Below, in pieces: positions 1-64,000 of a stretch of DNA of 64,000 nt. The DNA comes from Cyanobacteria bacterium REEB446. GTDB taxonomy: Bacteria; Cyanobacteriota; Vampirovibrionia; LMEP-6097. The position numbers were made by a program, and so were the translations under genes. Every line of letters begins with the position of its first letter. Within the stretch, counting starts at the first letter, position 1. The DNA lies in assembly GCA_018970325.1 (NCBI GenBank), contig JAGWWP010000005.1, positions 1,594-65,593 of the forward strand, read 5' to 3'. Under the pieces are notes generated by a model that searched no databases, was not told where the DNA came from, and saw nothing but the letters and a program-made list of their open reading frames with translations.

Positions 1-223
1 CTTCTTCTTTATTAGCTACTTCTTTATTGGGAAGAAAACCTTCACTCTTATAACCCACGTCAACAAGTGCGCCATCCTTATCAAATCTAGAGACGAAACC
101 TCTAATGATGTCGCCCGCTTTAAAGTCAAACTTGTAAGAATTCTTATCAAGTAAAGAATCAAACTCAACAGCGAGATCCTCAAATATCATTTCTTCAGGT
201 ATCAATTCTAGATTTTTGTTCAT
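1..223 (-). CDS. rpsA: 30S ribosomal protein S1 (N-terminal part, truncated by window edge)
   Basis: Reverse-strand translation from ATG (RC at 221-223) gives MNKNLELIPEEMIFEDLAVEFDSLLDKNSYKFDFKAGDIIRGFVSRFDKDGALVDVGYKSEGFLPNKE. The GDIIRG...DVG.KSEG.LP pattern is an S1 RNA-binding domain, typical of the RpsA N-terminus. The ORF runs off the window. Confidence 0.5.
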   Translation of the reverse strand, partial: MNKNLELIPEEMIFEDLAVEFDSLLDKNSYKFDFKAGDIIRGFVSRFDKDGALVDVGYKSEGFLPNKEVANKEE

Positions 224-242
224 TATCAGTCCTAATTACAGA

Positions 243-317
243 TGGAGCGGAAGACGAGATTCGAACTCGCGACCTATTCCTTGGCAAGGAATTGCTCTAC
301 CACTGAGCCACTTCCGC
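243..317 (-). tRNA. tRNA-Gly (anticodon GCC), CCA encoded
   Basis: RC reads GCGGAAGTGGCTCAGTGGTAGAGCAATTCCTTGCCAAGGAATAGGTCGCGAGTTCGAATCTCGTCTTCCGCTCCA. Cloverleaf: 7-bp acceptor, D-arm, anticodon stem ATTCC/GGAAT with loop TTGCCAA (GCC), T-arm GGTTCGAATCC-like. Confidence 0.8.
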
Positions 318-380
318 AGGCAGACTATTATATTAGCAAATTATCCTGCCTATTTTCTAGGATAATGATTAAATTTTTTA

Positions 381-568
381 GGCGTGTTGCCGAACTCCAA
401 TTTCTGCGTTTTCGTCGTTCTCATGATCCTCATGTACCCGCAGTAAGCTGAGCTTGTATTTCCGCTTGCTCCCATGCAACACTGATGTCGCAGAGTCGGC
501 ATCGCTGGAAATTACACTGCGGTCATTCGTCCTCCTCAGCCTTGAACTTGTTCGTTTGACTACACGCC
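381..568. repeat. MITE-like palindromic dispersed element (long copy) containing the 30-bp core repeat
   Basis: Terminal inverted repeats GGCGTGTTGCC...GACTACACGCC. Core CTCCAATTTCTGCGT at 395-409. Internal blocks (TCATGATCCTCATGTAC, ACTGCGGTCATTCGTCCTCCTCAGCCTTGAACTTG) recur in the argJ copy (33.9 kb) and the 4.8-kb copy. Confidence 0.6.
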
Positions 569-572
569 ATTC

Positions 573-1175
573 TTATGACAGATGTAAATCTTTCTCTTTT
601 AAATCTGAAAAAAAGCTTTTACCCTTAGCATTCAGCTCATCTATTTTTCTAACTACATCATTTTCTATATAGCTAAGAATCTGTTGTGCGTAATTATCAG
701 CATCTTCTTTAATTCTTCTAGCTTTAAGTAAAGCCTGCTCTTCAAATCTCTGAGCCTTTTCTATTGCTTGCATTCTAATAGTCTCAGCATCTGATTCAGC
801 ATCTTTAGTTAATCGTTTTGCATGTTCACTGCATTCATTAAATAAACTTTTCGCCTCATGTTCAGCTGATCTTTTTATTTGACTTTCATCTAAAAGCTTC
901 TCTGCTTGGTCTTTAGCCCTAATAAGCATAGTTTCGCATTCCTGTTTAGTCCTAGTAAGAAGATCATCAGCCTGTTTCCTAGCTTCAGTAAGTTCCTTAT
1001 CTCTTTTCTCAATAAGCTGCCTAGCCTCTTTTATTTCCTCTGGGATAGTCGCATAAAGATCTTCAAAAGCTCTCATCAAGTACTCTGGATCAATCATTTT
1101 CTGATTAATCATCGGTATGTTCTTAGCCTGTTCTATATATTCGCCGATTTCATCTAGTTTGCTGAAAATATCCAA
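573..1175 (-). CDS. coiled-coil protein, ATP-synthase-b / V-ATPase-E-like (function uncertain)
   Basis: 200-aa ORF, highly charged, continuous heptad-like K/E/A/R/Q composition and no TM segment. Overlaps coaD by 26 nt. Confidence 0.3.
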   Translation of the reverse strand: MDIFSKLDEIGEYIEQAKNIPMINQKMIDPEYLMRAFEDLYATIPEEIKEARQLIEKRDKELTEARKQADDLLTRTKQECETMLIRAKDQAEKLLDESQIKRSAEHEAKSLFNECSEHAKRLTKDAESDAETIRMQAIEKAQRFEEQALLKARRIKEDADNYAQQILSYIENDVVRKIDELNAKGKSFFSDLKEKDLHLS

Positions 1176-1677
1176 TATTTCTTCCCTCCAAATATTTACT
1201 CACACAATCTGGAACGAGAGTGCTTACATCTCCCCCCAATTCTAGCAATTCCCACACCCTGCTTGCCCTTATAAAAGAATATTCTGGGCTAGTCATCAAA
1301 AAAACAGTCTCAATAGAATCGTTATATCCTTTTAGAGATAGTGATCTATTTATCTGTGACATCTCTAGTTCCTGCTCAAAATCATTAGCAGCACGAATTC
1401 CCCTAAGCAATATTCTATAATCATTTGCCCTAGCGTAATCTATAACCAAGCCTTCGACTATCGATACCTTAACATTCGAAAGATTCGCCGTAGCTGTTTT
1501 AACTAAAGATTCTCTCTCCTTTGCATTCAAGATGGATTTCTTCCTAGAATTACTAGCTATAGCGATTTCAACACAGTCAAAAATCTCTACTGCTCTTACA
1601 AGCACGTCTAAATGCCCTAAAGTAAAAGGATCAAAACTTCCTGGATAAAGAGCTTTTTTAGCAGGCATTAGTTTCAT
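1150..1677 (-). CDS. coaD: phosphopantetheine adenylyltransferase
   Basis: N-terminal YPGSFDPFTLGHLDV matches the PPAT (T/H)xGH nucleotidyltransferase motif. 175 aa is typical CoaD length. Confidence 0.9.
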   Translation of the reverse strand: MKLMPAKKALYPGSFDPFTLGHLDVLVRAVEIFDCVEIAIASNSRKKSILNAKERESLVKTATANLSNVKVSIVEGLVIDYARANDYRILLRGIRAANDFEQELEMSQINRSLSLKGYNDSIETVFLMTSPEYSFIRASRVWELLELGGDVSTLVPDCVSKYLEGRNIGYFQQTR

Positions 1678-1933
1678 CTTATTACCTTTAGTCTCTTATG
1701 TAAAACTAAATCACCCGATATTATAGAGTTTTTTCATTTGATATTACTTTGATTAATATTTATTTATATTCCGTATTACATTTTTCAGTAAATTCTCTTG
1801 CACTTGTATATAATATATTACGTAATACTTGACTAAGCTCCTCACATGACTTCTTTCAAGCTAAATTGCATAACTGGGCCTTTCTGTCCTCACGAAGACA
1901 AGTCAGCGCCAACATTCCGAGGGAGGGCTCTGA

Positions 1934-3946
1934 TTGCTTAGTACTTCTATAGGTACAAACAAGAGCTTTCTAGAACAAGGAGTAAATCCGAACACCCCAA
2001 CAAACCCAGAACCAACTGGGGCGATTTTTAACGCCGCTAAAGCCTTTAATCAAGGTTTAAAAGGAGAAGTCTCTTCTGCTAGGTCTGATAAGATTAACCC
2101 AAAAAATAAAAAGCCTATCTACGATAAATCGATATCTGGCTACCATGCTGATAATTATTATGGCGAGCGAAATTGGAACAAAGGCTTTGCTTATTCTCTT
2201 TGGGAAAGTGTTCTAAAATCTTGGACTAATGCTTTATTAACGAGTTCCTCAGCAGAAGCAGTAGTAAATGCGATCATCCAAGAAGGTGACGCGACCAAGC
2301 TATCAAACAATTTAGATGAGCACTGTAAGGAATTAAAGAACCTTCTTACAAGCAAAAACCTGTCGGAGACAGAGAGAGAAGCAACTCTTCAGCAGATCAA
2401 AAAGCTTGAAACTGCAAAAATTGATCCAAATAGTATAGAGTACAACGCTTTAAACAATAATATTGAAAAAACCTTTTCTGACTCATTCCTGTCACGCCTA
2501 GTCACAGACATTGGCATAGATCAATCTATCTCTGCTTTTCGTCGAATTTTCCCTGACTTTTCTAAAAAATATCCAATAATTAATACGCTTATTGGTGACA
2601 TTGTCGCAAGACCATTAACTTTTATTCTAAGAACTATTACCGCAGAAAATAATATACTGACTAACTCTTCAAACCATGGAGGCAAAGTGAGCCCTGAGCA
2701 GCAGATCATAATCGAAGCCATGAAAGACACTGGTGTAGCTAAACTAATCGGGTGGATAAGAGGGGAAGATGAAAATGGCGAGAAAAAATTTAGAATTGTA
2801 GATAAAGGAAACGGCGAATTAGTCAAAGAAGAGGCTGGCTTTAATCTTAAAAAAATCCTTGATCCATTTGTGAATAACGTAAACAAGTACCTTCTTGGCA
2901 TTACATCTGGTGAGACACTAAAAGACGCACAGGGTCAAATCCTCTATTCTACAAACTCTCGCGGTGAAAAAGAAGAAATTAAATCACTCGCAAAATTCAA
3001 CCCTATTCATTTTGGCATAACATCCCTAGCCAGCCTTGGTTTAACAGCACTCACCTTAGATAAAAAAGCTCAAGCGACAGGCTTCCAAGATGCTAATACT
3101 CCGTTAAAAGCCTTCGGCTCAATGATACTCAGCAACGCAAACCGCATAGATTCTGCTATGACCAGTTACGCACACGCATCAGTTCGCAAAGGCGAATCCT
3201 TCATGGGTATTTTCCATAATATTATTCCGAAAAAGCTACTAATGCCTATGTGCCAGAACTTCATGAAAGGCTTATCAAATCTACTACCTGGCGAGCTGCT
3301 CAACCCTGCCACCAAATCTATTCTATTGAATATGCTTGTGGAATTCACCGCTCCACCTTTTGTACAGAGCTTTATGCCAAAATCAGAGAAGAGAGCCATT
3401 GATAATGATACTCAATTCGTTTCTCATTCATTAATAAAACCTCCGCTATCTGAACTTATAAACGTCCTTAAAAAAGGCTGGATGTGGTGGGGTAAAAACT
3501 TCCACGCCGCAGTGGGGACCTATCCTGCTGTAATAAAATTAACTCCGACATCGAGTCCTTTCTGGCTTATCCAACAAATCAGCAGTAAAATAACAGGTCG
3601 CACTCCGAAAGATATACCTGGATTATTTAAAGAGAAGGAAGAAGAAGTTTTCGCGAAAGAATTACCAGATCACTTAGCAAGCTATAAAGATACTGGCATT
3701 GGCAAAACCGCCCTCCTCGCCGTCAAGAGCATTCTAAAAACCCCACTCAATGTTACAGATTGGTTAGTAAAATCAGGAGAAGCCAATAAGACTTACTCTA
3801 ATCTAACTAACAGTATCGTATCAGCAGCCAATCTCAAAAATACGCTCAAAGAGCGCATCCACACTAACGCCGCTAACAATATCGCACCAACAGCTAAGTT
3901 GAGAGAGATAATTCAGGGAAAGCAGCTAGCTCAAGCTTTGAACTAA
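1934..3946 (+). CDS. hypothetical protein (670 aa), lineage-specific
   Basis: Long uninterrupted ORF with no recognisable catalytic motifs. Follows a 250-bp AT-rich promoter region and ends at a palindromic terminator. Confidence 0.55.
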   Translation: MLSTSIGTNKSFLEQGVNPNTPTNPEPTGAIFNAAKAFNQGLKGEVSSARSDKINPKNKKPIYDKSISGYHADNYYGERNWNKGFAYSLWESVLKSWTNALLTSSSAEAVVNAIIQEGDATKLSNNLDEHCKELKNLLTSKNLSETEREATLQQIKKLETAKIDPNSIEYNALNNNIEKTFSDSFLSRLVTDIGIDQSISAFRRIFPDFSKKYPIINTLIGDIVARPLTFILRTITAENNILTNSSNHGGKVSPEQQIIIEAMKDTGVAKLIGWIRGEDENGEKKFRIVDKGNGELVKEEAGFNLKKILDPFVNNVNKYLLGITSGETLKDAQGQILYSTNSRGEKEEIKSLAKFNPIHFGITSLASLGLTALTLDKKAQATGFQDANTPLKAFGSMILSNANRIDSAMTSYAHASVRKGESFMGIFHNIIPKKLLMPMCQNFMKGLSNLLPGELLNPATKSILLNMLVEFTAPPFVQSFMPKSEKRAIDNDTQFVSHSLIKPPLSELINVLKKGWMWWGKNFHAAVGTYPAVIKLTPTSSPFWLIQQISSKITGRTPKDIPGLFKEKEEEVFAKELPDHLASYKDTGIGKTALLAVKSILKTPLNVTDWLVKSGEANKTYSNLTNSIVSAANLKNTLKERIHTNAANNIAPTAKLREIIQGKQLAQALN

Positions 3947-3956
3947 ATGATTAGAA

Positions 3957-4118
3957 CTAAGTGGCACACAATTGTGCCGCTCGATCACGACGCTGACTAG
4001 CACTGAAAGCCACTGAAGATTTATCAAGATTAGCAGCAGGTGCTATATGGTTCCTAAGCCAACCAGCTAAAGCATAAACCGAAAATCCGACTGCAACAGG
4101 TGCAACTAAAGGGTTCAT
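3957..4118 (-). CDS. small hydrophobic-N-terminus peptide, paralog 1 (53 aa)
   Basis: ATG (RC of 4116-4118) preceded by GGAGGT 7 nt upstream. Translation: MNPLVAPVAVGFSVYALAGWLRNHIAPAANLDKSSVAFSASQRRDRAAQLCAT. Paralogous to the ORFs at 4419-4583 and 5044-5235. Below the ORF-track size cutoff. Confidence 0.45.
   Translation of the reverse strand: MNPLVAPVAVGFSVYALAGWLRNHIAPAANLDKSSVAFSASQRRDRAAQLCAT
3960..3982. terminator. bidirectional hairpin terminator (GTGGCACACAATTGTGCCGC)
   Basis: Near-perfect palindrome GGCACAcAAtTGTGCC directly after the stop of the + strand 670-aa gene and the stop of the - strand small peptide gene 1. Confidence 0.4.
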
Positions 4119-4338
4119 AAAAGAACCTCCCCAGATATAAACATAAATCCCTCTTCACACAATAAATAAGATTTATAGTTTTTAATTTTTTAAAAGTTTT
4201 ACGACTCTCGCCAACCGAATTTGGTACAGAAACACGGAAAGTTATTAATTTGGTTCCTACTATATTACTGTATAAACTTTAGAATTACCATATTATTCAC
4301 AATTATTTAAGATTTGCCGTTTATCCTTGAGAAATAAT

Positions 4339-4388
4339 AAGCAAAGAGACACCTGCACAATGATAACGCAGAAATTATCGCTGTGCAG
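4339..4388. terminator. hairpin terminator downstream of small peptide gene 2
   Basis: GAGACACCTGCACA...TGTGCAGGCGTCTC, a 14-bp stem with one mismatch. Followed on the minus strand by a T-rich tract (TTTGCTTATTATTTC). The loop contains ACGCAGAAATT, a fragment of the dispersed core repeat. Confidence 0.4.
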
Positions 4389-4418
4389 GCGTCTCGTAAA
4401 AGCTTCACCAGAAAGCTC

Positions 4419-4583
4419 TTAACAGGCAGCTAGGCGATTACCAGTTAATCTGCTATCCGACGAAGATTTAGCCGCAGAGTTAATAATCGGTGCATCTAGA
4501 TTAGCCTTAACAAAGCACTTATTTGCTGCATCTGCAACCTTGAGAACACCGAACATACCACCAGCCAATAATAAAAGTGGCAT
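4419..4583 (-). CDS. small hydrophobic-N-terminus peptide, paralog 2 (54 aa)
   Basis: ATG (RC of 4581-4583) with GAGGT RBS. Translation: MPLLLLAGGMFGVLKVADAANKCFVKANLDAPIINSAAKSSSDSRLTGNRLAAC. The track ORF 4496-4711 is in another frame and is probably spurious. Confidence 0.45.
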   Translation of the reverse strand: MPLLLLAGGMFGVLKVADAANKCFVKANLDAPIINSAAKSSSDSRLTGNRLAAC

Positions 4584-4816
4584 AAATTAACCTCAAAATA
4601 AAACAGTAAAAATAAAAAACCTCTCCTCACACATTTGAAGATTTTTATTAAATTACTGTTTAAAATTAAACATTTTAAGACTTGCGTCAACCATGTTTGG
4701 TACAGAAACATGGAAAGTTATATAAGAATTATTATACAGCCTCTAATGCGGCTAATCAAGTGGGCTTAGGATAATTTAATCTTTCAAGAAACGAATACTC
4801 ATCTACTTTTTACAGT

Positions 4817-4968
4817 CATTCCTCCTCGTCCTGAACTTACACGCTTGCGAGCAGTGCCTTGAACTTATATATTTGCGAGCAATCCCACTGTACATCAGTC
4901 TCCAAGACACTGCTACCAGACTCCAATCTTTACGTTTTCATCGTCCTCAGCTTGGACTTGCGCGTTCC
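4817..4968. repeat. degenerate/composite copy of the MITE-like element
   Basis: Contains CATTCCTCCTCGTCCTGAACTT, TTGCGAGCAGTGCC, TTGCGAGCAATCCC, CTCCAATCTTTACGTTTTCATCGTCCTCAGCTTGGACTTG. All are diverged versions of blocks in the 381-568 and 33.9-kb copies. Confidence 0.5.
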
Positions 4969-4987
4969 TAGACAGTTTCTTTAATTA

Positions 4988-5025
4988 ACAAAGGCAAGAG
5001 TGAAAATTCTTACCTTTGTTAATTG
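4988..5025. terminator. hairpin terminator downstream of small peptide gene 3
   Basis: TTAACAAAGGCAAGA...TCTTACCTTTGTTAA inverted repeat immediately 3' of the stop at 5044 (minus strand). Confidence 0.4.
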
Positions 5026-5043
5026 TGTTTAGTTTATTTAAAT

Positions 5044-5235
5044 TTAAGCTGACTGCAATGTGGGCTTCAACATAGACGAAGCTTGTGAGCGATCATTAGG
5101 AGATCCCGATGTAGCAGAATTTGTCTGTGAATCATAGCTTGATGACGCAGGATTAAAACCATTCTGCCTCGCCTGTCGTAACGCCAAACAAGCAGATAAA
5201 CCTACAACAGATATTGGAGCTAAGAGAACATTCAT
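5044..5235 (-). CDS. small hydrophobic-N-terminus peptide, paralog 3 (63 aa)
   Basis: Track ORF. MNVLLAPISVVGLSACLALRQ..., N-terminal hydrophobic segment and Ser/Thr/Asn-rich tail as in paralogs 1 and 2. GAGGTG RBS. Confidence 0.5.
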   Translation of the reverse strand: MNVLLAPISVVGLSACLALRQARQNGFNPASSSYDSQTNSATSGSPNDRSQASSMLKPTLQSA

Positions 5236-5441
5236 TCAACACCTCAAAATATTTCAGGTGTTTTAAGGACTTGCCAACCAAATTTAATACATAAACTTGG
5301 AAAAGTGTGAAGAAGACCACGCTCAATTAATTCTTTTAAAATCAACTAAACGCTTACATGAACTAGTATAAGCTAATATCAATAAATGCAAAGTTAAAAG
5401 TCATTCATGTCGTATTATCTTTTATGAAAATTTTTTAAGAA

Positions 5442-5471
5442 ACGCCGAAATTAAAGTTCGGCAACAGTGCC
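5442..5471 (+). repeat. core repeat copy (ACGCCGAAATTAAAGTTCGGCAACAGTGCC)
   Basis: Variant of ACGCAGAAATTGGAGTTCGGCAACACGCC, sitting just 3' of the leuA-like gene stop. Confidence 0.4.
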
Positions 5472-5492
5472 TTAGAGATTGCAAGCAGCCCC

Positions 5493-7154
5493 CTAAGCTA
5501 ATTCAACTGGCTTAACGCCATACTTGATCAAGCCATATTCAATACTGTCAACAATCGCATCCCAAGAAGCTTTTATAATATTAGTACTAACTCCGATAGT
5601 ATCCCAATCTTCTGCTAAATTTCCAGTATTCACCTGAACCTTAGTCAGAGCCGCCGTCCCAAGTGAGCTGTCCTGAATCCTTACTTTATAATCTAACAAC
5701 TGAAATTCTTCTATCTTCGGATAGAAATTTACTAAAGCTTTTCTAAGAGCTTTATCTAAAGCATTCGCAGGACCATTACCCACACTTGCAGAGTGGATTT
5801 CCTCACCTGCTATTTCGATTCGCACCGTAGCCTCTGTCTTCTCGCCATTTGAAATATATACATTATGCTCCACTAGCTTAAAGTATGGCTTATAAGCCTT
5901 GAGTTTAGTTTCAGCAGAGCCTTCTACATCTATTAATTTACGCACCATTAACTCTAAACTCGCATCAGCATTCTCGAAGCTATATCCCTTATGCTCTAGC
6001 TTCTTCACTCTCTCTAAAACAGTTTTAGCGAATTCCCCGATAATTTCATCACTCGCCTTCGGAGAAAGCTTTTTCTTCTGTAGCCAATCTAGTATATTAC
6101 TCACCCCAGACTGCTCTGAAATAATAATCTTAGTAGCATTACCTACTAAAACAGGGTCTATATGCTCATAGCTAAAATCTTGCTTCTTCATCGCGCTTGC
6201 ATGCAAACCCGCTTTATGAGCGAAGGAGCTAGCTCCCACAAAAGGCTGATGAGCACTGTGGTGCTGATTAGCGATTTCAGCGACAGCATGAGAAAGACTG
6301 CTCAAATGTTTTAACTTATCCTTAGGTAAGCACTTTAATTTCTCTTCAGTATACTTAAGCTCTAGGTTAGGAATTATAGAAATCAGATTCGCATTACCAC
6401 AGCGCTCTCCATAGCCATTAATGGTTCCCTGCACCTGCGTAGCACCAGCTCTCACTGCTCTAATACTGTTAGCTACCGCGAGTTCACAGTCATTATGTGC
6501 ATGTATACCAATTTTAATAGGGGTCAAGCTTGAACTTGCATATTTGCAAGCAGTCCCAGCATAAGCCTCAATAATCTCTTTAGTGATTTTAAAAACCTGC
6601 TCAGGCAGACTACCACCATTAGTATCACAGAGCACCAAAGTTTCGGCCCCAGCCTCCACTGCAACTTTAGCAAACTTAAGCGAATAAGCAGAATCAGCCA
6701 TATAGCCATCGAAGAAATGTTCTGCATCTATTATCACTCGGCGGCCTTCTGATTTTAAGAAAGATATGCTTTCAGCTAGCATATCTAAATTCTTGTCTAG
6801 GGAAATCTTTAAAGTATTGGTAACCTGTGGGGCAGAGCTTTTCCCCACTATGCAAATCACCTCAGTCTCTGCTCGTAAAAGAGCAGCTAATATAGGATCT
6901 GACTCTACCTTGGTATTCGCCTTGCGAGTGCTACCAAAAGCTACTAGCTGAGTGGTTTTCAGCTTAATCTTTTTCGCTTCACTAAAAAAATCTATATCCT
7001 TCGGATTCGCCCCAGGCCAACCGCCCTCCACGAAAGCGACACCAATATCATCTAAGAGCCTGAGCACTTTGAGCTTATCATTCACGCTAAAAGAGATGCC
7101 CCGCATCTGCGCGCCATCTCTAAGTGTAGTATCGTAAATCTCTATTGCTCGCAT
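5493..7154 (-). CDS. leuA: 2-isopropylmalate synthase / (R)-citramalate synthase family (LeuA/CimA)
   Basis: N-terminal IEIYDTTLRDGAQ and HxH metal-site context (GIHAHNDCELAVANS) define the HMGL-like TIM barrel. C-terminal LeuA-dimer-like region. The track ORF starts at a TTG at 7196. The first 14 codons are encoded by a copy of the dispersed core repeat, so the ATG at 7152-7154 (MRAIEIYDTT) is the likelier start. Confidence 0.8.
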   Translation of the reverse strand: MRAIEIYDTTLRDGAQMRGISFSVNDKLKVLRLLDDIGVAFVEGGWPGANPKDIDFFSEAKKIKLKTTQLVAFGSTRKANTKVESDPILAALLRAETEVICIVGKSSAPQVTNTLKISLDKNLDMLAESISFLKSEGRRVIIDAEHFFDGYMADSAYSLKFAKVAVEAGAETLVLCDTNGGSLPEQVFKITKEIIEAYAGTACKYASSSLTPIKIGIHAHNDCELAVANSIRAVRAGATQVQGTINGYGERCGNANLISIIPNLELKYTEEKLKCLPKDKLKHLSSLSHAVAEIANQHHSAHQPFVGASSFAHKAGLHASAMKKQDFSYEHIDPVLVGNATKIIISEQSGVSNILDWLQKKKLSPKASDEIIGEFAKTVLERVKKLEHKGYSFENADASLELMVRKLIDVEGSAETKLKAYKPYFKLVEHNVYISNGEKTEATVRIEIAGEEIHSASVGNGPANALDKALRKALVNFYPKIEEFQLLDYKVRIQDSSLGTAALTKVQVNTGNLAEDWDTIGVSTNIIKASWDAIVDSIEYGLIKYGVKPVELA

Positions 7155-7184
7155 GGCACTGTCGCCAATCTCCAATTTTTGCGT
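7155..7184 (-). repeat. core repeat copy abutting the leuA start codon
   Basis: RC reads ACGCAAAAATTGGAGATTGGCGACAGTGCC immediately 5' of the ATG. Confidence 0.5.
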
Positions 7185-7192
7185 TTTCGTGT

Positions 7193-7594
7193 TCAATATG
7201 TAGCATTAAAATCATAAGGATCGAAATCAATAAAATCACCATCCAAGCTCATAGCCGCTGCCGAGAAAGGACTATCCTGACTAATTCTTACACCATTAAT
7301 CACACCACGTAAAAGACCTGTCACACCGCCAGCGACACCACCAATAAAGAAACCTGATGGCACACCAACTAGTCTTGGAAGCAGTCCTTCGCCAAATTCC
7401 GTAGAAAATGATGAAGCATACTGTGAAGACTTAGAAACAGCTCCACGTGCAAGACCAAAAAAACCACCCAAAGGCGCCGAGATTAAAGATGAAGTAACTT
7501 TAGAAACAGCTCCATGAGAGCTGTAAGCAGGACTTGCACCTAAAAGTAAACTTAACGCAAGAACCAAGAAAGATAATCTTTTAAGAAAAGTCAT
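7193..7594 (-). CDS. secreted glycine-rich hypothetical protein
   Basis: N-terminal signal peptide (LSFLVLALSLLLGASPAYS) followed by Gly/Ser-rich repeats (GGFFGLARGAV, GFFIGGVAGGVTGLLRGV). Confidence 0.4.
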   Translation of the reverse strand: MTFLKRLSFLVLALSLLLGASPAYSSHGAVSKVTSSLISAPLGGFFGLARGAVSKSSQYASSFSTEFGEGLLPRLVGVPSGFFIGGVAGGVTGLLRGVINGVRISQDSPFSAAAMSLDGDFIDFDPYDFNATY

Positions 7595-7646
7595 AAGAAC
7601 ATTCTAACAGAGACAGATGCAGGTTATACATCAGTCCTTAACAAAT

Positions 7647-8384
7647 TTAGACTGCCCCAGAATGACTCTTTAAAAATCCTTCTGGAATCAGCTGATAACC
7701 ACCACCGTAGACAGTCTTAATATATTTTTTTGCCCCAGCTTCTATCCTAGATCTTAAATGACGAATATGCACTCTAATAGTATCTATATCATCTTCAGGT
7801 GAATAGCCCCAGACTTCTTTAAGAATAAGACCCGGTGATACTGTTTGACCATGATTCTGCATTAAGCAATGTAGAACTTCAAACTCAATCGGAGTGAGTC
7901 TTAAAATTTTATCTTCAATTTTAACTTCTCTAGATTCTGGCATTAAAGTAATGTCTCCAGAATGAAGAACTTCAGGAATTGACTGAGCTAACGTAATAGC
8001 ACCAGATCTTCTAAGAAGCGCTTTAACACGTACAAAAAGTTCAGGAAGCTCAAAGGGTTTAGTCAAATAATCATCAGCACCAGAATCGAAACCAGTAACT
8101 TTATCGTTAGTGCGGTTAAGGGCTGTAAGCATTAATACTGGTGTCTCTTTCGTTACATCATTCTGTCTAATGCGTTGACAGGCAGTAAAACCATCCATAT
8201 TAGGCATCATCAAATCAAGAATAATTAAATGTGGTGGCTTCTGAAAAGCCATCGCCAAGCCATCTATAGCGTTATCACAAGACTCAACATTATAGCCCTG
8301 CAATTCTAGATTAAAACTCACAAGTTCGAGTATAGCCGGATCATCATCAATGACGAGAATATCTTTTTTTAGTTCCTGATTCAT
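7647..8384 (-). CDS. OmpR-family two-component response regulator
   Basis: Receiver domain with DDDP...ILDLMMP...LTA...DDYLTKPF, then a winged-helix trans_reg_C output (LTPIEFEVLHCL, RVHIRHLR, GYQL). Confidence 0.85.
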   Translation of the reverse strand: MNQELKKDILVIDDDPAILELVSFNLELQGYNVESCDNAIDGLAMAFQKPPHLIILDLMMPNMDGFTACQRIRQNDVTKETPVLMLTALNRTNDKVTGFDSGADDYLTKPFELPELFVRVKALLRRSGAITLAQSIPEVLHSGDITLMPESREVKIEDKILRLTPIEFEVLHCLMQNHGQTVSPGLILKEVWGYSPEDDIDTIRVHIRHLRSRIEAGAKKYIKTVYGGGYQLIPEGFLKSHSGAV

Positions 8385-8400
8385 AGCTCATAACATTCTA

Positions 8401-9198
8401 TCAAACACCGTCATCGCTAGCTATTATTTTTTTTCTTTTCCTTAAAACCTTACCCAAAGTACTAAATATCTGCGTTCTTTTGCTGCGATTATGATAAATA
8501 TGCTTATAAAAATCACTCAGCTCTTGCTCTAAAGCTGCGAGGCTGTCATACCGCTTTAATTTTCCCTGCTTTGCCATAGAAATATCACCAGTCTCCTCTG
8601 AAACTACGAAACACAGAGCATCTGTAACTTCACTAAAACCGATAGCAGCCCTATGTCTAGTTCCATACTGCCAATCTAGCTTAGGGTTCTCCGTCATCGG
8701 TAATATAACACTAGCTAGGGCAAGCTGAGTTCCACGAATAATAACAGCACCATCGTGCAAAGGAGATTTATTATCAAAGATAGTCATCATCAGCTCCGTA
8801 GAAATATCTGCATTAATAGGGAAGCCTGCATTAATGTAATAACGCTCTGCCTGAGACTTTTCTACGATAATCAAAGCCCCTACTCGCCTCTTCTGTAGCA
8901 TCTCTAAAGAAGCGACAATATTTTTATTCGCCTTCTCTAGCTGATCTAAAGATTTATGGCCGTCTATATAATTTAGAAGATTAAACTCACCACCTAACTG
9001 AATCAATACTCTGCGAAATTCAGGAGCAAATATAACGATTAAACCCACAATAAAAGTCTGTGAAAATATCTCAAAAATTTTAGTAAGTATACTTAGTTTC
9101 AAAATATAACAAAGCATCATTACCGGCAGAAGCATAATTAAACCTCTTAGGATTCTCTCTGCCTGTGTGCCTTTAAAACGATCATAAGCCTGATACAC
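8401..9198 (-). CDS. cdaA: diadenylate cyclase (c-di-AMP synthase), membrane-anchored
   Basis: Three N-terminal hydrophobic helices followed by a DAC domain with the hallmark DGAVII, GTRHRAA and SEETG motifs. Confidence 0.8.
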   Translation of the reverse strand: MYQAYDRFKGTQAERILRGLIMLLPVMMLCYILKLSILTKIFEIFSQTFIVGLIVIFAPEFRRVLIQLGGEFNLLNYIDGHKSLDQLEKANKNIVASLEMLQKRRVGALIIVEKSQAERYYINAGFPINADISTELMMTIFDNKSPLHDGAVIIRGTQLALASVILPMTENPKLDWQYGTRHRAAIGFSEVTDALCFVVSEETGDISMAKQGKLKRYDSLAALEQELSDFYKHIYHNRSKRTQIFSTLGKVLRKRKKIIASDDGV

Positions 9199-9381
9199 TA
9201 ACCAAGCTAAAATCGCAAGCTGTATCGCTACAGTAAAAAGACTTACAGTATTAAACTCTATATCTAAAAACTTATATAAAAGCTCGCCTACATCTAAATA
9301 GTTCAGCTCTAGACTAGTGTTATCAACTGGGATAGTGGTACAACCTCCTTAAGAAGACGATGAAGCCTTCTCATTACTTCC

Positions 9382-10782
9382 CTAAGATAAACTCTGAGGC
9401 AATTCATCCCATTGTACGACATCCTCATAAGTCTCTCTTCTTATAATAATATCGGCTCTGCCGTTATTTACAAGTAGCATGGCTGGTCTTCGCACTCGAT
9501 TATAGTTACTTGCCATACTGTAATTATAAGCACCAGTCGAATAGACTACCAATACATCATCATGATTCAGCTCTGGAAGATCGATATCACGAATCAGTAT
9601 ATCCCCAGATTCACAGAATTTACCTGCGATAGTGACTTTTTCTGTTTTAGCATCACCAATCTTTCCATCTACCTCAGCATAGTAACGAGCTTGGTACATA
9701 ATGTGCCTAACGTTATCTGCCATACCACCATCAACAGCTACAAACTTACGCAGATTCGGAATATTTTTAATATTCCCGACCTTATAAGCCGTTATACCAG
9801 CGGGTCCTACTATACTTCTACCAGGCTCCACTATTACTCTTGGCAAATCTAAATTCAGTGCTTTACAGTTAGCAACTATAGAATCAGCCACCACTTTCAC
9901 CCAGTCATTAATCTCTGGAGGATCATCGTGCTCATGATATTTAATACCTAAACCACCACCGACATTAATATCCTGTAAGCTAATGCCGTATTTATCCTTA
10001 AGGCTTTTGTATTGATTCAGTAAAACTCCCGCAACATCGTTATGCGGCATGGTTTCAAATATCTGTGAACCTATATGAGCATGCAAACCCTTAATGTTTA
10101 TATTTTTATACTTCTCTTTTAGAGCAAGTATTCTAGAGATAAGTTCATCAACCTGAGACAGATCAAAACCAAACTTACTGTCAATTCTGCCAGTCTTAAT
10201 ATATTCATGCGTATGGCATTCGATACCCGGAGTCACTCTAATAGAGAGGTTCACTACCGTATCTACAGAAAATTTTTCACGAAGGAGCTCTGAAATAAGT
10301 TCTAATTCATAAAAATTATCAAGCATAATAGAACCGATTTGATTTTCTATCGCCATCTCAAGTTCATCTTTGCCCTTGTTATTACCATGAAAAATAATTT
10401 TTTCCTTTGGGAAGCCTACCGACAATGCCGTAAATAGCTCTCCACCACTGACCACATCAATACCTAAGCCCTCGCTGTCTATAATCTTGCAGACCGCTTT
10501 ACAGTTAAGTGCCTTACTTGCATAAATAACTAAGCTTTCACCTGAATAAAACTCCTTAAAAGCATTTACATAGAGCCTTGCACGAGTACGAATAGTTTCT
10601 TCGCAGAGAATATATAAGGGGCTACCATATTTAGTAAGTAAATCTTTTACTTTAAGTCCTGCTATTGTAATATTATTGTTTGCATCCACCGCATAACTAA
10701 GCGGTTTCAAGTGGCTAGAAATTTGATCTAATTTAGAACTAAGAGAAGCACCTTGAGCTATCATAGGACACGATACTAGCAT
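9382..10782 (-). CDS. lysA: diaminopimelate decarboxylase (PLP-dependent Orn/DAP/Arg decarboxylase fold)
   Basis: HAHIGSQ, GGGLGI and EPGRSIVG motifs. 466 aa is the long-form LysA length. Confidence 0.8.
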   Translation of the reverse strand: MLVSCPMIAQGASLSSKLDQISSHLKPLSYAVDANNNITIAGLKVKDLLTKYGSPLYILCEETIRTRARLYVNAFKEFYSGESLVIYASKALNCKAVCKIIDSEGLGIDVVSGGELFTALSVGFPKEKIIFHGNNKGKDELEMAIENQIGSIMLDNFYELELISELLREKFSVDTVVNLSIRVTPGIECHTHEYIKTGRIDSKFGFDLSQVDELISRILALKEKYKNINIKGLHAHIGSQIFETMPHNDVAGVLLNQYKSLKDKYGISLQDINVGGGLGIKYHEHDDPPEINDWVKVVADSIVANCKALNLDLPRVIVEPGRSIVGPAGITAYKVGNIKNIPNLRKFVAVDGGMADNVRHIMYQARYYAEVDGKIGDAKTEKVTIAGKFCESGDILIRDIDLPELNHDDVLVVYSTGAYNYSMASNYNRVRRPAMLLVNNGRADIIIRRETYEDVVQWDELPQSLS

Positions 10783-10785
10783 AAA

Positions 10786-12489
10786 ATGAAAGCCTTTTTA
10801 GCACAAATTAACCCTATAGTCGGCGATCTTAGAACTAATTTCGAGAAGCACGTAGATATTATTAATATAGTTAATAGTAAAAAAGATTCTAATCCTAAGT
10901 TAATCATATTTCCAGAGCTTAGTTTAATCGGCTACCCCGCAAGAGACTTACTATTTAAAAAAGAATTGTTAATTAGGCAAGGTGACTATTTAAAACAGCT
11001 CTCCGAACTCTGCCCTGCGAATTTAGGTATATTAGTGGGTGGAGTAAGTTCTAACGACACTACTGGTAAAGAGCTTTTCAACTCGGTATTTTTTATAACT
11101 TGGAATAAAGTAGCTGACGTATTTAGAAAAACTTTACTCCCTAATTACGATGTATTTGACGAGACCAGATATTTCGAATCCAATAAAGAATTTAAAACTT
11201 TAGATTTCGGTGGATATAAGCTGGGAATCAGTATCTGCGAAGATCTGTGGGCAGATGAACTTAAAAATCTCTACGATATAGATCCCATAGCTAAATTAAC
11301 CAAGCTCGGAGCTAAATTGATTATTAACTGCTCTGCATCTCCCTATTACATCAATAAAATTAAACTTAGACAGAGCCTTATTACTCACGCAGCTGAAAAG
11401 CACCAAGTACCAATACTGTACTGCAATCAAGTAGGTTCTAATGACCACCTAGTCTTTGACGGTGCTTCGCTCGTGGTAAATAAGCATGGCTATGTAACTA
11501 GACAGGGACGCTCTTTTATTGAAGACCTTATGGAGATAGATATCGAATCTCTTATGAAAAATGAGGAAAAAGCATTTCACGACAATCTAGACTCAAATAT
11601 AATCGAAGAGAACAATACTGAACTCTTTATCAGCGATATAAAAGCCTATGGTGAAATACTCTCTGCTCTCAAGCTCGGCATACAAGATTACTTTAAAAAA
11701 TGTGGTTTTAAAAAAGCGATACTAGGTCTTTCTGGTGGAATAGACTCGGCTCTAGTCGCCTATTTAGCAGTTCAAGCCCTCGGCAAAGACAATGTCAGCG
11801 GAATAATGTTAGCTTCTAAATTTACAAGTACTGAGAGCTTGAAAGACGCTCAGCAGCTTGCAAAAAATCTTGGCATAGACTACCGTAGCATTAGCATAAA
11901 AGAACTTCATGAAACAATGCTGGAGACTGTACCCAAAATAAGTAAACTTGCAAAGGAGAATGTCCAAGCAAGACTCAGAGCAAATATCCTCTTAGCTATT
12001 TCTAACACCGAGGGTTCACTATTATTAGCTACCAGCAATAAATCCGAGCTAGCTGTAGGTTATGCCACTATTTACGGTGACACCTGTGGCAGCATAGCTC
12101 CCATAGGTGACCTATTGAAAACAGAAGTCTATGCCCTAGTAGATTACATTAACCAAAATACTATTTCATTAGATGTGGGCCTTACTATCCCTGACAATAT
12201 CTGCAAAAAAGCTCCGACAGCTGAATTAAGAGAAAATCAAAAAGATGAAGACAGCTTACCAGCTTATTCTAAGCTAGATGCAATTATTATGAATTACGTT
12301 GAAAAGCGCAAATCACTTACAGAAATAGTCGAAATGGGCTTCTATGAACCAACTGTACTCAGCATCTTAGGCATGATAGATAGAAACGAATATAAAAGAC
12401 AGCAATATCCACCGATTATTAAAGTTAAAGAATTAACTTTCGGATATGGTAGAAAAATGCCAATAGCAGCTAAATATGAGCATTACTGA
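10786..12489 (+). CDS. nadE: glutamine-dependent NAD+ synthetase
   Basis: N-terminal nitrilase/CN-hydrolase domain (Glu and Cys sites in ...FPEL... and ...ICED...) fused to an NAD-synthase PP-loop (GLSGGIDS). Confidence 0.85.
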   Translation: MKAFLAQINPIVGDLRTNFEKHVDIINIVNSKKDSNPKLIIFPELSLIGYPARDLLFKKELLIRQGDYLKQLSELCPANLGILVGGVSSNDTTGKELFNSVFFITWNKVADVFRKTLLPNYDVFDETRYFESNKEFKTLDFGGYKLGISICEDLWADELKNLYDIDPIAKLTKLGAKLIINCSASPYYINKIKLRQSLITHAAEKHQVPILYCNQVGSNDHLVFDGASLVVNKHGYVTRQGRSFIEDLMEIDIESLMKNEEKAFHDNLDSNIIEENNTELFISDIKAYGEILSALKLGIQDYFKKCGFKKAILGLSGGIDSALVAYLAVQALGKDNVSGIMLASKFTSTESLKDAQQLAKNLGIDYRSISIKELHETMLETVPKISKLAKENVQARLRANILLAISNTEGSLLLATSNKSELAVGYATIYGDTCGSIAPIGDLLKTEVYALVDYINQNTISLDVGLTIPDNICKKAPTAELRENQKDEDSLPAYSKLDAIIMNYVEKRKSLTEIVEMGFYEPTVLSILGMIDRNEYKRQQYPPIIKVKELTFGYGRKMPIAAKYEHY

Positions 12490-13387
12490 CACACAGATAA
12501 GCAGAGATTCTTTGGATGGCTCTCCCTTAATTAAACTTGGTGAAATTTCGTATATTAACTGTGAAATTTTTAATTACCCTTTAAATAAAATTATTCATTC
12601 TCAGAATTTAAAAAATGAAGGGAGTGAAGCTAGCCAAGATGCTTTTAAAATAAAGATTAGCAGCGGCGTGCCAAGTCACTTAAATAAACTCTTTGCAGAA
12701 GGTCTAATAGACGCTGCTCCTATTTCTAGCTTTGCCTATCTCAAAATAAAAGAACACTGTAAATTGCTCAAACGAATTTCTATTAGTGCCTTTGGCAAAG
12801 TTCAAAGCGTATTATTCTTCTCTGCTCAAAATTTAAAAGAACTAAAAAGCTTACAACAAGAGGGTTTACAACCCCAAATATACACAAGTGAAGAAAGCGC
12901 AAGTTCCGTAGGTTTATTAAAAATCCTGTTAGCCGAAAAATATTCTTTAGATATTAATAATATTGAATTCCTTAGATTTTCTGGCAGGGGAGAGGGCTTA
13001 GCGAATAAATTATTAATAGGTGATAAGGCTTTGCTTGAAGCGAACCAATTATCACACGATGCTGAGGTTACAAATTACCAGCATGTTTATGATCTTGGAG
13101 AAGAATGGTTTGATTTATCGAATGGATTACCAATGGTCTTTGGGCTTTGGGCTCATAAACTAAATCCCCAGAAGGAAAAATTCTTACAAGAGATTATCCT
13201 TACAGCAAAAACTATGGGACTTAATCAAGATTTAGATAAAATAATAGACGTAACCCACTCTAAGACTAACTTACAGAAAAATGTTTTAAGTAATTATTTT
13301 CAGACTTTAAATTATGATTTCACCGATGAACATATACAGGGATTAGCTCTATACGAAAGCTATTTAAAGAAGTGGGCTTTGATTTAA
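12476..13387 (+). CDS. MqnA/MqnD-family protein (futalosine-pathway menaquinone biosynthesis, PF02621-like)
   Basis: LIKLGEISYINCEIFNYPL matches the (R/K)xGxISYLNxxP signature at the N-terminus of MqnA/MqnD. Length fits at 303 aa. Confidence 0.45.
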   Translation: MSITDTQISRDSLDGSPLIKLGEISYINCEIFNYPLNKIIHSQNLKNEGSEASQDAFKIKISSGVPSHLNKLFAEGLIDAAPISSFAYLKIKEHCKLLKRISISAFGKVQSVLFFSAQNLKELKSLQQEGLQPQIYTSEESASSVGLLKILLAEKYSLDINNIEFLRFSGRGEGLANKLLIGDKALLEANQLSHDAEVTNYQHVYDLGEEWFDLSNGLPMVFGLWAHKLNPQKEKFLQEIILTAKTMGLNQDLDKIIDVTHSKTNLQKNVLSNYFQTLNYDFTDEHIQGLALYESYLKKWALI

Positions 13388-13415
13388 ATAAAAACCGACA
13401 CATAATCCCATTTTC

Positions 13416-13751
13416 TTAAAGAAACCGCTGCACAATAGCTCTAATCTCCTCATCAAGCATTAAATCAGCCACTTCAGGTATATCTTTCTCTAAAGCATAT
13501 CGCAAAAGTCTTTTAACTAGCAATTGAAAACCTCTCGGTGAAGCAATTTCGAGATGCAAGCCTAAGGCATCTGCAAGTTGAAGTACAGTAGAAAACTGTA
13601 TATTCTCCTCAGCTTGTTCAAAACGTGAAATAGTTTGAGTGCTAATTCCGGTTAAGGCAGATAATCTTTTTTGAGATACTTTCTGCTTTTTTCGCTCAGA
13701 CTTAATCTCAGTAACTATAGTTTTTAAATATTTTTGAATATGCCGTTCCAT
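13416..13751 (-). CDS. XRE-family HTH regulator (HipB-like antitoxin), located downstream of hipA
   Basis: HTH motif QKRLSALTGISTQTISRFEQ. Overlaps the hipA 3' end by 28 nt. Confidence 0.6.
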   Translation of the reverse strand: MERHIQKYLKTIVTEIKSERKKQKVSQKRLSALTGISTQTISRFEQAEENIQFSTVLQLADALGLHLEIASPRGFQLLVKRLLRYALEKDIPEVADLMLDEEIRAIVQRFL

Positions 13752-14905
13752 CTTTTTTTAATATGCTCCCTAAAAGCTTTTCTCAACGAAGGATTTACCT
13801 TTTTACAAGCTTCTATAAAATCATAGACTTGATCCAACTTAGAGGAAAAATCTTTTACCGCCTGTTCTAAAACAGCTTCACGTAAATTAAAATCTGCACA
13901 AAGTATCTTTAAATGCTTAGCTTTAATATCGCCTAAGGGCAAGTCAAGTTTAGAATTAAACCCTAAAGCTAAATTAGGAGTTAGTTCTTCATAATATCTC
14001 ACAAAAACCATATCATACAGAGGGCTTAACTTTAGACCAGCAGCATTATGTAACATAGCAAAATTTTTCAAATGTGCATCAGTATTGCCTAAAAGTATAC
14101 AAGCCAAAACCCTTCTAAAGAGCTTTTCAACGTCAACTTTATTACACAGTTCACTATTATTCATATAATCAGCTAAATCTTTATAGCTTAAATCATATTT
14201 ATCTATAGCCTTCATGTGTAGCAGCGAAGCAAATTCTTCAAAATGTACTTTAGTTTTATTTTCAAGCCTATCAAAGCGTTTCACCAATAATGCCTCACCA
14301 ATACCTTCTATCTCAGCAAGCTGAGTTTCTGCAACTTCATCAGGCCTGAGTAAAATTTCAGCTACCTTCATGCAAAGATATTCATTCTCTAAAATTAATG
14401 GATACTTACCTTTCAGCTTCGCAATATACGTAGAAGTCTCTCCTAAATTGACAGGTGCGAAACCATTTTCTCCTAAAGTTACTAGTATTTTAGGCTGCAC
14501 ACCAGACATAGAAGCTTTAGATTTCACAGCTATTTTTTTCACATAATCATTTTTATCAAGGTGGATTTGATACTGTGGATCTGGATCGACTACCGTCACA
14601 GCTCCGATCAAATCATAACCAAAAGCCATTAATAATTTAAATCTATCATTTTCACGGATACCTAAGGCTCTAGCTTGAATCTGTGCAAGCCATCCCTCTG
14701 CGACAAGATTATCAAAAAAAGGATGTAAGCCGTTTTCAGAATAATGCTTATTTATATTTAAAGGTAATGTTACCGATACTGGATTATTACTGCTTTGTAT
14801 AAAACTCTCATCATAAGTAAAACAAGTTCTTCCACCTGGTTGTTCTTCTAAGTAACCAACAAAATCATCATTTAAATAGACTTTCGCCCAATTAGAATTA
14901 GCCAT
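13724..14905 (-). CDS. hipA: HipA-family serine/threonine kinase toxin
   Basis: HipA N-terminal region, a P-loop-like SGVQPKILV (cf. HipA GAQxK) and catalytic DAHLKNFAM (D-x-H-x-K-N). Confidence 0.75.
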   Translation of the reverse strand: MANSNWAKVYLNDDFVGYLEEQPGGRTCFTYDESFIQSSNNPVSVTLPLNINKHYSENGLHPFFDNLVAEGWLAQIQARALGIRENDRFKLLMAFGYDLIGAVTVVDPDPQYQIHLDKNDYVKKIAVKSKASMSGVQPKILVTLGENGFAPVNLGETSTYIAKLKGKYPLILENEYLCMKVAEILLRPDEVAETQLAEIEGIGEALLVKRFDRLENKTKVHFEEFASLLHMKAIDKYDLSYKDLADYMNNSELCNKVDVEKLFRRVLACILLGNTDAHLKNFAMLHNAAGLKLSPLYDMVFVRYYEELTPNLALGFNSKLDLPLGDIKAKHLKILCADFNLREAVLEQAVKDFSSKLDQVYDFIEACKKVNPSLRKAFREHIKKRWNGIFKNI

Positions 14906-14910
14906 ATATA

Positions 14911-15010
14911 ATATCCAATATATTAGATATTATACCCATTTAAGCATTGAATATCTAATATATTAGATATTTAATAATATTATTTTTAAAGTATCCAGTA
15001 TATTAGATAT
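14911..15010. promoter_or_regulatory. three 20-bp palindromic operator-like sites at 40-bp spacing in the hipA/nagZ divergent promoter region
   Basis: ATATCCAATATATTAGATAT (14911-14930), perfect palindrome ATATCTAATATATTAGATAT (14951-14970), GTATCCAGTATATTAGATAT (14991-15010). Confidence 0.5.
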
Positions 15011-15055
15011 TTTAAAACTTAGATAATAAAATATCCATGAGATAATTAAAGCATT

Positions 15056-16675
15056 ATGCAACTCAGCAATCTCTTCATCTGCGGCTTTAAGGGAGCCACT
15101 TTAGACAAAGAAACCGCAGATAAACTTTTAGAGTTAAAGCCAGCTGGATTAATTCTCTTTGATACCAATATAGAAGAGCCTGAACAGTTAAAAAAACTCA
15201 TCACCGATTTAAAAGATTTACTAGGCGAAGATATTTTAATTAGCGTCGATCAAGAAGGCGGTAAGGTAGAGCGCATCAGAAAAGTTTCGGCAAGCTTGCC
15301 AAGTCTCTATGCTCTAGGTACTGCTAGTAGAAAGAATCCAGATTATTTAAATTCACACACTCAGCTCTTTGCTTCTGAATTAATTGATTTGGGCTTTAAT
15401 CTAGTTTTCGCTCCCTGCTTAGATTTAAATACTAATCCTCTTAATCCCATTATCGGTACTAGAAGCCTTGGGAATGACGCTAAGTTAGTCTCAGAGCAAG
15501 CTACTGCCATTATCAGTGAATTAAAAAAATACCCCCTACTTAATTGTGCCAAACACTTTCCTGGACACGGCGACTCTAGTAAAGATTCGCATTATTCTCT
15601 ACCTTACATAGATCTAAGCGAAGAATCATCCTTTAATAATCATCTAGAGCCTTTTCGTGCAGCGATAAACTCTGAAATAGACATGGTCATGACTGCCCAT
15701 GCTATTTATAAGCTTCCCGAGAGCATTCAAAAAAAACTCTTAGGAAATACTTCTGATCACAATAAAGTTACGCAGGAAATATTAGAAAAACTACCAGCAA
15801 GCATTAATCCTTTTTTCGTGGAAGGTCTTCTTCAGCAAGAACTTAAGTTTAAAGGTCTGTGTGTAACTGATGAAATTACGATGAAAGCTCTGAGTGCATT
15901 TGGGGATTATAAAAGAATCTGTGAATTAATGATAAAGGCTGGCAATGATCTAATTATCTGGAACACTAATCTAGACGAAGCCTTAGAAATAGAGAGATCT
16001 AGCCCTACCTGCCATTTCAGTAAATCTTTGCGTGAGCGTATCGAAAATTCCATCGAAAAAATTAAACTAACTAAAAATCAGCTTAAAACTAAAAAAATAA
16101 CAGTGTTAGAAAGCCAACACAGTTCTAACTTAGATAAGAACAGTACTATAAAACACACTTTAGGCGCTAGCCATAGAGAAAAATTAATACAAGAGATGTC
16201 AAACATAGTTCAAGACAGCATTCAAATAAAATACAAAGCTCAAAATGGTTTAAATGCTGAGTTGTCCAGTTTGCTCCCACTTAAGCCTGATTATATTCTT
16301 GTTTTTGAACACCCTAAGCTAGAGAGCGAAGTGATCATGAAAGTATTTCCAGAAGCCAAATTAATAAAATTTTCCGCGGGAACTGAGTCTCTGATTGATT
16401 TAATATTAGGCCACCTGGAAAAAGAATTAAACGAAATCTCAAAGAGTACTTTAAAATATTTGATATTAACTTTCCAGTGCTGGAGCGATCCAAAATTAGA
16501 AAATCTTATTAAAGATGGAGCTACACAGCTGTCTCTTATTTTAAATTTTAAAAAACACTTTCCTAATACTGTTCATGTTGAATGTGATTTTGATAGTGAA
16601 ATCGCTGACATTAATCTAGCTGGTGCAAATTTCGTACACTATAAAGCACTAACCAAGATTCTCACACTTCTTTAA
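15056..16675 (+). CDS. nagZ: beta-N-acetylhexosaminidase, glycoside hydrolase family 3
   Basis: GH3 signature KHFPGHG and a catalytic-Asp region (SVDQEGG). Confidence 0.75.
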   Translation: MQLSNLFICGFKGATLDKETADKLLELKPAGLILFDTNIEEPEQLKKLITDLKDLLGEDILISVDQEGGKVERIRKVSASLPSLYALGTASRKNPDYLNSHTQLFASELIDLGFNLVFAPCLDLNTNPLNPIIGTRSLGNDAKLVSEQATAIISELKKYPLLNCAKHFPGHGDSSKDSHYSLPYIDLSEESSFNNHLEPFRAAINSEIDMVMTAHAIYKLPESIQKKLLGNTSDHNKVTQEILEKLPASINPFFVEGLLQQELKFKGLCVTDEITMKALSAFGDYKRICELMIKAGNDLIIWNTNLDEALEIERSSPTCHFSKSLRERIENSIEKIKLTKNQLKTKKITVLESQHSSNLDKNSTIKHTLGASHREKLIQEMSNIVQDSIQIKYKAQNGLNAELSSLLPLKPDYILVFEHPKLESEVIMKVFPEAKLIKFSAGTESLIDLILGHLEKELNEISKSTLKYLILTFQCWSDPKLENLIKDGATQLSLILNFKKHFPNTVHVECDFDSEIADINLAGANFVHYKALTKILTLL

Positions 16676-17774
16676 ATTCGATCACTTTCTTTTTTATAAT
16701 CCTATCTTTAAAACTAAACTTCTTGTTCTTCTCTCTTTGAGCTAAAAGAACAGCTGCATTCATCTCACCTAAAACCTGGCAAAGCTTAAAAGTAACATAA
16801 TGCAATTTTTTCTTATCAAATAAAACTAAGACGTAGAGTAATTCACAAGCTACATAAAATATTTTCAAATGCAGATAAAGAGGGATTCTTGCGATTTTAA
16901 TTCTAGTAAATTCTGGATAAAACAATCTATCACCACTATTGATTTGGAATAGATCTGGGGCAGAACGCTTAAGTCTGTCAGTATGAGCTATCCAATAGAG
17001 GCTTCTACCTGTTTTAAAATAACTAGTTCTTACATAATGCTCGTCGAGATGTTCTGGTTTGATAGGATGAAAAACTATGCATTGCGGTACATATAGCATT
17101 GGAATATTTATAGCAGCAAGATAATCAAAAAATTCATAATCCTCATGTGAGCCAAGACCACCTTCAGCATTAGCTCCTAAGTCCACTCTGAAAATTCCAC
17201 AGTTAATAAAAATTTCTCTGCGGATAAAAACATTTATACCTGATGGGTAATCCGCTTTACCAAACTCTGTATCGAAAGGGTAGAACCTCTCTTCATCACC
17301 ATAGCTATGTCCTCTAAAAACCTCTTGATCAACACCATAAGGTGGCTCTAAATCAAGCCATTCAGGCAAAGCATCCTCCCAAAGAGGTATAGAGCGTCCC
17401 CCATAGACACCTATTTCATGCTGTAAACAATTAGAAGCTAACTTATAAGCTTCTCTCAGCCAGTCCTCATCCAAAGAAATATCATCATGCAGAAAGGCCA
17501 GCAGATTACCTTGCGACTTCTCTATTCCAGTATTGCGTGCAGCGGCAATACCTTGTATAGGTTCAAAGACATACTTCACGCTTAAAGTATTCGCTTCAAT
17601 AAATTTATAAATAACAGCTTTAGTGTCATCTCCAGAATTATTATCAACAAGAATTAATTCAATAGACTGCTCTTCAGGAGCTAAACTTACATGCTGCTCT
17701 AAAATATCATTTAACAATTGCTCGAGCAAATTTGCTCTATTATATGTGGTGATTATTATACTCAGTTTAATCAT
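16662..17774 (-). CDS. family 2 glycosyltransferase
   Basis: LSIIITTYNR...LILVDNNSGDDT, a GT-A fold DxD-type N-terminus. Confidence 0.75.
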   Translation of the reverse strand: MIKLSIIITTYNRANLLEQLLNDILEQHVSLAPEEQSIELILVDNNSGDDTKAVIYKFIEANTLSVKYVFEPIQGIAAARNTGIEKSQGNLLAFLHDDISLDEDWLREAYKLASNCLQHEIGVYGGRSIPLWEDALPEWLDLEPPYGVDQEVFRGHSYGDEERFYPFDTEFGKADYPSGINVFIRREIFINCGIFRVDLGANAEGGLGSHEDYEFFDYLAAINIPMLYVPQCIVFHPIKPEHLDEHYVRTSYFKTGRSLYWIAHTDRLKRSAPDLFQINSGDRLFYPEFTRIKIARIPLYLHLKIFYVACELLYVLVLFDKKKLHYVTFKLCQVLGEMNAAVLLAQREKNKKFSFKDRIIKKKVIEFKEV

Positions 17775-17783
17775 TGAGGAACT

Positions 17784-18935
17784 ATGTTAATTGACGATTT
17801 TGATTTTGAGCTACCAGGGGAATTAGTCGCTAAGTATCCACTAAATAAAAGGGATAATTCTCGCTTGCTTTATTATAAGCGAGAAATTCAGGAAGCACCA
17901 AATCCCCAAGGCACTATTTCACAAGAACTTAATAAAAATATCGAACATAAATCCTTTCAAGATATCTGCTCCATTTTAAAAGCAGGTGATATTTTAGTCA
18001 GGAATGTCACTAGAGTGTTAGCGGCGAGATTTTTTGTGATAGATAAAGAGAAGCCTGAAAACAAAGCCATTGAAATACTTCTGGTTAAGGAAAACGCAGA
18101 AATTGGAGTTTGCGAGCAGTCCCATGATAAAAAATATCGCTGGACGGCTCTAGCCAAGCCTAGGAAAAAAATTAAAACTAATCCTCAATCTTATATCATA
18201 AGTGGCTCATCCGAAGAAATAATTATTTTCAAGGGAAACACAGAAAATGGAGTTGTGCAGCGATCTTCGAATGAAGATGGGATGATGATCGTCGAATTCA
18301 AAAGCTATGAGCAATTTATAAACATAATCACGAATCACGGCACTATGCCTATACCACCTTATCTACAAAGGAGTGCTGAAGATAGTGATAAAGAACGCTA
18401 TCAGACAGTCTATTCTAAACAAGACTCTCTCGGCAGCAGTATTGCAGCGCCTACTGCTGGATTACATTTCACCGAAGAAATTATTCAAGCACTTACAAGA
18501 AAAGGAGTTGAATTTATAGACTTAAATCTAGATGTAGGCATAGGAACCTTTAAGCCTGTCAGCGTAAGCGAAGTAAAAGACCATAAGATGCATTTCGAGA
18601 CTTATGAAATTATCTCTGAAAACTGGGATAAAATTCAGTCAGCCAAAGCAGAAGGGAGAAGGATAATCGCTATCGGCACTACTAGCTTACGCTGTCTTGA
18701 AAGCATAGCTATCACAGGTAAATTACGTGGCGAGACTGATTTATACATATACCCTGGGAATTTTAAATTTAAAATTATAGATGGGCTTCTCACTAATTTT
18801 CATCTACCTAAATCCACTTTACTACTATTAGTAAGCACATTAATTGGCATAGAGGAATGTAAAGCTCTTTACAGGATAGCCGTTGAAGAAAAATATCGAT
18901 TCTTTAGTTATGGTGACTGCTGCCTTTTGCTTTAA
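17784..18935 (+). CDS. queA: S-adenosylmethionine:tRNA ribosyltransferase-isomerase, with an in-frame repeat insertion
   Basis: DFDFELPGELVAKYPL...RLL matches the QueA N-terminus. C-terminal LHFTEE, GTFKP and IAIGTTSLR motifs also match. 383 aa is ~35-40 aa longer than typical. The core repeat at 18094-18123 encodes ...ENAEIGVCEQSHD.... Confidence 0.85.
   Translation: MLIDDFDFELPGELVAKYPLNKRDNSRLLYYKREIQEAPNPQGTISQELNKNIEHKSFQDICSILKAGDILVRNVTRVLAARFFVIDKEKPENKAIEILLVKENAEIGVCEQSHDKKYRWTALAKPRKKIKTNPQSYIISGSSEEIIIFKGNTENGVVQRSSNEDGMMIVEFKSYEQFINIITNHGTMPIPPYLQRSAEDSDKERYQTVYSKQDSLGSSIAAPTAGLHFTEEIIQALTRKGVEFIDLNLDVGIGTFKPVSVSEVKDHKMHFETYEIISENWDKIQSAKAEGRRIIAIGTTSLRCLESIAITGKLRGETDLYIYPGNFKFKIIDGLLTNFHLPKSTLLLLVSTLIGIEECKALYRIAVEEKYRFFSYGDCCLLL
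18094..18123 (+). repeat. core repeat copy inserted in-frame inside queA
   Basis: ACGCAGAAATTGGAGTTTGCGAGCAGTCCC. Confidence 0.55.
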
Positions 18936-18936
18936 A

Positions 18937-18966
18937 ACGCAGAAATTGGAGTTTCGCTATACGCCC
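18937..18966 (+). repeat. core repeat copy between queA stop and adk start
   Basis: ACGCAGAAATTGGAGTTTCGCTATACGCCC begins 1 nt after the queA stop and ends 21 nt before the adk ATG. Confidence 0.55.
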
Positions 18967-18986
18967 ATGTTAGAATTTTCCAATAC

Positions 18987-19649
18987 ATGGAAAACCTAAG
19001 AATCCTATTTATCGGTCCAGCAGGTGCAGGCAAGGGGACGCAAGCAGCTAAGCTCGCAGAAGAGTTTAAACTTGAGCACATTAGCACTGGTGATCTTATC
19101 AGGAACGAAATAAAGAGTGAATCTGCCTTAGGGAGAGAAGTTAAAGCTATAGTTGAGCGAGGTGAACTAGTCTCTGACGACATCGTCAATGAAATAGTTA
19201 AAGATAAATTACAAACCACTAATAGATTTCTATTAGATGGTTATCCAAGAACATTAGAGCAAGCTAAATTTTTAGCCGAGGTTAGCCCACTCGATTATAT
19301 ATTCGCTTTAAACGTCCGAAAAGAAATTCTCGTGGAAAGACTGAGTGGCAGAAGAATGTGTTCTAAAACTCAAGATCCGAACTGTAAAGGTATGTTCCAC
19401 ATCCTATTCACTCCACCTAAAATAGAAGGCCAATGTGATTTATGTGGCTCAGAGCTGTACCAAAGAAAAGATGATAATCCTGAAATTATAGAAAAAAGGC
19501 TAAATTCTTATGAGACGGAAACTGGACTGCCTTTAACAGAATTCTATAATAAATATAAATCAGGTAAATTTATTGAACTAGATGCAGAACTGAGTCCAGA
19601 TGAGGTGTACAAAAACATTACGCAGTCTCTAGCTCAAGCTGTGGTATAA
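18987..19649 (+). CDS. adk: adenylate kinase (long form with Cys4 zinc lid)
   Basis: P-loop GPAGAGKGTQ, then CSKTQDPNCKG...CDLCGSEL lid. Confidence 0.9.
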   Translation: MENLRILFIGPAGAGKGTQAAKLAEEFKLEHISTGDLIRNEIKSESALGREVKAIVERGELVSDDIVNEIVKDKLQTTNRFLLDGYPRTLEQAKFLAEVSPLDYIFALNVRKEILVERLSGRRMCSKTQDPNCKGMFHILFTPPKIEGQCDLCGSELYQRKDDNPEIIEKRLNSYETETGLPLTEFYNKYKSGKFIELDAELSPDEVYKNITQSLAQAVV

Positions 19650-19660
19650 TTACCTGACTT

Positions 19661-19864
19661 ATGCCTAATAATCAGAGCGATTCTACTAATAAGTTCTTAA
19701 GTGAGATTATAGACTACGAAGAAAACATCTATGATATGACCAGAGAGATTGCTGGTGTAGCTAAAAGAATTAAAGAGCAAGATAAAGAAGAGCCTAGTCC
19801 TTACCCACCTATTCTTAAAGCTATTAAGGAAGTTTACGTACACAGAGTAGAAAATCGTTACTAA
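19661..19864 (+). CDS. hypothetical small protein (67 aa)
   Basis: ORF only, positioned between adk and coaBC. Confidence 0.3.
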   Translation: MPNNQSDSTNKFLSEIIDYEENIYDMTREIAGVAKRIKEQDKEEPSPYPPILKAIKEVYVHRVENRY

Positions 19865-19869
19865 CTCAA

Positions 19870-21240
19870 GTGGAGCTGACTCTTGAAAATAAGACTATAG
19901 TTCTTGGAGTTACTGGCGGCATAGCTAGCTATAAGACCGTTGAATTAGTTTCCCAATTAAAAAAACTTGGAGCTAATGTCTATGTAGTTCTAAGCAGTTC
20001 AGCTGCAAGCTTCGTCAGTGCACTAAGCTTAGAGGTCATAAGCTGCAACAGAGTATTTACTAAAGACTCTAAACATACAGTCGAAGAATCAACCGTAAAT
20101 CCCTTTCTCAATAACTCTTACATAGACCATATACATTTAGCTCAAATAGCGGATATCATATTAATCGCTCCAGCGACTGCTAACTGCATCGGCAAACTCG
20201 CTCATGCTATTAGTGATGATTTAATCTACGATATAACCCTAGCGACTAAAGCCCCTGTAGTAATAGCTCCAGCCATGAATACTAATATGTGGCTGCACCC
20301 AGGGGTTCAAGATAACATTAAAAGGCTAAGAGATAGCTATGCTTATTCAGTAATTCAACCTAGTGCAGGAGCTTTGGCTTGTAAAACAAGTGGAATAGGT
20401 AGATTAGCAGATTTAGACTCTATCATCAGTACAGTAAATAAAATACTAACTAAGAAAATATTGTCTAAGTATTCTAAATTACAATTCAACTCTAAAGGAA
20501 AACCCCAAAACTTGCTAGACAACAATATACTTATCAGCGCTGGTGGAACTAAAGAATATTTAGATCCCGTTAGATTCATTTCTAATGACAGCTCTGGAGA
20601 AATGGGATTTGCACTAGCACAAGAAGCCCTCTATCGTGGCGCTAATGTCATACTTGTATCTACAGTAAATTATAGAAAAGATCCTATCAAATCCGCTCTA
20701 CTAGATCATCCTAATCTATTACTATTAGAAGTCAACTCATCAGAAGAAATGCTTAAAGCCATGGAAGGGAATTTTAATGAATCTATAGATGCTGTAATCA
20801 TGGCAGCAGCCGTATCAGATTACAGTCCGATGAAACATTTATCGAAGAAAATTAAAAAAGATAATGATACCGCAAGTACAGTCACCCTAGAACTCAAAGA
20901 AAATCCTGACATAATCAAGCATTTATCTGCTCAGAAAAGCCCAATCCAAATAACAGTCGGCTTTTCACTGGAATCCGAAGACCTAATAGAAAATGCTCGA
21001 AAAAAACTGATAGCAAAGAACTTGGATATGATAATAGCGAATGGCGTTGATGCTATAAATAGTAAAGAAAGCGAAATTAATATAATTTATCCTAAATTAG
21101 ATGATCCTAATAAACTCGAAATTATAAAATTAATTAAGCAGGATAAATCCTTAAGTGCTGATCATATATTAGATCATTTAAGTCTAATCCTAAAATCAAA
21201 ACATGAAAAGCATTCGCATCTCATTAATAGGCAGACCTAA
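19870..21240 (+). CDS. coaBC: bifunctional phosphopantothenoylcysteine decarboxylase / phosphopantothenate-cysteine ligase
   Basis: N-terminal flavoprotein domain (IVLGVTGGIASYK) and C-terminal CoaB domain (ISAGGTKEYLDPVRFISNDSSGEMG). GTG start. Confidence 0.85.
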   Translation: MELTLENKTIVLGVTGGIASYKTVELVSQLKKLGANVYVVLSSSAASFVSALSLEVISCNRVFTKDSKHTVEESTVNPFLNNSYIDHIHLAQIADIILIAPATANCIGKLAHAISDDLIYDITLATKAPVVIAPAMNTNMWLHPGVQDNIKRLRDSYAYSVIQPSAGALACKTSGIGRLADLDSIISTVNKILTKKILSKYSKLQFNSKGKPQNLLDNNILISAGGTKEYLDPVRFISNDSSGEMGFALAQEALYRGANVILVSTVNYRKDPIKSALLDHPNLLLLEVNSSEEMLKAMEGNFNESIDAVIMAAAVSDYSPMKHLSKKIKKDNDTASTVTLELKENPDIIKHLSAQKSPIQITVGFSLESEDLIENARKKLIAKNLDMIIANGVDAINSKESEINIIYPKLDDPNKLEIIKLIKQDKSLSADHILDHLSLILKSKHEKHSHLINRQT

Positions 21241-22549
21241 TGTCGGCAAAAGCACTCTAGTAAATAGATTAGCTGGTAGACAAGTCTGCATAGTAGGCGA
21301 AAAAGCTGGTATTACGCGAGATCGTAAAGAAGTTACTTTTGAATGGGAAGATACCCCTTTTACTATCCTAGACACTGGTGGAATAACTTTTGATAAACAA
21401 GATCCTTTTTCGGAGGATATTTATCGCCAAGCACTAATAGCCATGGAAAATTCAGATGCGATAGTATTTTTACTCGACGTTAATACTGGCATGACAACGG
21501 AAGACCAGAGAATATGCAGCATCTTAAGAGAGAAATTCTTTGACAGAGTCTATGTCGCTGTTAATAAAGTCGATAGCATAGAAAGAGAAAGCCTTGTTTA
21601 TGATTTTTATAAACTTGGTTTTGACAAGGTTTATGGTTTCAGTGCCTTACACGGTTCAGTAGGATTGAATAATATGCTAACTGATATTATTGAAAATTAT
21701 GGTGCTGGGCTAAAAGCCAGTGATGAAAAGCCAGAAGAGTCTATTAAGATCGCCTTTATAGGTAAACCTAATGTCGGAAAATCTAGTCTCTATAACAAAC
21801 TCATCGGCGAAGAAAGATCTATAGTAAGTGATGTTAGTGGCACTACCCGGGATTCCATAAATATTTTTCTAAATAGGCATGGGCATAAATTTGAGTTAAT
21901 AGATACAGCTGGGCTTAGAAGAAAGTCGAAAGTCCAAGAAGAAATAGAGAGATATTCGACGATAAGAACCACTCACAGTATAGCTCGCTGTGATGTAGCT
22001 ATTTTAATTCTAGATAGCACTCAGGACGATATAGTAAGCGAGCAAGATCAGAAAATCGCAGCACTGATACAGAGTAAAGGCAGGGCTTGTGTAATCGCTA
22101 TGAATAAATGGGACATAGTAGATCCTGAAATCAAAAATGATCAGACTAAACTCAAAGCCTTTAAAGAAGAGCTTTTATTTAAGTTAAGATTCGTCGACTA
22201 TGCACCAATAGAATTTATATCAGCCCTAGAAGGTACTAGAACTGACAAGATATGGACTAGAGCCATAGAAGTCAGTGCTCAGCATAAACGCCGCATAGAG
22301 ACCAATCTACTCAATAAAGTTCTAAGAGATATTTTATCTTTACAGCCGCCACCGATAGTAAAACAAAAAGCGATTAAGATTAAATATGCGACACAGATTA
22401 CTACAGAACCACCAGAGTTTCTGCTATTTGCAAACTATCCTGAATTAATCCCTCCTACCTTCGTTAGATTTATGGAGAAGAAACTTCGAGAGTACTTCGG
22501 TTTTATTGGTACACCCATTCTGATAAAATTTAAAACACAAGAAGAATAA
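21203..22549 (+). CDS. der: ribosome-biogenesis GTPase Der (EngA), tandem GTPase domains
   Basis: Two G domains (GRPNVGKSTL...DTGG and GKPNVGKSSL...DTAG) plus a C-terminal KH-like domain. Confidence 0.9.
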   Translation: MKSIRISLIGRPNVGKSTLVNRLAGRQVCIVGEKAGITRDRKEVTFEWEDTPFTILDTGGITFDKQDPFSEDIYRQALIAMENSDAIVFLLDVNTGMTTEDQRICSILREKFFDRVYVAVNKVDSIERESLVYDFYKLGFDKVYGFSALHGSVGLNNMLTDIIENYGAGLKASDEKPEESIKIAFIGKPNVGKSSLYNKLIGEERSIVSDVSGTTRDSINIFLNRHGHKFELIDTAGLRRKSKVQEEIERYSTIRTTHSIARCDVAILILDSTQDDIVSEQDQKIAALIQSKGRACVIAMNKWDIVDPEIKNDQTKLKAFKEELLFKLRFVDYAPIEFISALEGTRTDKIWTRAIEVSAQHKRRIETNLLNKVLRDILSLQPPPIVKQKAIKIKYATQITTEPPEFLLFANYPELIPPTFVRFMEKKLREYFGFIGTPILIKFKTQEE

Positions 22550-22557
22550 AAGCTCAG

Positions 22558-24276
22558 TTGCGCAGACTTAAATACCTTTTTTTAAAAAGCTTTGATACTA
22601 AGACTCAGATTTTACTTAGGGTTGCTTTAATTGGAGTTATAGTTGGCTGTATCGCGGTTGCATTCAGAGTTCTCACCGAGGAATTAAGTCATCTTTTCTA
22701 CTACAACCTCTATCATCGTGAATACTGGTATGAATGGCTTTACCCCATTCTCATCTGTACCTCTGGAGGCTTATTTGCAGGATTTATTACTCAGAAATAT
22801 GCCAAAGATGCTGGTAGTAGCGGCATACCACAAGTTAAGCATGCATTAAACAACCCTAATATCACAATTAGATTAAGAGCCGTAATCGTAAAATTCTTTG
22901 GAGCTATAGTGGGCATCGCTTCAGGTCTATCACTAGGACGTGAAGGACCAACCATTCACATAGGTGCTGGTCTAGGCGGTAAAATCGCAAGGCTAATGAA
23001 TAGTAAGCATCAGAAAAGAGCTTTAGCGAGTGGAGCCGGAGCGGGTCTAGCTGCTGCTTTTAATACTCCTATCGCTGGCGTACTTTTTATTATCGAAGAA
23101 TTAGATAAAGATTTTTCCAGTACTTCTCTTGGACCCGCCATAGTCGGCACCGTGTCTGCTGCGATCACCTGTAGATTACTCTATGGTGATTTCTTTGCTT
23201 TTCATTTTCAATCCAGTTCGGGAATGAGCCTCAGCTCAATTCCTCTTTATATAATATTAGGCATAGTCTGTGGTGTTATTGGCATCAGCTTCCAAAAATC
23301 CATCTTAAAATCCTTAAATTTCTATCAACAAAAATTGAGTTTCATTCCAGCTTGGACACATGGTGGCATAGCGGGTTTCCTTACTGGCATAGTCGCTCTA
23401 TGGTTGCCAGAAGCTATAGGTGAAGGTCACGCTACTCTGGAAGGTACATTAGCACAGGCTTATATTTGGTGGATGATACCATTGATATTTGTATTTAAAT
23501 ATATTCTCACGTTAATAGCTTATGGCAGCGGCGTTCCAGGTGGTATATTTGCACCATCGTTAATTCTAGGAGCCTTACTTGGAGCGATGTTTGGAAATAG
23601 TCTAAATTCATTATTTCCTTTTCTAGATTTAAATCCATCGACCTTCGCTTTTGTGGGGATGGGAGCTTTTTTCACAGCTATTTCTAGAGCTCCTATCACA
23701 AGCATAGTCCTGCTCTTTGAACTAACTGGTAACTATGATTTAGTGCTGCCTTTAATGTTTTCCTGTATTATCGCAAATATAACTTCTGAAAAATTACACC
23801 TCGGTGGAATATATGAAAACCTTCTCTCTCGCCAAGGTATAAAGCTAAATCAATATACCAGCCCCTCTTATTTACAGCAGTTTAGCGTTAAAGAGGCTAT
23901 GGCTCTAGACCCAGAATGCGTGGAGGAGAATATTTCACTCGGCTCTTTAAATAGAGTATTTCAAAGAACCACTCATGGTGCACTACCCGTAGTAGATACT
24001 GAACAGAACCTAGTCGGCATAGTCACCCGTAATGATCTGAAACAGGCTCTAGAAGAAAGTCTCAAAAGAAATACTAAAGTTTCTCAGATAATGTCAAAAT
24101 CACTTATTATACTCACCGAAGATGATAATCTTCACCAGGCGATTATTAGCTTACATGAGCATAATATAGGTAGATTATTAATCGTCGATAGGCATAATCC
24201 TAAAAAGCTAATCGGTATAATGACTAGATCTGACATTATTAATTTTGAGGCGACTAAAGAAATAGACGAGCCATGA
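22558..24276 (+). CDS. ClC-family chloride channel/antiporter with C-terminal CBS pair
   Basis: GSGIPQ, GREGP and GIFAPS selectivity motifs. Two CBS domains at the C-terminus. TTG start. Confidence 0.8.
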   Translation: MRRLKYLFLKSFDTKTQILLRVALIGVIVGCIAVAFRVLTEELSHLFYYNLYHREYWYEWLYPILICTSGGLFAGFITQKYAKDAGSSGIPQVKHALNNPNITIRLRAVIVKFFGAIVGIASGLSLGREGPTIHIGAGLGGKIARLMNSKHQKRALASGAGAGLAAAFNTPIAGVLFIIEELDKDFSSTSLGPAIVGTVSAAITCRLLYGDFFAFHFQSSSGMSLSSIPLYIILGIVCGVIGISFQKSILKSLNFYQQKLSFIPAWTHGGIAGFLTGIVALWLPEAIGEGHATLEGTLAQAYIWWMIPLIFVFKYILTLIAYGSGVPGGIFAPSLILGALLGAMFGNSLNSLFPFLDLNPSTFAFVGMGAFFTAISRAPITSIVLLFELTGNYDLVLPLMFSCIIANITSEKLHLGGIYENLLSRQGIKLNQYTSPSYLQQFSVKEAMALDPECVEENISLGSLNRVFQRTTHGALPVVDTEQNLVGIVTRNDLKQALEESLKRNTKVSQIMSKSLIILTEDDNLHQAIISLHEHNIGRLLIVDRHNPKKLIGIMTRSDIINFEATKEIDEP

Positions 24277-25304
24277 GTGATTTAATTTATATTTCTAAAA
24301 GATTTATTCATCTCATCTTTCTGTCACTGTTTATAAGCTTTCTAACTTTTAGCTTAATGAAAGCTGATTTTAAAATCCCTAAAATAAAGCTGGATATAGC
24401 TTTTATACATCTTCATACTAAAGAAATTCAGATAAAGACTGGTGATCCTCTTGCTGACCTTAGGTTAAATCCTGCGATTTCAGCCGCTCAAATAGAAGCT
24501 GAATCTAAAAGACTAGGCTTAAATAAAGGCTTTTTCTATCAGTATTTAACATGGTTAAGTAATTTAATTAAAGGAGATCTCGGTTACACTCAAGCTAATC
24601 AAAAAGTCATAGATGTCATAATACCAGCCTTAAAAAACACCTTGATTTTAAATCTCTGTGCGATTTTCTTCAGTTGGCTTATCGCTATTCCGCTTGGAAT
24701 AATCTGTGCGATTAAGCAAAACAGCTGGCTGGATCTCTCTGTAAGGTTCCTACTCTCTTCTTTAATGGCGATGCCCAGTTTTATACTTGCGATTTTCATG
24801 CTACTATTCGCCCTTTACAGCGGCTGGTTTCCTATCGGCGGACTTACAAGTGTCGTTATAGATGAGATGAATTTTTTTGAACGCCTTATAGATATAACTA
24901 GGCACTTATTTATTCCAGTAAGCATACTTACTCTACTCAGCATACCTAGCATACAGAGACAGATGCGAGCAAATTTACTGGAAATATTAGATAGACCCTA
25001 CATTAGAACTGCCTTAGCGAAAGGTCTTAAATTCGACATAGTGATCTGGAAACATGCTTTAAGCAATGCGATTAACCCTTTAATTACTTTATTTGGTTTC
25101 GAGTTCGCCGGCTTATTCGCTGGCTCTGCTCTGATAGAGATGGTTCTAGCTTATCCTGGACTAGGTCTACTGACTTTAGAAGCAGTAAGGAAACAGGATA
25201 TTAATATAGTTATGGCTAACCTTTTACTAGGAAGCTTAATGCTAGTCTTAGGAAATCTTCTGGCTGACTTGGTTTTAAAAAAGATAGATCCGAGAATAAA
25301 ATAA
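24273..25304 (+). CDS. ABC transporter permease, DppB/OppB-like (orphan; no adjacent ATPase or SBP)
   Basis: Six TM segments with an EAA-like loop (RTALAKGLKFDIVIWKHALSNAINP). Confidence 0.65.
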   Translation: MSDLIYISKRFIHLIFLSLFISFLTFSLMKADFKIPKIKLDIAFIHLHTKEIQIKTGDPLADLRLNPAISAAQIEAESKRLGLNKGFFYQYLTWLSNLIKGDLGYTQANQKVIDVIIPALKNTLILNLCAIFFSWLIAIPLGIICAIKQNSWLDLSVRFLLSSLMAMPSFILAIFMLLFALYSGWFPIGGLTSVVIDEMNFFERLIDITRHLFIPVSILTLLSIPSIQRQMRANLLEILDRPYIRTALAKGLKFDIVIWKHALSNAINPLITLFGFEFAGLFAGSALIEMVLAYPGLGLLTLEAVRKQDINIVMANLLLGSLMLVLGNLLADLVLKKIDPRIK

Positions 25305-25306
25305 AG

Positions 25307-25999
25307 CTAGGCTTGAATAGTTTCTAAATCTTCTACAAAATTACTAAAAGCGATCATCGCCTTATTAATCCCCATATCTAAATCTACAAGACTCGCTTGA
25401 TCATCCATATAAGCAGGTGAGGACACTATCTTATTCTTCTCATCCACTATACATTCGGTGCTTAAACATTTAGCTGATTTCACACCTATAGTTTCAAGAG
25501 CCTGATTAGGACCATCATCAAGCCCTAAAGTGAGTAAAATCTCTGGTTCTAAATCATGCAGAGAAAGAGCGACTAGAACTGGGGCGATGCAGATAGCTAA
25601 AATAGCTTTCTGCGTAGTAAACGCTTCACGGATAATTCTTTTAGAATCTTCATCGATAGTAGCTTTTACTCCATCAATAGCAAAGCTACAGAGATTTTTA
25701 GCTACCCCAAAACCACCAGGGATGGCAAGAGCATCATAATCATTCATAGAGACCGTAGAAAGGTCTAATATATCGCCGCGAGCTATGCGAGAGGCTTCCA
25801 CAAGAACATTACGCTCTTCATTTAACACAGAACCGTCTATAAAATTAATTACATCTCTTTGTAATTTATTCGGCGCGGTACACTGGAAGCTCATTCCAGC
25901 CTTCTCTATCGCTGTCAGTGTTAGCACTGCCTCACGAATTTCACTACCATCCTTAGCGCCAGAGCCAGCAAGTAAAACTAAAACTTTTTTCTTTTCCAT
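25307..25999 (-). CDS. DJ-1/PfpI-family protein, ElbB/glyoxalase-3-like
   Basis: VLLAGSGAKDGSE, nucleophile elbow AICIAP. Confidence 0.65.
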   Translation of the reverse strand: MEKKKVLVLLAGSGAKDGSEIREAVLTLTAIEKAGMSFQCTAPNKLQRDVINFIDGSVLNEERNVLVEASRIARGDILDLSTVSMNDYDALAIPGGFGVAKNLCSFAIDGVKATIDEDSKRIIREAFTTQKAILAICIAPVLVALSLHDLEPEILLTLGLDDGPNQALETIGVKSAKCLSTECIVDEKNKIVSSPAYMDDQASLVDLDMGINKAMIAFSNFVEDLETIQA

Positions 26000-26040
26000 A
26001 AACTTTATTTTACTCGGAATAGCATCATTAACGCAGAAAT

Positions 26041-26070
26041 TGGAGTTTGGCTACAGTCCCGAACTAATTT
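26041..26070 (+). repeat. core repeat copy, intergenic
   Basis: ACGCAGAAATTGGAGTTTGGCTACAGTCCC. Confidence 0.5.
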
Positions 26071-27401
26071 ACTGGCGCGGAAACAGCCTCTGGAGCCTTA
26101 AGCTTCGCCGTAATCTGAAATTCCTTATAAACCAGTCCATCACTATAATCTCGCGAACCACTTAAAAGCACGTCAGAGAAATACTTTGAGCTATGACTTA
26201 AATTTACAGCGAAGCCTGAAACCTCGTTTACTTTTTCGGCCTTACCGATCATCACTAAATTATTTTTAGCAGCGCTAAAACGCTCTATCCATAAACCTTT
26301 AGGGGTTAATTTACTGAGTTCCTTTAAAATTAAATCCCAAGGTGCTCGTCTTCTAGTTATCGAATAATAAAATTCTCTTTCTTTCTCTAAATCGCTTATC
26401 TCTTGCTTAATACGCTTCTTCTCTGCTATCTGCCTTTCGTACTGAGTAACTTCATTCTGGAACACTAAATACTTCTGGTCTAAACTCATATTCTGGAGAG
26501 TCGCGAAGAGGCCTAAAAGTAAACTAAAAACTAAAAATATCACCGCAAATAAATGAACAACATTCGGAAGATCCCATCTAAAAGGCTCTGAGGGAAGTTT
26601 GACTTTTTTAGTAATATCATGGAACGAGCTTACAGAAGGGAGATTCTCCATCAAGAAGCTTTCATAATCCTCTTTGAGAGTCAGTTTATGAGTTAAATTA
26701 CTGAAAGAATACTCACCTAGATTAGTACCATAGATATCTATATTTTCTATACTTAAACTTTTATTCTCAAGATCATTCTGATAAATATCTAAAAAACGAT
26801 TTAGATCATTCGCTGGATCATTAGTAGAACTTAAATTAGAAATAGCGATAGGGAAAGAATAGCTCCAGAAGACTATCTCCATATTAGACGAATGTGTGAA
26901 CGCTGATAAAATCTCAGAATCTCGCTCTGGTTTAAAAAGATTATAATTAGCGACGAATTTATACAGCTTAGAATTTATTTTCTTTAAAAAACTCTGACAG
27001 TTAAGCCTGACGGCCTTCTGTGGAGCTACTAAAAGATAGTCACAGACTCTCTCACCAGCGACCATTCTTTCTGTAACATTTAATCTTTCACAAGAAAATA
27101 GATCTAGAAAATTAGCCCTGTCTAACTCAATACTCATAAGCTTCAGCTTTTCATCTTGCGGCGCTTCATCTGGAAGTGGGATAACTTGATAGGTTATATA
27201 ACGAATTGGTAAAGAAAAAATGACCTTCGTAGAGCTAATGCCATAAGATTTCAGTTCTTGTTTTAAAGCTTGGTGAGCCTGTTTAGGTTTTTTAAAAAAA
27301 TCTTCAGTACTGACTTGGGTTTTACGGACGACAGAATTTATAGAGATGAGTATCTTCTCTAAACTAAAATCTATTATTAAAGTCTGATTACTATCTTTCA
27401 A
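26064..27401 (-). CDS. hypothetical bitopic membrane protein, C-terminal part PilN/PilO-like
   Basis: Single central TM (VVHLFAVIFLVFSLLLGLFATL) followed by a coiled coil and a periplasmic domain. 4-nt overlap with the prepilin-peptidase gene suggests a pilus/secretion assembly operon. Confidence 0.3.
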   Translation of the reverse strand: MKDSNQTLIIDFSLEKILISINSVVRKTQVSTEDFFKKPKQAHQALKQELKSYGISSTKVIFSLPIRYITYQVIPLPDEAPQDEKLKLMSIELDRANFLDLFSCERLNVTERMVAGERVCDYLLVAPQKAVRLNCQSFLKKINSKLYKFVANYNLFKPERDSEILSAFTHSSNMEIVFWSYSFPIAISNLSSTNDPANDLNRFLDIYQNDLENKSLSIENIDIYGTNLGEYSFSNLTHKLTLKEDYESFLMENLPSVSSFHDITKKVKLPSEPFRWDLPNVVHLFAVIFLVFSLLLGLFATLQNMSLDQKYLVFQNEVTQYERQIAEKKRIKQEISDLEKEREFYYSITRRRAPWDLILKELSKLTPKGLWIERFSAAKNNLVMIGKAEKVNEVSGFAVNLSHSSKYFSDVLLSGSRDYSDGLVYKEFQITAKLKAPEAVSAPVN

Positions 27402-28447
27402 ACTCTTAGTATGATAGCAACAAATACGGCAAGAGCCAATGCTGGCCCCAAACGGACTGTCTTAGATTTATCTTTCATAAGCGCCCGAAAAATTAATAAA
27501 ACTGAAAAAGCTATAGCTACACTGAGTAATGAGCATTCTACGCCTCCTATCATGGTAATAAAAGCAATCATAATAGTATCTCCACCACCCCAAGCATTTT
27601 TAAGCTCACTTGGCTTAAATTCGGCTGATGAGAAAAATTCACTATTTTTATCGTAAATTTTATTCTCCTCCTCCTGCTCATGAATTAACTTAGGAGAATA
27701 AAAACGAAATAAGTAAAAATCGAAAACTATTTCATTAATAAAATAAGCGAAACCTAAATAGCAGAGTAGTATCTTCAGTCCCATGAAATGAGCTCCGAAA
27801 AATAAAATAAGCATAAAGGTAAATAGGGAGATATAAATAAAAGAAATATACTTTTCTAAAAACTTAAACCTTAAAGTAAGTGCACTAGGACAGATGGGCA
27901 AAGCGAATTTTTTATAAATTATTTTATTTGCAAAATGATTAAACGCATCAAAGAATACTAATATTAAACCAAGATTCGCAAAACTCTCTATAAACGGCAC
28001 TGTTAAAAAAATCTTTGCGAAAAATATCGCAAAGATAATCCCAAAATAGCTTAAAGAATGTGGGATTCTTGCTGAATCATTATCAATAACCGCGACTGCG
28101 ACGGCTATTACCAAGAAGACCAGAGTAAATAAAAAAGAAAATATACTTTTTAAACACTCTGGCAATAAAATACCAACTTCCACAAAAGCCCGAATCGGCA
28201 TAAAAACTAATTTATATATAAGGGGAATAGAACATAGGCTCACAAGAAGCTCAACCACTAGATAACGTGCACCGATTCTAGTATCACAGTGAAAACATCT
28301 TCCTTGCAAGAAAAGGTAACTAAAGATCGGAATTTTTTCCCAGAAGCCTAATTTATGATTACAGACTGGGCAGAAAGATGCTGGCTTTGCAATGGAAAGC
28401 CCCAATGGAAGCCTGTAAATAAGCACGTTAGCAAAGCTTCCAAACAA
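27398..28447 (-). CDS. pilD: prepilin (type IV leader) peptidase, A24 family, divergent
   Basis: N-terminal Cys4 motif (CPVCNHKL...CFHCDTRI) and a C-terminal GGGD active-site motif. The middle region is unusually long and hydrophobic. Confidence 0.55.
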   Translation of the reverse strand: MFGSFANVLIYRLPLGLSIAKPASFCPVCNHKLGFWEKIPIFSYLFLQGRCFHCDTRIGARYLVVELLVSLCSIPLIYKLVFMPIRAFVEVGILLPECLKSIFSFLFTLVFLVIAVAVAVIDNDSARIPHSLSYFGIIFAIFFAKIFLTVPFIESFANLGLILVFFDAFNHFANKIIYKKFALPICPSALTLRFKFLEKYISFIYISLFTFMLILFFGAHFMGLKILLCYLGFAYFINEIVFDFYLFRFYSPKLIHEQEEENKIYDKNSEFFSSAEFKPSELKNAWGGGDTIMIAFITMIGGVECSLLSVAIAFSVLLIFRALMKDKSKTVRLGPALALAVFVAIILRV

Positions 28448-28607
28448 TGAAGCTAGTATAAAAGCGATTAAGGAATAAAAAACTGCAAATCCTATGACTA
28501 TATTTCCTATAATTTACATTATATATTCCGCTTGTAGATTTGTTATTTTCCTTTACTTTAGATAAGCATTTTTCAGTGGATTATTAATTCGATATTTAAA
28601 GAATGCT

Positions 28608-29579
28608 ATGCACACCGCCTACCTGTCTCTAGGATCTAATTTAGGAGATAGACAAAGAAATTTGGAAACTGCTCTTTCACAGATACTTCAATGTGAGGGA
28701 GTGAAGATTTTAAAATGCTCAACTTGGCTTGAAAACCCTGCAATAGAAGAAGCAGGTCCAAATCCTTTTCTAAATGGTGTCATTAAAATATCTGTAAATT
28801 TATCTCCTATAGAACTTTTAAAAGAATTACAGCGGATTGAATTGAGCATTGACTGTAATAGAGTGGAGCGTGGTAGAAAATCAGCACGAATTATAGATAT
28901 AGATATTCTGCTTTTTGATAGACTTAAAATAGATTCTGCGGAATTGACTATTCCTCATCCTCGCATGTTCAGTAGGAGTTTCGTCTTAAAACCGCTTAAT
29001 GAAATAGAACCAAAGATAGTGCAAGAAACCGTTTATTCTTATTTTAAACTTAAATCAGAGTATAAAATTCGCAAAATGATGCTTGCGGATTTAGATCAAA
29101 TATGCCGCATAGAAGCAGATGCCTACGGTGAAGTACACTGGACTCGGGATAATTTCGTCAGTGAATTAGATAATACTGTTGGTGATTATAATGTTTTATG
29201 TAAAGATGATAATGAAATTTTAGGTTATCTTGGCTCTTGGATGATCATAGATGAAATGCATATTACGACTATAGCTACTGCTAAAAATCACATCAGGAAA
29301 GGTGTCGCAGAAGCTCTTTTAATAGCCCAAATTTTTAAAGCTCTAGAACAGAATATTAAAGCACTTACCCTTGAAGTAAGAGTAAGTAATATTAAAGCTC
29401 AAGGTCTCTATGAAAAATATCTATTTAAAAGACAGGGAATCCGTAAAAGATACTACGAAGATACTCTAGAGTCAGCCTTAATCATGTGGACCGAAGATAT
29501 AAATTCTGATGAGTTTCAGAAAAATTTTAGAGAAAGGCTGATTGAGCTTGTAAATAAGAGTGAATTGTTTGATCAGTAA
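28608..29579 (+). CDS. folK: HPPK (2-amino-4-hydroxy-6-hydroxymethyldihydropteridine pyrophosphokinase) fused to a RimI-like GNAT acetyltransferase
   Basis: N-terminus AYLSLGSNLGDR is the HPPK signature. The C-terminal ~150 aa carry a GNAT fold (LGSWMIIDEMHITTIAT...RKGVAEALL...LEVRVSNIKAQGLYEKYLF). Confidence 0.7.
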   Translation: MHTAYLSLGSNLGDRQRNLETALSQILQCEGVKILKCSTWLENPAIEEAGPNPFLNGVIKISVNLSPIELLKELQRIELSIDCNRVERGRKSARIIDIDILLFDRLKIDSAELTIPHPRMFSRSFVLKPLNEIEPKIVQETVYSYFKLKSEYKIRKMMLADLDQICRIEADAYGEVHWTRDNFVSELDNTVGDYNVLCKDDNEILGYLGSWMIIDEMHITTIATAKNHIRKGVAEALLIAQIFKALEQNIKALTLEVRVSNIKAQGLYEKYLFKRQGIRKRYYEDTLESALIMWTEDINSDEFQKNFRERLIELVNKSELFDQ

Positions 29580-29641
29580 TTAAACGCCGAAGATGAAGCT
29601 GTGGAGGACTTTTAAAAGAATTAAAGATCACCGAAGACTCC

Positions 29642-29935
29642 CTAAGCAATTGCTACATCTTTGTTATCTCCAAGACGCAAGTCTCGCATGGCTTTTTTTT
29701 CATTTTCAGCTTCTTGAAGCCAAGTTTGAAACTGCTCACGCTTTAAACTGATTAACTGCTGAGCTAAAAATAACATTTGCCTTGTAGCTCCAGAAGAGCC
29801 AGATTCACCTAAAACCACTTGCTGCATATTTTGCTCAGCCGTAACTAAATTTTGTTGACCTTGCTCAATGCCTACATTAGCAGCAGCAATTTGACGCGTA
29901 GGATTTATAGCTGACATACCAAACGAGTATATCAT
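29642..29935 (-). CDS. hypothetical protein (97 aa)
   Basis: ORF only. Confidence 0.3.
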   Translation of the reverse strand: MIYSFGMSAINPTRQIAAANVGIEQGQQNLVTAEQNMQQVVLGESGSSGATRQMLFLAQQLISLKREQFQTWLQEAENEKKAMRDLRLGDNKDVAIA

Positions 29936-30007
29936 ATTTTCTTAATATTTCCAGAAAATGCAGCAGATAAAAAATTCATCAAAAGTCGGTCTTAGCAACT
30001 AACAGCC

Positions 30008-31081
30008 TTAAATATCGATCAAAAGCTTACCGTCAGCTATGTTCAAGCCTTTCTTAAAACCTGGATCTTCATCTAGTGCAGAGATACCACGATTCGCAAG
30101 CTTTAATAAATAAGGCATAGTCGAATTACACAGTGCATGAGTACTAGTATTAGGCACAGCACCTGGCATATTAGCCACCCCATAATGAAGCACATTATGC
30201 TTAACGATTATCGGATTATCATGGCTAGTAACTTCACTAGTTTCTATACATCCACCTTGGTCTACAGCCACGTCTACGATTACCGAACCATAACCCATCT
30301 GCTTAACCATACTCTCAGTGACCAACATAGGTGCTTTTTTACCAGTAATTAATACAGCACCGATAACTAAATCAGATTCTAAGACTCTCTTCTCTATCGC
30401 AGAAGAAGTACTAAAAATAGTAGCTACTCTGCTACCGTATAAATCATCTATCTCTGAAAGAGCATTTAAATTATTATCAAAAACATTAACATGCGCGCCC
30501 ATACCCACCGCTATTTTCAAAGCTGCTCTACCAACTATACCAGCACCAAGAATAGTTACTATCGCAGGAGGTACACCAGCAGCACCACCTAAAAGAATGC
30601 CTCTCCCTGGATGCTGATCATTAACACCTCTCTCTAAGAATCTTGCCCCGATCTGAACAGACATGCGCCCAGCTACCTCTGACATTGGCTTCAACAGTGG
30701 CAATCTACCTGATCTATCTTCTATAGTCTCATAAGCTATACAGTGAGCCCCAGTGCGAGTAAGTGCATCAGTTAAAGTCTTACTAGAAGCTAAGTGTAAA
30801 TAAGTAAAGAGTATGTGCCTTTCCTCGATTAACTTATACTCTTGCTCTAAAGGCTGCTTTACCTTGACGATAATATCTGATTTCTTAAAAACTTCTTCTG
30901 TGGTATCTAAGATAACCGCTCCAGCTTTTCTATAAGCTTCATCATGAAAACTACTACCAGTACCCGCACCAGCCTGAACATAGACATTATGTCCAGCTTC
31001 ATGCAAAGTACGAGCCCAGTCTGGAGTCATAGCTACTCTGTTTTCATGTGCAAGTATTTCCTTAGGAACGCCTATTTTCAT
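30008..31081 (-). CDS. ald: alanine dehydrogenase
   Basis: MKIGVPKEI...ENRVA...TP N-terminus and Rossmann fold GAGIVGRAA. Confidence 0.85.
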   Translation of the reverse strand: MKIGVPKEILAHENRVAMTPDWARTLHEAGHNVYVQAGAGTGSSFHDEAYRKAGAVILDTTEEVFKKSDIIVKVKQPLEQEYKLIEERHILFTYLHLASSKTLTDALTRTGAHCIAYETIEDRSGRLPLLKPMSEVAGRMSVQIGARFLERGVNDQHPGRGILLGGAAGVPPAIVTILGAGIVGRAALKIAVGMGAHVNVFDNNLNALSEIDDLYGSRVATIFSTSSAIEKRVLESDLVIGAVLITGKKAPMLVTESMVKQMGYGSVIVDVAVDQGGCIETSEVTSHDNPIIVKHNVLHYGVANMPGAVPNTSTHALCNSTMPYLLKLANRGISALDEDPGFKKGLNIADGKLLIDI

Positions 31082-31103
31082 TAAATTTTATTATAACAAG
31101 CAC

Positions 31104-31133
31104 GGGCGTGTAGCGAAGCTCCAATTTCTGCGG
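31104..31133 (-). repeat. core repeat copy ~22 nt upstream of ald start
   Basis: RC reads CCGCAGAAATTGGAGCTTCGCTACACGCCC. Confidence 0.5.
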
Positions 31134-32147
31134 CTAAACTTTCGCAGGCATCTCTGCTACTAAGATTTTTCCTTTATGCTTTTCGTAAGGAGATATCTTC
31201 GCACCAGAAACTACTATACAGTCTTCAAGCTCCGCTCCCTCACCGATTTCCACATTATCCCAGATCACACAGTTTTTCAAGCTTACAGTATCAGCGATCA
31301 CAGTCTTATCACCAATTTCATTATCTTCGATTAAACTTGCGAGTGGTGATATATCCTGAGAGCGAATTAAGGGTTTAAAACTTTCAAAGTTTACTGAACC
31401 AGAAGCTATATCTTTCATCGTCTGAATGTACTGCTGTGGTGTACCAATATCAGCCCAATAAATATCTGCATCCACCGCCACAGCCTGCATATAAACTCCA
31501 GCTTCTAGAAGCTTAGGGAAAAGATCATGAGCGACATCATATGTGGGAGCTTCTTCCACATCAGGAATCATATCTAGAATCTCAGGTTCAAAAAAATAAA
31601 TACCCGTATTAGCCCAATTAGAGAGAGCTTCTTCTGGCTTCGGCTTTTCTTGGAAATTAATAACCCGACCTTTACCATCAGTTACAACTACACCAAAATG
31701 AGTTGTATCTTGCACCTGCATCTTAGCGATAGTAACTTTACAGTTATTGTCTTTAACTGCTTTTTGGTGTGCTTTTAATAATTTAGTTAAATCAGCATTA
31801 GTAAGCGCATCGCCCATGATAATACAGACAGTAGAGCCTTTCAAATATTCCCTGCAAGCCCTGATACCACCAGCAACACCAGAGAGTTTCGATTCATGTA
31901 TAAAATGAATATCTATACCTTCTCTCTGTTTAATATCAGCAAAATAATCATGTAACTTCGACGCAAGATGATATGTATTAGATACTACATCTGTAATACC
32001 GTGCTTTTTCAGTAAGAGGAGTATATGCTCCATTACTGGTCTGCCAGCTATCTGCACAAGTGGTTTAGGTAAAATATTAGTGAGAGGTTCCAGTCTAGAA
32101 CCGATTCCAGCGGCAAGCACCATTGCTTTTATTTTTTTGTCTTCCAT
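31134..32147 (-). CDS. NDP-sugar pyrophosphorylase (nucleotidyltransferase + left-handed beta-helix C-terminal domain)
   Basis: AMVLAAGIGSRLEPLT...KPLV signature. Confidence 0.75.
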   Translation of the reverse strand: MEDKKIKAMVLAAGIGSRLEPLTNILPKPLVQIAGRPVMEHILLLLKKHGITDVVSNTYHLASKLHDYFADIKQREGIDIHFIHESKLSGVAGGIRACREYLKGSTVCIIMGDALTNADLTKLLKAHQKAVKDNNCKVTIAKMQVQDTTHFGVVVTDGKGRVINFQEKPKPEEALSNWANTGIYFFEPEILDMIPDVEEAPTYDVAHDLFPKLLEAGVYMQAVAVDADIYWADIGTPQQYIQTMKDIASGSVNFESFKPLIRSQDISPLASLIEDNEIGDKTVIADTVSLKNCVIWDNVEIGEGAELEDCIVVSGAKISPYEKHKGKILVAEMPAKV

Positions 32148-32230
32148 CTGCTAGGATATTGTAGCAAAATTCATAGAACTACCGCCAATATAGAGCTTTA
32201 AAAATTAAAATAGCGTTACAATTAATTGAT

Positions 32231-33253
32231 ATGAGTTTAATTAAGCAAGAAAAAAGAGAAATCATCGTCGTTATCACGCTGGTAGCTCTTTGTTTATTAT
32301 CTTCGATCCTTGGCATGGTTCTTTTAAAAGACGGGCAAGGTCAAATGCACTCTGGGAACGAAGTCAAAAAAGAGTTATTATCTCAAATTGGTAATTATCA
32401 GGATTATATTCCAATCATTGGGCTTGAAGGTGTTATTTATGATGGCTTTGCAAAAAGCAGCCCTTTTAGTTCTGCTACCGATGCAGTTAGCTGTAAACAG
32501 GAATTACAAAAAGCCTTAGATGATAAAAAAGCGAAGGCTGTTCTTTTAAGAATGAATAGCCCAGGTGGAACAGTTGCAGCTAGCCAAGAAATTTACCAAC
32601 TGGTAAAGAAACTTCGCGAAGCTAAAAAACCAGTATTAGTTTCTATGGGAGACATATGTGGCAGTGGCTGCTATTACATAGCGAGTGCCGCTGATTCCAT
32701 AGTCGCTAACCCTGGCACTCTCACTGGCAGCATAGGTGTTATCAGTCAGGGAGTAAATCTTAAAGGTTTTTTTGATAGGCTTGGTATTAAAGATCAAACA
32801 TTTAAAGCAGGTAAATTTAAAGACATAGGCTCCAGCCAAAGAGAATTAATGCCTGAAGAAATAAGTATCTTAAATAAGCTCCTTGAGAACAGTTATGATC
32901 AATTTCTAAATGATATTCATGCCGGTAGAGGCATAGAGATAGATAAGCTTCAGGTTATCGCAAGAGGGATAATTTACACTGGCTCTCAAGCCAAAGAAGT
33001 CGGTCTAGTAGATCATCTTGGGACACTAGAAGACTCTAAACTACTTTTAAAGGATTTATTAAAAACTAAATACAAAGTAAAAGGTGCTGACAGTCTAACA
33101 TTCAGAGAGACTTGGGATGGCGGTCAATTTTCTTCACTAGAAGGTCTGTTCGGTATGAAGATGTCACAGAAAGACTCTATAAAGAATCTTTTAACTGGTG
33201 AAAACGGTACAGCATCTTCCGTATTTCAACCACTATGGCTAATGGAAAGATGA
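32231..33253 (+). CDS. sppA: signal peptide peptidase SppA (36K type)
   Basis: ClpP/crotonase fold with MNSPGG...GSGCYYIASAAD...GSIGV. Confidence 0.8.
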   Translation: MSLIKQEKREIIVVITLVALCLLSSILGMVLLKDGQGQMHSGNEVKKELLSQIGNYQDYIPIIGLEGVIYDGFAKSSPFSSATDAVSCKQELQKALDDKKAKAVLLRMNSPGGTVAASQEIYQLVKKLREAKKPVLVSMGDICGSGCYYIASAADSIVANPGTLTGSIGVISQGVNLKGFFDRLGIKDQTFKAGKFKDIGSSQRELMPEEISILNKLLENSYDQFLNDIHAGRGIEIDKLQVIARGIIYTGSQAKEVGLVDHLGTLEDSKLLLKDLLKTKYKVKGADSLTFRETWDGGQFSSLEGLFGMKMSQKDSIKNLLTGENGTASSVFQPLWLMER

Positions 33254-34980
33254 AAATCAAAGAACTATTTATCCCAGTAATTCCACTTACAGAAGAGCTT
33301 ACTGGAAAAGAACTTAGGATAGTAGATCATCTGAATTTAACAGGTTCTAGTCCTAGGAATATAGGTTTCATCCCTGTTACGGAGTTGTATACATCCCAGT
33401 TTAATAGCGAAAACGCAGGAATTGGAGCTCAGCAGCAGTGCCTAGAAATTAAAGTTGCTGCTCTTGCCAACGGTGAAGTGCCTTCCGAAGAGGAAAAATC
33501 TTTATTACTTTCACAGGGTATACAGGCTTATAGTTATGCCTTAATGCCTCTAGCTCTTTACTACTGTGCAGAGGGTTACACTCTTTCAGCTAAAGCCTAC
33601 ATACCATCACTACCTAAATACTTCTCCATGACAGGTTTTCACTCAGGAATTAAAGCTGCGTCTAAAGAAAACAACTTAGATATGGCAGTTTTATTTTCAG
33701 AGAAACCGTGTTCTTGGGCTGGTACTTTTACAAAAAATGCGATGAAAGCTATATGCGTAGAACATAACATAGAATTAAAATCTAAAACCGTTCACGGTCT
33801 TATCGCTAATTCTGGTAACGCGAACTGCTGCACTGGAGAAGAAGGGATTAAAGCAGATAATGATTTAAGGAAACTACTTGAAGATTTTCTTGAAAATACC
33901 GTAGAAATTGAAGTCCGCGAGCAGTCCACACAAGACACGGTTGCCAGACTTGCAAGTTCAAGGCTGAGGAGGACGAATGACCGCAGTGTACTTAATGTAC
34001 ATGAGGATCATGAGGACGATGAAAACGCAGAAATTGGAGTCCGGCAACCGTGTCCAAAAGTGCTGTCGGCAAGTACGGGGGTTATAGGACGTAAGCTTGA
34101 CCTGAGTCACGCTAAAAAGGTTTTCACAGAAAAAATAAAAGAAAAGAAAAATTCTAAATCCTATGAAGCTGTCTATGATTTCGCTAGAGCGATTATGACC
34201 ACAGATACTGTTCCGAAGATCAGTCAGGATCAGAAACAGCGATTTCTTGGCATCTGTAAAGGTTCTGGCATGATAGCTCCAAACATGGCAACCATGCTCG
34301 GTTTTATTATTACGGATGTGAGAATTTCTGGACTTGATAATGAAAAAGTTACGGAATTTATGCAAGAAACTGTAAGTGAAATCGTCAATGCTACTTTTAA
34401 TAACATCAGCGTAGATGGCGATACTAGTACTAATGACATGGTTCTCCTCTTAAATAATTTCACTGGAGAGGAAATCAACCAAGAAGAGTTTAAATCATCT
34501 CTTGAAGAGGTCTGCAAAGGACTCTGCTATCAGATTATTGCAGATGGTGAAGGTTTAACCAAAATCATAGACCTAAAGCTAGAAAATTTACCCATCAGTC
34601 CATTAAATCTTCAAAAAATCGGCAGAAATATTATTAATTCGATGTTAGTTAAAACCGCTATCTTCGGTAATGACCCCAATTGGGGGCGCATAGTTGCAGC
34701 TTTCGCACGGGAAGAAGCGCTACTAGAAGGTTTAGACATGAGCTTAATTGAAGTTAATCTATTAGATAGCTGTGTTTTTAAAAATGCTTCTGCACAAATT
34801 TTTGGAGCGGATTTAGATAAACTCGCTAAGCGATTGAAACAGGCAAGGCACGTAGAGATAGTTATAAGTTTAACTAAAAATAAATCAACTATCGAAAGCA
34901 AAGCTTTAAATTCTGCACATTTCCTTGGAAATGATCTAAGTTATGACTATGTCAAGATTAATGCAGAATACACTTCTTGA
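33235..34980 (+). CDS. argJ: glutamate N-acetyltransferase / ornithine acetyltransferase, with ~130-aa N-terminal extension and in-frame MITE-like insertion
   Basis: The ArgJ-homologous region begins at M132 (ATG 33628: MTGFHSGIKAA...NSGNANCCTG). Self-cleavage motif PNMATMLGFIITD. 33235-33627 is an in-frame N-terminal extension of unknown function. ~57 codons at 33.90-34.09 kb come from the palindromic repeat. Confidence 0.8.
   Translation: MANGKMKIKELFIPVIPLTEELTGKELRIVDHLNLTGSSPRNIGFIPVTELYTSQFNSENAGIGAQQQCLEIKVAALANGEVPSEEEKSLLLSQGIQAYSYALMPLALYYCAEGYTLSAKAYIPSLPKYFSMTGFHSGIKAASKENNLDMAVLFSEKPCSWAGTFTKNAMKAICVEHNIELKSKTVHGLIANSGNANCCTGEEGIKADNDLRKLLEDFLENTVEIEVREQSTQDTVARLASSRLRRTNDRSVLNVHEDHEDDENAEIGVRQPCPKVLSASTGVIGRKLDLSHAKKVFTEKIKEKKNSKSYEAVYDFARAIMTTDTVPKISQDQKQRFLGICKGSGMIAPNMATMLGFIITDVRISGLDNEKVTEFMQETVSEIVNATFNNISVDGDTSTNDMVLLLNNFTGEEINQEEFKSSLEEVCKGLCYQIIADGEGLTKIIDLKLENLPISPLNLQKIGRNIINSMLVKTAIFGNDPNWGRIVAAFAREEALLEGLDMSLIEVNLLDSCVFKNASAQIFGADLDKLAKRLKQARHVEIVISLTKNKSTIESKALNSAHFLGNDLSYDYVKINAEYTS
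33903..34056 (+). repeat. MITE-like palindromic element inserted in-frame in argJ
   Basis: Flanking direct repeats AGAAATTGAAGTCCGC / AGAAATTGGAGTCCGG. Terminal inverted repeats GACACGGTTGCC...GGCAACCGTGTC. Internal blocks match the 381-568 copy in reverse orientation. Confidence 0.6.
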
Positions 34981-35040
34981 AACCGCAAAAATGCAGAAGA
35001 TCAGATTATACGTTGCGGGTGACGGTTATACCGACTGTCT

Positions 35041-36345
35041 CTAATAATCACTACAAAGCCAAGCAATAAAAGTACCACAGAGATTTTTACTCTCATTAAG
35101 ATCCTGCTTGATTTGGTAAGCATCACTAGCCTCGATTAAAGCTACATAAGGTCTGACGTCGTAAACATAACGAATATTCTCATAATTGGAATTATATTGA
35201 TGTTGTTTTAGGTAATAATTACAAGACTGAACATTTCTGTTGTCAGAAGTAGAAAGGCCGTAGGCCCTGCACATCATCGGACGAATCTGGTGTACCGAAC
35301 AGCCACCCGATTCACCTAAGAAAGGACAGCTGTATTTAAAATCATTAGGGTTTGCATCTTCTTTAGTCGGTCTATGTTTATTGGTGAGCTTTAACTCATA
35401 GCCATACTTTTCTACGTGCTTGCTTTGAATATCTCTAGCCTTCGCTTTATAAATTTCGATATCACGCCCTTCTTCTTTAAGCTTCTGAGCTAAATATTTA
35501 TATTCCGAGTAATAGAGTACAGGATAGTCATTATGACAGCATTCTGAACAACTATAATAAAAGCAGGTGTCTTCATTAACCCCAGTGAGATCACAGACCT
35601 CGGTCTGAATATCCTTAATCTCTTGATAAAGCACACCTAGATTATTAACCACTTCCGAAGGTGGATAAGTATGCTTATTAGGTAATTTCTTTAAGCTAAC
35701 TTTCTTAGTTAAGTCTGGGAGATACTGCTCTCTGTACTCTAACATCACATCATCAGCTTTCCCTAAATCTTTATTACGTCTATGATATAAAGCAAGTAAA
35801 CGTAATCTCTCTGGCTTTAAAGATTCTTCTTTTAGATTATCAAATAAGTTTTTATTAGATAGTATTTCAAACGCTTTAGGGTAAAGCTCTTCAAGTTGAT
35901 TAACTAATATAAAATCAGTATAGTAAACGATTACAGTTGGTAATAAATTAACGATAGTATAAAAATCTATATTCTTGAATCTTTTATCTAATTCCTCATC
36001 TAACTGAACATATTTATAAATCTTGGTATAAATATCTATAAGCTTCTTCGCAAGCGAGTTAGCTATAAATTCATTTCTTTTTATCGCAAAGAGATTTTTC
36101 TCTTCTAAATGAATCTCATAGGTCAAAGCATTTAAAATAAACAAACCCTTGATATCCAAAGAATCCATCAGGTCTGGTCTATTAATTAATTCTTCATGTA
36201 AGCTAAGAGATTTACCTTGAAGATACCTGCTTAAATATTTATTAAATCTATCTTTCTGGCTTCTTTTATAAAAAATATCCTGATAACCAGAATCATAAGT
36301 CTTTAATGCATCTAGGGATTTTAACCTGTTTTGATCTTGTGACAT
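35041..36345 (-). CDS. hypothetical protein with C-terminal YkgJ-type CxxCxxCC zinc/iron-chelating domain
   Basis: CFYYSCSECCHNDYP...YSCPFLGESGGCSVHQIRPMMCRAYG. Confidence 0.45.
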   Translation of the reverse strand: MSQDQNRLKSLDALKTYDSGYQDIFYKRSQKDRFNKYLSRYLQGKSLSLHEELINRPDLMDSLDIKGLFILNALTYEIHLEEKNLFAIKRNEFIANSLAKKLIDIYTKIYKYVQLDEELDKRFKNIDFYTIVNLLPTVIVYYTDFILVNQLEELYPKAFEILSNKNLFDNLKEESLKPERLRLLALYHRRNKDLGKADDVMLEYREQYLPDLTKKVSLKKLPNKHTYPPSEVVNNLGVLYQEIKDIQTEVCDLTGVNEDTCFYYSCSECCHNDYPVLYYSEYKYLAQKLKEEGRDIEIYKAKARDIQSKHVEKYGYELKLTNKHRPTKEDANPNDFKYSCPFLGESGGCSVHQIRPMMCRAYGLSTSDNRNVQSCNYYLKQHQYNSNYENIRYVYDVRPYVALIEASDAYQIKQDLNESKNLCGTFIAWLCSDY

Positions 36346-36376
36346 AAGATATATATTAATCCCTTTTTTGATTTAG

Positions 36377-36462
36377 TGGTACCGCAGGTCGGACTCGAAC
36401 CGACACTCTTTAAGGGAACTTGATTTTGAGTCAAGCGCGTCTACCGATTCCGCCACTGCGGC
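36377..36462 (-). tRNA. tRNA-Leu (anticodon CAA), CCA encoded
   Basis: RC GCCGCAGTGGCGGAATCGGTAGACGCGCTTGACTCAAAATCAAGTTCCCTTAAAGAGTGTCGGTTCGAGTCCGACCTGCGGTACCA. Long variable arm typical of Leu. Confidence 0.8.
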
Positions 36463-36479
36463 AGTACCAGACTTCTAAA

Positions 36480-37367
36480 TTAAGATCCAGCCATCATAGA
36501 AGCTACTTCATCTGCGAAGTTATCTTCTTTTTTCTGTATACCTTCACCAACTTTAAGTAAAACAAAAGCATCAATAGTCGCCCCACCTAAATAATCTTTA
36601 ACCTTCTGGTCTGGATTTTTAATAAATGGCTGTTCGTCTAAAGTCTTCACTGCAAGAAGCTTACTGATTCTACCCTCAACAATCTTCTCTTTAATCTCAT
36701 CAGGTTTCCCTTTAAGATCATCTTTCTGCATCTCTATATTCTTCTCAGCAGCAATTACTTCAGCAGAAATATCAGCTCTAGTTTTAAACTCTGGAGCTGG
36801 ATTACTAGCAGCTACATGCATAGCAATATCTAAAGCTTTATCTTCAGTCACAGCAGTACCAGATAAAGTAACTAAAGCACCAATTTTATAACCAACAGGG
36901 TGTATATATGGAGCTACTACACCATCAGTCTTTAAATAAGCTAATCTTCTAAGCTCTATCTTTTCACCAATTTTAGAAATCTGCTCAAGGATAGTCTCAC
37001 TTAAAGGCTTTCCTTCAAAATCTACAGCTAGAACTTCTTCTAAATTATTAGACTTAGTATCTAAAGCTATCTTCGCAATTTTCTTAGCAAAGTTAATAAA
37101 ATCATCATTCTTAGCAACGAAATCAGTTTGACAATTAAGCTCAATAAGAGTCGCAGACTTCTTATCATCAGCCACCGCCACTGCAATAATTCCCTCAGCA
37201 GCGATGTTTCCAATCTTCTTAGCAGCACCAGCTATACCTTTCTTACGCAAATAATTAACAGCTTCTTCTATGTTTCCATTAGACTCGGTCAAGGCCTCTT
37301 TACACTTCATCATGCCGACACCAGTCATCGCTCTTAACTCAGCTACGTCTTTTGCTCCAAAACTCAT
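36480..37367 (-). CDS. tsf: translation elongation factor Ts
   Basis: UBA-like N-terminus LRAMTGVGMMKCKEAL. Confidence 0.9.
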   Translation of the reverse strand: MSFGAKDVAELRAMTGVGMMKCKEALTESNGNIEEAVNYLRKKGIAGAAKKIGNIAAEGIIAVAVADDKKSATLIELNCQTDFVAKNDDFINFAKKIAKIALDTKSNNLEEVLAVDFEGKPLSETILEQISKIGEKIELRRLAYLKTDGVVAPYIHPVGYKIGALVTLSGTAVTEDKALDIAMHVAASNPAPEFKTRADISAEVIAAEKNIEMQKDDLKGKPDEIKEKIVEGRISKLLAVKTLDEQPFIKNPDQKVKDYLGGATIDAFVLLKVGEGIQKKEDNFADEVASMMAGS

Positions 37368-37407
37368 CTTCTTTTAAATTCCTTTATCTCTCGAAAACTA
37401 TAATAGC

Positions 37408-38193
37408 TTATCTCTTAGATATTTTTTGCTTAGCTGCCAAAATCACATCCATAAAATACTTAAGCAAGAAGCTAAGTGAACTAATAGAGTCATCATTAGC
37501 AGGGATAGGAAAATCTATACCAGTAGGATCACCATCTGTATCTACCAAAGAAAGTATAGTAATGTTGCCTTGTTTCTTTGATTCTGTTATAGCTAATGCA
37601 TCTTTCTTCTGATCAAGAACCATAACTACATCTGGCCTACCTTTCATCTTCTTAAGGCCACCTAATGATCTATTGAGTTTAAGAATCTGTCTATTAATAG
37701 ATGCTATTTCCTTTTTCCCAAGACCTTTAAAGCCACCAGTATCTCTAGAGTGCTCAAGCTCTCTAAGAGTGTTTAATCTAGATCTAATTATGTCGAAGTT
37801 AGTAATTAACCCACCTAACCACCTTTGGTTAATGAAAAAGATACCTGCTCTTTCAGCTTCAAGCTTAACTAATTCAGAAGCTTGCTTAGAAGTACCTACC
37901 AATAGAATATTTCTATCAAGCTTAACTTGTTTTTTTAAAAATTCTGCGGCCCTCATCATATTAGAGACCGTTATAGAAACATCAATAACATGCAAGCCAT
38001 TCTTCGCAGAGTGAATGTAGGCATCCATCTTAGGATTTTTCTTACGAGTAGGGTGCCCTAAATGTGAACCAGCTGCTACTAATGCTCTTAGTAATTCTTT
38101 GGCTTCAGCTTTTTTAGCCTCAAGCTTCTCTAATTTTTCAGCTTCTGTTGCTGTATCATTCACGCTATTTGCTTCTTTTATTTCTATTGACAT
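37408..38193 (-). CDS. rpsB: 30S ribosomal protein S2 (with ~35-aa charged N-terminal extension)
   Basis: GSHLGHPTRKKNPKM matches S2 G(V/S)HFGHQTRRWNPKM, plus the rest of the S2 fold. Confidence 0.9.
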   Translation of the reverse strand: MSIEIKEANSVNDTATEAEKLEKLEAKKAEAKELLRALVAAGSHLGHPTRKKNPKMDAYIHSAKNGLHVIDVSITVSNMMRAAEFLKKQVKLDRNILLVGTSKQASELVKLEAERAGIFFINQRWLGGLITNFDIIRSRLNTLRELEHSRDTGGFKGLGKKEIASINRQILKLNRSLGGLKKMKGRPDVVMVLDQKKDALAITESKKQGNITILSLVDTDGDPTGIDFPIPANDDSISSLSFLLKYFMDVILAAKQKISKR

Positions 38194-38311
38194 ATTATTT
38201 TACCATCTACATTATTAGTCCCAAGTCAAGACAATTAAGCAGGCTAATTATTCTAGCAATTAACTTACTAGGTTTGCAATCTTTTGAAAATTCAATGATA
38301 AGATAAAAATC

Positions 38312-38638
38312 ATGGCGACTATTGGTGAAGTTTTCGAGGAAATGCACAAGCATTTCAACCCAGAAGGAGCAGCAGGAATCGCTGCAACTTATCAGTTTAA
38401 TATTTCAGGCCCAGAAGGTGGAACATGGGTTTTTTCAATAAAAGATAAGGAATGTGAATTCAGTTCTACTCCATTATCAAATCCGAGTGTAGAAATAGCG
38501 ATGAGCGATAAAGACTGGATCTCCATTCGTGAAGGCAGACTCAATAGCCAAATGGCTTTTATGCAAGGTAAGCTAAAAGTTAAAGGCGACATGGGGCTTG
38601 CGATGAAACTACAAAACATTTTCCCTATTAAAGCCTAG
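38312..38638 (+). CDS. SCP2 (sterol-carrier-like) domain protein
   Basis: ~108 aa ending MAFMQGKLKVKGDMGLAMKL, the SCP2 C-terminal signature. Confidence 0.55.
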   Translation: MATIGEVFEEMHKHFNPEGAAGIAATYQFNISGPEGGTWVFSIKDKECEFSSTPLSNPSVEIAMSDKDWISIREGRLNSQMAFMQGKLKVKGDMGLAMKLQNIFPIKA

Positions 38639-38650
38639 GAGCAAGAGTCG

Positions 38651-39469
38651 ATGAGACTATTATTAATAGCGGGAACGCATGGAGTAGAACCTCAGAGTTC
38701 TGCTTTTTTAAATAGCCTTCTTACTCAAATTCTATCTATAACTGATGGTGATGGGAATTCAGGAAATGAGTCTCTGCATAGATCTATAGACACTGGTTTT
38801 AATAAAAAATCTATAGGAGTATTCTCACTATCCCAGCTGCTTGGGGTGACTGCACATGAAGCTGAAGATACTGCTATCCAGATTAATGATTTAGAGCTAA
38901 ATGTAAATGAATTTAACAATTTTAAAATCATCGCAATACCTGTATTAAATCCACATGGTTTAAAAAACTTCACTCGCCATAATCATCACGACGTAGATTT
39001 AAATCGTAATATGCCAAGCCAAAACTGGCAGAGTGCAAAGTTTAGAATAGATGGTGAAAAAAATCCCTATTATCCTGGTGATTTTCCAGCAAGTGAAATT
39101 GAAACTCAACTATTAACTAAATTGATAGAGGGACTTGATTTTGATTTAATTATTAGTTTTCATACTAACCATTTCATTCGCTTCCCGAATCCCCCACAAA
39201 TCAACTATGATGGGCTCGGTACTCATAAAGACTTTGCCATAAAACTTGCACTGGATACTGAACTGGAATTCACCGAAGATATCGGCTATCCAACTCCTGG
39301 CTCACTTGGTTCTTACTCTAAAGATAAGGGTCTGGACTGCATTACCATTGAGTTTGATGATAATATTACAGCAGAAGAACTTAATACTAAATACCTTAAA
39401 GCCTTTACCGAAAATATAATTTCACTATTTAAGAATCAATATTCAGATCTTAACGCAAAGACTATATAA
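38651..39469 (+). CDS. M14 / AstE-AspA-family zinc carboxypeptidase-like protein (murein peptide amidase-like)
   Basis: GTHGVEP, HHDVDLNRN and HTNH motifs correspond to zinc ligands in succinylglutamate desuccinylase/aspartoacylase-type enzymes. Confidence 0.5.
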   Translation: MRLLLIAGTHGVEPQSSAFLNSLLTQILSITDGDGNSGNESLHRSIDTGFNKKSIGVFSLSQLLGVTAHEAEDTAIQINDLELNVNEFNNFKIIAIPVLNPHGLKNFTRHNHHDVDLNRNMPSQNWQSAKFRIDGEKNPYYPGDFPASEIETQLLTKLIEGLDFDLIISFHTNHFIRFPNPPQINYDGLGTHKDFAIKLALDTELEFTEDIGYPTPGSLGSYSKDKGLDCITIEFDDNITAEELNTKYLKAFTENIISLFKNQYSDLNAKTI

Positions 39470-39472
39470 GCA

Positions 39473-40687
39473 ATGGACAGGATTTTTCAAGACAAAATCA
39501 ATGATCTTAAAAAACAAAATTTATACAGAGATCAAAATGTAATTAATGAGCGACTTTCAAGACAGAAAGAACTAATAAATTTCTCAAGTAATGACTATCT
39601 TGGGCTTGCTGAATGCTCCATTTCGGAAATATTAAATATCAATGCTACAGATTACTCAGTCAATAATTTAACAGAATTAATGCAAATCCCTTTTGGTAGC
39701 AGTGGTTCAAGGTTGACAACTGGCACGCACCTAGAGCATAAAGAGCTTGAGGACTGCATCTCAAATTGGAAAGCCTGTGAAGACACTATCATTTTCAGTA
39801 GTGGCTATTTAGCAAATCTTGGTGCCTTATCTGCATTAATAGATAAAGAGGATGTCATCTTCATTGATGAACTTGCACACTCGTGCATGTGGGATGCTCT
39901 CAGGATTAACAATGCAAGAAAATATATTTTCGCGCACAATGACGCTCAGGAATTGAGGAGACTTATTCAAAAATATCGCAACCAATATACCAATTCTTTC
40001 ATCATCACAGAGTCCATATTTAGCATGGATGGTGACCTTGCCCCCTTAGATGATTTAAAATCCATCGCTGACGAATATTCATCATTCTTATATATAGATG
40101 AGGCTCACAGTACTGGCATATATGGAGCAACTGGAGCAGGTCTTATCAGTGAATATAAAGAGAAGAATCCCGAGCAAAATTTCAGCAACCTTATTCAAAT
40201 GGGGACACTGTCTAAAGCGATTGGTCTTGAGGGTGGCTATATCTCTGGATCATCTTCACTGATTGACTTCTTACGCAATAAAGCACGAACTTACGTCTAT
40301 TCAACAGCGAGTTCTCCTTTCTTAATGAAAATCGCTCAGCATAATATCCAAAAAATCATTCACGAGAATGATCTTCGCCAAAAGCTTTTCAGTAATATTA
40401 AATATTTAGACTCACTACTCAGTAATCTTAAAACTAAGAATGAAATAGATATTGAACATAAATTTCACTGGACAAATTTCGGCAGTCCAATATTCACCAT
40501 ACAATTTCAAGAGATAGATAAGTGCCTCACTGTTAGTAACAAGCTTTTAGAAAAAGGTTTTATCTGTACAAGCATCAGACCACCTACTGTAAAAATCGCC
40601 CGATTGCGAATATGTGTCAGCAGCAAACACAGTCATGATCAGATTCTCAGCTTTTATACAGCTTTGTCAATAGCTCTAGCAGCATAA
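39473..40687 (+). CDS. bioF: 8-amino-7-oxononanoate synthase-like class-II alpha-oxoamine synthase
   Basis: PLP-dependent fold with DEAHSTG and GTLSKA(I/L)G lysine motifs. Confidence 0.65.
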   Translation: MDRIFQDKINDLKKQNLYRDQNVINERLSRQKELINFSSNDYLGLAECSISEILNINATDYSVNNLTELMQIPFGSSGSRLTTGTHLEHKELEDCISNWKACEDTIIFSSGYLANLGALSALIDKEDVIFIDELAHSCMWDALRINNARKYIFAHNDAQELRRLIQKYRNQYTNSFIITESIFSMDGDLAPLDDLKSIADEYSSFLYIDEAHSTGIYGATGAGLISEYKEKNPEQNFSNLIQMGTLSKAIGLEGGYISGSSSLIDFLRNKARTYVYSTASSPFLMKIAQHNIQKIIHENDLRQKLFSNIKYLDSLLSNLKTKNEIDIEHKFHWTNFGSPIFTIQFQEIDKCLTVSNKLLEKGFICTSIRPPTVKIARLRICVSSKHSHDQILSFYTALSIALAA

Positions 40688-40753
40688 TTTAACTTTTTTT
40701 CTAAAATTTATCTAAGCTACAAATTCAAAATTTTGCTATAAAATATAAATAGA

Positions 40754-41122
40754 ATGAAAGTTAATGCAAGTGCTGAATTGGAAAGGGATTGTATATCTAA
40801 TTTTTCCCTAGACCAATTAGAACGTTTTTTAGCAAACTATAGTGTAACCCTACTAAGCCTGAGATTTACTGGTGATAAGGTCTCTGTAATGTTCAGGGGC
40901 ACTAAAGAGAACCTTAGACTTGCAGTGAAAAGCCTATACCTTAAATCTGGTTCTTCCTTTAAAAAGACTGTGCCAGAGCATATTAAAAACTATTTAGACA
41001 GCATGGCAGATTCCAAATCTTATAAAAAAAATTACGATAAAGTCGCTGGTGACTATATTCGCCACTGTAATTTAAATAATGTAACTCCTCATCCTGAAGT
41101 TGACGAAGGTTTTGTTTACTAA
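40754..41122 (+). CDS. hypothetical protein (122 aa)
   Basis: ORF only. Confidence 0.3.
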   Translation: MKVNASAELERDCISNFSLDQLERFLANYSVTLLSLRFTGDKVSVMFRGTKENLRLAVKSLYLKSGSSFKKTVPEHIKNYLDSMADSKSYKKNYDKVAGDYIRHCNLNNVTPHPEVDEGFVY

Positions 41123-41990
41123 AATAACCAGTGATACTAATCAGTTTATTAAACTCGCCAGATCTCTCTTGGAGAAGAAGAGCCGAGATAAGGAAAATTT
41201 GTTTATAGTTGAAGGTTTTAAGCTAATAGAGGAAGCTCTAGCAGCTGATTTCACCCTTAAATATCTTTATATCCTTGAAGAAGAATCACAGAGTACTATT
41301 GAGCTGAATCTTTCTATTCAAGAAGCTTTTAAAAAAACTGCTGCCAGTAACACCAAGAAAATATTTTTAATTCCAGAGGGGCTAATTAAAAAGATAGCCA
41401 GCACTGAAACACCACAAGAAGCACTGGCTATATTTTCTAAAAAATCGGTTCAGCAACAGTCTTCTATTAATAAAAATGAAGCTGATTTTCCTTTAAGTAA
41501 TCTCTTACCTAATTTAGAGAAAGTTAGCCTATATTGCGAAAACCTTCAAGACCCTGGAAATTTAGGTGGCATTATTAGAACTGCCTTAGCAAGTGACTGT
41601 GAGAATATTTTCTTAGATAACTGTGTGGATATTTATAATCCTAAATTAATTAGAGCAAGTGCTGGAGCTGTTTTCCATGTGAAATTTCATGAAACGAATT
41701 TAGAAGAATTCTTAAAATTAAAAATGAATTTAAATATTCAAGAAAAAATAACTTTAGTTGCGACCTCTCCTAGAGCCAAACATGCCTATTATGATTTCCA
41801 ACCTGAAAGCCATGAGAAAATAATTTTAATGATGGGGAATGAAGGAAAAGGTCTAAGTGGAAAGGCTTTCTCTGCCTGTGATATAACCCTTAGTATTCCG
41901 ATTAGTTCTAAAGTCGAAAGCTTAAATGTACTAGCTGCAAGCACAGTGCTATTATTTCATTTTCAAAGTTTTAATAAAAAAGGCTTATAG
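41100..41990 (+). CDS. SpoU/TrmH-family RNA 2'-O-methyltransferase
   Basis: SPOUT motifs NLQDPGNLGGIIRTA and MGNEGKGLS. Confidence 0.75.
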   Translation: MTKVLFTKITSDTNQFIKLARSLLEKKSRDKENLFIVEGFKLIEEALAADFTLKYLYILEEESQSTIELNLSIQEAFKKTAASNTKKIFLIPEGLIKKIASTETPQEALAIFSKKSVQQQSSINKNEADFPLSNLLPNLEKVSLYCENLQDPGNLGGIIRTALASDCENIFLDNCVDIYNPKLIRASAGAVFHVKFHETNLEEFLKLKMNLNIQEKITLVATSPRAKHAYYDFQPESHEKIILMMGNEGKGLSGKAFSACDITLSIPISSKVESLNVLAASTVLLFHFQSFNKKGL

Positions 41991-42026
41991 ACAAAAGTAG
42001 TGATTTTTAAAATAGAATTTTAAAAC

Positions 42027-42446
42027 ATGGAACAGATAGTAGCTTTAGATATAGGTGAAAAACGTGTAGGCATAGCCACTAGTGATACTCTTGGGCTGGG
42101 CATCAGACCTTATAAAACCGTTCTTAAAGATGAACTTATAAAAACCCTTGAGTCACTAATGAAAGAATATGAAGTTATTAAACTAGTAATCGGTCTTCCT
42201 AAGCACAGAGACGGAAATAAAAGCGAGCAGACTCTTAAAGTAGAAAGCTTTACAGAGCTGATTCGCGAAAAGTTTTCTAATTTAGATATATGCTTTGAAG
42301 ATGAAATACTGACTAGTAGTGCAGCCAAAGAAAGACTTTTAGATATGGGAATTCATATCACTGAAAAAAATAAAGGACTTATAGATATGCATGCTGCTGC
42401 TATTATTCTTGAGCAGTATTTCACTCACCACTCAACTAAGGAGTAA
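42027..42446 (+). CDS. ruvX: YqgF/RuvX Holliday-junction-resolvase-like nuclease (pre-16S rRNA processing)
   Basis: ALDIGEKRVGIA N-terminus, RNase H-like fold. Confidence 0.8.
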   Translation: MEQIVALDIGEKRVGIATSDTLGLGIRPYKTVLKDELIKTLESLMKEYEVIKLVIGLPKHRDGNKSEQTLKVESFTELIREKFSNLDICFEDEILTSSAAKERLLDMGIHITEKNKGLIDMHAAAIILEQYFTHHSTKE

Positions 42447-44385
42447 CTGGTATCTCTGCTGGCACATTAGTACTACTCGAACTGGTATCGGTAACAGAAG
42501 TACCAGGCACAGAGACTGGAGCAGGCGCTGGAACTGGACCCTGGACTGGTTTAGTGTAAACCCCATATTTAGCCCCTAAATCTAAAAGCTTATTAATACT
42601 CTTTTTCGCTTGAGCTTTAGTCTCATCTGTAAGAGGAATAGAATCAAGCTTGGTGTTTACTTTATTAACAGCTTTATCTACGCTCTGTGTAACTGCCTTA
42701 GCTACAGGCTCACGAGTGATTTTTAGTCCTAAATCCTTCGGTAATGCTAAAGGCTGATCACCGATCAACTGGAAATCTTTTACTTTCACTTTAGGTTTTT
42801 TCGATTCACCATGAACATTAAAAGCCATCATAAGCCTCTCTGGCAAAGTTAAATTTAAATCAAAATTTAAAAAGCCTTTAAAACTTGAGCTGCCACTGCC
42901 TTTTAAAGTCGCATATTTACTTTCAGCTAAAAGATTATTCATCTGTATAAGCTTGCTCGCAACAGAGAAGTCAGAGCTAGCAGCAAGGAAATGCCCTTCT
43001 AAAGCTTTATCTATACTAGTAGTATCTATAGGTAAGAATTTAATATATTTATCTTTTTTCTTTTTCAGATCTAATATCACTGGGATATTAATATCAGTGA
43101 ATTTCAGTTTACCATTAGCGATAAGGCTTCTAGACTGCTGCTCTGGAGTTTTACCACTGAAACTAAGTCTATACTGAGGTATCTCAAAAGTCCCTTCTAC
43201 TGGTGCTTTAAACTTCGGATCAAAAGCATGCAGAACTTCATGAATTTTAAGACCACTCAAAGCCCCAGTGGAACTAACTTGCATCGCAAAGCTCACTAAA
43301 TCTATATTAGTATTTAAAGTGAAATTTAAATTACCCGTAGCATTTCTACTTTTATCTACACTCTCGATCTTCATAGAACCCTTACTAACATTGAGCTGTA
43401 GATTAGGATTTTTTATTAAACTCATAGCCGTATTTAAATTTAATAGAGAGCTTATCTTTAAAAGATTTCTTTCAGCTGCACCTATTCTAAAATCATTTAA
43501 AGTAAGAGTGCCAGAGCCATACAGAGTTTTTAAAACATCACCACGTAAACTAGCATTAAGATCTACGTGCTTCTGTGAACCATTAAAAGCAAGCAGCTTA
43601 GCAGAAGTATCCAGCATAGCTTTAGGTAAATCTTTAAGATTAATCTGCGCTCTTAAAGATCCTTTTACTGGAATACTGCTTACATCTAAAGGAATAGTCT
43701 CTAGTGAGCCTTTAAAACTCAGCTTAGAGTCACCCTTATCAAAGAAATTCGTATGAAAATCTATCTCAGAGAGCTTTTCTCTTGGCTTATCACTGATATA
43801 AATATCCTTAATATCTAAATTTAAATTTCTAAATCTAAGTGGAGCTCCTTTATATGGCTCGAAAAGGATATTTGCGTTTTTAATTTTCAGTAGATCTAGG
43901 CTAAGACTCTTAAGACCTTTATCTCCAGTCTTCATCTCTTCGCGCATTAAATCTTCTTCACTAGGTTTTAGTAGTTCCTGTAATTTAGTAAAATCTAAAC
44001 CTTTTAAAGAAACTTCTCTTTTCTGATTCTCGACTAAAGTAAATACTGGTGATTCGACTAGAAGAGCTTCTACTAGCAGCTTTCTTTTCAGTAAAGATTT
44101 TAATTTCGCTTCTATATAAAATTTATCTACAGTTAAAGCTTCACCGATTTTAATATCTTCTATTACTAGACTAGGATTTAGCTTAATAAAACTCAGAAAA
44201 CTGAATCTCACCTGATTAAACTCGACACTCAGACCAGTGTTTTTAACGATCTGCTCTTTTACGATTTTCGCCCAGTTATTTTTAAAATAAAACTCAAAAA
44301 AAGCATAAACCCCAGTCAAGATTAAGGTGAAAACTAATAAGCAGCTTAGAAATATTTTTCCAAAAGAGGCTATGGTTTTGGTCAT
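42436..44385 (-). CDS. AsmA-family outer-membrane biogenesis protein
   Basis: N-terminal TM anchor then a long beta-rich repeated domain. C-terminal Pro/Ala/Ser/Thr-rich tail. Confidence 0.55.
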   Translation of the reverse strand: MTKTIASFGKIFLSCLLVFTLILTGVYAFFEFYFKNNWAKIVKEQIVKNTGLSVEFNQVRFSFLSFIKLNPSLVIEDIKIGEALTVDKFYIEAKLKSLLKRKLLVEALLVESPVFTLVENQKREVSLKGLDFTKLQELLKPSEEDLMREEMKTGDKGLKSLSLDLLKIKNANILFEPYKGAPLRFRNLNLDIKDIYISDKPREKLSEIDFHTNFFDKGDSKLSFKGSLETIPLDVSSIPVKGSLRAQINLKDLPKAMLDTSAKLLAFNGSQKHVDLNASLRGDVLKTLYGSGTLTLNDFRIGAAERNLLKISSLLNLNTAMSLIKNPNLQLNVSKGSMKIESVDKSRNATGNLNFTLNTNIDLVSFAMQVSSTGALSGLKIHEVLHAFDPKFKAPVEGTFEIPQYRLSFSGKTPEQQSRSLIANGKLKFTDINIPVILDLKKKKDKYIKFLPIDTTSIDKALEGHFLAASSDFSVASKLIQMNNLLAESKYATLKGSGSSSFKGFLNFDLNLTLPERLMMAFNVHGESKKPKVKVKDFQLIGDQPLALPKDLGLKITREPVAKAVTQSVDKAVNKVNTKLDSIPLTDETKAQAKKSINKLLDLGAKYGVYTKPVQGPVPAPAPVSVPGTSVTDTSSSSTNVPAEIPVTP

Positions 44386-44411
44386 ATAGAGATTATATCG
44401 TCCAATAAAAG

Positions 44412-44488
44412 TGGTAGCTGGGGGCGGAATCGAACCGCCGACCTGAGGGGTATGAATCCTCTGCTCTAGCCAACTGAGCTACCCAGCC
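44412..44488 (-). tRNA. tRNA with CAT anticodon (Met or lysidine-Ile2), CCA encoded
   Basis: RC GGCTGGGTAGCTCAGTTGGCTAGAGCAGAGGATTCATACCCCTCAGGTCGGCGGTTCGATTCCGCCCCCAGCTACCA. G1-U72 wobble. One A-C mismatch in the anticodon stem. Confidence 0.65.
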
Positions 44489-44583
44489 ACGCGAACTAAG
44501 ATTTTAACACTTTTAAGATATTAGGAACTTATCAGATTTCAGAAAAAAGAATAATTTTTTCTTGGCAGTATATAATTTTCAGA

Positions 44584-45429
44584 ATGGGCTTACCTAATGC
44601 GACTTTTAAAAGTCTTGAGATATCCGCTAAAGGACTTATTAGTAGAGCTGATGTAAAAGCTAAAATTATTAAAAATACTAATAAAGGGATTAGATTTTTT
44701 GTTCAAAGAGATTTAATAAATATCCCTGAACAAGAGTTAATAAATATCCCTGAAGATAGTGCGATACTCGCTCATGTAAATAATATCTCTAGCACGCAGA
44801 GAAACACTGTTCTAAGCAATGGTACGGATTCCATCTGCCTTACTGAGCATTTTCTAGCTGCCTGTGCTCTAGCGAACCTTAATAATATAGATGTTTACCT
44901 AGATAATGAAGAACTGCCTTTCGGGGATGGTTCTGCTAACTTATGGTTAGAGCTTTTTAAAAAACATAATTTAATTCAGACTGTAAAAGAATCACAGATA
45001 AAGCTTAAAGAAGAAATTTACATCGAAGACCCTAATCAAGCACATAAATATATTAAAGCTGTGCCTACAGATGCTAATTTCACTGCGACTTATCAGATGG
45101 ACTGGAATCATCCGAAAATAGGAAAGCAGGCTTACACTTGGGCTTTAGATAAAGATGCGATAGACGAAGCCGCTAACGCTAGAACTTTCAGTACTGAAGC
45201 TGAAAACCAGATGCTCGGCTTAAGCGGCTGGATAGTGGGTATTACTGAAACTGATTTCACTGTGCCTTTAAGATTTCCAGACGAACCTAGTAGGCATAAG
45301 GTTTTAGATCTCATCGGAGATCTTTATCTTTCAAGTATTAATCCACTGAATTTTCAAATGCAGGTAATAAGCAATCAGGGCGGCCATTATCTAAATTCTT
45401 TGCTCGCAAGGGAATTAAGTAAACTGTGA
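44584..45429 (+). CDS. lpxC: UDP-3-O-acyl-N-acetylglucosamine deacetylase
   Basis: LTEHFLAA (cf. EHLLSAL) and HKVLDLIGDL (cf. HKMLDAIGDL) LpxC signature motifs. Carries a 24-bp in-frame tandem duplication at 44713-44760. Confidence 0.8.
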   Translation: MGLPNATFKSLEISAKGLISRADVKAKIIKNTNKGIRFFVQRDLINIPEQELINIPEDSAILAHVNNISSTQRNTVLSNGTDSICLTEHFLAACALANLNNIDVYLDNEELPFGDGSANLWLELFKKHNLIQTVKESQIKLKEEIYIEDPNQAHKYIKAVPTDANFTATYQMDWNHPKIGKQAYTWALDKDAIDEAANARTFSTEAENQMLGLSGWIVGITETDFTVPLRFPDEPSRHKVLDLIGDLYLSSINPLNFQMQVISNQGGHYLNSLLARELSKL

Positions 45430-46256
45430 AAATATTATCAGACCTAAAGTTCAAGACTAGGCAACCGCCTGATAGTAAAAGAAGAATTTTTCTGCTAATT
45501 CTTTTCTGTTTCACTTTTACCATAAGCTCTCTAAATGCCTTACAGGCAGATGATTTCATTATAAAAATCACTGGACCTCATTTAGATAACCTCTCAGCAT
45601 TAAGCATTAAACTTGCTGTAGATCCTAAAAAATACTGTGAGCTTGATAAAGAGATTAATATAAATAGGCAGACTTTCTTTAAGAATGTCGACCCGCAGGG
45701 CTCACTTATTAATGTTTCGTTTAAGACGAGTACAGCTAATCTTCTGAATACTAAAAGCGTCTCTGCTGTAATTAAGGACAGTAATTCAGAAACTATAGAA
45801 ATAAAAGGAAAGCTTAAAAGGCTTAACTATACTGGAAAATTAAGTGCAAAAGTTTTAAGTGCTGAGCTGGTAGCTGATTTCGGTAAAGAGCTGGACAACA
45901 AGCTTATTAGCACTGTGATAAGCATCACCAAAGAAGATGATTTATTACCTTTTTTTGGAATCACGAAAGCCAAAATACTAGGACCTAATCCTAGATTATA
46001 TTCCAAGAAAATGTTTATCAGTATAGGTGATATAGAAACTTATGGTTTTAATTTAGAAAAAAATATCACGAATATGAAAATCAATAATCAGAAAGCGGAT
46101 TTGATTAACAAAAAAATGATAATTGCTAATATCACTCTAGATGAAATACCCGAAAACAGTAAATTGCCTATTATCCTATCTATGATGGTGGCTGGGAAAG
46201 AGGTTAAGAAAAATATTGGGGTTATTGATTTGATAGAATCGGTGGAGTTAAGGTAG
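45426..46256 (+). CDS. hypothetical secreted protein (signal peptide)
   Basis: N-terminal hydrophobic leader (IFLLILFCFTFTISSLNALQA). 4-nt overlap with lpxC. Confidence 0.35.
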   Translation: MKILSDLKFKTRQPPDSKRRIFLLILFCFTFTISSLNALQADDFIIKITGPHLDNLSALSIKLAVDPKKYCELDKEININRQTFFKNVDPQGSLINVSFKTSTANLLNTKSVSAVIKDSNSETIEIKGKLKRLNYTGKLSAKVLSAELVADFGKELDNKLISTVISITKEDDLLPFFGITKAKILGPNPRLYSKKMFISIGDIETYGFNLEKNITNMKINNQKADLINKKMIIANITLDEIPENSKLPIILSMMVAGKEVKKNIGVIDLIESVELR

Positions 46257-46762
46257 GATTGCATCCCAAAGATTCTGGAAGAAAGTTTTATTTGGGTCTA
46301 AGCGACCTAGTTTTTTCTTTTTATAATAAAAGCGAAAGAAAGGATGGATAAGCAAGAAAAGTAGCCATGAAAATGCAATAACCATGGTTGTCACATAATC
46401 TAAATTAGACTCACTCATAAACCTTCTCCTTATTTTCTGAATGGTAGTACCACTCATCTAGAATGTCAATGCTGCGGTAGATGCAAATGATGCCAACTAA
46501 GCTTATGCTAGAAACTATTATGAATTTCAATATACCAATATCTTCAATCCTATAATTAGCATTAGTTAATTCCATAAAAATCATGCTTGCAAAAGAACTT
46601 AATAACCCAAAGCCAATGTATTGAAGAAGATTAGCCCGATGTTTAATAGATTCTGGAAGATCTTTCATTTAAATTAGCTTCGCAAAAATTAGAAAAAATT
46701 TTTAGGGGTCATTTTTCCTCAGAGTTAAAAACTAGAAAATTTTCCAGACTATAATTAGGACT

Positions 46763-47461
46763 ATGGGTGTAAAAACAATATCTTATTTTTTCTCTATTTA
46801 TTTTCAAGACGAATTATCTAATCAAGGTCCTACTTGGAAATCTGAATTTGATATTGCCATTAGGAAAGCTTTAACAAATTTATTTGAAGGGGAGCCAATT
46901 TTGCATCCAGCTCCACCAGCCCTCGGAATTCCAGAAGAAATTATTAATGACATTCCTCTTATTAGCCTAGTGTCTAAAGATAGATTCCACGAATGTAGTG
47001 CTACAAAGAAAAAAATAAATTTTAATTGGACATTGACTAATGATGAACAAAAAGATTTCAATAAACAGAAATCGCATTTCAAAAACTTGTTTGCTTATGC
47101 TAAAAGTTTAGAACTATCAATTCAGCGTATTGCTGTAGTTGCTAATTATTCTACTGATTTAGACAATATCGCAGCCAAACATCTTCAAGGGAAGTTCTTA
47201 AATATAGATCAATCTTTAGATATTCAAGAAGCTACCATACGCTACGTGGAGCTTGTCAATAGAGAAGAACTCAAGATTAATAACATAACGGAATTTTCTG
47301 CAGCTTATAGTATGAAAGAACTTAAGATTAAAAGAGATATTAATACTTATCATTTAACACCTTACAATTTATCTGAAGATAACTTATTTAATATCTTTTC
47401 TGAATTCGTAGATAGAGAATTAACTCAAAGTAAAGTTAAGAGGTTAATTCAAGATGAGTAG
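46763..47461 (+). CDS. hypothetical protein (232 aa)
   Basis: ORF with no recognisable motifs. 8-nt overlap with the next ORF (operon). Confidence 0.3.
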   Translation: MGVKTISYFFSIYFQDELSNQGPTWKSEFDIAIRKALTNLFEGEPILHPAPPALGIPEEIINDIPLISLVSKDRFHECSATKKKINFNWTLTNDEQKDFNKQKSHFKNLFAYAKSLELSIQRIAVVANYSTDLDNIAAKHLQGKFLNIDQSLDIQEATIRYVELVNREELKINNITEFSAAYSMKELKIKRDINTYHLTPYNLSEDNLFNIFSEFVDRELTQSKVKRLIQDE

Positions 47462-48164
47462 CTCTTCCAGTGCTTCAGGTAATTTTGATCAAAATTCACC
47501 AGATCCAGAAAAATTTGCAGTATTACCAGAAGAGATAAAAAAAGGTCTTTCAGAATGGTTCCAAACTGAAGAATTTAAACAATTACCAAAAGAGACAAGA
47601 AATTATTTTTTTAAACGATTCTCGCAAAATGAAAATAAACCACAGCAAAATCTTGAGACACAGACATTCAAAATAGAACAAGATATAAGTGCCTTAAAAG
47701 AAGAGGTTGAAAAATCTAAAAAAACACTTGATGAAAAAATGCAAGAATCTCAAAAAAGACTTGATGAAAAAATTAGAGAATTAGAGCAAAAATTTGAAAA
47801 AACACTTGATAAAAAAATCACAGATCAGCAAACTCAAATTATTGCTCTCTGCGGAATTTTTGTAGCTATCATTGCTTTCGTAACTAATAACGTCACAATT
47901 TTTACTAAAGCAGATAATCTTTATCAAGCATTAGTATTTATGGTTATTTTCTTTATATTAACCGCAGGGATAATTTTAATCAGTTATCAACTATCAAGAC
48001 AAGCAAATAACCAAGTAGATAACAAGGATGTAATCGGAATGCTCATCTTAATCACTGTTATAACCATTTTCTTGATTGTTTTCGCACAGAACTTAGATCA
48101 CATAAAGCTTATATCGAAACAAAAGTTAACTCCACCCCACCTACAACAGATCGTTCTCCAGTAA
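47454..48164 (+). CDS. hypothetical coiled-coil protein with three C-terminal TM helices
   Basis: Ser-rich N-terminus, K/E-rich coiled coil (KTLDEKMQESQKRLDEKIRELEQKFEKTLDKK), then hydrophobic helices. Confidence 0.3.
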   Translation: MSSSSSASGNFDQNSPDPEKFAVLPEEIKKGLSEWFQTEEFKQLPKETRNYFFKRFSQNENKPQQNLETQTFKIEQDISALKEEVEKSKKTLDEKMQESQKRLDEKIRELEQKFEKTLDKKITDQQTQIIALCGIFVAIIAFVTNNVTIFTKADNLYQALVFMVIFFILTAGIILISYQLSRQANNQVDNKDVIGMLILITVITIFLIVFAQNLDHIKLISKQKLTPPHLQQIVLQ

Positions 48165-48214
48165 ATGAACATAAAAAATTACAGCTGAAAGGAAATTGAA
48201 AATATATTGGCGAA

Positions 48215-48370
48215 ACTAGCTCTCAATCTTAAGCTGAGTTTCTAGTGCCTCTAGTTCACGTACTTTCACATGATAGCAGCGGTGTTCAATCCAGAATAGA
48301 CCAATGAGTGCTGGAGCTACAAAAAGAGCTATCTCCAAGATATACTCCCAATCAAGATTTGGTAACTTCA
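48215..48370 (-). CDS. putative small membrane protein (51 aa)
   Basis: ATG preceded by AAGGAG. MKLPNLDWEYILEIALFVAPALIGLFWIEHRCYHVKVRELEALETQLKIES. Below the ORF-track cutoff. Confidence 0.25.
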
Positions 48371-48503
48371 TGAATAACTCCTTTTTCTAATATACTTAAG
48401 CCTCGTAAAATACATTCTATTCCTAGGACAAAAAATAGTCCAGCGATGGCATAGCGATCTAACTTTTCCCCAGCTTAATTCGCACTTTAGTCACCTATTA
48501 ATT

Positions 48504-48537
48504 AATCTGCCATAATATGATTTGGTGAATAATCAAA
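48504..48537 (+). repeat. left copy of a perfect 34-bp direct repeat (AATCTGCCATAATATGATTTGGTGAATAATCAAA) bracketing the hsdRSM-ietAS block
   Basis: Identical 34-mer at 57948-57981. This copy overlaps the hsdR start codon region. Confidence 0.7.
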
Positions 48538-51323
48538 ACCCTGAGCAAAAAACGAGAGACAACATCGATAAGATGCTGGAAACTGCTGGCTGGGTAGTGC
48601 AAGATAAAGATAAAATAGACTGGTCAAATCATAAAGGTATCGCTATTCGAGAGTATTCTACAGATACTGGTCCAGCTGATTATGTTTTATTTATTAATAT
48701 AGATGCTGCCAAATTTCCGATTGGAATAATCGAAGCAAAACCAGAAGATGAGGGTCAAAGAATCAGTATTCATGAGGAACAGGTACTTAGATATGCGGAA
48801 AGCAAGCTCAAATACTGTATCGCTACTGAGCCTATACCTTTTCTCTATATCTCTACGAGCATAAGAACTCTTTTCTTTAATCTTAAAGATCCTAAGCCTC
48901 GTTCTAGAGAGATTTTTAATTTTCATAGACCAGAGACTTTAATAGAATGGTCTCAAGATGAAGGAACCCTAAGATCACGCTTAGAAAATTTACCGCTTTT
49001 ACAGACTGAAGGTTTGCGTGACTGTCAGATTAAAGCGATAAATAATCTTGAGAAATCGTTTAAACAAGCTAAGCCAAAGGCTTTAATCCAGATGGCTACA
49101 GGAAGTGGCAAGACCTTTACTGCTATTACTTTTATTTATCGACTTTTAAAATATGCTAAAGCAAAGAGAATATTGTTTTTAGTTGATACTAAAAACCTCG
49201 GCGAGCAGGCTGAACAAGAGATTAGAAATTATATTCCTCCAGATGATAATAGAACTTTCTCTGAGTTATACACAGTCCAAAGGCTTAAAAATAGTTACGT
49301 TCCACAAGACACGAAGGTTTGCATTAGCACTATACAGAGAATGTACTCTATCTTGAAGGGTGAAGCTTTAGAAGAATCTGCTGAGGATCAGAATCCTAAT
49401 GAGTATGAATTTATAAGTCAAGAAAAAATGAAAGAAGTTATTTATAACTCAAATGCTCCGATTGAAATGTTTGATTTTATTATTATTGATGAATGCCACA
49501 GGTCTATTTATAATCTCTGGAAGCAAGTTCTTGATTATTATGATGCTTTCTTGATTGGTTTAACTGCTACTCCAGACAAAAGAACTTTTGCTTTCTTTAA
49601 TGAAAATGTCGTCAGTGAATATACTCATGAAGAAGCTGTCGCTGATGGCGTAAACGTAGGTTATGACATTTATGTTATTGAAACTGAAATTACTAAACAA
49701 GGCTCGAAAATAAAAGCTAAAGAATATATAGAAAAACGAGATAAGTTATCACGTAAAAAACGCTGGGAGCAGCAAGATGAAGATTTAGAATATAGCTCAA
49801 AGCAGCTTGATAAAGATATAGTAAATCCGAGTCAGATTCGTAATATTATAAAAGCCTTTCGTGATAAGCTATCTGAAATATTTCCTAATCGTAAACAGTC
49901 TAATGATCAAATAGAAGTGCCGAAGACATTAGTTTTCGCTAAAACTGATAGTCATGCTGATGACATTATTTCGATAATTCGGGAGGAGTTCGGAGAAAGA
50001 AACGACTTCTGTAAAAAAATAACTTATAAATCTAAAGAAGACCCTAGCGAAGATCCTAAAAGTATTCTAGCTAGTTTTCGCAATTTATATAATCCAAGAA
50101 TCGCTGTAACAGTAGATATGATCGCTACAGGTACTGATGTTAAGCCGATAGAATGTCTGTTGTTCATGCGTGATGTTAAATCTAGAAACTATTTTGAGCA
50201 GATGAAAGGACGAGGTACGAGAACGCTTGCAGCAGATGATTTAAAACGAATAACACCAAGTGCTAAAACTGGAAAAACGCATTTCGTAATAGTAGATGCA
50301 GTCGGTGTAACTAAATCAGTTAAAACAGATAGTAGGTCACTAGAAAGAAAGAAGACTGTACCATTAAAAGACCTGATGTACAGCATTCTAATGGGTTCTA
50401 AAGATGAAGATGTTTTTCTTTCAGTGGCTAGCAGACTTTCAAGGCTTAATAATGAAATTAGTCCCCAAGAAAAACAAAAATTTCAAGAAATCACTAAGGG
50501 GAAATCTTTAAATACAGTGATACACGAGCTTTTAAATGCATTTGATGCTGATGAGATTGAAATCAAGGCTAGAGAAAGTTTTCAGATAGATTCTCTGAGC
50601 GAACCAAGCGAGGAGCAAAAATCAAAGGCTCAATTAGAGCTAATTAGAATAGCTTCTTCTAGTTTTACTGGGAACTTAAATACTTACATAGAGAATGTAA
50701 GGAGAGAATATGAACAGACTATAGATGTGGTAAATATTGATAAGCTTGAGTTTGCAGGCTGGGATTCACAGGCAAAAGCAGAGAATCATATAAATGAATT
50801 TAAAGATTTTTTAGAAAAACATAAAGATGAGATAATAGCTCTAAGAATCTTTTACAATGAGCCTTATAGATTAAAAGATTTGACTTATAAGATGATAGGA
50901 GAGCTTTATGAAGTTCTTCAGCGAGAAAAACCTCACTTGGCACCGCTATATGTCTATGAAGCTTTTGAAAGGTTTGAAGAAAATAAATCCAATAAACCAG
51001 AGAATCAGCTCACAGCTTTAGTTTCTCTAATCAGAAAGGTTTGCGGCATTGATAAAACCCTTACGGCATTTGATGATGTGGTTAATCGTAATTTTAAAAG
51101 TTGGATTTTCAAGAAACAAGCTGGCTCTTTAAAATTTAATGAAGAACAAATGGACTGGTTAAGAATGATTAAAAGTCATATCACAAGCTCTTTTCATATA
51201 GATAAAGATGATTTTGAATATGCACCATTTGATGCACAAGGTGGTTTAGGAAAAATGCATAAACTTTTTGGGCTGGATGCAGATTCGGTTATTAGTGAGA
51301 TGAATGAGGTATTGGTGGCGTGA
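48522..51323 (+). CDS. hsdR: type I restriction enzyme R subunit
   Basis: N-terminal Mrr-cat-like nuclease region. SF2 helicase motifs I (QMATGSGKTFTA), II (DECHRS) and VI (QMKGRGTR). TTG/GTG start. Confidence 0.9.
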   Translation: MVNNQNPEQKTRDNIDKMLETAGWVVQDKDKIDWSNHKGIAIREYSTDTGPADYVLFINIDAAKFPIGIIEAKPEDEGQRISIHEEQVLRYAESKLKYCIATEPIPFLYISTSIRTLFFNLKDPKPRSREIFNFHRPETLIEWSQDEGTLRSRLENLPLLQTEGLRDCQIKAINNLEKSFKQAKPKALIQMATGSGKTFTAITFIYRLLKYAKAKRILFLVDTKNLGEQAEQEIRNYIPPDDNRTFSELYTVQRLKNSYVPQDTKVCISTIQRMYSILKGEALEESAEDQNPNEYEFISQEKMKEVIYNSNAPIEMFDFIIIDECHRSIYNLWKQVLDYYDAFLIGLTATPDKRTFAFFNENVVSEYTHEEAVADGVNVGYDIYVIETEITKQGSKIKAKEYIEKRDKLSRKKRWEQQDEDLEYSSKQLDKDIVNPSQIRNIIKAFRDKLSEIFPNRKQSNDQIEVPKTLVFAKTDSHADDIISIIREEFGERNDFCKKITYKSKEDPSEDPKSILASFRNLYNPRIAVTVDMIATGTDVKPIECLLFMRDVKSRNYFEQMKGRGTRTLAADDLKRITPSAKTGKTHFVIVDAVGVTKSVKTDSRSLERKKTVPLKDLMYSILMGSKDEDVFLSVASRLSRLNNEISPQEKQKFQEITKGKSLNTVIHELLNAFDADEIEIKARESFQIDSLSEPSEEQKSKAQLELIRIASSSFTGNLNTYIENVRREYEQTIDVVNIDKLEFAGWDSQAKAENHINEFKDFLEKHKDEIIALRIFYNEPYRLKDLTYKMIGELYEVLQREKPHLAPLYVYEAFERFEENKSNKPENQLTALVSLIRKVCGIDKTLTAFDDVVNRNFKSWIFKKQAGSLKFNEEQMDWLRMIKSHITSSFHIDKDDFEYAPFDAQGGLGKMHKLFGLDADSVISEMNEVLVA

Positions 51324-52768
51324 TGGGGCTTATGGTAAGGGATATGACTGAATCATTTCAGTCTCAGATTAATAATTTATGGACAGTTGTTCCATTAGAT
51401 ACAGTTTTGATAAGTCTTGAATCTGGTAAAAGACCGAGGGGGGGAGTTAAAGATATTAAAACTGGCATACCAAGCTTAGGAGGAGAACATTTAAATTCAG
51501 ACGGTGGATTTAAATTTGAAAATATTCGCTATATTCCAGAAGAATTTGCTCTTAATATGCTGAGAGGACAAATTAAACAAGATGATATCTTAATAGTCAA
51601 AGACGGGGCTACTACAGGCAAGGTTTCATTTGTTAATAGAGACTTCCCTTATAGTAACGCGGTTGTCAATGAACATGTATTCATATGTCGCATCTCAAAA
51701 TTCATAGATCCTAAGTTTATTTTTTACTTTCTTTTCAGCGAGACAGGCCAAAAAAGAATACTAGAAAATTTTAAAGGTTCTGCACAAGGTGGAATCAACT
51801 CTTCATTCTCAGCTGAAACATTAATTTCTTTAGCCCCCCTCAAGGAACAAAAACGCATAGTTAATAAAATCGAAGAACTCTTATCAGAATTAGATCACGC
51901 CGTAGAAAGTTTTAAAAAAATACAACAGCAATTAAAAATCTATCGCCAAGCGGTTTTGAAGGCTGCTTTTGAGGGGAAGTTGACGGAGGAATGGAAAAAA
52001 TTTAATTCACAGAACATAAATTTAGATCCTTCTCGTAGTTTTGTCGAAATTAAAAAACTTGGCGATCTTATAGAAGAGCCTAAATATGGTACATCTAAAA
52101 AATGCTCTTATGAAAATGGGAATCTTGGAGTGCTAAGAATACCTAATCTTGTTGATTATAAAATTGACTTAGATGATTTAAAAAAAGCTGAATTTAATGA
52201 ATCAGAGAAAGAAGCTTATTCACTCAAAAAAGGAGACCTCCTTATAATTCGTTCAAATGGTAGCCCATCTTTAGTTGGAACTGCGAGCATTATTGATTCT
52301 CACAGTTCAAAATGTCTCTTCGCTGGATATTTAATACGTCTTCGGTGTTTAAATTCTTTAAATCCTAATTATCTTTTATATTGTTTACATTCATATTCTG
52401 TGAGGAATCAAATTGAACTTCAATCAAGGTCAACGAGTGGAGTTCACAATATTAATTCTCAAGAGATTAAAAGCCTTTTAATTCCCTACTGCTCTCTCGA
52501 AGAACAAAACCAAATAATCCAAGAAATCGAATCCCGCCTATCCATCTGTGATGAACTAGAAAAGACTATAGAACAGAATTTAATTCTAGAAAAATCATTA
52601 CGCCAAAGCATTTTAAAGAAAGCTTTTGAGGGGAAATTAGTCCCACAAGATCCAAATGATGAGCCTGCAGAGCTTTTATTAGAGAAGATTAAGCTCGAAA
52701 AAGAGAAATTAGCTAAATTAACTAATTCAAGCAAAACTAAGACTAAAAGGGAGAAAGTCACAGCATGA
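51320..52768 (+). CDS. hsdS: type I restriction-modification specificity subunit
   Basis: Two target-recognition domains, each followed by the conserved repeat (QAVLKAAFEGKL and QSILKKAFEGKL). ATGA overlap with hsdR and hsdM. Confidence 0.85.
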   Translation: MMGLMVRDMTESFQSQINNLWTVVPLDTVLISLESGKRPRGGVKDIKTGIPSLGGEHLNSDGGFKFENIRYIPEEFALNMLRGQIKQDDILIVKDGATTGKVSFVNRDFPYSNAVVNEHVFICRISKFIDPKFIFYFLFSETGQKRILENFKGSAQGGINSSFSAETLISLAPLKEQKRIVNKIEELLSELDHAVESFKKIQQQLKIYRQAVLKAAFEGKLTEEWKKFNSQNINLDPSRSFVEIKKLGDLIEEPKYGTSKKCSYENGNLGVLRIPNLVDYKIDLDDLKKAEFNESEKEAYSLKKGDLLIIRSNGSPSLVGTASIIDSHSSKCLFAGYLIRLRCLNSLNPNYLLYCLHSYSVRNQIELQSRSTSGVHNINSQEIKSLLIPYCSLEEQNQIIQEIESRLSICDELEKTIEQNLILEKSLRQSILKKAFEGKLVPQDPNDEPAELLLEKIKLEKEKLAKLTNSSKTKTKREKVTA

Positions 52769-54240
52769 ACGTCAGTTCAATCATACAAAAAATCTGGAAT
52801 TACTGTACCGTATTAAGGGACGATGGTTTAAGCTATGGTGACTATCTAGAACAGCTTACCTATCTACTCTTCATCAAGATGGCTGATGAATACTCAAAGC
52901 CTCCTCATAATAGAGAAACTAATATCCCAGAAAAATATAATTGGAAAAGTTTAACTAAGATAAGTGGTTCTGACCTAGAAGTTCATTATGTGGATTTATT
53001 ACTTAATCTAGGCAAAGCTAAAGGCATACTAGGACAGATTTTCACTAAATCGCAGAACAGAATACAAGACCCAGCGAAACTCTATAAACTAATCCAGATG
53101 ATAGATAGTGAAGAATGGGTAATTATGGGAGCTGATGTTAAGGGAGATATCTATGAAGGTCTTTTAGAAAAGAATGCCGAAGACACGAAGAGCGGAGCAG
53201 GGCAGTACTTCACTCCTAGAGCTTTAATTAAAGCCATGGTTGAGTGCATTAGACCTGAACCCATGAACACTATTGCAGATCCAGCTTGTGGTACGGGTGG
53301 ATTTTTTCTTGGAGCCTATGATTTTATAGCTAATAACTATAAACTTGATAAACAGGAAAAGGAGTTCCTAAAAAAACATACTTTTGCTGGTAACGAAATA
53401 GTTGCTAACACTCGCAGACTTGCTTTGATGAATCTCTTTTTACATAATATTGGAGATTTAACGGGAGATTCAGTAATTTTTCCTCAGGATGCTCTTATCG
53501 CAGATAGCGGCCAGCGATTTGATTATGTCCTTGCTAATCCACCATTCGGAAAGAGAAGTAGTATGACTTTCACTAACGATGATGGAGATCAAGAGAAAGA
53601 AGATTTAACTTATAATCGCCAAGATTTTTGGACTACCACTTCTAATAAGCAGTTAAATTTCGTTCAGCATATAAAGACCATACTTAAAACTACAGGTAAG
53701 GCTGCCATCGTAATTCCAGATAATGTTTTATTTGAAGGTGGTGCTGGTGAGATAATTAGAAAAAAATTACTTGAAACCACTGATCTGCACACGATTTTAA
53801 GGCTACCTACAGGTATTTTTTATGCTAATGGAGTTAAGGCAAATGTAATTTTCCTTGATAACAAACCAGCTGCCAAAGAGCCTTGGACTAAAGAAATTTG
53901 GTTTTATGATTATCGGACGAATATTCATCATACGAAGAAAAAAGATCCTCTGCGATTTGAACACTTAAAAGATTTTATTCAGTGTTACAATCCAACCAAT
54001 CCACATCAGCGTAAAGAGACATATTCAGAAATCAATCTAGAGGGCAGATGGCGTAAATTTACTTATAATGAGATCATCTCTAGAGATAAAACTAGTTTAG
54101 ATATTTTCTGGTTAAAAGATAAGAGTTTAACTGACTTAGAGAATCTCCCAGAGCCAGATTTGCTTGCTAATGAAATTATAGAAAATTTAGAGGCAGCCCT
54201 CGGAAGCTTTAAAGATATGGCTAGAATATTAAACTCTTAA
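52765..54240 (+). CDS. hsdM: type I restriction-modification N6-adenine DNA methyltransferase
   Basis: HsdM N-terminal domain. AdoMet motif I (DPACGTGGF) and catalytic NPPFG. Confidence 0.9.
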   Translation: MNVSSIIQKIWNYCTVLRDDGLSYGDYLEQLTYLLFIKMADEYSKPPHNRETNIPEKYNWKSLTKISGSDLEVHYVDLLLNLGKAKGILGQIFTKSQNRIQDPAKLYKLIQMIDSEEWVIMGADVKGDIYEGLLEKNAEDTKSGAGQYFTPRALIKAMVECIRPEPMNTIADPACGTGGFFLGAYDFIANNYKLDKQEKEFLKKHTFAGNEIVANTRRLALMNLFLHNIGDLTGDSVIFPQDALIADSGQRFDYVLANPPFGKRSSMTFTNDDGDQEKEDLTYNRQDFWTTTSNKQLNFVQHIKTILKTTGKAAIVIPDNVLFEGGAGEIIRKKLLETTDLHTILRLPTGIFYANGVKANVIFLDNKPAAKEPWTKEIWFYDYRTNIHHTKKKDPLRFEHLKDFIQCYNPTNPHQRKETYSEINLEGRWRKFTYNEIISRDKTSLDIFWLKDKSLTDLENLPEPDLLANEIIENLEAALGSFKDMARILNS

Positions 54241-56831
54241 GTCCTAGTCCTCGTTCTAGAATTAATATGAGAGTGAATTTCTGTGTAAATATCTATATCT
54301 GAGTCTATCTCTAATGTGATAGCTAATACATACGCAATCACATCAGAGTTTCTTTTTGAGTTCCCTTTTTGAGAACAAACAGAAATCTTTGCTAGATTAT
54401 TGGAGGAGTCTATAGCAAGAATAGCTTTTCCTTTTTTTAGCTCATAAATAGAATGTTTACAGGTATTTAACATTACATTGCCTGCTTGCTCAGAGCTAAT
54501 CTGTTCTTCAAAAGAACCATCCTTACTAATTTTAATATCTAGCTTACTTTGCTGATAATCACTGGTTTCTGGACTAATATCACTAAACCAAACCAAGGTA
54601 GAAATCAATCTTATATTGCTAGACAATGACTGATTTCTAAATTCTGAAGGCAAAGGAATTTCGTAGTCATGCTGAGTCGCAGCAGATATTTTATTACAAG
54701 CAATAAATAACACAGAATGATTAAAAGCACTGATAGATCTTTCAAAATCAGTCTTACCATAGCCATGAAAGCGAGCTAACTCCCTAGGCTTTTTAAAGTT
54801 ACCATCAGAATGATTAGCACTAGCGTTCCGATGTATAAATTGTAAAAAATCAGGATCATGCCAACTAGAGTGTATAAGAAGATTTTTAATCAATAAAGCA
54901 TCATATTCTTTGTCTGGGAATATCTCTGTTGATAAATAATCATTCTCTAAGAGTTGCTCATAGATTCTAATTGCATTATTAGTCGCTAATGCTGTAGCAT
55001 AACTAGTTCCACAGCCTCGTGCCTGTTTATTTAGATCTCCAGATTTAGCAGTAAAAGCATGTTTAAGCCCGAATTTATTACTAGCAGGATTTTCGCTTTC
55101 TAATTTAGAACTAAAGAAAAGCTTTTTATAGACTGAACTCCCTCCTGAAAACAATAGTTCAGGCTTAATAGATTTCTTCACTCCTAAGCCTACTCTAGAA
55201 TAAGCTGCACAATACTTATCATTTCGATATAAAATACCATTTTCTTGATTAGTGATTTTCTTTTCTATTTCAGAGTCGTCGTATTCTGTAGCTCCTATAC
55301 AGAGAGAGTTTACAGATTCTGCGGGTGAAATAATTTTCAGATTATTGAGATCCTTTCTCTTGCTACTTAAGACCACACTAAATTTCTCTTCATCTGAAAG
55401 CCTTATGAACTCTTCTTTATCACAATCTAAAGATAAAGCAGCATTATTACCAGCACTAATTAAAAATAGAACTTTATGTTTATATGATAAAAAATCTATC
55501 ATTTTAGCTAAAGGTGATATTCTTCTTGCTAAGTACGGTCTATAAAGATCTCCTAAAGAAAAATTAATTACTCTAACAGATTCCTTTTCTTTAAAAAGCA
55601 TTTCTACTGCGTCATACACAAGCTTTATAAACAGCTTATCATTTGGGATTATCTCCCTATCACCAGAGGAAAGCATAATTGGACAGTGCAATATTTTAGA
55701 ATTAATCCTCTCATCATTTTTATAAGTACCATTAATAACAATCGAACTCACGGCAGTACCATGAAATCTTTTATCCGCAGGATACTTAGCTTCAAAGTCA
55801 AATAAATCTAGAACATCTATAAAATTTTTAATATCATTGTGATTCTGTAAAGGCATTCCATCTAATATTGCAGCATAAGACTTTTCATATTTAGGTTTAT
55901 GTGTTTTAGATGATTCTAAATCACTATCAGGGCTTTGCTTTCTAAGCATCGCTTGTGGTGAAGGATTAATAAACATCACAGAATCAGCTTTTAAAAGCTG
56001 CATTCCTGTAAAATTAGATTTCTCCTTAAGTTTTAAAATAAGTTCTTTTTTAACAGAAGCTTTTAAGCCATGATAATTAATTTCCTCACAAACAAAGATA
56101 TCTAGGAGCTTTCCACCATCTAATTCAAGTATCTCTTTAATTCTATTTTCGGCTTCTTCTCTTCTATGTGGATCTCTGTGAAACCATAACTCAATCTCGA
56201 TAAAGAAGTCTTCGTGATCCAAATTAAGACCTTCTGTTTGTAAAACCCAGTCTTGAAGCTGCTCTTCATTCTCTATTCGATCATTTTCTGACCATTCTCT
56301 TATGTCTAATAAATATTTAAAGGCATCTCTAAATTTGGTGTAATTCCTTGGTAACTCCTCCCCTTTTTCATATTTTTGCCATAAGCGAATAAAAGTCTTA
56401 AATCCTTTCTCAGTATAGAACACACAGAAAGCTTTACTTTTCCCCACTGTAATTTTATTATTTGACTTTTTATCACAATATTCTAAAAACTCTGGGATTT
56501 CATAATTATCTTTAATTAACTGTGCGAAATATTCACAGCCTTTTATTTTATTAAATGCATTAATTAAATCCTCTAGCTTATCATCTAAAAATTCTAAAAC
56601 TAATACCTTCCCTAAATCATCTCCACTCAATCCAGCTTCATCAGTGACCCTCAGCGTTTCAAAATCTCTTAAGATCGCTTCAGAACGCTCTTTAAACCAA
56701 ATGGCCTGCTTTTCTTTGGATGATAATGTATATTTTTCCTTACCACCACGCCCGCTGCCCTTATAGGCTAACTCAGAATTACTAATAAGATAGATAGGTC
56801 TGCGTCTTTTATTAGTCTTGAGCCTCTCCAT
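54237..56831 (-). CDS. S8 subtilase-family peptidase with ~330-aa uncharacterised N-terminal domain (IetS-like)
   Basis: Catalytic triad contexts AILDGM (Asp), HGTAVSS (His) and GTSYATALA (Ser), plus oxyanion SAGNNA. 11-nt gap from the upstream AAA+ ATPase gene on the same strand. Confidence 0.55.
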   Translation of the reverse strand: MERLKTNKRRRPIYLISNSELAYKGSGRGGKEKYTLSSKEKQAIWFKERSEAILRDFETLRVTDEAGLSGDDLGKVLVLEFLDDKLEDLINAFNKIKGCEYFAQLIKDNYEIPEFLEYCDKKSNNKITVGKSKAFCVFYTEKGFKTFIRLWQKYEKGEELPRNYTKFRDAFKYLLDIREWSENDRIENEEQLQDWVLQTEGLNLDHEDFFIEIELWFHRDPHRREEAENRIKEILELDGGKLLDIFVCEEINYHGLKASVKKELILKLKEKSNFTGMQLLKADSVMFINPSPQAMLRKQSPDSDLESSKTHKPKYEKSYAAILDGMPLQNHNDIKNFIDVLDLFDFEAKYPADKRFHGTAVSSIVINGTYKNDERINSKILHCPIMLSSGDREIIPNDKLFIKLVYDAVEMLFKEKESVRVINFSLGDLYRPYLARRISPLAKMIDFLSYKHKVLFLISAGNNAALSLDCDKEEFIRLSDEEKFSVVLSSKRKDLNNLKIISPAESVNSLCIGATEYDDSEIEKKITNQENGILYRNDKYCAAYSRVGLGVKKSIKPELLFSGGSSVYKKLFFSSKLESENPASNKFGLKHAFTAKSGDLNKQARGCGTSYATALATNNAIRIYEQLLENDYLSTEIFPDKEYDALLIKNLLIHSSWHDPDFLQFIHRNASANHSDGNFKKPRELARFHGYGKTDFERSISAFNHSVLFIACNKISAATQHDYEIPLPSEFRNQSLSSNIRLISTLVWFSDISPETSDYQQSKLDIKISKDGSFEEQISSEQAGNVMLNTCKHSIYELKKGKAILAIDSSNNLAKISVCSQKGNSKRNSDVIAYVLAITLEIDSDIDIYTEIHSHINSRTRTRT

Positions 56832-56842
56832 AATTACAAATT

Positions 56843-57826
56843 TTAAAATTTAGCTTTCACAAAATTCTTAGATTGTTTAATAATATCTATAAAAGCTTTA
56901 ATATCTTTCTTAGACAGAGATTGATTCTTATTCAGTTTAATAAAATAACTACGTCTAACACTATCACAGAACTCTTTTAAATCCGAGAAAGAAAAATTAT
57001 TCAGCATTCTGCTCAAATAGCTAAATTGATACAAAAAATCAATGTCAAAACGCTTAGAATAAGATTCAAGATATTTTATAATTTCTAATTCTGATGGGGC
57101 ATCTAACTCTAATGTAATCTGAAACCTCCTAGTCATAGCGTGATCTAGAGCTTCAGGATGATTAGTAGCAGCAATCAGAATCGTATTAGATGATAATTTA
57201 TCAATATTAGTAAGTAACAGATTAACTATTCTTTTAACTTCCCCAACTTCATTCTTGTCACCACGTGATTTAGAAACGGTATCAAATTCATCAAAGAATA
57301 AAACACAATTGGAATTATATATTGAGGAAAATAATTTTTTAATGCGACTAAGGCTTTCACCTAAAAGGCTGTTAATGAGGACTTCATAATTTACATGATA
57401 TAAAGGTACTGCCAACTCATAAGCCATAGCCTCAGCCAAAGAAGTTTTTCCATTACCTGGTTTGCCTACTAAAAGTATTTTATTTCTAGGATTAATACCA
57501 TTGGACCTTAAATAGTCTTTCATAGAATACTCTTCAAGAAAGTCAGAGACAATTTGCAAATTAATATTAGAGAGTATTAATTCACCAAGCTCAATCTCAG
57601 GTTTAATAACAGTAAAAAAATCACTATTTACACCAGTTTGATTTTCAAGGAACTCAAACTTTTTTGTTTCTGTTACATTTAGTGCTTTTTTTAGACGTTC
57701 CGCAAGTGTATGATGCTGTTTAAACTCTTCCTCTTTGATTATTGACTGTGCGATTTCAACAAATAAATCAAAGTTCTTTTCAGAACCAGCTTTAATAAGA
57801 TTTGTCAATAGATCTGTTCGTGCCAT
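56843..57826 (-). CDS. AAA+ ATPase (classic CDC48/FtsH-type AAA domain; IetA-like)
   Basis: Walker A GKPGNGKTS, Walker B VLFFDEFD and second region of homology ATNHPEALDHAMTRRF. Confidence 0.6.
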   Translation of the reverse strand: MARTDLLTNLIKAGSEKNFDLFVEIAQSIIKEEEFKQHHTLAERLKKALNVTETKKFEFLENQTGVNSDFFTVIKPEIELGELILSNINLQIVSDFLEEYSMKDYLRSNGINPRNKILLVGKPGNGKTSLAEAMAYELAVPLYHVNYEVLINSLLGESLSRIKKLFSSIYNSNCVLFFDEFDTVSKSRGDKNEVGEVKRIVNLLLTNIDKLSSNTILIAATNHPEALDHAMTRRFQITLELDAPSELEIIKYLESYSKRFDIDFLYQFSYLSRMLNNFSFSDLKEFCDSVRRSYFIKLNKNQSLSKKDIKAFIDIIKQSKNFVKAKF

Positions 57827-57947
57827 AAGTACATGAATATATTTAGTATAACTTTAGATAGGTAAAATATGAGGCTTTCTTTATGCCTATATCGTATTTT
57901 ACTTATACTCAAGGGAGGGACTTATTAATAGAATTAGCTCATCTTCC

Positions 57948-57981
57948 AATCTGCCATAATATGATTTGGTGAATAATCAAA
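57948..57981 (+). repeat. right copy of the 34-bp direct repeat, 37 nt upstream of kdsC
   Basis: Perfect match to 48504-48537. Contains -10-like CATAAT/TAATAT. Confidence 0.7.
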
Positions 57982-58017
57982 GCTCAAAATTAAGCTATTA
58001 AATCACAAAAGAAAACT

Positions 58018-58539
58018 ATGTTTGAAAACATCTCAGAAAGACTAAAAGAACGTGCTCAGAAAATAAAAATGATCGGCTTCGACGTAGACGGCGTTCTGAC
58101 AGATGGTTCGCTTTATATAGCTAAAGATGGTGAATCTGTAAAAAGATTCTTCGCCTTAGATGGACATGGCATAAAACTCGCTCAGAACTTCGGTTTAACT
58201 GTGGTTATAGTCTCTGCTCGTAAAAGTGAGCAGACTATCAATCGCTGTACTGATCTGGGTGTCAAAGAAATTCACACGGGTGTAGAAAACAAACTGAGCT
58301 GCGTTCAAGATTTACTAAAACGCTATGAACTTAATTATGATGAGTTCGCCTTTATCGGTGATGACAGCATAGATGTTCCAGTCTTAGAACTAGTGGGCTT
58401 AGCTGCCTGTCCAGCAGATTCACATTATTCAGTATTTAAGCATATTCATTACATTACTGAGCGTAAAGGCGGACAGGGAGCGGCTAGGGAATTTATTGAT
58501 TTGATTCTTGCCATGCAGGGGAAGATACCAGTAGCTTAA
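58018..58539 (+). CDS. kdsC: 3-deoxy-D-manno-octulosonate 8-phosphate phosphatase (HAD-IIIA)
   Basis: HAD motif I FDVDGVLTDG. Motifs GDDSIDVPV and GGQGAAREF match KdsC. Confidence 0.8.
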   Translation: MFENISERLKERAQKIKMIGFDVDGVLTDGSLYIAKDGESVKRFFALDGHGIKLAQNFGLTVVIVSARKSEQTINRCTDLGVKEIHTGVENKLSCVQDLLKRYELNYDEFAFIGDDSIDVPVLELVGLAACPADSHYSVFKHIHYITERKGGQGAAREFIDLILAMQGKIPVA

Positions 58540-59126
58540 TCACACTCTAGCATTGAAATTAAAAGATTTAATTCTGGTATCGTTTTACGCTTTTCGTCGA
58601 GAATCTCCTTTGTTAGATTATCTCGATAGAAACTTAGCTCATCTTTACCTTTAATAATTCCACCTACAGCATTTTTTAAAGTCTTTAGGTCACTAGGTAG
58701 TGCTTTACCCAGCACTTTTAAAATGAAAGACTCTACAGATCGTGGCTGAGAGACAATTAAAGTAGGTCTCTTTTTATTCTTTGCATTAAAATTAGTTTGC
58801 AGTTTAGCCAAAGGGGTATTATTAAAGCTTTCTATGCGTTCCTCTGATATATTCCAAGCTTGAGCAAGTGATTTTTTATTTTTAATTTCTTTATCCTCGT
58901 CTAGCCAAACAAAACATCTATCACGATCATTATTACAAATCGCTGTATTAATTAGTGTATCTGCGTCACCGCCACCACTACAACGACCTTTATCAAGACT
59001 GACGGAAATAGATATACTATTTTTATCTAAGTAAAGTTCTTCTAATATTTTAAAAAAGAATCTCTCCCTTTGTCCTTCTAGGACAGCGTAGAGGGTAATT
59101 TTACGTTTACGTTGCTTTCTCCCCAC
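58536..59126 (-). CDS. RloB-like / DUF4276-like small protein (TOPRIM-like), partner of upstream AAA_21 ATPase (AbiLii-like)
   Basis: 196 aa. N-terminal ITLYAVLEGQRERFFF resembles the (I/V)xCEGxTE...YF signature of RloB/DUF4276. 2-nt gap to the upstream ATPase gene. Confidence 0.45.
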   Translation of the reverse strand: MGRKQRKRKITLYAVLEGQRERFFFKILEELYLDKNSISISVSLDKGRCSGGGDADTLINTAICNNDRDRCFVWLDEDKEIKNKKSLAQAWNISEERIESFNNTPLAKLQTNFNAKNKKRPTLIVSQPRSVESFILKVLGKALPSDLKTLKNAVGGIIKGKDELSFYRDNLTKEILDEKRKTIPELNLLISMLECD

Positions 59127-59128
59127 GC

Positions 59129-60352
59129 TTAAAACCCTCTATTTAACCAGTCTATATCAGGTACACCACCGTAAGTGCCGCTTAAATATTTTTGAGCATA
59201 GTTTTCATCATTACGAACTCCTTCTACTTCATCTAAACGATATATCTCAGTCGTCAAATCCTCTTTATTTTTTTCAACAATAAATATCTGCGTTTTAGTA
59301 AGTTCTTTCAGTAATAGCGCTTGATGTGTACTGAAGAGGATTTGAGCATTATATTTATTTATTTTTTTATTCATAAATAGAGAAAGTATTTTCTGAATCA
59401 AGTGGGGATGTATATTTGTCTCTATTTCATCAATCACGATAAGTCCACCTTCTTCTAGGACAGGGATTATTTTTAAAAATAAATTAAACGCCGTTCTAGT
59501 CCCATGAGATTCATCATGGAGGAATAGATCAAATTCAGCTCCAGTGAGTGTTTTATGTCTAAGGCAGAGTATCTTTTTATTCGTATCTTGTAGGTCTAGG
59601 AAAAAATGATCGCCTATCCCTATATCTAAACTCTTCATAAGTTTAATAGTCTTATCCTCTAATTTCGAATCTTGATTTTGATTTTGGATTAAGTGACGTT
59701 CAGCAGCAGATGGATAGGAGCTAATACTAGACTGGTTAATAGATAAATAAGAGCGCTTAAAAAAAAGGATTTTGGGTAAATATCCAGTATTTAAAAGGCT
59801 AGAAAAAATTGGGACAGTTAAACAACGACTTAAAAAACGCTCTTTATCTGATTTATTTAAGTTAAGTTCTGTTGAAATACTCAGATCAAGCTTTTCACCA
59901 TGTCTTGATAAGCTGAAAATTTTTTTAAATCTAGTATTAGTTTTTTTCTCCAATACTTCATTAAGAATGAATGGTCCATTCAAAACGAGTTTGTAACGAT
60001 ATAAATCTTGTTCATTATAAAACTCTATTGTGAAGCAAGACTCTTTATCTTGATGTAAAGCATGAGCTTTGTATCCTCCTATGCCTTGAGAGTAATCATA
60101 AGAAGAACCGATTAAAGGTGGTACTTTAAGATACGAATCATTTATCCAAGAAATTAAAAATGATAGCCCCTTAAGTATATTAGATTTACCAGAGCCATTG
60201 GCTCCCACCAAACCTGCGATAAGAGTAAAATTCTGTGACCCCACTACAGAAAAGGATTCATTTAAACAGTCTTTTTTAGAAACCTCTAAGGATACGCTCT
60301 GTGGCTCAAGCCCAATACTATAAAAATTAGACACTGTAAAAGATTTGAGCAT
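59129..60352 (-). CDS. AAA_21-type (ABC/OLD-like) ATPase (AbiLi-like)
   Basis: Walker A LVGANGSGKSN near the N-terminus. Walker B/D-loop-like LIVIDEIETNIHPHL near the C-terminus with a long helical insert between, as in AAA_21 abortive-infection ATPases. Confidence 0.65.
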   Translation of the reverse strand: MLKSFTVSNFYSIGLEPQSVSLEVSKKDCLNESFSVVGSQNFTLIAGLVGANGSGKSNILKGLSFLISWINDSYLKVPPLIGSSYDYSQGIGGYKAHALHQDKESCFTIEFYNEQDLYRYKLVLNGPFILNEVLEKKTNTRFKKIFSLSRHGEKLDLSISTELNLNKSDKERFLSRCLTVPIFSSLLNTGYLPKILFFKRSYLSINQSSISSYPSAAERHLIQNQNQDSKLEDKTIKLMKSLDIGIGDHFFLDLQDTNKKILCLRHKTLTGAEFDLFLHDESHGTRTAFNLFLKIIPVLEEGGLIVIDEIETNIHPHLIQKILSLFMNKKINKYNAQILFSTHQALLLKELTKTQIFIVEKNKEDLTTEIYRLDEVEGVRNDENYAQKYLSGTYGGVPDIDWLNRGF

Positions 60353-60458
60353 TATCCCTTCATTTTAACGATATTTTGTTATTTTTCCACTAATTTGAAC
60401 AAAATAGTTTAAATCTAGTAAAATCAGCCCTCGGCAAGAATGCTAAAATCATAAACCT

Positions 60459-60998
60459 ATGCAAATCAAAGGTAAAGTTCTAAAAGTCCTAAAGTCAAAC
60501 ATAGACACCGATCAAATCATCCCAGCAAGACACCTTACAGGGATTAGCAAAACTGGTTTAGGGAAATTTTTATTTGAAGATCTACCGAATAATCCACTAG
60601 ATGATATTGAGCATGAGGGTGCGAAAATTATTCTTACTTTAGAAAACTTCGGCTGCGGCTCTTCACGTGAGCATGCGGTTTGGTCTATTTTAGACAGAGG
60701 CTTTAATGCTGTTATCGCTGTAAATTTCGCAAGAATTTTTGAAGAGAACTGCTATAACAATGGCGTAGTGCCGATTAAGCTAAGTGAAGCAGAAATACAA
60801 GAAATAGATACAGCTTTAACTAATGATACTGAAGTTGAAATAGATGTCATAGAACAGGTTTTAAGTGTCGGAGCTAAAACTTATAAATTCAATTTAGATG
60901 AATTAAAAAAAGAATTTATTCTTAAAGGTGGCTTTATGAAGTTTTTAGATGCTAAAGTACCTAAAATTAAAGAGTGGGCTTTAGCTGAGAAGAGTTAA
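60459..60998 (+). CDS. leuD: 3-isopropylmalate dehydratase small subunit-like (LeuD / aconitase swivel domain)
   Basis: ILTLENFGCGSSREHA and NFARIF match the LeuD signature. No leuC is adjacent. Confidence 0.7.
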   Translation: MQIKGKVLKVLKSNIDTDQIIPARHLTGISKTGLGKFLFEDLPNNPLDDIEHEGAKIILTLENFGCGSSREHAVWSILDRGFNAVIAVNFARIFEENCYNNGVVPIKLSEAEIQEIDTALTNDTEVEIDVIEQVLSVGAKTYKFNLDELKKEFILKGGFMKFLDAKVPKIKEWALAEKS

Positions 60999-61769
60999 AA
61001 AATTATCTAGGCTTAAAGTCCTTAGCTCTAATGAATCCTGCACAAAATTTTCTAAATCAGAATGCACTTCCTTAAAATTAGTTTCTTCAAGACGCTTTAT
61101 TAAGCATGTTTGAAGACCTGCCATATCTAGTTTAGATTTTTTACCAGTACTTTGAGCGATAGCATTATTTAGTAAGACTAAATTAGGTTTAACTTTTTTA
61201 GTTAAATACCACATTAAATCATAGTAGTCTCTACCCTTGGTATATTTACGATGTAAAATAGCATGAAGCTTACCAGCATATAAACTAGGTAAATCATAAT
61301 GCTTAATGCCAAAGAAACTCTTTTGTATAGTGTATTCTAAGTTTGCTCCTTTTGGTGGATTCATATCCAATTCGAGTTTTATATATAATTTCTGTTCAGG
61401 TAGAGAAGTTAAGCCTAGCTCATAGAGAAGCTTTGCAAATTTTAATTGAGCTATGTAAACATTATTCTTAGTCTTTGAATTTATTTTCAGATTAATATTT
61501 AATAGTAAAAAACGCTTGCAGAGCTGGTCTAACATATTTATGAAATCAAAATCTTTTGCATCAATTAAACTAAAATCTAAATCTTCTGAAAAGCGATTTA
61601 AATCATATAAAATTCTCAGAGCAGTCCCACCAACAAAAGCAATATTCTTTGAAAATCCCTGCTGATCTATAATTTTCAGGGTTTGAATTTGAATAATCTC
61701 CCTTAGATAATTAAACTTTTCTTCAGTAGTAGAATATTTTTCTATTTGATTTTTTAATAAACTAAGCAT
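60981..61769 (-). CDS. AbiEii/AbiGii-family nucleotidyltransferase toxin (DUF1814)
   Basis: IAFVGGTALRILYDLNRFSEDLDFSL is the hallmark GG-TAL...RFSEDLDF motif of type IV TA nucleotidyltransferases. Confidence 0.75.
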   Translation of the reverse strand: MLSLLKNQIEKYSTTEEKFNYLREIIQIQTLKIIDQQGFSKNIAFVGGTALRILYDLNRFSEDLDFSLIDAKDFDFINMLDQLCKRFLLLNINLKINSKTKNNVYIAQLKFAKLLYELGLTSLPEQKLYIKLELDMNPPKGANLEYTIQKSFFGIKHYDLPSLYAGKLHAILHRKYTKGRDYYDLMWYLTKKVKPNLVLLNNAIAQSTGKKSKLDMAGLQTCLIKRLEETNFKEVHSDLENFVQDSLELRTLSLDNFLTLLS

Positions 61770-62397
61770 TTTTTAAAATCCTTTTTAAAACCACAATAGC
61801 CTGAGAGATTTTTTTCATATTAAATAAGCTGTCTAATTTCTTTAGTCGTGAGGCTTTCAAAATTTCCAGATTCTGTAATCTTAAATTTTCTTCAAAAAAA
61901 TCTTCATCAATGTTCTGATTTGCTTTAACTTTAAAGTAAATATAATCTAGAAGAGCTTTTTCAGGATAGGCAATTTTATAAGCATTACCAAATTCATCTA
62001 TTTGATGAATAAAATAGTCAAATAGGCTGGGTTTGATATGTTTGTAATTAAAGCTCGTTAAGTCATTTGTAAAAGTTTTAGTTTTACTAGTACTAACTGA
62101 ACTCACTTGAAAAACCCGCTCAGGGATTAATCTATAAAAACTCATAGCAGATTCTAAACTAATATATGAATTATCACCGTAGAGCAGCGAAGCCACATAA
62201 AAATTTGAAAATAATTTATTTTTCTCTAAACCCAAATAAGCATATAAACCTTTCTTTAACTGCATAACATAACCCTGTTGAATCCAGTTCTGAATCTGCC
62301 TGCGTAAAGTTTCTCGATCATAGCCAAGCAACTCCATGCTCTGCATAGTAAAAATGCGATTTTTTACGCTTAATCGGTGAAAATCTTCGAACTTCAT
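61762..62397 (-). CDS. AbiEi-like antitoxin / transcriptional regulator
   Basis: 8-nt overlap with the toxin gene. N-terminal winged-helix-like region (ETLRRQIQNWIQQGYVMQLKKGLYA). The track start (62415) is a TTG; the ATG at 62395-62397 is the likelier start. Confidence 0.55.
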   Translation of the reverse strand: MKFEDFHRLSVKNRIFTMQSMELLGYDRETLRRQIQNWIQQGYVMQLKKGLYAYLGLEKNKLFSNFYVASLLYGDNSYISLESAMSFYRLIPERVFQVSSVSTSKTKTFTNDLTSFNYKHIKPSLFDYFIHQIDEFGNAYKIAYPEKALLDYIYFKVKANQNIDEDFFEENLRLQNLEILKASRLKKLDSLFNMKKISQAIVVLKRILKNA

Positions 62398-62400
62398 TAT

Positions 62401-62434
62401 TTCCGTAACGGGCAATAATATTCCCGTTATGGAA
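62401..62434. promoter_or_regulatory. 12-bp-arm inverted repeat (TTCCGTAACGGG-N10-CCCGTTATGGAA) at the abiEi 5' end: candidate autoregulatory operator
   Basis: Near-perfect palindrome, one G-T mismatch, immediately upstream of the abiEi ATG. Confidence 0.45.
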
Positions 62435-62505
62435 ATATTATATCAAGAAGGGTTTAATACTTTGACAAATTGGCAATTAGATTTACAGTTAACTCTTAAG
62501 AACAA

Positions 62506-62760
62506 TCACTTCAAACTCGGCAACTCATAACCCCAAGGACATCCTAGGCAGCCAGTCATACAACAACCCGACATAGCATCTTCCAGCTTATCTGATCTAG
62601 CTACTCCATCGGAATCTGGTCTAGTAGATCTTTCCAGCGCACGCATTGAGAAAAAATCTTCCAGATCCTTTTCTAAATCTTGAGCCAGTTTTTCAAAGTC
62701 TGGATATTCATCATCCTCAGGCTTTTCAGAATTTATAGGATCTTCTTTAGGCTTATCCAT
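62506..62760 (-). CDS. hypothetical acidic protein with C-terminal Cys cluster (84 aa)
   Basis: D/E-rich sequence, C-terminal GCCMTGCLGCPWG. 4 nt downstream of prfA. Confidence 0.3.
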   Translation of the reverse strand: MDKPKEDPINSEKPEDDEYPDFEKLAQDLEKDLEDFFSMRALERSTRPDSDGVARSDKLEDAMSGCCMTGCLGCPWGYELPSLK

Positions 62761-62764
62761 ATAA

Positions 62765-63865
62765 TTAAGCAGCTGTAGATTCAGTGCTGAGCGATTCTAA
62801 CTGAGCACTCTGATCATAAGATATACAGGCATCAAAAATATCTCCCAAATGCCCTTCTATAACTCGATTTAAAGCGAAGTTGTTTTTCAGACGGTGATCT
62901 GTGACCCTGTCATCCTTATAATTATAAGTTCTGATCTTCTCTTCTCTGCCACCAGTTCCGACTTGGCTCTTACGTGCGTCACGCTGTTCAGCCTCACGCT
63001 TCTGAATTTCTAAATCGTAAAGTTTAGCTTTCAGTCTCTTTAAGGCTTTCTCCCTATTCTGCAACTGTGATCTCTCTTCACGGCACTCTACTACTATTCC
63101 AGTAGGCTTATGCTCTAATCTAACAGCGGTTTCTACTTTGTTTACGTTCTGTCCACCAGCTCCACCAGCTCTACAGGTAGTTAATAAAATATCTTCTTGC
63201 TTTAAATCAATATCAATATCATCATCAACTTGAACCAAAACCGCTACAGTAACGGTACTAGTGTGAATTCTTCCTTGCGATTCAGTCGCAGGAACTCTCT
63301 GTACACGATGAACACCAGACTCATATTTAAATTTACTATAGACATCATCGCCTTGAACTTCAAAAACGACTTCTTTAAAACCACCATGACCCGAATCATT
63401 AAAATCAGCCATTTGATGTTTCCAACCCACACTGTCACAGTATTTTACGTACATCCTATATAAATCACCGACAAATATAGCAGCTTCATCCCCGCCAGCA
63501 CCAGCTCTAATCTCGATGATAATATCTTTATCGTCATTAGGATCTTTAGGTAAAAGTAAAATCTGTAATTCATTAGCCAGCTTGACTATCTCATCCTGCG
63601 CTGAGCTAAGTTCTAATTCAGCCATTTCTCTCAATTCCGCATCAGTCTCTTCACGGAGCATTTGCCTAGCTTCCTCTACCTGCTTTTCTAAAGCCTTATA
63701 CTGCTTAAATTTTTCCGTAGTTTTATCTAATTTTTTTAAAGATTTAGTTAATTTCTGAAATTCAGCCTGATCCTTAAATATCTCTGGGTCTGAAAGCTTG
63801 TTACGATAGCTTTCGCAGGTAGCTTCAGTTTCTTCTAATTTGGCATAAAGTTGCTTATTAATCAT
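62765..63865 (-). CDS. prfA: peptide chain release factor 1
   Basis: [26 protein letters not shown] is RF1-type. PAT tripeptide anticodon motif ([15 protein letters not shown]) and GGQ motif ([10 protein letters not shown]). Confidence 0.9.
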
Positions 63866-64000
63866 GGAATCAAAATTAGCCCTAAGGTAATAAACCTTAG
63901 AAGCACCTATATATTTTACCCTATGAAATCAAGACTTAAGGATTTTTTATCAAGACATAAAAAAGCAGTTAATTAAATCTTTCTTTGTTAGAATTTTACC

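What the first reader, a model, noticed from the sequence alone, without database searches (positions are those of the whole stretch)
381..34056. Dispersed ~30-bp core repeat (ACGCAGAAATTGGAG-TT-SG-C...CC) with MITE-like palindromic long forms, including in-frame insertions in conserved genes
At least ten copies occur in 64 kb, in both orientations: 381-409, 4921-4935 (degenerate), 5442-5471, 7155-7184, 18094-18123, 18937-18966, 26041-26070, 31104-31133, ~33901 and 34025-34054. Three copies are embedded in 150-190-bp elements (381-568, 4817-4968, 33903-34056) that share internal blocks (TCATGATCCTCATGTAC; ACTGCGGTCATTCGTCCTCCTCAGCCTTGAACTTG). The long copies carry terminal inverted repeats (GGCGTGTTGCC/GACTACACGCC; GACACGGTTGCC/GGCAACCGTGTC). 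The copies at 18094 (queA) and 33903-34056 (argJ) lie inside otherwise well-conserved enzymes without breaking the frame; both encode an ...ENAEIGV... peptide. The copy at 7155-7184 supplies the first 14 codons of the leuA-like ORF. This matches how Rickettsia palindromic elements behave (in-frame insertion into protein-coding genes). The core sequence here does not match any repeat family I can recall from memory (RPE, Correia, ERIC, REP, BOX), but I have no database to check that.
Basis: seen in the sequence. Interest (0 to 1): 0.75.

Follow-up and report, generated by a model that had tools for sequence, protein, structure and literature searches.

The report
Gene-invading mini-transposon family in Melainabacteria
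The repeat is a real, previously undescribed 121-bp miniature transposon of a group of non-photosynthetic cyanobacterial relatives; with its 5-bp target duplication it adds exactly 42 codons, so it is often found read through in frame inside housekeeping genes, where it later shrinks to an 11-codon remnant.

Summary
The core has 10 matches against 0.27 expected, and about 13 copies or remnants lie in the first 34 kb. The same 17-mer recurs many times in five Vampirovibrionia (Melainabacteria) MAGs that are about 90% identical to the window in DNA.

The full unit is 121 bp. It has a near-invariant interior and 16-bp terminal inverted repeats whose outer bases differ between copies in a compensated way. 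It is flanked by a 5-bp AT-rich target-site duplication, so 121+5 = 126 nt = 42 codons.

Filled and empty sites exist between sister genomes. One site is empty in the window, full in one relative and a solo in another. The 30-bp "cores" are therefore deletion remnants that keep the right end.

About 40% of copies lie inside ORFs, almost always sense and in one frame (…HEDHEDDENAEIGV…). Intergenic copies show no orientation bias.

In queA and argJ the segments are true insertions: more distant orthologues lack them, and AlphaFold2 gives pLDDT below 50 there.

It works like a Rickettsia palindromic element but is an unrelated MITE family. No transposase partner was found. The leuA "first 14 codons" claim is not supported.

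The parts
33934..34054 (+). Canonical full 121-bp element inside argJ. Its arms are GACACGGTTGCCAGAC and GTCCGGCAACCGTGTC. It is flanked by the 5-bp duplication CACAA (33929-33933) and CAAAA (34055-34059). It is read in frame as DTVARLASSRLRRTNDRSVLNVHEDHEDDENAEIGVRQPC.
   Evidence: The nhmmer match covers model positions 4-119, E = 1e-34. It is a row of alignment A2. The flanking duplication is shown and the translation. The orthologous copy is present in L010.
33898..33928 (+). Degenerate solo remnant (core plus right arm) lying exactly 5 nt upstream of the full copy. It is read in frame as TVEIEVREQST.
   Evidence: the repeat finder family D1, 81% identity. The sequence is shown. The same solo+5nt+full layout occurs at 11 or more other loci.
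33407..33442 (+). Solo remnant in the N-terminal extension of argJ, read as ENAGIGAQQQC. The relatives L010/P0183 and P0171 carry solo+full at this site, and P0175 carries the long form. P0203, P0213, P0218 and P0220 have an empty site.
18090..18122 (+). 33-nt solo remnant in queA, read as ENAEIGVCEQS. Removing it restores the loop length of solved QueA structures.
   Evidence: PDB alignments. The series of orthologue variants at this site is empty / solo / deleted intermediates / solo+full, with 425-aa proteins carrying the full form. L110 gives the DNA of the solo+full state.
18234..18267 (+). Second, degenerate solo remnant in queA, read as NTENGVVQRSS.
   Evidence: Core match with 2 mismatches. 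nhmmer match to model positions 88-118. P0078 has a longer version of it, and more distant orthologues lack it.
18934..18965 (+). Solo remnant in the queA-adk spacer, abutting the queA stop codon.
   Evidence: The same copy is present in L110.
381..568 (-). Long form of 188 nt: the full unit with an extra segment of about 70 nt in the central loop. It is intergenic, between tRNA-Gly (243-317) and ORF 573-1175.
   Evidence: The inverted repeats I1 and I2 pair it with the argJ copy.
4907..4975 (-). Decayed, internally deleted copy. The body is shortened at the repeated TGAGGA motif, and the core reads CGTAAAGATTGGAGTC.
4811..4857 (-). Left-end remnant (GGCACTGCTCGCAAGC GTGTAAGTTCAGG…), the only left-only remnant in the window.
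5440..5471 (+). Solo remnant just downstream of the stop codon of the leuA-like gene, antisense to that gene.
7156..7192 (-). Solo remnant filling the spacer between the stop codon of ORF 7193-7594 and the probable ATG (7154) of the leuA-like gene. It is not part of the coding sequence.
26030..26060 (+). Solo remnant in the spacer between two minus-strand genes (25307-25999 and 26064-27401), antisense to both.
31104..31133 (-). Solo remnant between the minus-strand genes 30008-31081 and 31134-32147. It is shared with L181 but not with L010.
29194..29211 (.). Empty target site (AAAGAT|GATAATGAAA). The same site carries a full copy in L181 and a solo in L010.

Best explanation
**What it is.** It is a family of non-autonomous DNA transposons (MITEs) of a genus-level clade of Vampirovibrionia (Melainabacteria, order Caenarcaniphilales by MAG labels).

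**The unit.** The mobile unit is 121 bp. It has 16-bp terminal inverted repeats, a subterminal pairing (CAAGTTC with GAAATTG), and a near-invariant interior with a small central hairpin.

**How it moves.** It is pasted into AT-rich 5-bp targets by a staggered cut that is repaired into a 5-bp duplication (shown). A DDE-type transposase supplied in trans is inferred; the enzyme was not found.

**Why it sits in genes.** Because 121+5 = 126 nt, every insertion adds 42 codons. One sense frame is free of stops and encodes a very hydrophilic, acidic and basic peptide (GTVAERTSSRLRRTNDRSVLRVHEDHEDDENAEIGVRQQC). Insertions in that frame into loops of proteins are tolerated and persist as read-through, probably disordered segments. 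Other frames and orientations are purged (inferred from the frame statistics).

**How it decays.** After insertion the copies shrink by deletions at short direct repeats and microhomologies. They may also be lost by recombination between tandem copies. The queA and argJ segments of the window are such insertions: solos in queA, and solo, solo and full in argJ.
For: **Target-site duplication.**
- Of 59 full copies, 15 have a perfect 5-bp duplication and 13 more match at 4 of 5 positions. Mean identity is 3.22 of 5 against 1.71 (sd 0.13) when flanks are shuffled, and only the exact register works.
- The result was repeated on 93 metagenome copies: 2.91 against 1.87 (sd 0.10).
- The target is AT-rich.

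**Filled and empty sites between genomes about 90% identical in DNA.**
- L086 is filled and L005 is empty.
- L092 carries a mini-form and L059 is empty.
- Window 29194-29211 is empty, L181 is full and L010 is a solo, all at one site.

**Series of variants in orthologues.** QueA and ArgJ orthologues run from empty through full (+42 aa) to shortened forms.

**Length.**
- The consensus is 121 nt with only frames +0 and -0 open.
- All 27 genic two-ended copies have (length+5) divisible by 3.

**Frame and orientation.**
- Among two-ended copies, 31 of 81 lie in ORFs in frame +0 and 1 in reverse. Among solos, 49 of 122 are in frame +0 and 1 in another frame.
- In the metagenome set, 39 of 93 full copies are in frame +0 and none otherwise.
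- Combined, full copies in ORFs are 70:1, p = 6e-20.
- Intergenic copies show no orientation bias relative to neighbouring genes.

**No selection on the peptide.** Genic and intergenic copies have the same divergence and the same codon-position pattern, p = 0.55.

**Peptide properties.** GRAVY is -1.34 for frame +0 and -0.26 for frame -0.

**Insertions map to disordered regions.** In the AlphaFold2 model of the window ArgJ (pTM 0.81), pLDDT is below 50 at residues 56-67 and 224-271, which are the element-derived segments.

**Solved structures.** The QueA and ArgJ structures lack these segments.

**Distribution.** Copies occur many times in five related MAGs and in 115 metagenome stretches. Only chance singletons occur elsewhere.
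Against: - **No transposase.** No transposase gene, no IS-like multi-copy DNA and no long element with matching ends was found in about 1.5 Mb of this clade plus the window. The mobilising enzyme is therefore pure inference from the duplication.
- **Variable ends.** The outer 12-16 bp of the ends vary between copies with compensating changes, while the interior is conserved. This is the reverse of the usual MITE pattern. A transposase acting on double-stranded ends does not explain it.
- **One-sided remnants.** Remnants keep the right end about 4 times more often than the left, also in intergenic DNA. Random deletion does not predict this.
- **Ambiguous polarity.** At several solo versus solo+full sites the direction of change cannot be told: insertion next to a solo, or recombination between two cores.
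- **Translation not shown.** That the inserted segments are translated is assumed from open frames in MAGs, not demonstrated.
Confidence: 0.8

Rival explanations
1. It is a REPIN-like element: two inverted REP-like halves mobilised as a single-stranded hairpin by a single-copy RAYT/IS200-type (HUH, Y1) transposase. The solos would correspond to REP singlets.
For: - It forms a long hairpin, z = -4.8 to -7 as DNA on either strand.
- The terminal stem is kept by compensated changes, and there is no G-U versus A-C strand asymmetry.
- Singlets appear as decayed remnants, and tandem clusters occur, as described for REPINs (PMC3116915).
- No multi-copy transposase was found, which fits a single-copy domesticated enzyme.
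Against: - Full copies have a fixed 5-bp target-site duplication. IS200/IS605-type and RAYT-type movement does not produce one (established knowledge).
- About 40% of copies lie inside genes, whereas REPINs are extragenic.
- The two halves are alike for only about 27 nt.
- No Y1 transposase was seen in the window or in the loci, although whole genomes were not searched.
Confidence: 0.05
2. It is a multi-copy structured RNA, such as a regulatory RNA, ribozyme or processing signal, and the RNA fold is the selected feature.
For: - In the terminal helix, 13 of 14 pairs covary, with 93% of cells paired. The central hairpin covaries as well.
- 182 cells show a change on both sides, against 55 in shuffles. 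Slid registers drop to 26-51% paired.
- Interior loops are near-invariant across copies.
Against: - Intergenic copies have no orientation bias relative to neighbouring genes.
- G-U and A-C mismatches are about equally frequent in the stem.
- 40% of copies are inside ORFs.
- The copies have target-site duplications and empty sites.
- There is no Rfam match even at E = 10.
- Inverted repeats can stay complementary through arm-to-arm conversion or template switching without any selection on RNA (established knowledge).
Confidence: 0.04
3. It is a retro-type or one-ended copying element. The many copies that share the right (3') end and are cut short at variable points on the left would be 5'-truncated products of incomplete copying.
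For: - Right-only remnants outnumber left-only ones 71:17 and 88:23. In the window the ratio is 9:1.
- The left boundaries of the remnants are variable.
Against: - At one site the full copy (L181) and the solo (L010) share the same flanks and duplication, so the truncation happened after insertion.
- QueA and ArgJ orthologues show stepwise shortening at fixed sites.
- The duplication has a fixed 5-bp length and the element has terminal inverted repeats.
- There is no poly-A tail, no reverse transcriptase and no rolling-circle Rep gene in the sampled DNA.
Confidence: 0.03
4. The element-encoded peptide is a selected protein module, for example an acidic His/Asp/Glu-rich linker or metal-binding loop, and it spreads because it benefits the host proteins.
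For: - Use of one frame is nearly exclusive, even for solos, which have no stop codon in any of the six frames (49 of 50).
- The motif HEDHEDDE recurs in many unrelated proteins.
Against: - Genic copies are no better conserved than intergenic ones and show no excess change at third codon positions.
- More than half of the copies are intergenic.
- Closely related orthologues differ in having none, a solo or a full copy.
- The segments are modelled as low-confidence loops.
- The single frame of the solos follows simply if they descend from full in-frame copies.
Confidence: 0.05

Closest known systems
Rickettsia palindromic elements (RPE-1 to RPE-10; Ogata et al. 2000, as summarised in PMC10969869 and PMC1779305)
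   Same: - Both are palindromic dispersed repeats of 100-150 bp found in intergenic DNA and inside housekeeping genes.
- Both are inserted in frame and read through as extra peptide segments compatible with the fold.
- Both proliferate in specific lineages.
- Both leave shortened relics in genes (63-84 bp in pheT there; 33-36 nt solos here).
   Different: - The host is unrelated: Vampirovibrionia, not Rickettsiales.
- No sequence relationship was found or expected.
- This element has a clear 5-bp target-site duplication, a defined 121-bp unit with 121+5 = 126, filled and empty sites, and ends that covary.
- The genomes are free-living-type MAGs of about 36% GC, not reduced intracellular genomes (the last point is inferred from the gene content of the window).
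Classical bacterial MITEs with in-frame or intragenic copies (Correia/CREE of Neisseria, ERIC, BOX, QMITE1 of Coxiella, MITEb and MITEe of Anabaena; review PMC10969869)
   Same: - Short and non-coding.
- Terminal inverted repeats and a target-site duplication.
- Many copies, with occasional in-frame fusions to host ORFs.
- Presumed to be mobilised in trans.
   Different: - The fraction of copies inside ORFs is far higher here (about 40%), and one frame is strictly used.
- The duplication is 5 bp and AT-rich rather than TA (Correia; own knowledge).
- The outer ends are variable and the interior is conserved.
REPINs and REP singlets mobilised by RAYTs (PMC3116915)
   Same: - Hairpin-forming doublet of inverted halves.
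- Singlets as decayed remnants.
- Tandem clusters.
- No multi-copy transposase.
   Different: - REPINs are extragenic and have no target-site duplication.
- REPINs are tied to a flanking RAYT gene, and none of that was seen here.
Tn3-derived miniature elements (TIMEs) and other families that make 5-bp duplications (Tn3, Tn7, Mu, Tn5053, IS2-type); from own knowledge, as a lead only
   Same: - The target duplication is 5 bp and AT-rich.
- The ends begin with G-rich bases (GGG or GGC).
   Different: - There is no 38-bp GGGG…TAAG Tn3-type end.
- No Tn3-type or other transposase was found.
- Copies often sit next to each other, which is the opposite of Tn3 target immunity.

Membership tests
MITE (non-autonomous DNA transposon) | Short (under about 500 bp) and without coding capacity for a transposase | tested here: met
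   The unit is 121 bp, with variants of 46-202 bp.
MITE (non-autonomous DNA transposon) | Terminal inverted repeats | tested here: met
   The 16-bp arms are 93% paired across 59 copies, and a subterminal 5-7-bp pairing follows them.
MITE (non-autonomous DNA transposon) | Target-site duplication of fixed length | tested here: met
   The duplication is 5 bp. Mean identity is 3.22 of 5 against 1.71 for shuffled flanks (more than 11 sd), repeated as 2.91 against 1.87.
MITE (non-autonomous DNA transposon) | Multi-copy, with filled and empty sites between related genomes | tested here: met
   More than 230 elements were found in 0.75 Mb of five MAGs. Empty sites are L005, L059 and window 29194-29211.
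MITE (non-autonomous DNA transposon) | A related autonomous element or transposase with the same ends in the same or a related genome | tested here: not met
   None was found in the window or in about 1.5 Mb of related loci. Whole genomes could not be scanned, so absence is not shown.
Rickettsia palindromic elements | Sequence match to one of the RPE families, and a host in Rickettsiales | tested here: not met
   The hosts are Vampirovibrionia/Melainabacteria MAGs. No RPE model was available to score against. The exact 17-mer search found only chance singletons outside this clade.
Rickettsia palindromic elements | In-frame insertion into protein-coding genes, tolerated as an extra peptide | tested here: met
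   This concerns behaviour, not ancestry.
REPIN/RAYT system | Extragenic location and no target-site duplication | tested here: not met
   About 40% of copies are genic, and a 5-bp duplication is present.
REPIN/RAYT system | A single-copy RAYT (Y1 transposase) gene flanked by the repeats | tested here: inconclusive
   None was seen in the window ORFs or among the multi-copy ORFs of the loci. Complete genomes were not searched.
Tn3-derived miniature elements | Ends of about 38 bp beginning GGGG, and a Tn3-family transposase in the host | tested here: not met
   The ends begin GGC, GGG or GAG and match each other for only about 27 nt. No large transposase ORF was found. The comparison with Tn3 ends is from memory.
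Any Rfam RNA family | Covariance-model match | tested here: not met
   The gathering-threshold scan of the window gave only three tRNAs. Sensitive scans of the full and long copies gave nothing, or one snoRNA hit at E = 4.

The most novel reading that the evidence does not exclude
The conserved 31-nt core plus right arm is not just debris. It is either kept by selection, as a binding site for a host or transposase-derived protein, or it is the part the copying machinery really needs. In this reading the element is mobilised or maintained by a structure-dependent mechanism that reads a paired terminal stem of arbitrary sequence together with a fixed subterminal motif, and that still leaves a 5-bp duplication. 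This would account for four things: the compensated variation of the ends, the 4:1 survival of right ends even in intergenic DNA, the frequent placement of a full copy exactly 5 nt after a solo, and the lack of any ordinary multi-copy transposase. Such a mechanism would be of a kind not described for bacterial MITEs.
Probability: 0.12. Interest if true: 0.75.

Novelty: new member of a known kind. Interest (0 to 1): 0.55.

Why it matters
- **A second, independent case.** It gives a second case, with clearer mechanistic evidence, of the phenomenon made famous by Rickettsia: selfish DNA that lives inside essential protein-coding genes. Here the arithmetic is explicit, since 121 bp plus a 5-bp duplication makes 42 codons.
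- **The whole life cycle can be read.** Empty site, full insertion, tandem or nested forms and an 11-codon relic are all seen among genomes about 90% identical in DNA. This makes the clade a natural experiment on how proteins acquire and trim disordered loops.
- **Practical consequences for annotation.** The elements inflate and fragment gene calls in Melainabacteria MAGs, where intergenic copies are annotated as 42-70-aa hypothetical proteins. They create length variants of conserved marker genes, and they probably break assemblies.
- **Open leads.** The unexplained features (covarying ends, right-end survival, no visible transposase) are worth following up for people who study transposition.

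Tried and rejected
- **Known RNA family.** Rfam at gathering threshold on the whole window and sensitive scans on two copies found nothing. I also checked the CUGAGGA…CGAAA stretches by eye for a hammerhead. There is no stem II or III pairing and no Rfam hit, so I rejected it.
- **Known plasmid or phage element.** blastn of the consensus found no match. Of nine IMG/VR contigs carrying the 17-mer, eight are chance hits. The ninth (L113) is a cellular-looking defence locus with copies inside hsdR and an SNF2 helicase, not a phage.
- **Search for the autonomous partner.**
  - Left and right ends with matching arms 0.25-7.5 kb apart gave only other MITEs, plus one 4.9-kb pair in L058 that encloses housekeeping genes (queC, queF, purD-like).
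  - The multi-copy ORFs are ABC and DUF4143 ATPases, some of which themselves carry insertions.
  - No IS-like repeats of 500 bp or more were found.
- **Selection on the peptide.** The codon-position test was negative.
- **Strand of a putative RNA.** G-U versus A-C counts gave no asymmetry.
- **Peptide search in the 5.8-billion-protein set.** It returned only miscalled small ORFs, not host proteins, so it did not measure how many protein families carry insertions.
- **The look-up of encoding contigs for the window's own QueA.** The protein is not on record.
- **Recombination between two direct cores as the sole origin of solos.** I considered this. It is possible at sites with a solo next to a full copy, but it is not needed, because L181 and L010 show a direct change from full to solo.

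Full report

Yes. ACGCAGAAATTGGAGTT has 10 matches in the window at up to 3 mismatches, against 0.27 expected by chance; no shuffle reaches 10. The repeat finder groups 8 plus-strand and 4 minus-strand copies of about 31 nt and links the long copies at 381-568, about 4906-4949 and 33940-34054 as inverted repeats of each other. A profile search gives 13 hits, all between 382 and 34052 and none in the remaining 30 kb. The corrections are:
- the "26041" copy is at 26030-26060;
- copies at 18234-18267 and 33407-33442 were missed;
- 4817-4968 is two decayed copies.

**2. Where does the window come from, and how wide is the family?**

Ninety-five of them come from five MAGs labelled Vampirovibrionia, Candidatus Melainabacteria, Caenarcaniphilales, "bacterium", and one mislabelled "Proteobacteria". 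The other 14 are single hits in unrelated taxa, as chance predicts.

The five MAGs are 88-96% identical to each other, and to the window, in orthologous DNA. The family is therefore documented for one genus-level clade. The window's QueA and ArgJ are 100% identical to proteins of an NCBI MAG "Cyanobacteria bacterium" on a 71-kb contig. A metagenome scan with a body motif gave 115 more stretches.

**3. Anatomy**

Seventy-one copies carry both the body and the core, and 59 of them have exactly the same length and align without a gap. The unit is 121 nt:

GGCACTGTTGCCGAAC GAA CAAGTTC AAGGCTGAGGAGGACGAATGACCGCAGTGTAC-nnnnn-GTACATGAGGATCATGAGGACGACGAAAACGCA GAAATTG GA GTTCGGCAACAGTGCC

The interior is 90-100% conserved. 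The outer arms fall into four main classes plus unique variants:
- GGCACTGTTGCC / GGCAACAGTGCC
- GGGCGTGTAGCC / GCTACACGCCC
- GGGACTGCTCGC / GCGAGCAGTCCC
- GAGACCGCTGCAC / GTGCAGCGGTCTC

The two arms always match each other. Thirteen of 14 pairs in the terminal helix show changes on both sides. Overall, 92.9% of cells are paired against 81.5% in shuffles. There are 182 double-change cells against 55, and slid registers fall to 26-51% paired. The central hairpin covaries too (GTGTAC/GTACAT, GTGCAC/GTGCAT, GTGTAT/ATACAT). G-U and A-C mismatches are about equally frequent, so neither strand is favoured. As DNA, either strand folds as a long hairpin with z = -4.8 to -7.

Size variants share this frame:
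- a 199-202-nt form with an extra module in the central loop (window 381-568 is a 188-nt version);
- internal deletions at the repeated TGAGGA motif;
- a 46-nt mini-hairpin (left arm + core + right arm);
- "solos" that keep only the core and the right arm.

**4. It is a transposon**

Full copies are flanked by a 5-bp direct duplication:
- 15 of 59 are perfect and 13 more match at 4 of 5 positions;
- mean identity is 3.22 of 5 against 1.71 ± 0.13 for shuffled flanks, and only the exact register gives the signal;
- the result repeats on 93 metagenome copies, 2.91 against 1.87 ± 0.10.

The target is AT-rich at positions 2, 4 and 5.

Filled and empty sites exist:
- L086 has a full copy where L005 has the uninterrupted sequence with a single copy of the 5-mer;
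- L092 has a 46+5-nt mini-form where L059 is empty.

The clearest case is window 29194-29211. The window is empty (AAAGAT|GATAATGAAA). L181 has a full copy with AAGAT/AAAAT duplications. L010 has a 36-nt solo at the same place, with the same right flank. That series shows directly that solos are deletion products of full insertions.

**5. Why in frame?**

121+5 = 126 nt = 42 codons. The consensus has stop codons in four frames and is open in +0 (GTVAERTSSRLRRTNDRSVLRVHEDHEDDENAEIGVRQQC) and in -0.

Among 236 elements in the five MAGs plus the window:
- 31 of 81 two-ended copies are embedded in an ORF open for at least 120 nt on each side in frame +0, and 1 is in reverse;
- 49 of 122 right-end solos are in frame +0, and 1 is in another frame.

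In the metagenome set, 39 of 93 full copies are in +0 and none otherwise. Taken together, full copies in ORFs are 70:1 (p = 6e-20). All 27 genic two-ended copies have (length+5) divisible by 3.

Intergenic copies show no orientation preference relative to their neighbours: 18 same/same, 21 opposite/opposite, 36 mixed. The bias is therefore a filter acting on insertions inside genes, not a property of insertion.

The +0 peptide is much more hydrophilic and charged than the -0 peptide: GRAVY -1.34 against -0.26, and 16 against 6 charged residues. That is a sufficient reason, by inference. Solos have no stop codon in any frame yet are also confined to +0. This follows if they descend from in-frame full copies. 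Genic copies are no more conserved than intergenic ones and show no third-position excess, so there is no sign that the peptide itself is selected.

**6.

*QueA.* Against the Thermotoga and Bacillus structures, the window protein has extra residues at LVKE|NAEIGVCEQS|HDKKYRW. Removing those 11 residues (33 nt, 18090-18122) restores the loop length. Orthologues show a series of variants at this one site:
- empty in more distant relatives (LVKEV-EPLCW);
- solo in the window;
- several intermediates (…FLDHEDDKNAEIGVCEQS…);
- 425-aa proteins with solo + full (NAEIGVCDQRQ-DGTAHKRASSRLRRTNDRSVLLVHEDHEDDENAEIGVCEQS).

The DNA of one such relative reads solo-AAGAT-[121 bp]-CTGAT. A second, degenerate solo lies at 18234-18267.

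*ArgJ.* In this clade ArgJ has a conserved N-terminal extension, so the 581-aa ORF 33235-34980 is correct and the 33407-33442 solo is genic.
- At that site relatives are empty, solo, solo+full, solo+long form (also in frame) or a left-retaining deletion.
- At the second site the window has solo + 5 nt + full (33898-34054). Relatives have nothing (FIESTYKL|SPKVLSAS), a solo only, or additional partial duplications.

Against the solved OAT2 structure, 58 residues lie between positions that are 8 apart in the structure. An AlphaFold2 model of the window protein (pTM 0.81) has pLDDT below 50 at residues 56-67 and 224-271, the element-derived segments, between a confident helix and a strand.

*leuA-like gene.* The element at 7156-7192 lies between the stop codon of the upstream gene and the ATG at 7154 (MRAIEIYDTTLRDG). 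The TTG-started ORF that includes it is an artefact of mechanical ORF calling.

**7. What is not explained**

- **No transposase.** No transposase, IS-like repeat or long element with these ends turned up in the window or in about 1.5 Mb of related DNA. The 5-bp staggered duplication points to a DDE-type enzyme. From general knowledge, the Tn3, Tn7, Mu, Tn5053 and IS2-type families make 5-bp duplications. None could be tested.
- **Compensated variation of the outer arms.** This is unusual. The orthologous argJ copies of the window and L010 differ by three compensated pairs while body and flanks are conserved. L032 and L051 differ in the left arm only. Possible causes are arm-to-arm conversion, template switching in quasi-palindromes, conversion from other copies, or subfamilies with distinct founder copies. 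I could not tell these apart.
- **Right ends survive more often.** Remnants keep the right end about 4:1 over the left (71:17, 88:23), also in intergenic DNA. At the queA and argJ sites the native left flank already reads GAA or GAAAA, giving microhomology with the core's GAAAAC. This offers a partial mechanism.
- **Full copies next to solos.** At 11 or more loci a full copy sits exactly 5 nt after a solo, usually of the same arm class. This fits either unequal crossover at the duplicated 5-mer followed by deletion, or insertion next to an existing end.

**8. Comparison with known systems**

Functionally this is the Rickettsia-palindromic-element phenomenon (PMC10969869, PMC1779305): dispersed palindromic repeats, nearly half inside genes, in frame, leaving short relics. 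It is not a member of that family, since the host is different and no sequence link exists.

Structurally it meets the MITE definition (size, terminal inverted repeats, fixed target duplication, copy number, filled and empty sites), except that the autonomous partner is missing. It differs from REPINs (PMC3116915) by its duplication and its genic location. No Rfam, plasmid or phage match exists. A literature search for Melainabacteria together with MITEs returned nothing relevant.

**9. Verdict**

This is a real and well-defined feature: a new MITE family of Vampirovibrionia with RPE-like in-frame colonisation of housekeeping genes. It is a new member of a known kind. Interest is moderate to good. 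The phenomenon is known, but this case shows the arithmetic and the whole life cycle with unusual clarity. It also leaves three mechanistic oddities that could hide something less ordinary.

Noticed in passing
window 48504-48537 and 57948-57981: A perfect 34-bp direct repeat (AATCTGCCATAATATGATTTGGTGAATAATCAAA) brackets a 9.4-kb cassette. The cassette holds a type I restriction-modification system (hsdR 48522-51323, hsdS 51320-52768, hsdM 52765-54240), a subtilase (54237-56831, minus strand) and an AAA/nSTAND3 ATPase (56843-57826, minus strand). It looks like a defence island inserted with an att-like duplication.
   Followed up: partly
window 14907-15035: Three copies of the palindrome TATCCAATATATTAGATA lie at 40-nt spacing, directly upstream of a hipA-like toxin gene (13724-14905, minus strand). 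They resemble the TATCC-N8-GGATA operators of E. coli hipBA (from memory), so this is probably an operator array.
   Followed up: partly
window 34100-64000: This half has no copy of the element, against about 12 in the first 34 kb (Poisson p about 3e-5). It also has lower G+C (0.33-0.35 against 0.36-0.39) and holds the defence island. It may be younger or differently constrained DNA.
   Followed up: no
window 4190-5308: Three related segments of about 56 nt lie at about 500-nt spacing (family D2) in an ORF-poor stretch (3946-5493) that also contains two decayed element copies. They may be tandem small paralogous genes.
   Followed up: no
window 17892-17936 (QueA residues 37-51): A further 15-residue insert specific to this clade, EAPNPQGTISQELNK, is absent from more distant QueA orthologues and from solved structures. 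It has no similarity to the element.
   Followed up: no
P0001-P0049 (proteins of related MAGs and metagenomes): Gene callers annotate intergenic copies of the element as 42-70-aa "hypothetical proteins" in NCBI, JGI and ENA records. This inflates the gene counts of these MAGs.
   Followed up: partly
L113 (IMGVR_UViG_3300042866_002883), 3612-3667 and 10185-10278: A contig filed as viral in IMG/VR carries two copies of the element, inside a type I hsdR gene and an SNF2 helicase gene. Its genes look like a cellular defence locus of the same bacterial clade, not a phage.
   Followed up: partly
L002 215-469: One copy of the element carries a different insertion of about 130 nt, itself palindromic, in its central loop (GGATCCGCTG…CAGCGGATCC-like arms). 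The loop therefore seems to be a hot spot for nested insertions or for a second small element.
   Followed up: no
L070 376-1641 and L060 1346-2647: A MalK-like ABC ATPase carries solo+full (…NENAEIGDDSEQSLEGRVAERTSSRLRRTNDRSVLNVHEDHEDNENAGIGV…), and a DUF4143 AAA ATPase carries a solo (…DNENAEIGVRQQC…). This shows the breadth of host proteins that carry insertions.
   Followed up: no

Follow-up and report, generated by a model that had tools for sequence, protein, structure and literature searches.

The window, a stretch of 64,000 nucleotides from the genome of Cyanobacteria bacterium REEB446, carries three small open reading frames (ORFs) of 53, 54 and 63 amino acids, which are paralogous, lie in tandem on the minus strand and are numbered here units 3, 2 and 1 in the 5' to 3' direction of that strand. 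Facing them, a gene for a 670-aa protein converges on unit 1 with a gap of 10 nt. The coding sequences (CDSs) are the following:

5044 to 5235, minus strand: unit 3 CDS, 63 aa, beginning MNVLLAPISVVGLSACLALRQ, with a polar tail and a C-terminal R-x-x-A-x-x-M/L motif
4419 to 4583, minus strand: unit 2 CDS, 54 aa, beginning MPLLLLAGGMFGVLKVADAANK and ending NRLAAC
3957 to 4118, minus strand: unit 1 CDS, 53 aa, beginning MNPLVAPVAVGFSVYALAGWLRN and ending RRDRAAQLCAT
1934 to 3946, plus strand: convergent CDS of the 670-aa protein, which is lineage-specific and hypervariable

The three ORFs are real genes. Their positions and translations are as the initial annotation had given them, and so is its description of a paralogous family of small proteins that are hydrophobic at the N-terminus and polar in the tail; its statement that two of the three fall below the cutoff of ORF callers has to be dropped, as public assemblies include calls for all three, and two have NCBI entries as 'hypothetical protein'. 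Each ATG is indeed preceded by GAGGT or GGAGGT, at a spacing of 5 to 6 nt rather than the 6 to 8 nt reported. The same annotation had named conservation of the DNA without the ORFs as the outcome that would speak against coding, and this is not what we observed: the sequence of the small ORFs diverges far more than the flanking DNA, yet the frame is open over 49 to 65 codons in all 26 variant CDSs. Their other five frames usually contain 1 to 10 stops (seven variants have one stop-free reverse frame). Moreover, indels within the aligned CDSs are multiples of three, GC3 is depressed (11-37%, for an overall GC content of 38-50%), and the three paralogue groups, which differ in their DNA, all retain M1 and one C-terminal Arg without exception.

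The family is small. Fewer than 40 members were detected (fewer than 35 in one count, 39 in the charge analysis), all from the Caenarcaniphilales (Vampirovibrionia), the clade of the window genome, and an exhaustive profile search of 1.84 billion representatives returned only 17 matches, every one from the same clade. No match to Pfam, NCBIfam, PADLOC or PHROG profiles was found for the small proteins at E-values up to 1. All relatives have the locus at the syntenic position between cimA and coaD, and the three-unit layout is also present in the more distant locus L092, where CimA is 84.5% identical. An origin as integron attC element, mobile cassette or phage was rejected: no core-site match was seen by eye, synteny is fixed, and blastn against phage and plasmid collections returned no DNA similar to the locus.

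The small proteins evolve almost neutrally. Their dN/dS ratios range from 0.3 to 3, with many values near 1, when those of cimA in the same genomes are 0.02-0.06 for a dS of 0.22-0.5; nucleotide identity is 44-56% in the CDSs, 93% in cimA and 97.7% in the stretch preceding the unit 3 CDS. Even the N-terminus is variable in sequence, and unit 2 orthologues end in ...LLAA or ...RLAAAL. What is retained is an architecture: an uncharged hydrophobic N-terminus of about 20 residues (mean Kyte-Doolittle value over 17 residues of about 2.0), then K/R, then a polar, S/A/N/Q-rich and net-basic tail (net charge +1.6) with a C-terminal motif, R-x-x-[A/G]-x-x-[L/M], that runs across the family. In 38 of 39 members no charged residue precedes position 15 and K/R immediately follows the hydrophobic stretch; the first charged residue has a median position of 20, and the first K/R of 21. 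The exception, unit 2 of L092, has an Arg at position 2, as a signal peptide would. A dN/dS near 1 is also expected from little constraint on the protein beyond translation itself.

Because the hydrophobic segment is uncharged at its N-terminal side and followed by K/R and a basic tail, we infer from the positive-inside rule, that is, from charge bias only, that it is a single transmembrane anchor with the N-terminus outside and the tail in the cytoplasm, rather than a signal peptide. Of the three functions initially proposed, small membrane peptides thus fits best and signal-peptide-bearing secreted peptides is disfavored by the charge pattern; the third, type I toxins, is taken up below. It is conceivable that the proteins are secreted pro-peptides, with a Sec signal peptide and an exported variable tail or conserved C-terminus (signal-like or bacteriocin-like) that diversifies into strain types, and with the 670-aa protein as a possible partner. 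Many members do end the hydrophobic stretch in small, AxA-like residues (ALA-G, GAA-R, AAAA-K), hypervariable tails precede a conserved C-terminal motif, and several close pairs have a dN/dS of 1 or more. The large neighbor is also hypervariable (42-95% amino acid identity where CimA has 94-98%), forms with the small genes a variable island from cimA to coaD, and its type tracks the C-terminal type of unit 1 in 8 loci. Physical linkage explains this co-variation equally well, however, and unit 3 does not track the 670-aa protein, which is absent beside unit 3 in L013. Neither does the latter resemble a receptor or a processing enzyme, since no receptor, TPR or peptidase domain was recognized: its Pfam search gave only a sub-threshold ALIX match, NCBIfam none, PADLOC a 17-bit match to LmuA and PHROGs a 12.6-bit match of unknown function, and a mediocre AlphaFold model (pLDDT 62.5) had no Foldseek match in the PDB with E below 0.2. 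As the lack of positive charge ahead of the hydrophobic stretch, with K/R behind it, in 38 of 39 members is the reverse of a signal peptide, we consider secretion quite unlikely. Two related readings were also considered. The variable N-terminus, and a neighborhood with no recognizable maturase, do not fit RiPP precursors; LSAC in the unit 3 protein of the window could be read as a lipoprotein motif, which was rejected on finding that the Cys is not conserved among orthologues.

Each of the three genes appears to form its own transcription unit, for which the following elements were identified, the transcription start sites being those implied by consensus matches only:

5365 to 5392, minus strand: unit 3 candidate promoter, TTTGCA-16-TATACT, a short distance downstream of the cimA terminator hairpin (5443 to 5463)
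4983 to 5024, minus strand: unit 3 terminator hairpin, 17-nt arms, 94% complementary, with a highly conserved 3' flank
4790 to 4982, minus strand: variable spacer between units 3 and 2, with a tandem 27-nt repeat (4832 to 4858 and 4860 to 4886)
4731 to 4759, minus strand: unit 2 promoter, TTGATT-17-TATAAT, 10 of 12 matches
4346 to 4395, minus strand: unit 2 intrinsic terminator, 21-nt arms followed by a T-rich tail
4262 to 4290, minus strand: unit 1 candidate promoter, TGGTAA-17-TAATAT, read from sequence and alignments and below the threshold of the promoter scan
3963 to 3978, minus strand: unit 1 hairpin GGCACAAUUGUGUGCC, coinciding with the last CDS codons

The -10 element is conserved among relatives for unit 3 and invariant in all of them for unit 2, and the unit 1 promoter reads TAGTAA-17-TATTAT in relatives. 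A hairpin terminator had been described after each stop codon; this is correct for units 2 and 3, while the only hairpin of unit 1 overlaps its last codons.

The initial annotation had also noted, upstream of units 1 and 2, a shared block of about 45 nt, which it took for a conserved promoter. The block is real, but it is larger and present in three copies instead of two:

4190 to 4245, minus strand: 56-nt block of unit 1
4666 to 4721, minus strand: 56-nt block of unit 2 (82% identical)
5253 to 5308, minus strand: 56-nt block of unit 3 (63% identical)

A 28-nt core pattern has exactly three matches in the 64 kb, where 0.01 are expected, and none of 100 shuffles reached three; a covariance model recovers the same three sites at 60-70 bits, the next match scoring 11 bits. 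The block contains an 8-9 bp hairpin, designated P1, which opens each leader, has UGUA in its loop and is flanked by CUUUCC and GGUUG. In the P1 alignment, 95% of the cells are paired, and two of the base pairs vary by compensatory change (AU/GC/GU and UA/AU/GU), although these variations represent few independent events (three paralogue lineages and a few strain variants) and the shuffle control ignores relatedness. The G-U pairs of P1 lie on the sense strand. With sigma-70-like promoters upstream of the block in all three units, and a hairpin that has compensatory changes and sense-strand G-U pairs, the block is most likely the 5' end of a transcribed leader, and its reading as a promoter is not upheld. 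The TTG(G/A)CG hexamers reported next to it do exist, and TTGACG-16-TAATTT (unit 2) and TTGGCA-18-AATATT (unit 3) would make acceptable internal promoters, with an inverted repeat that a dimeric regulator could bind as an upstream operator. That the block acts in this way, at the DNA level, is nevertheless improbable. Stronger, conserved promoters sit upstream, and in unit 1 the would-be -10 coincides with the leader's most variable A/T run. A DNA site bound by a protein should retain its bases, whereas the inverted repeat changes compensatorily and its G-U pairs are A-C mismatches on the other strand; furthermore, conservation runs about 100 nt further downstream, to the Shine-Dalgarno sequence (SD), and compensatory changes are found in those helices too. 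P1 has no counterpart among the families of Rfam 15, which at gathering scores detected only tRNAs in the whole window, and at E-values up to 10 only chance-level matches of 16-20 bits in 3800 to 5550.

The leaders contain the following elements:

5236 to 5358, minus strand: unit 3 5' leader, fold z-scores -2.8 and -3.6
5278 to 5300, minus strand: unit 3 P1, CCAAGUUUA/UAAAUUUGG, loop UGUAU
5238 to 5262, minus strand: unit 3 local hairpin AACACCU/AGGUGUU, burying the SD GAGGU (5240 to 5244)
4584 to 4724, minus strand: unit 2 5' leader, including inner helices, single-sequence z-score -2.2
4691 to 4713, minus strand: unit 2 P1, CCAUGUUU/AAACAUGG, loop CUGUACC
4679 to 4688, minus strand: unit 2 P2, GAC-GCAA-GUC
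4714 to 4720 with 4588 to 4594, minus strand: unit 2 long-range helix between 5' UAACUUU and the SD region GAGGUUA
4119 to 4255, minus strand: unit 1 5' leader
4215 to 4237, minus strand: unit 1 P1, CCGUGUUU/AAAUUCGG, one mismatch
4203 to 4212, minus strand: unit 1 P2, GGC-GAGA-GUC
4115 to 4144, minus strand: unit 1 upstream ORF (uORF), MFISGEVLL*, 9 codons, with its own strong SD GAGGAGGG
4125 to 4132, minus strand: unit 1 main SD GGGGAGGU, paired with codons 2-4 (GGUUC/GAACC)

Conservation in all three leaders far exceeds that of neutral sites, with the unit 3 leader 97.7% identical across 8 genomes where synonymous sites differ by 0.2-0.5, and in the predicted folds the SD is base-paired in each. 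The means differ. In unit 3, where P2 is not alignable, the local hairpin is predicted to pair four of the five SD bases with a probability of about 1 from 15 to 45 C, and it is kept in L013 and L092, in which its loops differ in length and sequence. In unit 2 the SD has a predicted probability of 0.07 of being unpaired; RNAalifold on 11 variants of this leader gave 39 pairs, three of them with compensatory changes, which fall in the long-range SD helix and an inner helix. In unit 1, covariation and excess stability were looked for in the leader and not found (z = 0.4). There, the uORF's stop codon and the main ATG overlap (ATGA). All 11 unit 1 variants that carry this uORF keep it open, and the main ORF of L092 begins at the ATG of the uORF. 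Three other explanations of these leaders were rejected. An RNA thermometer does not agree with an SD that stays paired from 15 to 45 C in the predictions. A Yfr1-like target (GTGTGAGGAG, complementary to ACUCCUCACAC) was set aside because the motif is a strong SD, and the ORF of L092 starts right after it; RNA of the CTCCTCACAC type does not occur elsewhere in the window beyond chance. Lastly, a 71-aa ORF runs through the unit 2 leader from an ATG inside P1; strains differ there by a 1-nt indel that puts this ORF out of frame, which excludes coding as the explanation for the conservation of that leader.

The unit 2 CDS has been lost in six related loci through three different deletion junctions (L009/L101, L012/L089 and L010/L099), and these loci retain the promoter and leader at about 95% identity. 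This suggests that the unit 2 leader matters independently of its CDS. Pushed further, the observation could mean that the leaders are themselves the functional products, stand-alone regulatory RNAs that carry the small ORFs along as dispensable passengers: next to nearly neutral ORFs, the leaders show about tenfold higher conservation than synonymous sites, and in L092 about 260 nt separate the unit 2 leader from the first ORF after it. We regard this as very improbable, as units 1 and 3 always retain an open ORF, an SD and the common protein architecture, and have no terminator between leader and ORF; moreover, after loss of the CDS the unit 2 leader comes to lie directly upstream of unit 1, for which it may serve as a second promoter and leader.

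The evolutionary signature of the locus is unusually clear: leaders more constrained than housekeeping synonymous sites bracket open CDSs that change almost freely. Such a combination points to a specific post-transcriptional switch, and to a protein function that would depend on architecture and not on sequence. Our preferred reading, to which we give a probability of roughly 55%, is that the three genes are separate units, each with a sigma-70-type promoter, a structured 5' leader that hides the SD, a small CDS for a membrane-anchored product and a hairpin terminator, and that they form together one small post-transcriptional regulon based on P1. The mRNAs would be made in a translationally closed state, the SD being hidden by the local hairpin in unit 3, by the 5' end of the leader in unit 2, and by the first codons together with the coupled 9-codon uORF in unit 1. 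A trans-acting factor recognizing P1 would then decide whether the SD opens; an RNA-binding protein is the most likely candidate, a small RNA or small ligand a less likely one. Tight and redundant translational repression, tandem copies and the repeated loss of one copy suggest that the products may be harmful when over-made, like the membrane peptides of type I toxins.

This putative toxicity raises the question of whether the units are type I toxin-antitoxin modules proper, in which membrane-damaging peptides are encoded by mRNAs kept inactive through a folded leader and are neutralized by a small RNA antitoxin. Peptides of 49-65 aa with an N-terminal transmembrane-like segment, long conserved leaders with the SD sequestered in predicted ensembles (with compensatory support for the unit 2 helix), and a strain-variable locus of tandem copies with repeated loss of one are all in keeping with it, and the lock of the unit 2 5' end on the SD and the coupled uORF of unit 1 are reminiscent of hok/mok. 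The antitoxin, however, was not found, so that membership among type I toxins is not established from sequence. The consensus scan found no opposite-strand sigma-70-like promoter in any leader or CDS; its sole plus-strand site (4845 to 4873) lies in the spacer and is not conserved, the -10 being lost in L011 and the region being absent in L009, and no antisense terminator is evident. The spacer itself was rejected as a small RNA or antitoxin: 4770 to 5000 is not significantly structured (z = -1.4 and +0.4) and variable in length, the spacer being shorter in L011 and L012 and absent in L009. In addition, no match to toxin families of Pfam or NCBIfam (Hok, Ldr, Fst, TisB, Ibs, TxpA and others) was obtained, a polar tail of 30-40 aa is only partly typical, and a dN/dS near 1 indicates little sequence constraint. 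We hold this explanation to be unlikely.

The proposed P1-based regulon may be compared with several known systems. Type I toxin loci (hok/mok/sok, the tandem ldr/rdl and ibs/sib, zorO/orzO, tisB/istR) share with it small hydrophobic peptides, tandem multi-copy organization with strain-variable copy number, and long conserved 5' untranslated regions that occlude the SD, with 5'-end:SD pairing and uORF coupling, which are predicted features here; the three units differ from them by having no detected antisense or complementary small RNA, no homology to known toxins, a polar basic tail of 30-40 aa and a dN/dS near 1. Polymorphic peptide-signal loci (the comC, agrD, phr and papR 'pherotypes') are similar in their short precursors, hydrophobic at the N-terminus and functional at the C-terminus, their strong strain divergence between conserved flanks and their co-varying neighbor gene, but the charge distribution here is opposite to that of a signal peptide and no receptor, kinase or processing gene is recognizable. 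It is tempting to go further: P1 and the three leaders could represent a novel RNA class, cis-regulatory or dual-function and limited to Caenarcaniphilales, that senses a dedicated protein or ligand and gates the translation of rapidly diversifying membrane peptides. These peptides and the co-varying 670-aa protein could then act together in strain-specific antagonism or recognition (self/non-self, predator-prey or anti-phage). We offer this as speculation, which is rather unlikely to hold as a whole.

Vampirovibrionia are a diderm lineage of non-photosynthetic relatives of cyanobacteria, nearly all of them uncultured, and our search of the literature found nothing on their small proteins or regulatory RNAs. 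If the leader is a sensor RNA, a new motif is added; if the peptides are toxic, the locus exemplifies a toxin-like module in these bacteria; and if neither applies, it is a well-documented lineage-specific family of small proteins. A further comparison is with enterobacteria, where MgrB, MgtS and AcrZ are small single-pass inner-membrane proteins that modulate larger membrane proteins. They resemble the present family in size, in the single transmembrane segment that we propose here and, for some members, in tight post-transcriptional control, but they are single-copy, reasonably conserved and devoid of a shared leader RNA module, whereas the present locus combines three paralogues sharing one leader hairpin with near-neutral evolution of the proteins. 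On the RNA side, the cyanobacterial glutamine riboswitches (glnA and 'Downstream-peptide' motifs), which sit upstream of gifA/gifB, are similarly conserved structured RNAs placed directly before very short ORFs, sometimes in tandem, in a cyanobacterial lineage. They differ in that the leaders described here have no Rfam match at E-values up to 10, open with a simple UGUA-loop hairpin that implies no ligand, and precede proteins that are hydrophobic-anchored.

Three small genes lie in tandem on the minus strand, each forming a unit with its own promoter, leader and coding sequence (CDS). Our best reading is that they are independently transcribed and would encode small, N-terminally anchored membrane proteins, with translation gated by a conserved structured leader whose 5' hairpin module is common to all three. 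This confirms and extends the initial annotation, and the three open reading frames (ORFs) that it claimed are present, with translations matching those quoted:

5044-5235, minus strand, unit 3 ORF, 63 aa
4419-4583, minus strand, unit 2 ORF, 54 aa
3957-4118, minus strand, unit 1 ORF, 53 aa

GAGGT or GGAGGT precedes every ATG, at a spacing of 5 to 6 nt rather than the 6 to 8 nt first reported. Nor do two of the three fall below the ORF-caller cutoff, as had been thought: exact-protein look-ups found all three called by gene callers in several public assemblies, and NCBI 'hypothetical protein' entries exist for two of them.

Syntenic loci from related genomes and metagenomes were collected by a genome scan with the product of the flanking gene cimA (L009 to L016), by a metagenome scan with the pattern of the block, the repeat heading each leader (L089 to L100), and by exact look-ups (L101 to L106). 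They gave 26 distinct coding variants, in all of which the annotated frame is open over 49 to 65 codons; the remaining five frames usually contain 1 to 10 stops, and in 7 of the 26 variants one reverse frame is free of stops. Against an overall GC of 38 to 50%, GC3 is 11 to 37%; where orthologues differ by indels, the lengths are divisible by three. Among 28 aligned members, drawn from all three paralogue groups, two columns are invariant: the initiator Met, and an Arg that lies about 10 residues before the C-terminus, inside a common R-x-x-[A/G]-x-x-[L/M] motif; the groups differ in their DNA at these positions, so the constraint acts on the protein. At one site of unit 1, constraint on the RNA cannot be told apart from constraint on the peptide, because the conserved ...AAQLCAT end coincides with the hairpin GGCACAAUUGUGUGCC (3963-3978). 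Of the hairpin terminators proposed after each stop, those of units 2 and 3 are clear, but the sole hairpin of unit 1 overlaps its last codons. Judging from sequence, the small ORFs are genes.

Mean nucleotide identity is 56% for the unit 3 CDS, 44% for the unit 1 CDS and 93% for the last 900 nt of cimA. In the compared genomes, cimA has a dS of 0.22 to 0.5 and a dN/dS of 0.02 to 0.06; the small ORFs of the same genomes have a dS of similar order, a dN of 0.15 to 0.6, and a dN/dS of 0.3 to 3, with many values near 1. A word-indexed search of 5.8 billion proteins retrieved 29 family members and a profile search run exhaustively over 1.84 billion representatives retrieved 17, all from this clade, to which the family, a tiny one, appears limited. 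The small proteins matched no family in Pfam, NCBIfam, PADLOC or PHROG.

Charged residues are absent before position 15 in 38 of 39 members, the first K or R lying at a median position of 21; the best 17-residue Kyte-Doolittle mean of the N-terminus is about 2.0, and the S/A/N/Q/P-rich tail is basic (net charge +1.6). Under the positive-inside rule, the predicted topology is N-out/C-in, with a single-pass anchor and a tail that would be cytoplasmic and is probably disordered. Of the functions first proposed, small membrane peptides are thus the best reading. A signal peptide is less likely, since Sec signal peptides have a basic n-region and the charge layout here is the opposite. The unit 2 orthologues have ...LLAA or ...RLAAAL at the C-terminus; as a lead only, we note a resemblance to the non-polar C-terminal tags that ClpXP or FtsH recognise for degradation.

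The upstream block ascribed to paralogues 1 and 2 is real, and has a third copy before unit 3; it is a 56-nt direct repeat at 4190-4245, 4666-4721 (82% identical) and 5253-5308 (63%). Its 28-nt core, TTCCNNGTTTNTGTANNAAANNNGGTTG, has exactly 3 matches in 64 kb versus 0.01 expected by chance, and a covariance model built on the block picks out just these three sites of the window, at 60 to 70 bits, the next match scoring 11 bits. The block is nearly unchanged in two more distant loci, L013 (CimA 81% identical, dS saturated) and L092 (CimA 84.5% identical), the latter carrying all three units; near cimA of more distant Melainabacteria the model found no match. Measured from block to ATG, the unit 3 leader shows 97.7% identity among eight genomes. 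The upstream regions of units 1 and 2, promoters included, show 91 to 92% mean identity, most differences appearing to lie in promoter spacers. The leaders change roughly tenfold less than synonymous sites in cimA, and are the part of the locus under the strongest constraint. The leader motif is absent from Rfam 15, and literature searches returned nothing on it.

The block had been taken for a promoter. This view is not supported, as a sigma-70-like promoter lies upstream of it in every unit and the hairpin that it forms, P1, shows compensatory changes:

5392-5365, minus strand, unit 3 candidate promoter, TTTGCA-16-TATACT, sigma-70-like
4759-4731, minus strand, unit 2 candidate promoter, TTGATT-17-TATAAT, 10/12 matches, -10 invariant in all relatives
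4290-4262, minus strand, unit 1 candidate promoter, TGGTAA-17-TAATAT, sigma-70-like
P1 stem, unit 3, CCAAGUUUA / UAAAUUUGG
P1 stem, unit 2, CCAUGUUU / AAACAUGG
P1 stem, unit 1, CCGUGUUU / AAAUYCGG
P1 stem, unit 3 of L092, CCAAG / CUUGG

Internal promoters are possible. Several observations suggest that the block sits inside the transcript, as RNA. Among 16 distinct P1 sequences, 95% of cells are paired; two positions carry two-sided changes (AU/GC/GU and UA/AU/GU), and one alternates between G-U and G-C. Read on the opposite strand, the G-U pairs become A-C mismatches. The unit 2 leader has 39 pairs by RNAalifold, including a predicted helix between its 5' end, (U/C)AACUUU, and the Shine-Dalgarno (SD) region, GAGGUU(A/G), whose flanking pair varies between UA, CG and UG, and an inner helix ACAGUAA/UUACUGU with a UA-to-CG compensatory change; a 1-nt indel within this leader rules out a hidden coding region as the source of its conservation. 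The compensatory support for the leaders comes from few independent substitution events, and the unit 1 leader shows no covariation. Conservation of the block as a DNA operator is nevertheless the less likely explanation.

As RNA, the three leaders are all predicted to hide the SD, by different means. That of unit 3 lies in a local hairpin (AACACCU/AGGUGUU), kept in L013 and L092 with loops differing in length and sequence; that of unit 2 would pair in the helix with the leader 5' end, and that of unit 1 with codons 2 to 4 (GGUUC/GAACC). The unit 1 leader also holds an upstream ORF (uORF):

4115-4144, minus strand, unit 1 uORF of 9 codons (MFISGEVLL, then stop), with its own strong SD GAGGAGGG

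The uORF stop and the main ATG overlap in the sequence ATGA, and every variant that has the uORF keeps it open; in L092, the main ORF of unit 1 begins at the upstream ATG. Predicted SD accessibility is 0.07 to 0.20 and constant from 15 to 45 C, which argues against an RNA thermometer and for a trans-acting trigger. P1 and its flanks, being common to all three leaders, are the likely recognition element, through which such a trigger would gate access to the SD. The architecture of the units works like that of type I toxin mRNAs; membership in this class, also proposed initially, is not established, because we found neither an antitoxin RNA nor homology to described toxins.

The CDS and terminator of unit 2 are deleted in three pairs of loci (L009/L101, L012/L089 and L010/L099), via three different junctions. 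There, the promoter and leader of unit 2 are about 95% identical to intact copies and lie directly upstream of unit 1. Upkeep of the leader therefore does not depend on its own CDS. It may give unit 1 an additional promoter and leader, or have its own function, a stand-alone RNA being less likely.

Between units 3 and 2, the spacer (4790-4982, minus strand) contains a tandem 27-nt repeat (4832-4858 and 4860-4886, TGAACTTAyA..TTGCGAGCA) and an internal duplication of about 100 nt, which L010 also has. L011 and L012 have a shorter spacer, and L009 has none. The spacer shows an SD with a short ORF starting at an ATG behind it, and no significant structure was found on either strand; it may be what is left of a fourth unit that has decayed. 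The module layout is flexible. In L104, unit 1 (5931-6168) lies on the other side of the large gene described below, and divergent from it; in L092, about 260 nt separate the unit 2 ORF (179-337, minus strand) from its leader block upstream, and this ORF alone among all members has Arg at position 2.

The small genes share the interval between cimA and coaD with a convergent gene:

1934-3946, plus strand, gene for a lineage-specific, mostly helical 670-aa protein
5493-7196, cimA (citramalate synthase), flanking the small genes

The 670-aa protein has just 27 homologues, none from outside this clade, and is hypervariable (42 to 95% amino acid identity where CimA and CoaD show 94 to 98%); no domain or fold match was found, and a weak 17-bit PADLOC match to LmuA is probably spurious. 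Across the interval, then, coding sequence that evolves fast is interspersed, as in a mosaic, with very conserved leaders. Imported foreign DNA could account for divergent coding sequences, but the leaders would then be expected to be as divergent, which they are not, and a mobile element is the less likely reading. In 8 loci, the C-terminal type of unit 1 follows the type of the large protein, which linkage is enough to explain, as the genes adjoin; unit 3 does not follow it, and is present in L013 without the large gene.

As for the surroundings, CimA is 95 to 98% identical to proteins of MAGs labelled Vampirovibrionia or Candidatus Caenarcaniphilales, which are non-photosynthetic relatives of cyanobacteria. 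The end of a gene for a 133-aa Gly/Ser-rich protein with a signal-like N-terminus (7193-7594, minus strand) overlaps the cimA start by 4 nt; the protein, which belongs to no Pfam family, is kept in all relatives, L092 among them. Then come, in order, lysA (diaminopimelate decarboxylase), a DAC-domain diadenylate cyclase and an OmpR-type response regulator (7647-10782, minus strand); lysA-cdaA linkage is typical of cyanobacteria and would agree with the Vampirovibrionia assignment. On the other side, coaD (175 aa, CTP_transf_like) overlaps the gene for a 200-aa coiled-coil protein with weak DivIVA and ATP-synthase-B-like matches (573-1677, minus strand), and a tRNA-Gly(GCC) lies at 243-317.

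Follow-up and report, generated by a model that had tools for sequence, protein, structure and literature searches.

The kdsC locus examined here lies in a 64,000-nt stretch of contig JAGWWP010000005.1 of Cyanobacteria bacterium REEB446 (the window) and is a clear, if rather ordinary, example of a defence island that encodes no integrase and is acquired and lost through recombination. The island combines a type I restriction-modification operon with a convergent IetS/IetA pair and is bracketed by two copies of a 34-bp element (Table 1). With confidence only slightly better than even, we favour a history of one illegitimate insertion behind the kdsC promoter, a second promoter copy that keeps kdsC expressed, and later allelic exchange.

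Table 1. Features of the kdsC locus, in window coordinates; related genomes and contigs carry L numbers.
Feature	Position	Strand	Remarks
Native sequence 5' of the kdsC promoter element	48464..48503	+	remains beside left 34-mer copy
Left 34-mer copy	48504..48537	+	predicted native kdsC core promoter element; -10 CATAAT 48511-48516; hsdR start and codons 1-5
hsdR, type I restriction subunit	48522..51323	+	933 aa; ResIII, EcoEI_R_C, SWI2_SNF2 domains
hsdS, specificity subunit	51320..52768	+	Methylase_S in two stretches; NF007278 E = 5e-64
hsdM, methyltransferase	52765..54240	+	N6_Mtase (E = 1e-69) and HsdM_N domains
IetS, S8 protease of IetAS	54237..56831	-	PADLOC IetS E = 4.8e-186 over 4-850/855; Peptidase_S8
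IetA, AAA ATPase of IetAS	56843..57826	-	PADLOC IetA E = 2.9e-102 over 1-305/330; AAA domain
IetA upstream region, 41 nt	57827..57867	-	90% identical to L041; homology stops at 57867
80-nt spacer (sp80), IetA upstream region to right 34-mer	57868..57947		seen in full-haplotype contigs only
Right 34-mer copy	57948..57981	+	only promoter-like element left directly 5' of kdsC; cargo DNA upstream
Native kdsC leader, 36 nt	57982..58017	+	as in empty-site genomes
Recombination tract	57987..58383		20 SNPs vs near-isogenic empty-site strain; then 1 SNP in next 2.4 kb
kdsC (KDO 8-phosphate phosphatase)	58018..58539	+	TIGR01670 163.5 bits vs cutoff 107; ATG at 58018

The exact 34-mer AATCTGCCATAATATGATTTGGTGAATAATCAAA occurs twice on the forward strand, 9,444 bp apart from start to start, precisely where the initial annotation had placed it. 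It is the sole long exact repeat within 40000-64000; shuffled controls gave no matches, and no third copy was found with up to three mismatches tolerated. Identity is lost sharply beyond both ends. The initial annotation had taken the repeat to duplicate the kdsC promoter region, and comparison with relatives, Caenarcaniphilales MAGs, bears this out: the element adjoins the 5' side of kdsC in 10 related genomes, with invariant columns concentrated within the 34-mer, and the core AATCTGCC(TT)ATAATATGAyyTGGTrA stands directly 5' of kdsC in L005-L010. Both repeat boundaries fall just outside this conserved core. The element is not a common motif, since its 25-nt core has only three matches in the metagenome collection, all at this locus, and none in viral contigs.

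A TATAAT/CATAAT block is conserved 5' of kdsC, and the consensus scan was positive at the left copy only, where it called TAGTCA-17-CATAAT (48488-48516). The -35-like TAGTCA (48488-48493) lies in the native flank, which is common to all haplotypes described below and to L006. At the right copy the scan called no full -35/-10 promoter, and the native -35 region is absent there. From its sequence, the 34-mer is predicted to be the core promoter, comprising -10 and start region, from which kdsC is natively expressed in this Caenarcaniphilales (Melainabacteria) lineage, and we infer activity of both copies from conservation and the consensus match. The right copy does precede kdsC as first described, at a distance of 36 nt from the ATG rather than 37.

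All genes between the copies are defence-related, in agreement with the initial annotation. The genes hsdR, hsdS and hsdM form one operon with 4-nt overlaps and encode the three subunits of a type I system (HsdR, HsdM, HsdS). HsdR is full-length against homologs of 917-934 aa and matches ResIII (E = 8e-39) and EcoEI_R_C (E = 2e-37). The target-recognition domains of hsdS vary among strains, and its central part (51834-51987) alone aligns to other strains. GC3 of the block is 0.22-0.29 against 0.30 ± 0.03 in the core, a weak AT shift, with codon usage within the core range.

IetA and IetS are adjacent on one strand, 11 nt apart, as in IetAS gene pairs, and this AAA/S8 pair is an IetAS defence system by predicted function. 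IetS is convergent with hsdM, and the stop codons overlap by 4 nt (TTAA). The linkage of the hsdM 3' end, IetS and IetA recurs with the same overlap at an unrelated locus (L041/L042, 77% nucleotide identity), so the composite predates the split of the full and hsdRSM-only haplotypes. The IetA upstream region is likewise shared with an IetAS of 70% identity whose locus is unrelated. E. coli IetAS co-localises with type III restriction-modification (bioRxiv 10.1101/2022.08.21.504612). The present pair resembles the IetAS of the PADLOC models in its adjacent AAA ATPase and S8 protease, full-length HMM matches and position beside a restriction-modification system, but differs in being tied to a type I hsdM by the conserved convergent stop overlap. 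More remote IetAS homologs (about 29% identity) do not neighbour type I systems.

The left copy overlaps the start of hsdR, as the initial annotation had noted. The only possible starts, TTG 48522 and GTG 48525, both lie within it, and an in-frame TAA (48513-48515) stands upstream; with the options so confined, the host promoter element supplies the hsdR start codon. HsdR homologs begin M(x)NQ(N/T)PEQKARD. In 75 of 114 of them NQ precedes xPEQ, and this pair is encoded exactly by the last 7 nt of the 34-mer. Because these nucleotides match the conserved HsdR N-terminus, they suggest that the left joint formed at a 7-nt microhomology (AATCAAA). The left copy, with its -10 CATAAT and the start codon, plausibly also drives hsdR, much as had been proposed for the duplicated fragment. 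This joint is identical in the hsdRSM-only and full haplotypes, whose hsdR genes group as a pair of sister clades differing by 2.3%.

Three haplotypes occur at the locus: empty, hsdRSM-only and full. The empty haplotype has one 34-mer (L005/L024, L046/47/50/54 and the near-isogenic L045/48/51/52) and runs from 48503 through the single 34-mer and the leader into kdsC, the arrangement that the initial annotation had predicted for related genomes. Flanks of the near-isogenic contigs are 99.87% and 99.47% identical to the window. Single-34-mer sites were read in long-k assemblies of L005, L024 and L046/47/54. The near-isogenic contigs come from k=31 assemblies, in which no k-mer covers the entire 34-mer, and are credible because they cross the repeat without branching and have a kdsC haplotype of their own. 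The kdsC leader of the window is 97% identical to those of L005, L024 and L027 and also occurs in L045 and L046.

The hsdRSM-only haplotype is widespread (L003, L004, L022, L043). It has no IetAS, no right 34-mer and another hsdM 3' end, and kdsC is fused 3' of hsdM. With the same left joint but without IetAS, this haplotype shows that the block can be divided. The hsdM allele switches abruptly: L003 equals the window sequence up to 54182, and from 54183 on the window has the IetS-linked allele, with the C-terminus GSFKDMARILNS. The full haplotype fits the family consensus xSF[RK] there, whereas the hsdRSM-only haplotype deviates; its 62-nt 3' end comprises 28 nt in addition to an hsdM C-terminus that is homologous yet aberrant. 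No source of this end was found in the full haplotype, so the hsdRSM-only form did not arise from it by simple deletion, which makes any sequence of events tentative.

Strains exchange alleles of the locus through homologous recombination in the core sequences on either side. This is shown by the SNP tract, which falls in the 5' end of kdsC beside the block, with almost no differences farther out (Table 1). The present-day presence/absence polymorphism is allelic exchange, not fresh insertion. Both flanks of L003 agree with those of the full haplotype, consistent with conversion either way.

We propose that an integrase-less composite island (hsdRSM with convergent IetS/IetA) was joined once, by illegitimate recombination, directly 3' of the promoter element, probably guided by AATCAAA. 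Through this joint hsdR would have lost its own 5' end and would use the host promoter, the host TTG/GTG start and four to five host-encoded codons. IetSA, oriented against kdsC, would separate kdsC from its promoter. The right 34-mer would then be a second promoter copy directly before the kdsC leader, and maintained kdsC expression the probable selective reason for the duplication. The hsdRSM-only derivative would have shed IetSA together with the right copy and the leader, so that kdsC became the fourth operon gene, behind hsdM and served by an AAGGA ribosome-binding site of its own. The empty, hsdRSM-only and full alleles would have spread among strains via homologous recombination, not via site-specific excision and integration. 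No donor sequence for the block was found.

An alternative that deserves weighing, though we consider it unlikely, assembles the island in two steps. Here hsdRSM first inserted 3' of the promoter element to yield the hsdRSM-only haplotype, with kdsC transcribed by read-through from hsdM, a module of hsdM remnant and IetSA inserted separately 5' of the element in an empty-site strain, and homologous recombination merged them through crossovers in hsdM at about 54183 (left) and at or within kdsC (right). The 34-mers would then be the promoter copies of two lineages, with no target duplication. This would agree with the abrupt allele switch, with the wide occurrence of the hsdRSM-only haplotype, in which kdsC expression would stay intact, and with the separate standing of the hsdM-remnant and IetSA module in L041/L042. 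Homologous recombination is demonstrably frequent at the locus, and both repeat boundaries lie just beyond the conserved promoter core. However, the intermediate, IetSA 5' of a single 34-mer, was absent among about 60 loci and the collection scans, and three events are required rather than two. The aberrant hsdM C-terminus, moreover, belongs to the hsdRSM-only haplotype, and the hsdM-IetS junction predates the haplotype split.

The initial annotation had allowed for site-specific as well as microhomology-mediated recombination; AATCAAA suggests the latter, and we regard the former as highly improbable. On a site-specific reading the 34-mer is an att core, and a circular hsdRSM-IetSA element bearing an identical attP was inserted by a recombinase of the tyrosine or serine type, encoded elsewhere and acting in trans, leaving attL and attR. 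As in att-flanked islands and prophages, perfect direct repeats stand at both ends and the empty site is a precise single copy; the circularised block would be densely packed with genes, its promoter region divergent and its overlapping stops convergent. Contigs in Logan, 9,479 nt long, terminate within both repeats, but such ends are expected k=31 graph breaks at a 34-bp repeat. The initial annotation's statement that no integrase is present held in the scan, which found no integrase or recombinase in 44-62.4 kb and 20 other window ORFs (about 35 ORFs; about 16 in 14-42 kb lay outside it). Neither dyad symmetry nor structure was found in the 34-mer (z = 0.04), which does not lie at the 3' end of a tRNA or tmRNA gene and, as the conserved and predicted kdsC promoter, also occurs in genomes where the island was never present. 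Metagenome, viral, plasmid and phage comparisons gave no attP-like or circular form, no second 34-mer locus or association of the 34-mer with other elements, and no phage or plasmid relative of the block. The hsdRSM-only haplotype, with the one common left joint, would have attL without attR, and strain differences show flanking SNP tracts typical of homologous recombination. That the block is ancestral and the empty sites secondary deletions is the reading we find least credible: a 34-bp direct repeat could mediate precise deletion, and the L045 empty allele equals the window minus exactly one repeat and the block, but the more distant L007-L010 have a single element and no block (L009 and L010 with the ancestral order lpxC-orf276-kdsC-leuD), the 20-SNP kdsC tract in the near-isogenic empty strain would not result from intramolecular deletion, and between lineages hsdR/hsdM are less diverged (97-98% identical) than flanking core genes (90-95%).

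A transposon with target-site duplication was also considered and rejected, as there is no transposase and no inverted repeat at 48538 / 57947, and the duplication is 34 bp, not 2-15 bp.

The flanks, too, are pieced together from core genes and further defence cassettes. They had been described as housekeeping DNA, which holds for the core genes lpxC and kdsC but not for the immediate left side (46257-48503), where strain-variable ORFs without assigned function lie. An AbiL pair stands 3' of kdsC and an AbiE pair 3' of leuD. Across genomes the orf276-kdsC slot is empty or holds unknown ORFs, hsdRSM or hsdRSM with IetAS, and the kdsC-leuD slot is empty or holds AbiL, an Ank protein or a 314-aa ORF.

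Conserved flanking core genes with genome-dependent cargo characterise core defence hotspots, for which transfer by homologous recombination of conserved flanks has been proposed in P. aeruginosa (PMC10250203; HGT hotspots, PMC5635113). The kdsC locus resembles these in its variable defence cargo fixed between core genes (lpxC-orf276 / kdsC / leuD) and in lacking, within the window, the hallmarks of any single mobile-element class, and the proposed flank recombination is directly visible here as the SNP tract. It differs in being much smaller, with several intergenic slots a few kb apart, in its host, an uncultured Melainabacteria lineage, and in holding cargo between a promoter and the ATG behind it, where hsdR captures the promoter, of which 34 bp are duplicated. 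Homology-facilitated illegitimate recombination (PMC3240628 and studies of naturally competent species cited therein) is a plausible route: a homologous anchor with a joint at a few bases of microhomology would explain AATCAAA and the clean boundaries of the block. Classical cases, in contrast, usually delete recipient DNA, whereas 34 bp are duplicated here.

The dependence of hsdR on a resident element for promoter and start codon recalls integron-like expression, and in the hsdRSM-only haplotype the host kdsC is the last gene of the cargo operon. Unlike an integron, the locus has no IntI, attI or attC, and its joint records one insertion event. A bolder reading, to which we give very little credence, treats the kdsC promoter as a landing pad for integrase-independent or trans-acting capture of promoterless, start-less defence cassettes in frame, the promoter being copied to rescue the host gene and the neighbouring AbiL, AbiE and IetAS cassettes being shuffled among intergenic slots with joints at overlapping TTAA stops. 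If true, this would amount to a functional counterpart of integron attI/Pc that works without IntI.

Core defence hotspots raise the question of how islands that lack an integrase are assembled and transferred among core genes. On our favoured history of a single insertion followed by allelic exchange, the kdsC locus would let three stages be seen together in almost identical strains of uncultured Caenarcaniphilales. An illegitimate joint would have given a restriction gene its promoter and start codon from the host; the displaced kdsC would have been rescued in two ways, by promoter duplication or by entry into the defence operon; and the alleles later spread by homologous recombination, seen as the SNP tract. 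The locus also documents a conserved physical linkage between IetAS and a type I hsdM. It leaves current concepts unchanged and provides a useful worked example.

The 34-mer AATCTGCCATAATATGATTTGGTGAATAATCAAA occurs twice in the window, at 48504-48537 and 57948-57981, which confirms the exact direct repeat described in the initial annotation. The copies lie 9,444 bp apart and form the only long exact repeat in the 40-64 kb interval, with similarity between them ending sharply beyond either edge. Shuffled sequences yielded zero matches, and tolerating as many as three mismatches revealed no third copy within the 64-kb window. A metagenome scan returned this locus only and a viral scan returned zero matches, so the 34-mer is not a common motif. 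It shows no secondary structure, hairpin or dyad symmetry (z = 0.04), and an Rfam search of the window found three tRNAs only, with nothing at the repeat or the leader preceding kdsC.

As first proposed, only defence genes lie between the copies. These are hsdR, hsdS and hsdM, together with an AAA-ATPase/S8-protease pair that full-length matches now identify as IetA and IetS of the IetAS system. The gene 3' of the right copy is kdsC, as initially assigned, with a TIGR01670 score above the cutoff. The flanks had been described as housekeeping, a view qualified by uncharacterised ORFs on the left and by AbiL-like and AbiE genes on the right. Elsewhere in the window, a HipA-family toxin kinase gene (13724-14905, minus strand; HipA_C E = 5e-44) is situated amid housekeeping genes.

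Features of the defence block and its flanks, in window coordinates
Feature	Coordinates	Strand	Location	Evidence
Two uncharacterised ORFs	46763-48164		left flank	
51-aa ORF	48216-48371	-	left flank, 132 nt left of repeat	
hsdR	48522-51323	+	between 34-mers	
hsdS	51320-52768	+	between 34-mers	
hsdM	52765-54240	+	between 34-mers	
IetS, S8 protease of IetAS	54237-56831	-	between 34-mers	full-length match, E = 4.8e-186
IetA, AAA ATPase of IetAS	56843-57826	-	between 34-mers	full-length match, E = 2.9e-102
AbiL-like pair	58536-60352	-	after kdsC	
AbiEii/AbiEi	60981-62415		after leuD	

Across related loci (L numbers), all of them metagenome assemblies, the orf276-kdsC interval exists in four states: empty, hsdRSM-only, full block and short leader. 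The empty state consists of the left flank, a single 34-mer, the 36-nt leader and kdsC, and its presence in L005, L024, L046/47/50/54, L045/48/51/52 and, in diverged form, L007 bears out the predicted empty site. The near-isogenic contigs L045/48/51/52 match the window at 99.87% identity in 38217-48537 and at 99.47% in 57948-64000. Their left and right alignments overlap by exactly one 34-mer, in k=31 assemblies where no k-mer covers the whole element. Since these contigs keep the window's other accessory genes (AbiL, AbiE and the 232-aa ORF), the missing piece is exactly 9,444 bp.

The hsdRSM-only state (L003, L004, L022/23, L043/44) shares the left flank and has an exact 34-mer and the identical joint between the 34-mer and ACCCTGAG. 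Its hsdM differs in the last 12 codons (ADMRKLADIL*) and is followed by 28 nt containing AAGGA and then directly by the kdsC ATG; IetAS, the right copy and the native leader are all absent. The full block is carried by the window, L025/26/28/29 and others, and L027+L049 (one strain, with an IS within IetS). Its junctions were verified in long-k ENA assemblies, the right in L028 and the left in L049. Logan contigs of 9,479 nt were rejected as evidence of a circle, as their ends, 30 nt into each repeat, are where k=31 graph breaks are expected. In the short-leader state (L006, L008-L010), the element abuts the kdsC ATG; L009 and L010 display the ancestral order lpxC-orf276-kdsC-leuD.

A KdsC-based scan of GTDB genomes placed the window among Caenarcaniphilales/Melainabacteria MAGs, and the annotation of "Cyanobacteria bacterium REEB446" includes an identical HsdM. 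Relatives whose KdsC is 58-99% identical carry AATCTGCC(TT)ATAATATGAyyTGGTrA immediately 5' of kdsC, and in L010 this block occupies all 40 nt that separate the stop codon of the preceding gene from the kdsC ATG. Invariant columns in the alignment of kdsC upstream regions cluster within the 34-mer, which contains the -10 hexamer CATAAT (TATAAT in distant relatives). A -35-like TAGTCA lies 17 nt upstream of the left copy's hexamer, within the native flank. The right copy has cargo DNA upstream, and a promoter scan calls no full promoter there. From these observations we conclude that the 34-mer is the native kdsC core promoter, with predicted activity. The C at repeat position 31 was rejected as a cargo-derived marker and is native, because near-isogenic and other empty sites carry it as well. 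An 11-codon upstream ORF (LVNNQSSKLSY*; 57966-58001), spanning the right copy and leader with a TTG/GTG start common to hsdR, also occurs in empty sites; it is probably non-functional because it is absent from L007.

The left promoter fragment had been proposed to drive hsdR. The hsdR start is indeed found only inside the left copy, being confined to TTG 48522 or GTG 48525 by an in-frame TAA at 48513-48515, and transcription from this fragment is predicted. The closest HsdR relatives outside its own 90% cluster share only ~65% identity and start with M(x)NQ(N/T)PEQKARD, the residues just before xPEQ being NQ in 75 of 114 and NK in 29 of 114. Read in the hsdR frame, AAT CAA A, the 7 nt that close the native promoter element, specify precisely N-Q. 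The hsdR joint thus fits a short stretch of microhomology shared by the target and the 5' end that hsdR originally had, although an in-frame fusion favoured by selection would look no different. The microhomology-mediated insertion suggested initially may apply to this joint.

In the proposed mechanism, a single illegitimate recombination event would have placed the cargo behind the kdsC promoter, and the host promoter and start codon would now serve hsdR. Reading toward hsdM and against kdsC, the IetS and IetA genes would block read-through to kdsC; a second promoter copy ahead of the native leader would restore its expression. In the hsdRSM-only state, kdsC would instead come fourth in the hsd operon, preceded by a good ribosome-binding site. 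Candidate origins of the 34-bp duplication include template switching, a Campbell-type crossover, the merging of two lineages, and homology-facilitated illegitimate recombination with its endpoint to the left of the promoter in the recipient.

The hsdR tree proved uninformative as to which filled haplotype came first, resolving full and hsdRSM-only alleles as sister clades (97.2-97.8% identity between, at least 98.1% within). The two alleles switch at 54183, with L003 equal to the window up to 54182. The C-terminus of full-haplotype hsdM, GSFKDMARILNS, matches the family consensus xSF[RK]..., whereas that of hsdRSM-only does not. At an unrelated locus, L041/L042 carry 70%-identical IetAS and, after it, the hsdM 3' end as a 94-aa remnant, with a full-haplotype-like C-terminus and the 4-nt convergent stop overlap of the window; nucleotide homology of this module to the window extends over 54005-57867. 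This arrangement indicates that the hsdM-IetS-IetA linkage predates the split of the two haplotypes. Such a linkage favours insertion of the whole composite, with the hsdRSM-only lineage losing IetSA later. The L041 remnant is 92% identical to hsdRSM-only hsdM, and L041 IetS is only 73-79% identical to that of the window.

No source for the 62-nt 3' terminus of the hsdRSM-only state was found in the full haplotype or among 60 loci, which leaves room for a less probable two-step origin: hsdRSM would have landed 3' of the promoter in one lineage and hsdM'-IetSA 5' of it in another, with homologous recombination then joining them. The intermediate that this route predicts, IetSA upstream of one 34-mer, was not found. 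The 80-nt spacer at 57868-57947 likewise has no source among the 60 loci.

Site-specific integration at the 34-mer, as initially suggested, is argued against by the 34-mer's lack of dyad symmetry and of occurrences elsewhere in the metagenome and viral scans, by the hsdRSM-only haplotype without a right repeat, by the lack of any phage or plasmid relative of the block, and by the absence of any integrase, transposase or recombinase in a scan of ~35 window ORFs, the block included, covering all but ~16 ORFs in 14-42 kb. The initial annotation had already recorded the lack of an integrase. A phage or plasmid origin of the block was also rejected, with zero megablast matches. The block shows only a weak GC and codon-usage shift (GC3 0.22-0.29 vs 0.30 ± 0.03 in the core).

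Compared with the near-isogenic empty strain, the window has one SNP (48481) and a 1-nt indel (48135) in the 2.6 kb on the left of the block, and on the right it has 20 SNPs in 57987-58383 followed by one SNP in the next 2.4 kb. The window's kdsC 5' haplotype is common to the full-haplotype contigs L001, L002 and L028, with the tract ending sooner in L027. Because a simple repeat-mediated deletion or a fresh insertion would not leave such a SNP tract, the alleles are evidently exchanged among strains by homologous recombination, with a crossover within kdsC. Consistent with this exchange, between-lineage divergence is only 2-3% for hsdR and hsdM but 5-10% for the flanking core genes. The hsdS versions (482, 483, 474, 494 and 469 aa) vary in their target-recognition domains (51327-51833 and 51988-52495), and the conserved centre and flanks of the gene retain 95-97% identity between strains, indicating that specificity is reshuffled inside one and the same cassette.

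The neighbouring DNA is also variable. In the slot at 46257-48463, the window has uncharacterised ORFs of 232 and 236 aa; three other uncharacterised ORFs replace this pair in L004, L043 and L049, and L005, L009 and L010 lack it. The 236-aa product features a coiled coil with 33/45-nt repeats (47710-47818) and a transmembrane C-terminus, and the 1-nt indel in L045 lengthens it to 248 aa. Additional left-flank breakpoints lie at 48212, 48406 and 48464. The 51-aa ORF begins MKLPNLDWEYILEIALFVAPALIGLFW..., is exactly conserved in at least 39 index blocks of empty and full haplotypes, and has no Pfam or NCBIfam family match.

The AbiL-like pair, comprising AbiLi (PADLOC E = 1.5e-67) and a 196-aa partner, occupies the kdsC-leuD slot in the window and L006 and is missing from it in L004 and L007. 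A 70-78% identical pair occurs between a DUF748 gene and tRNA-Met/lpxC in L043 (4109-5922). The joints of the window's AbiL insertion overlap by just 3 nt (AAT), and the stop of the pair overlaps that of kdsC as TTAA. This 4-nt overlap of two TAA stops is present at kdsC/AbiLii (58536-58539), hsdM/IetS (54237-54240) and the hsdM remnant/IetS of L041 (12580-12583). Neighbouring slots hold other cargo in L046/L047/L050/L054 and L043 (16470-18830). In these strains, the kdsC-leuD slot contains either an ankyrin-repeat protein of 786 aa or an uncharacterised ORF of 314-325 aa, and after leuD AbiE gives way to SoFic and a transpeptidase. The IS within IetS (L027 7615-7751, L049 1-139; window equivalent 55022-55030) has flanks overlapping by 9 nt in window coordinates, which suggests that 9 bp of target were duplicated. 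L041 closes with this IS end at 95% identity (16382-16506), and the L049 left flank carries an IS1595-family transposase; none of these is present in the window.

In E. coli, IetAS co-localises with type III R-M (10.1101/2022.08.21.504612), whereas its partner in the window is a type I hsdM. Placement beside type I R-M was rejected as a general rule, as distant IetAS homologs are not so placed. Core defence hotspots of P. aeruginosa have no obvious mobile-element signature, and their transfer by homologous recombination of the flanks has been proposed and left open (PMC10250203). The kdsC locus behaves likewise, and is instructive for its apparent capture and duplication of a promoter and for the recombination tracts visible there.
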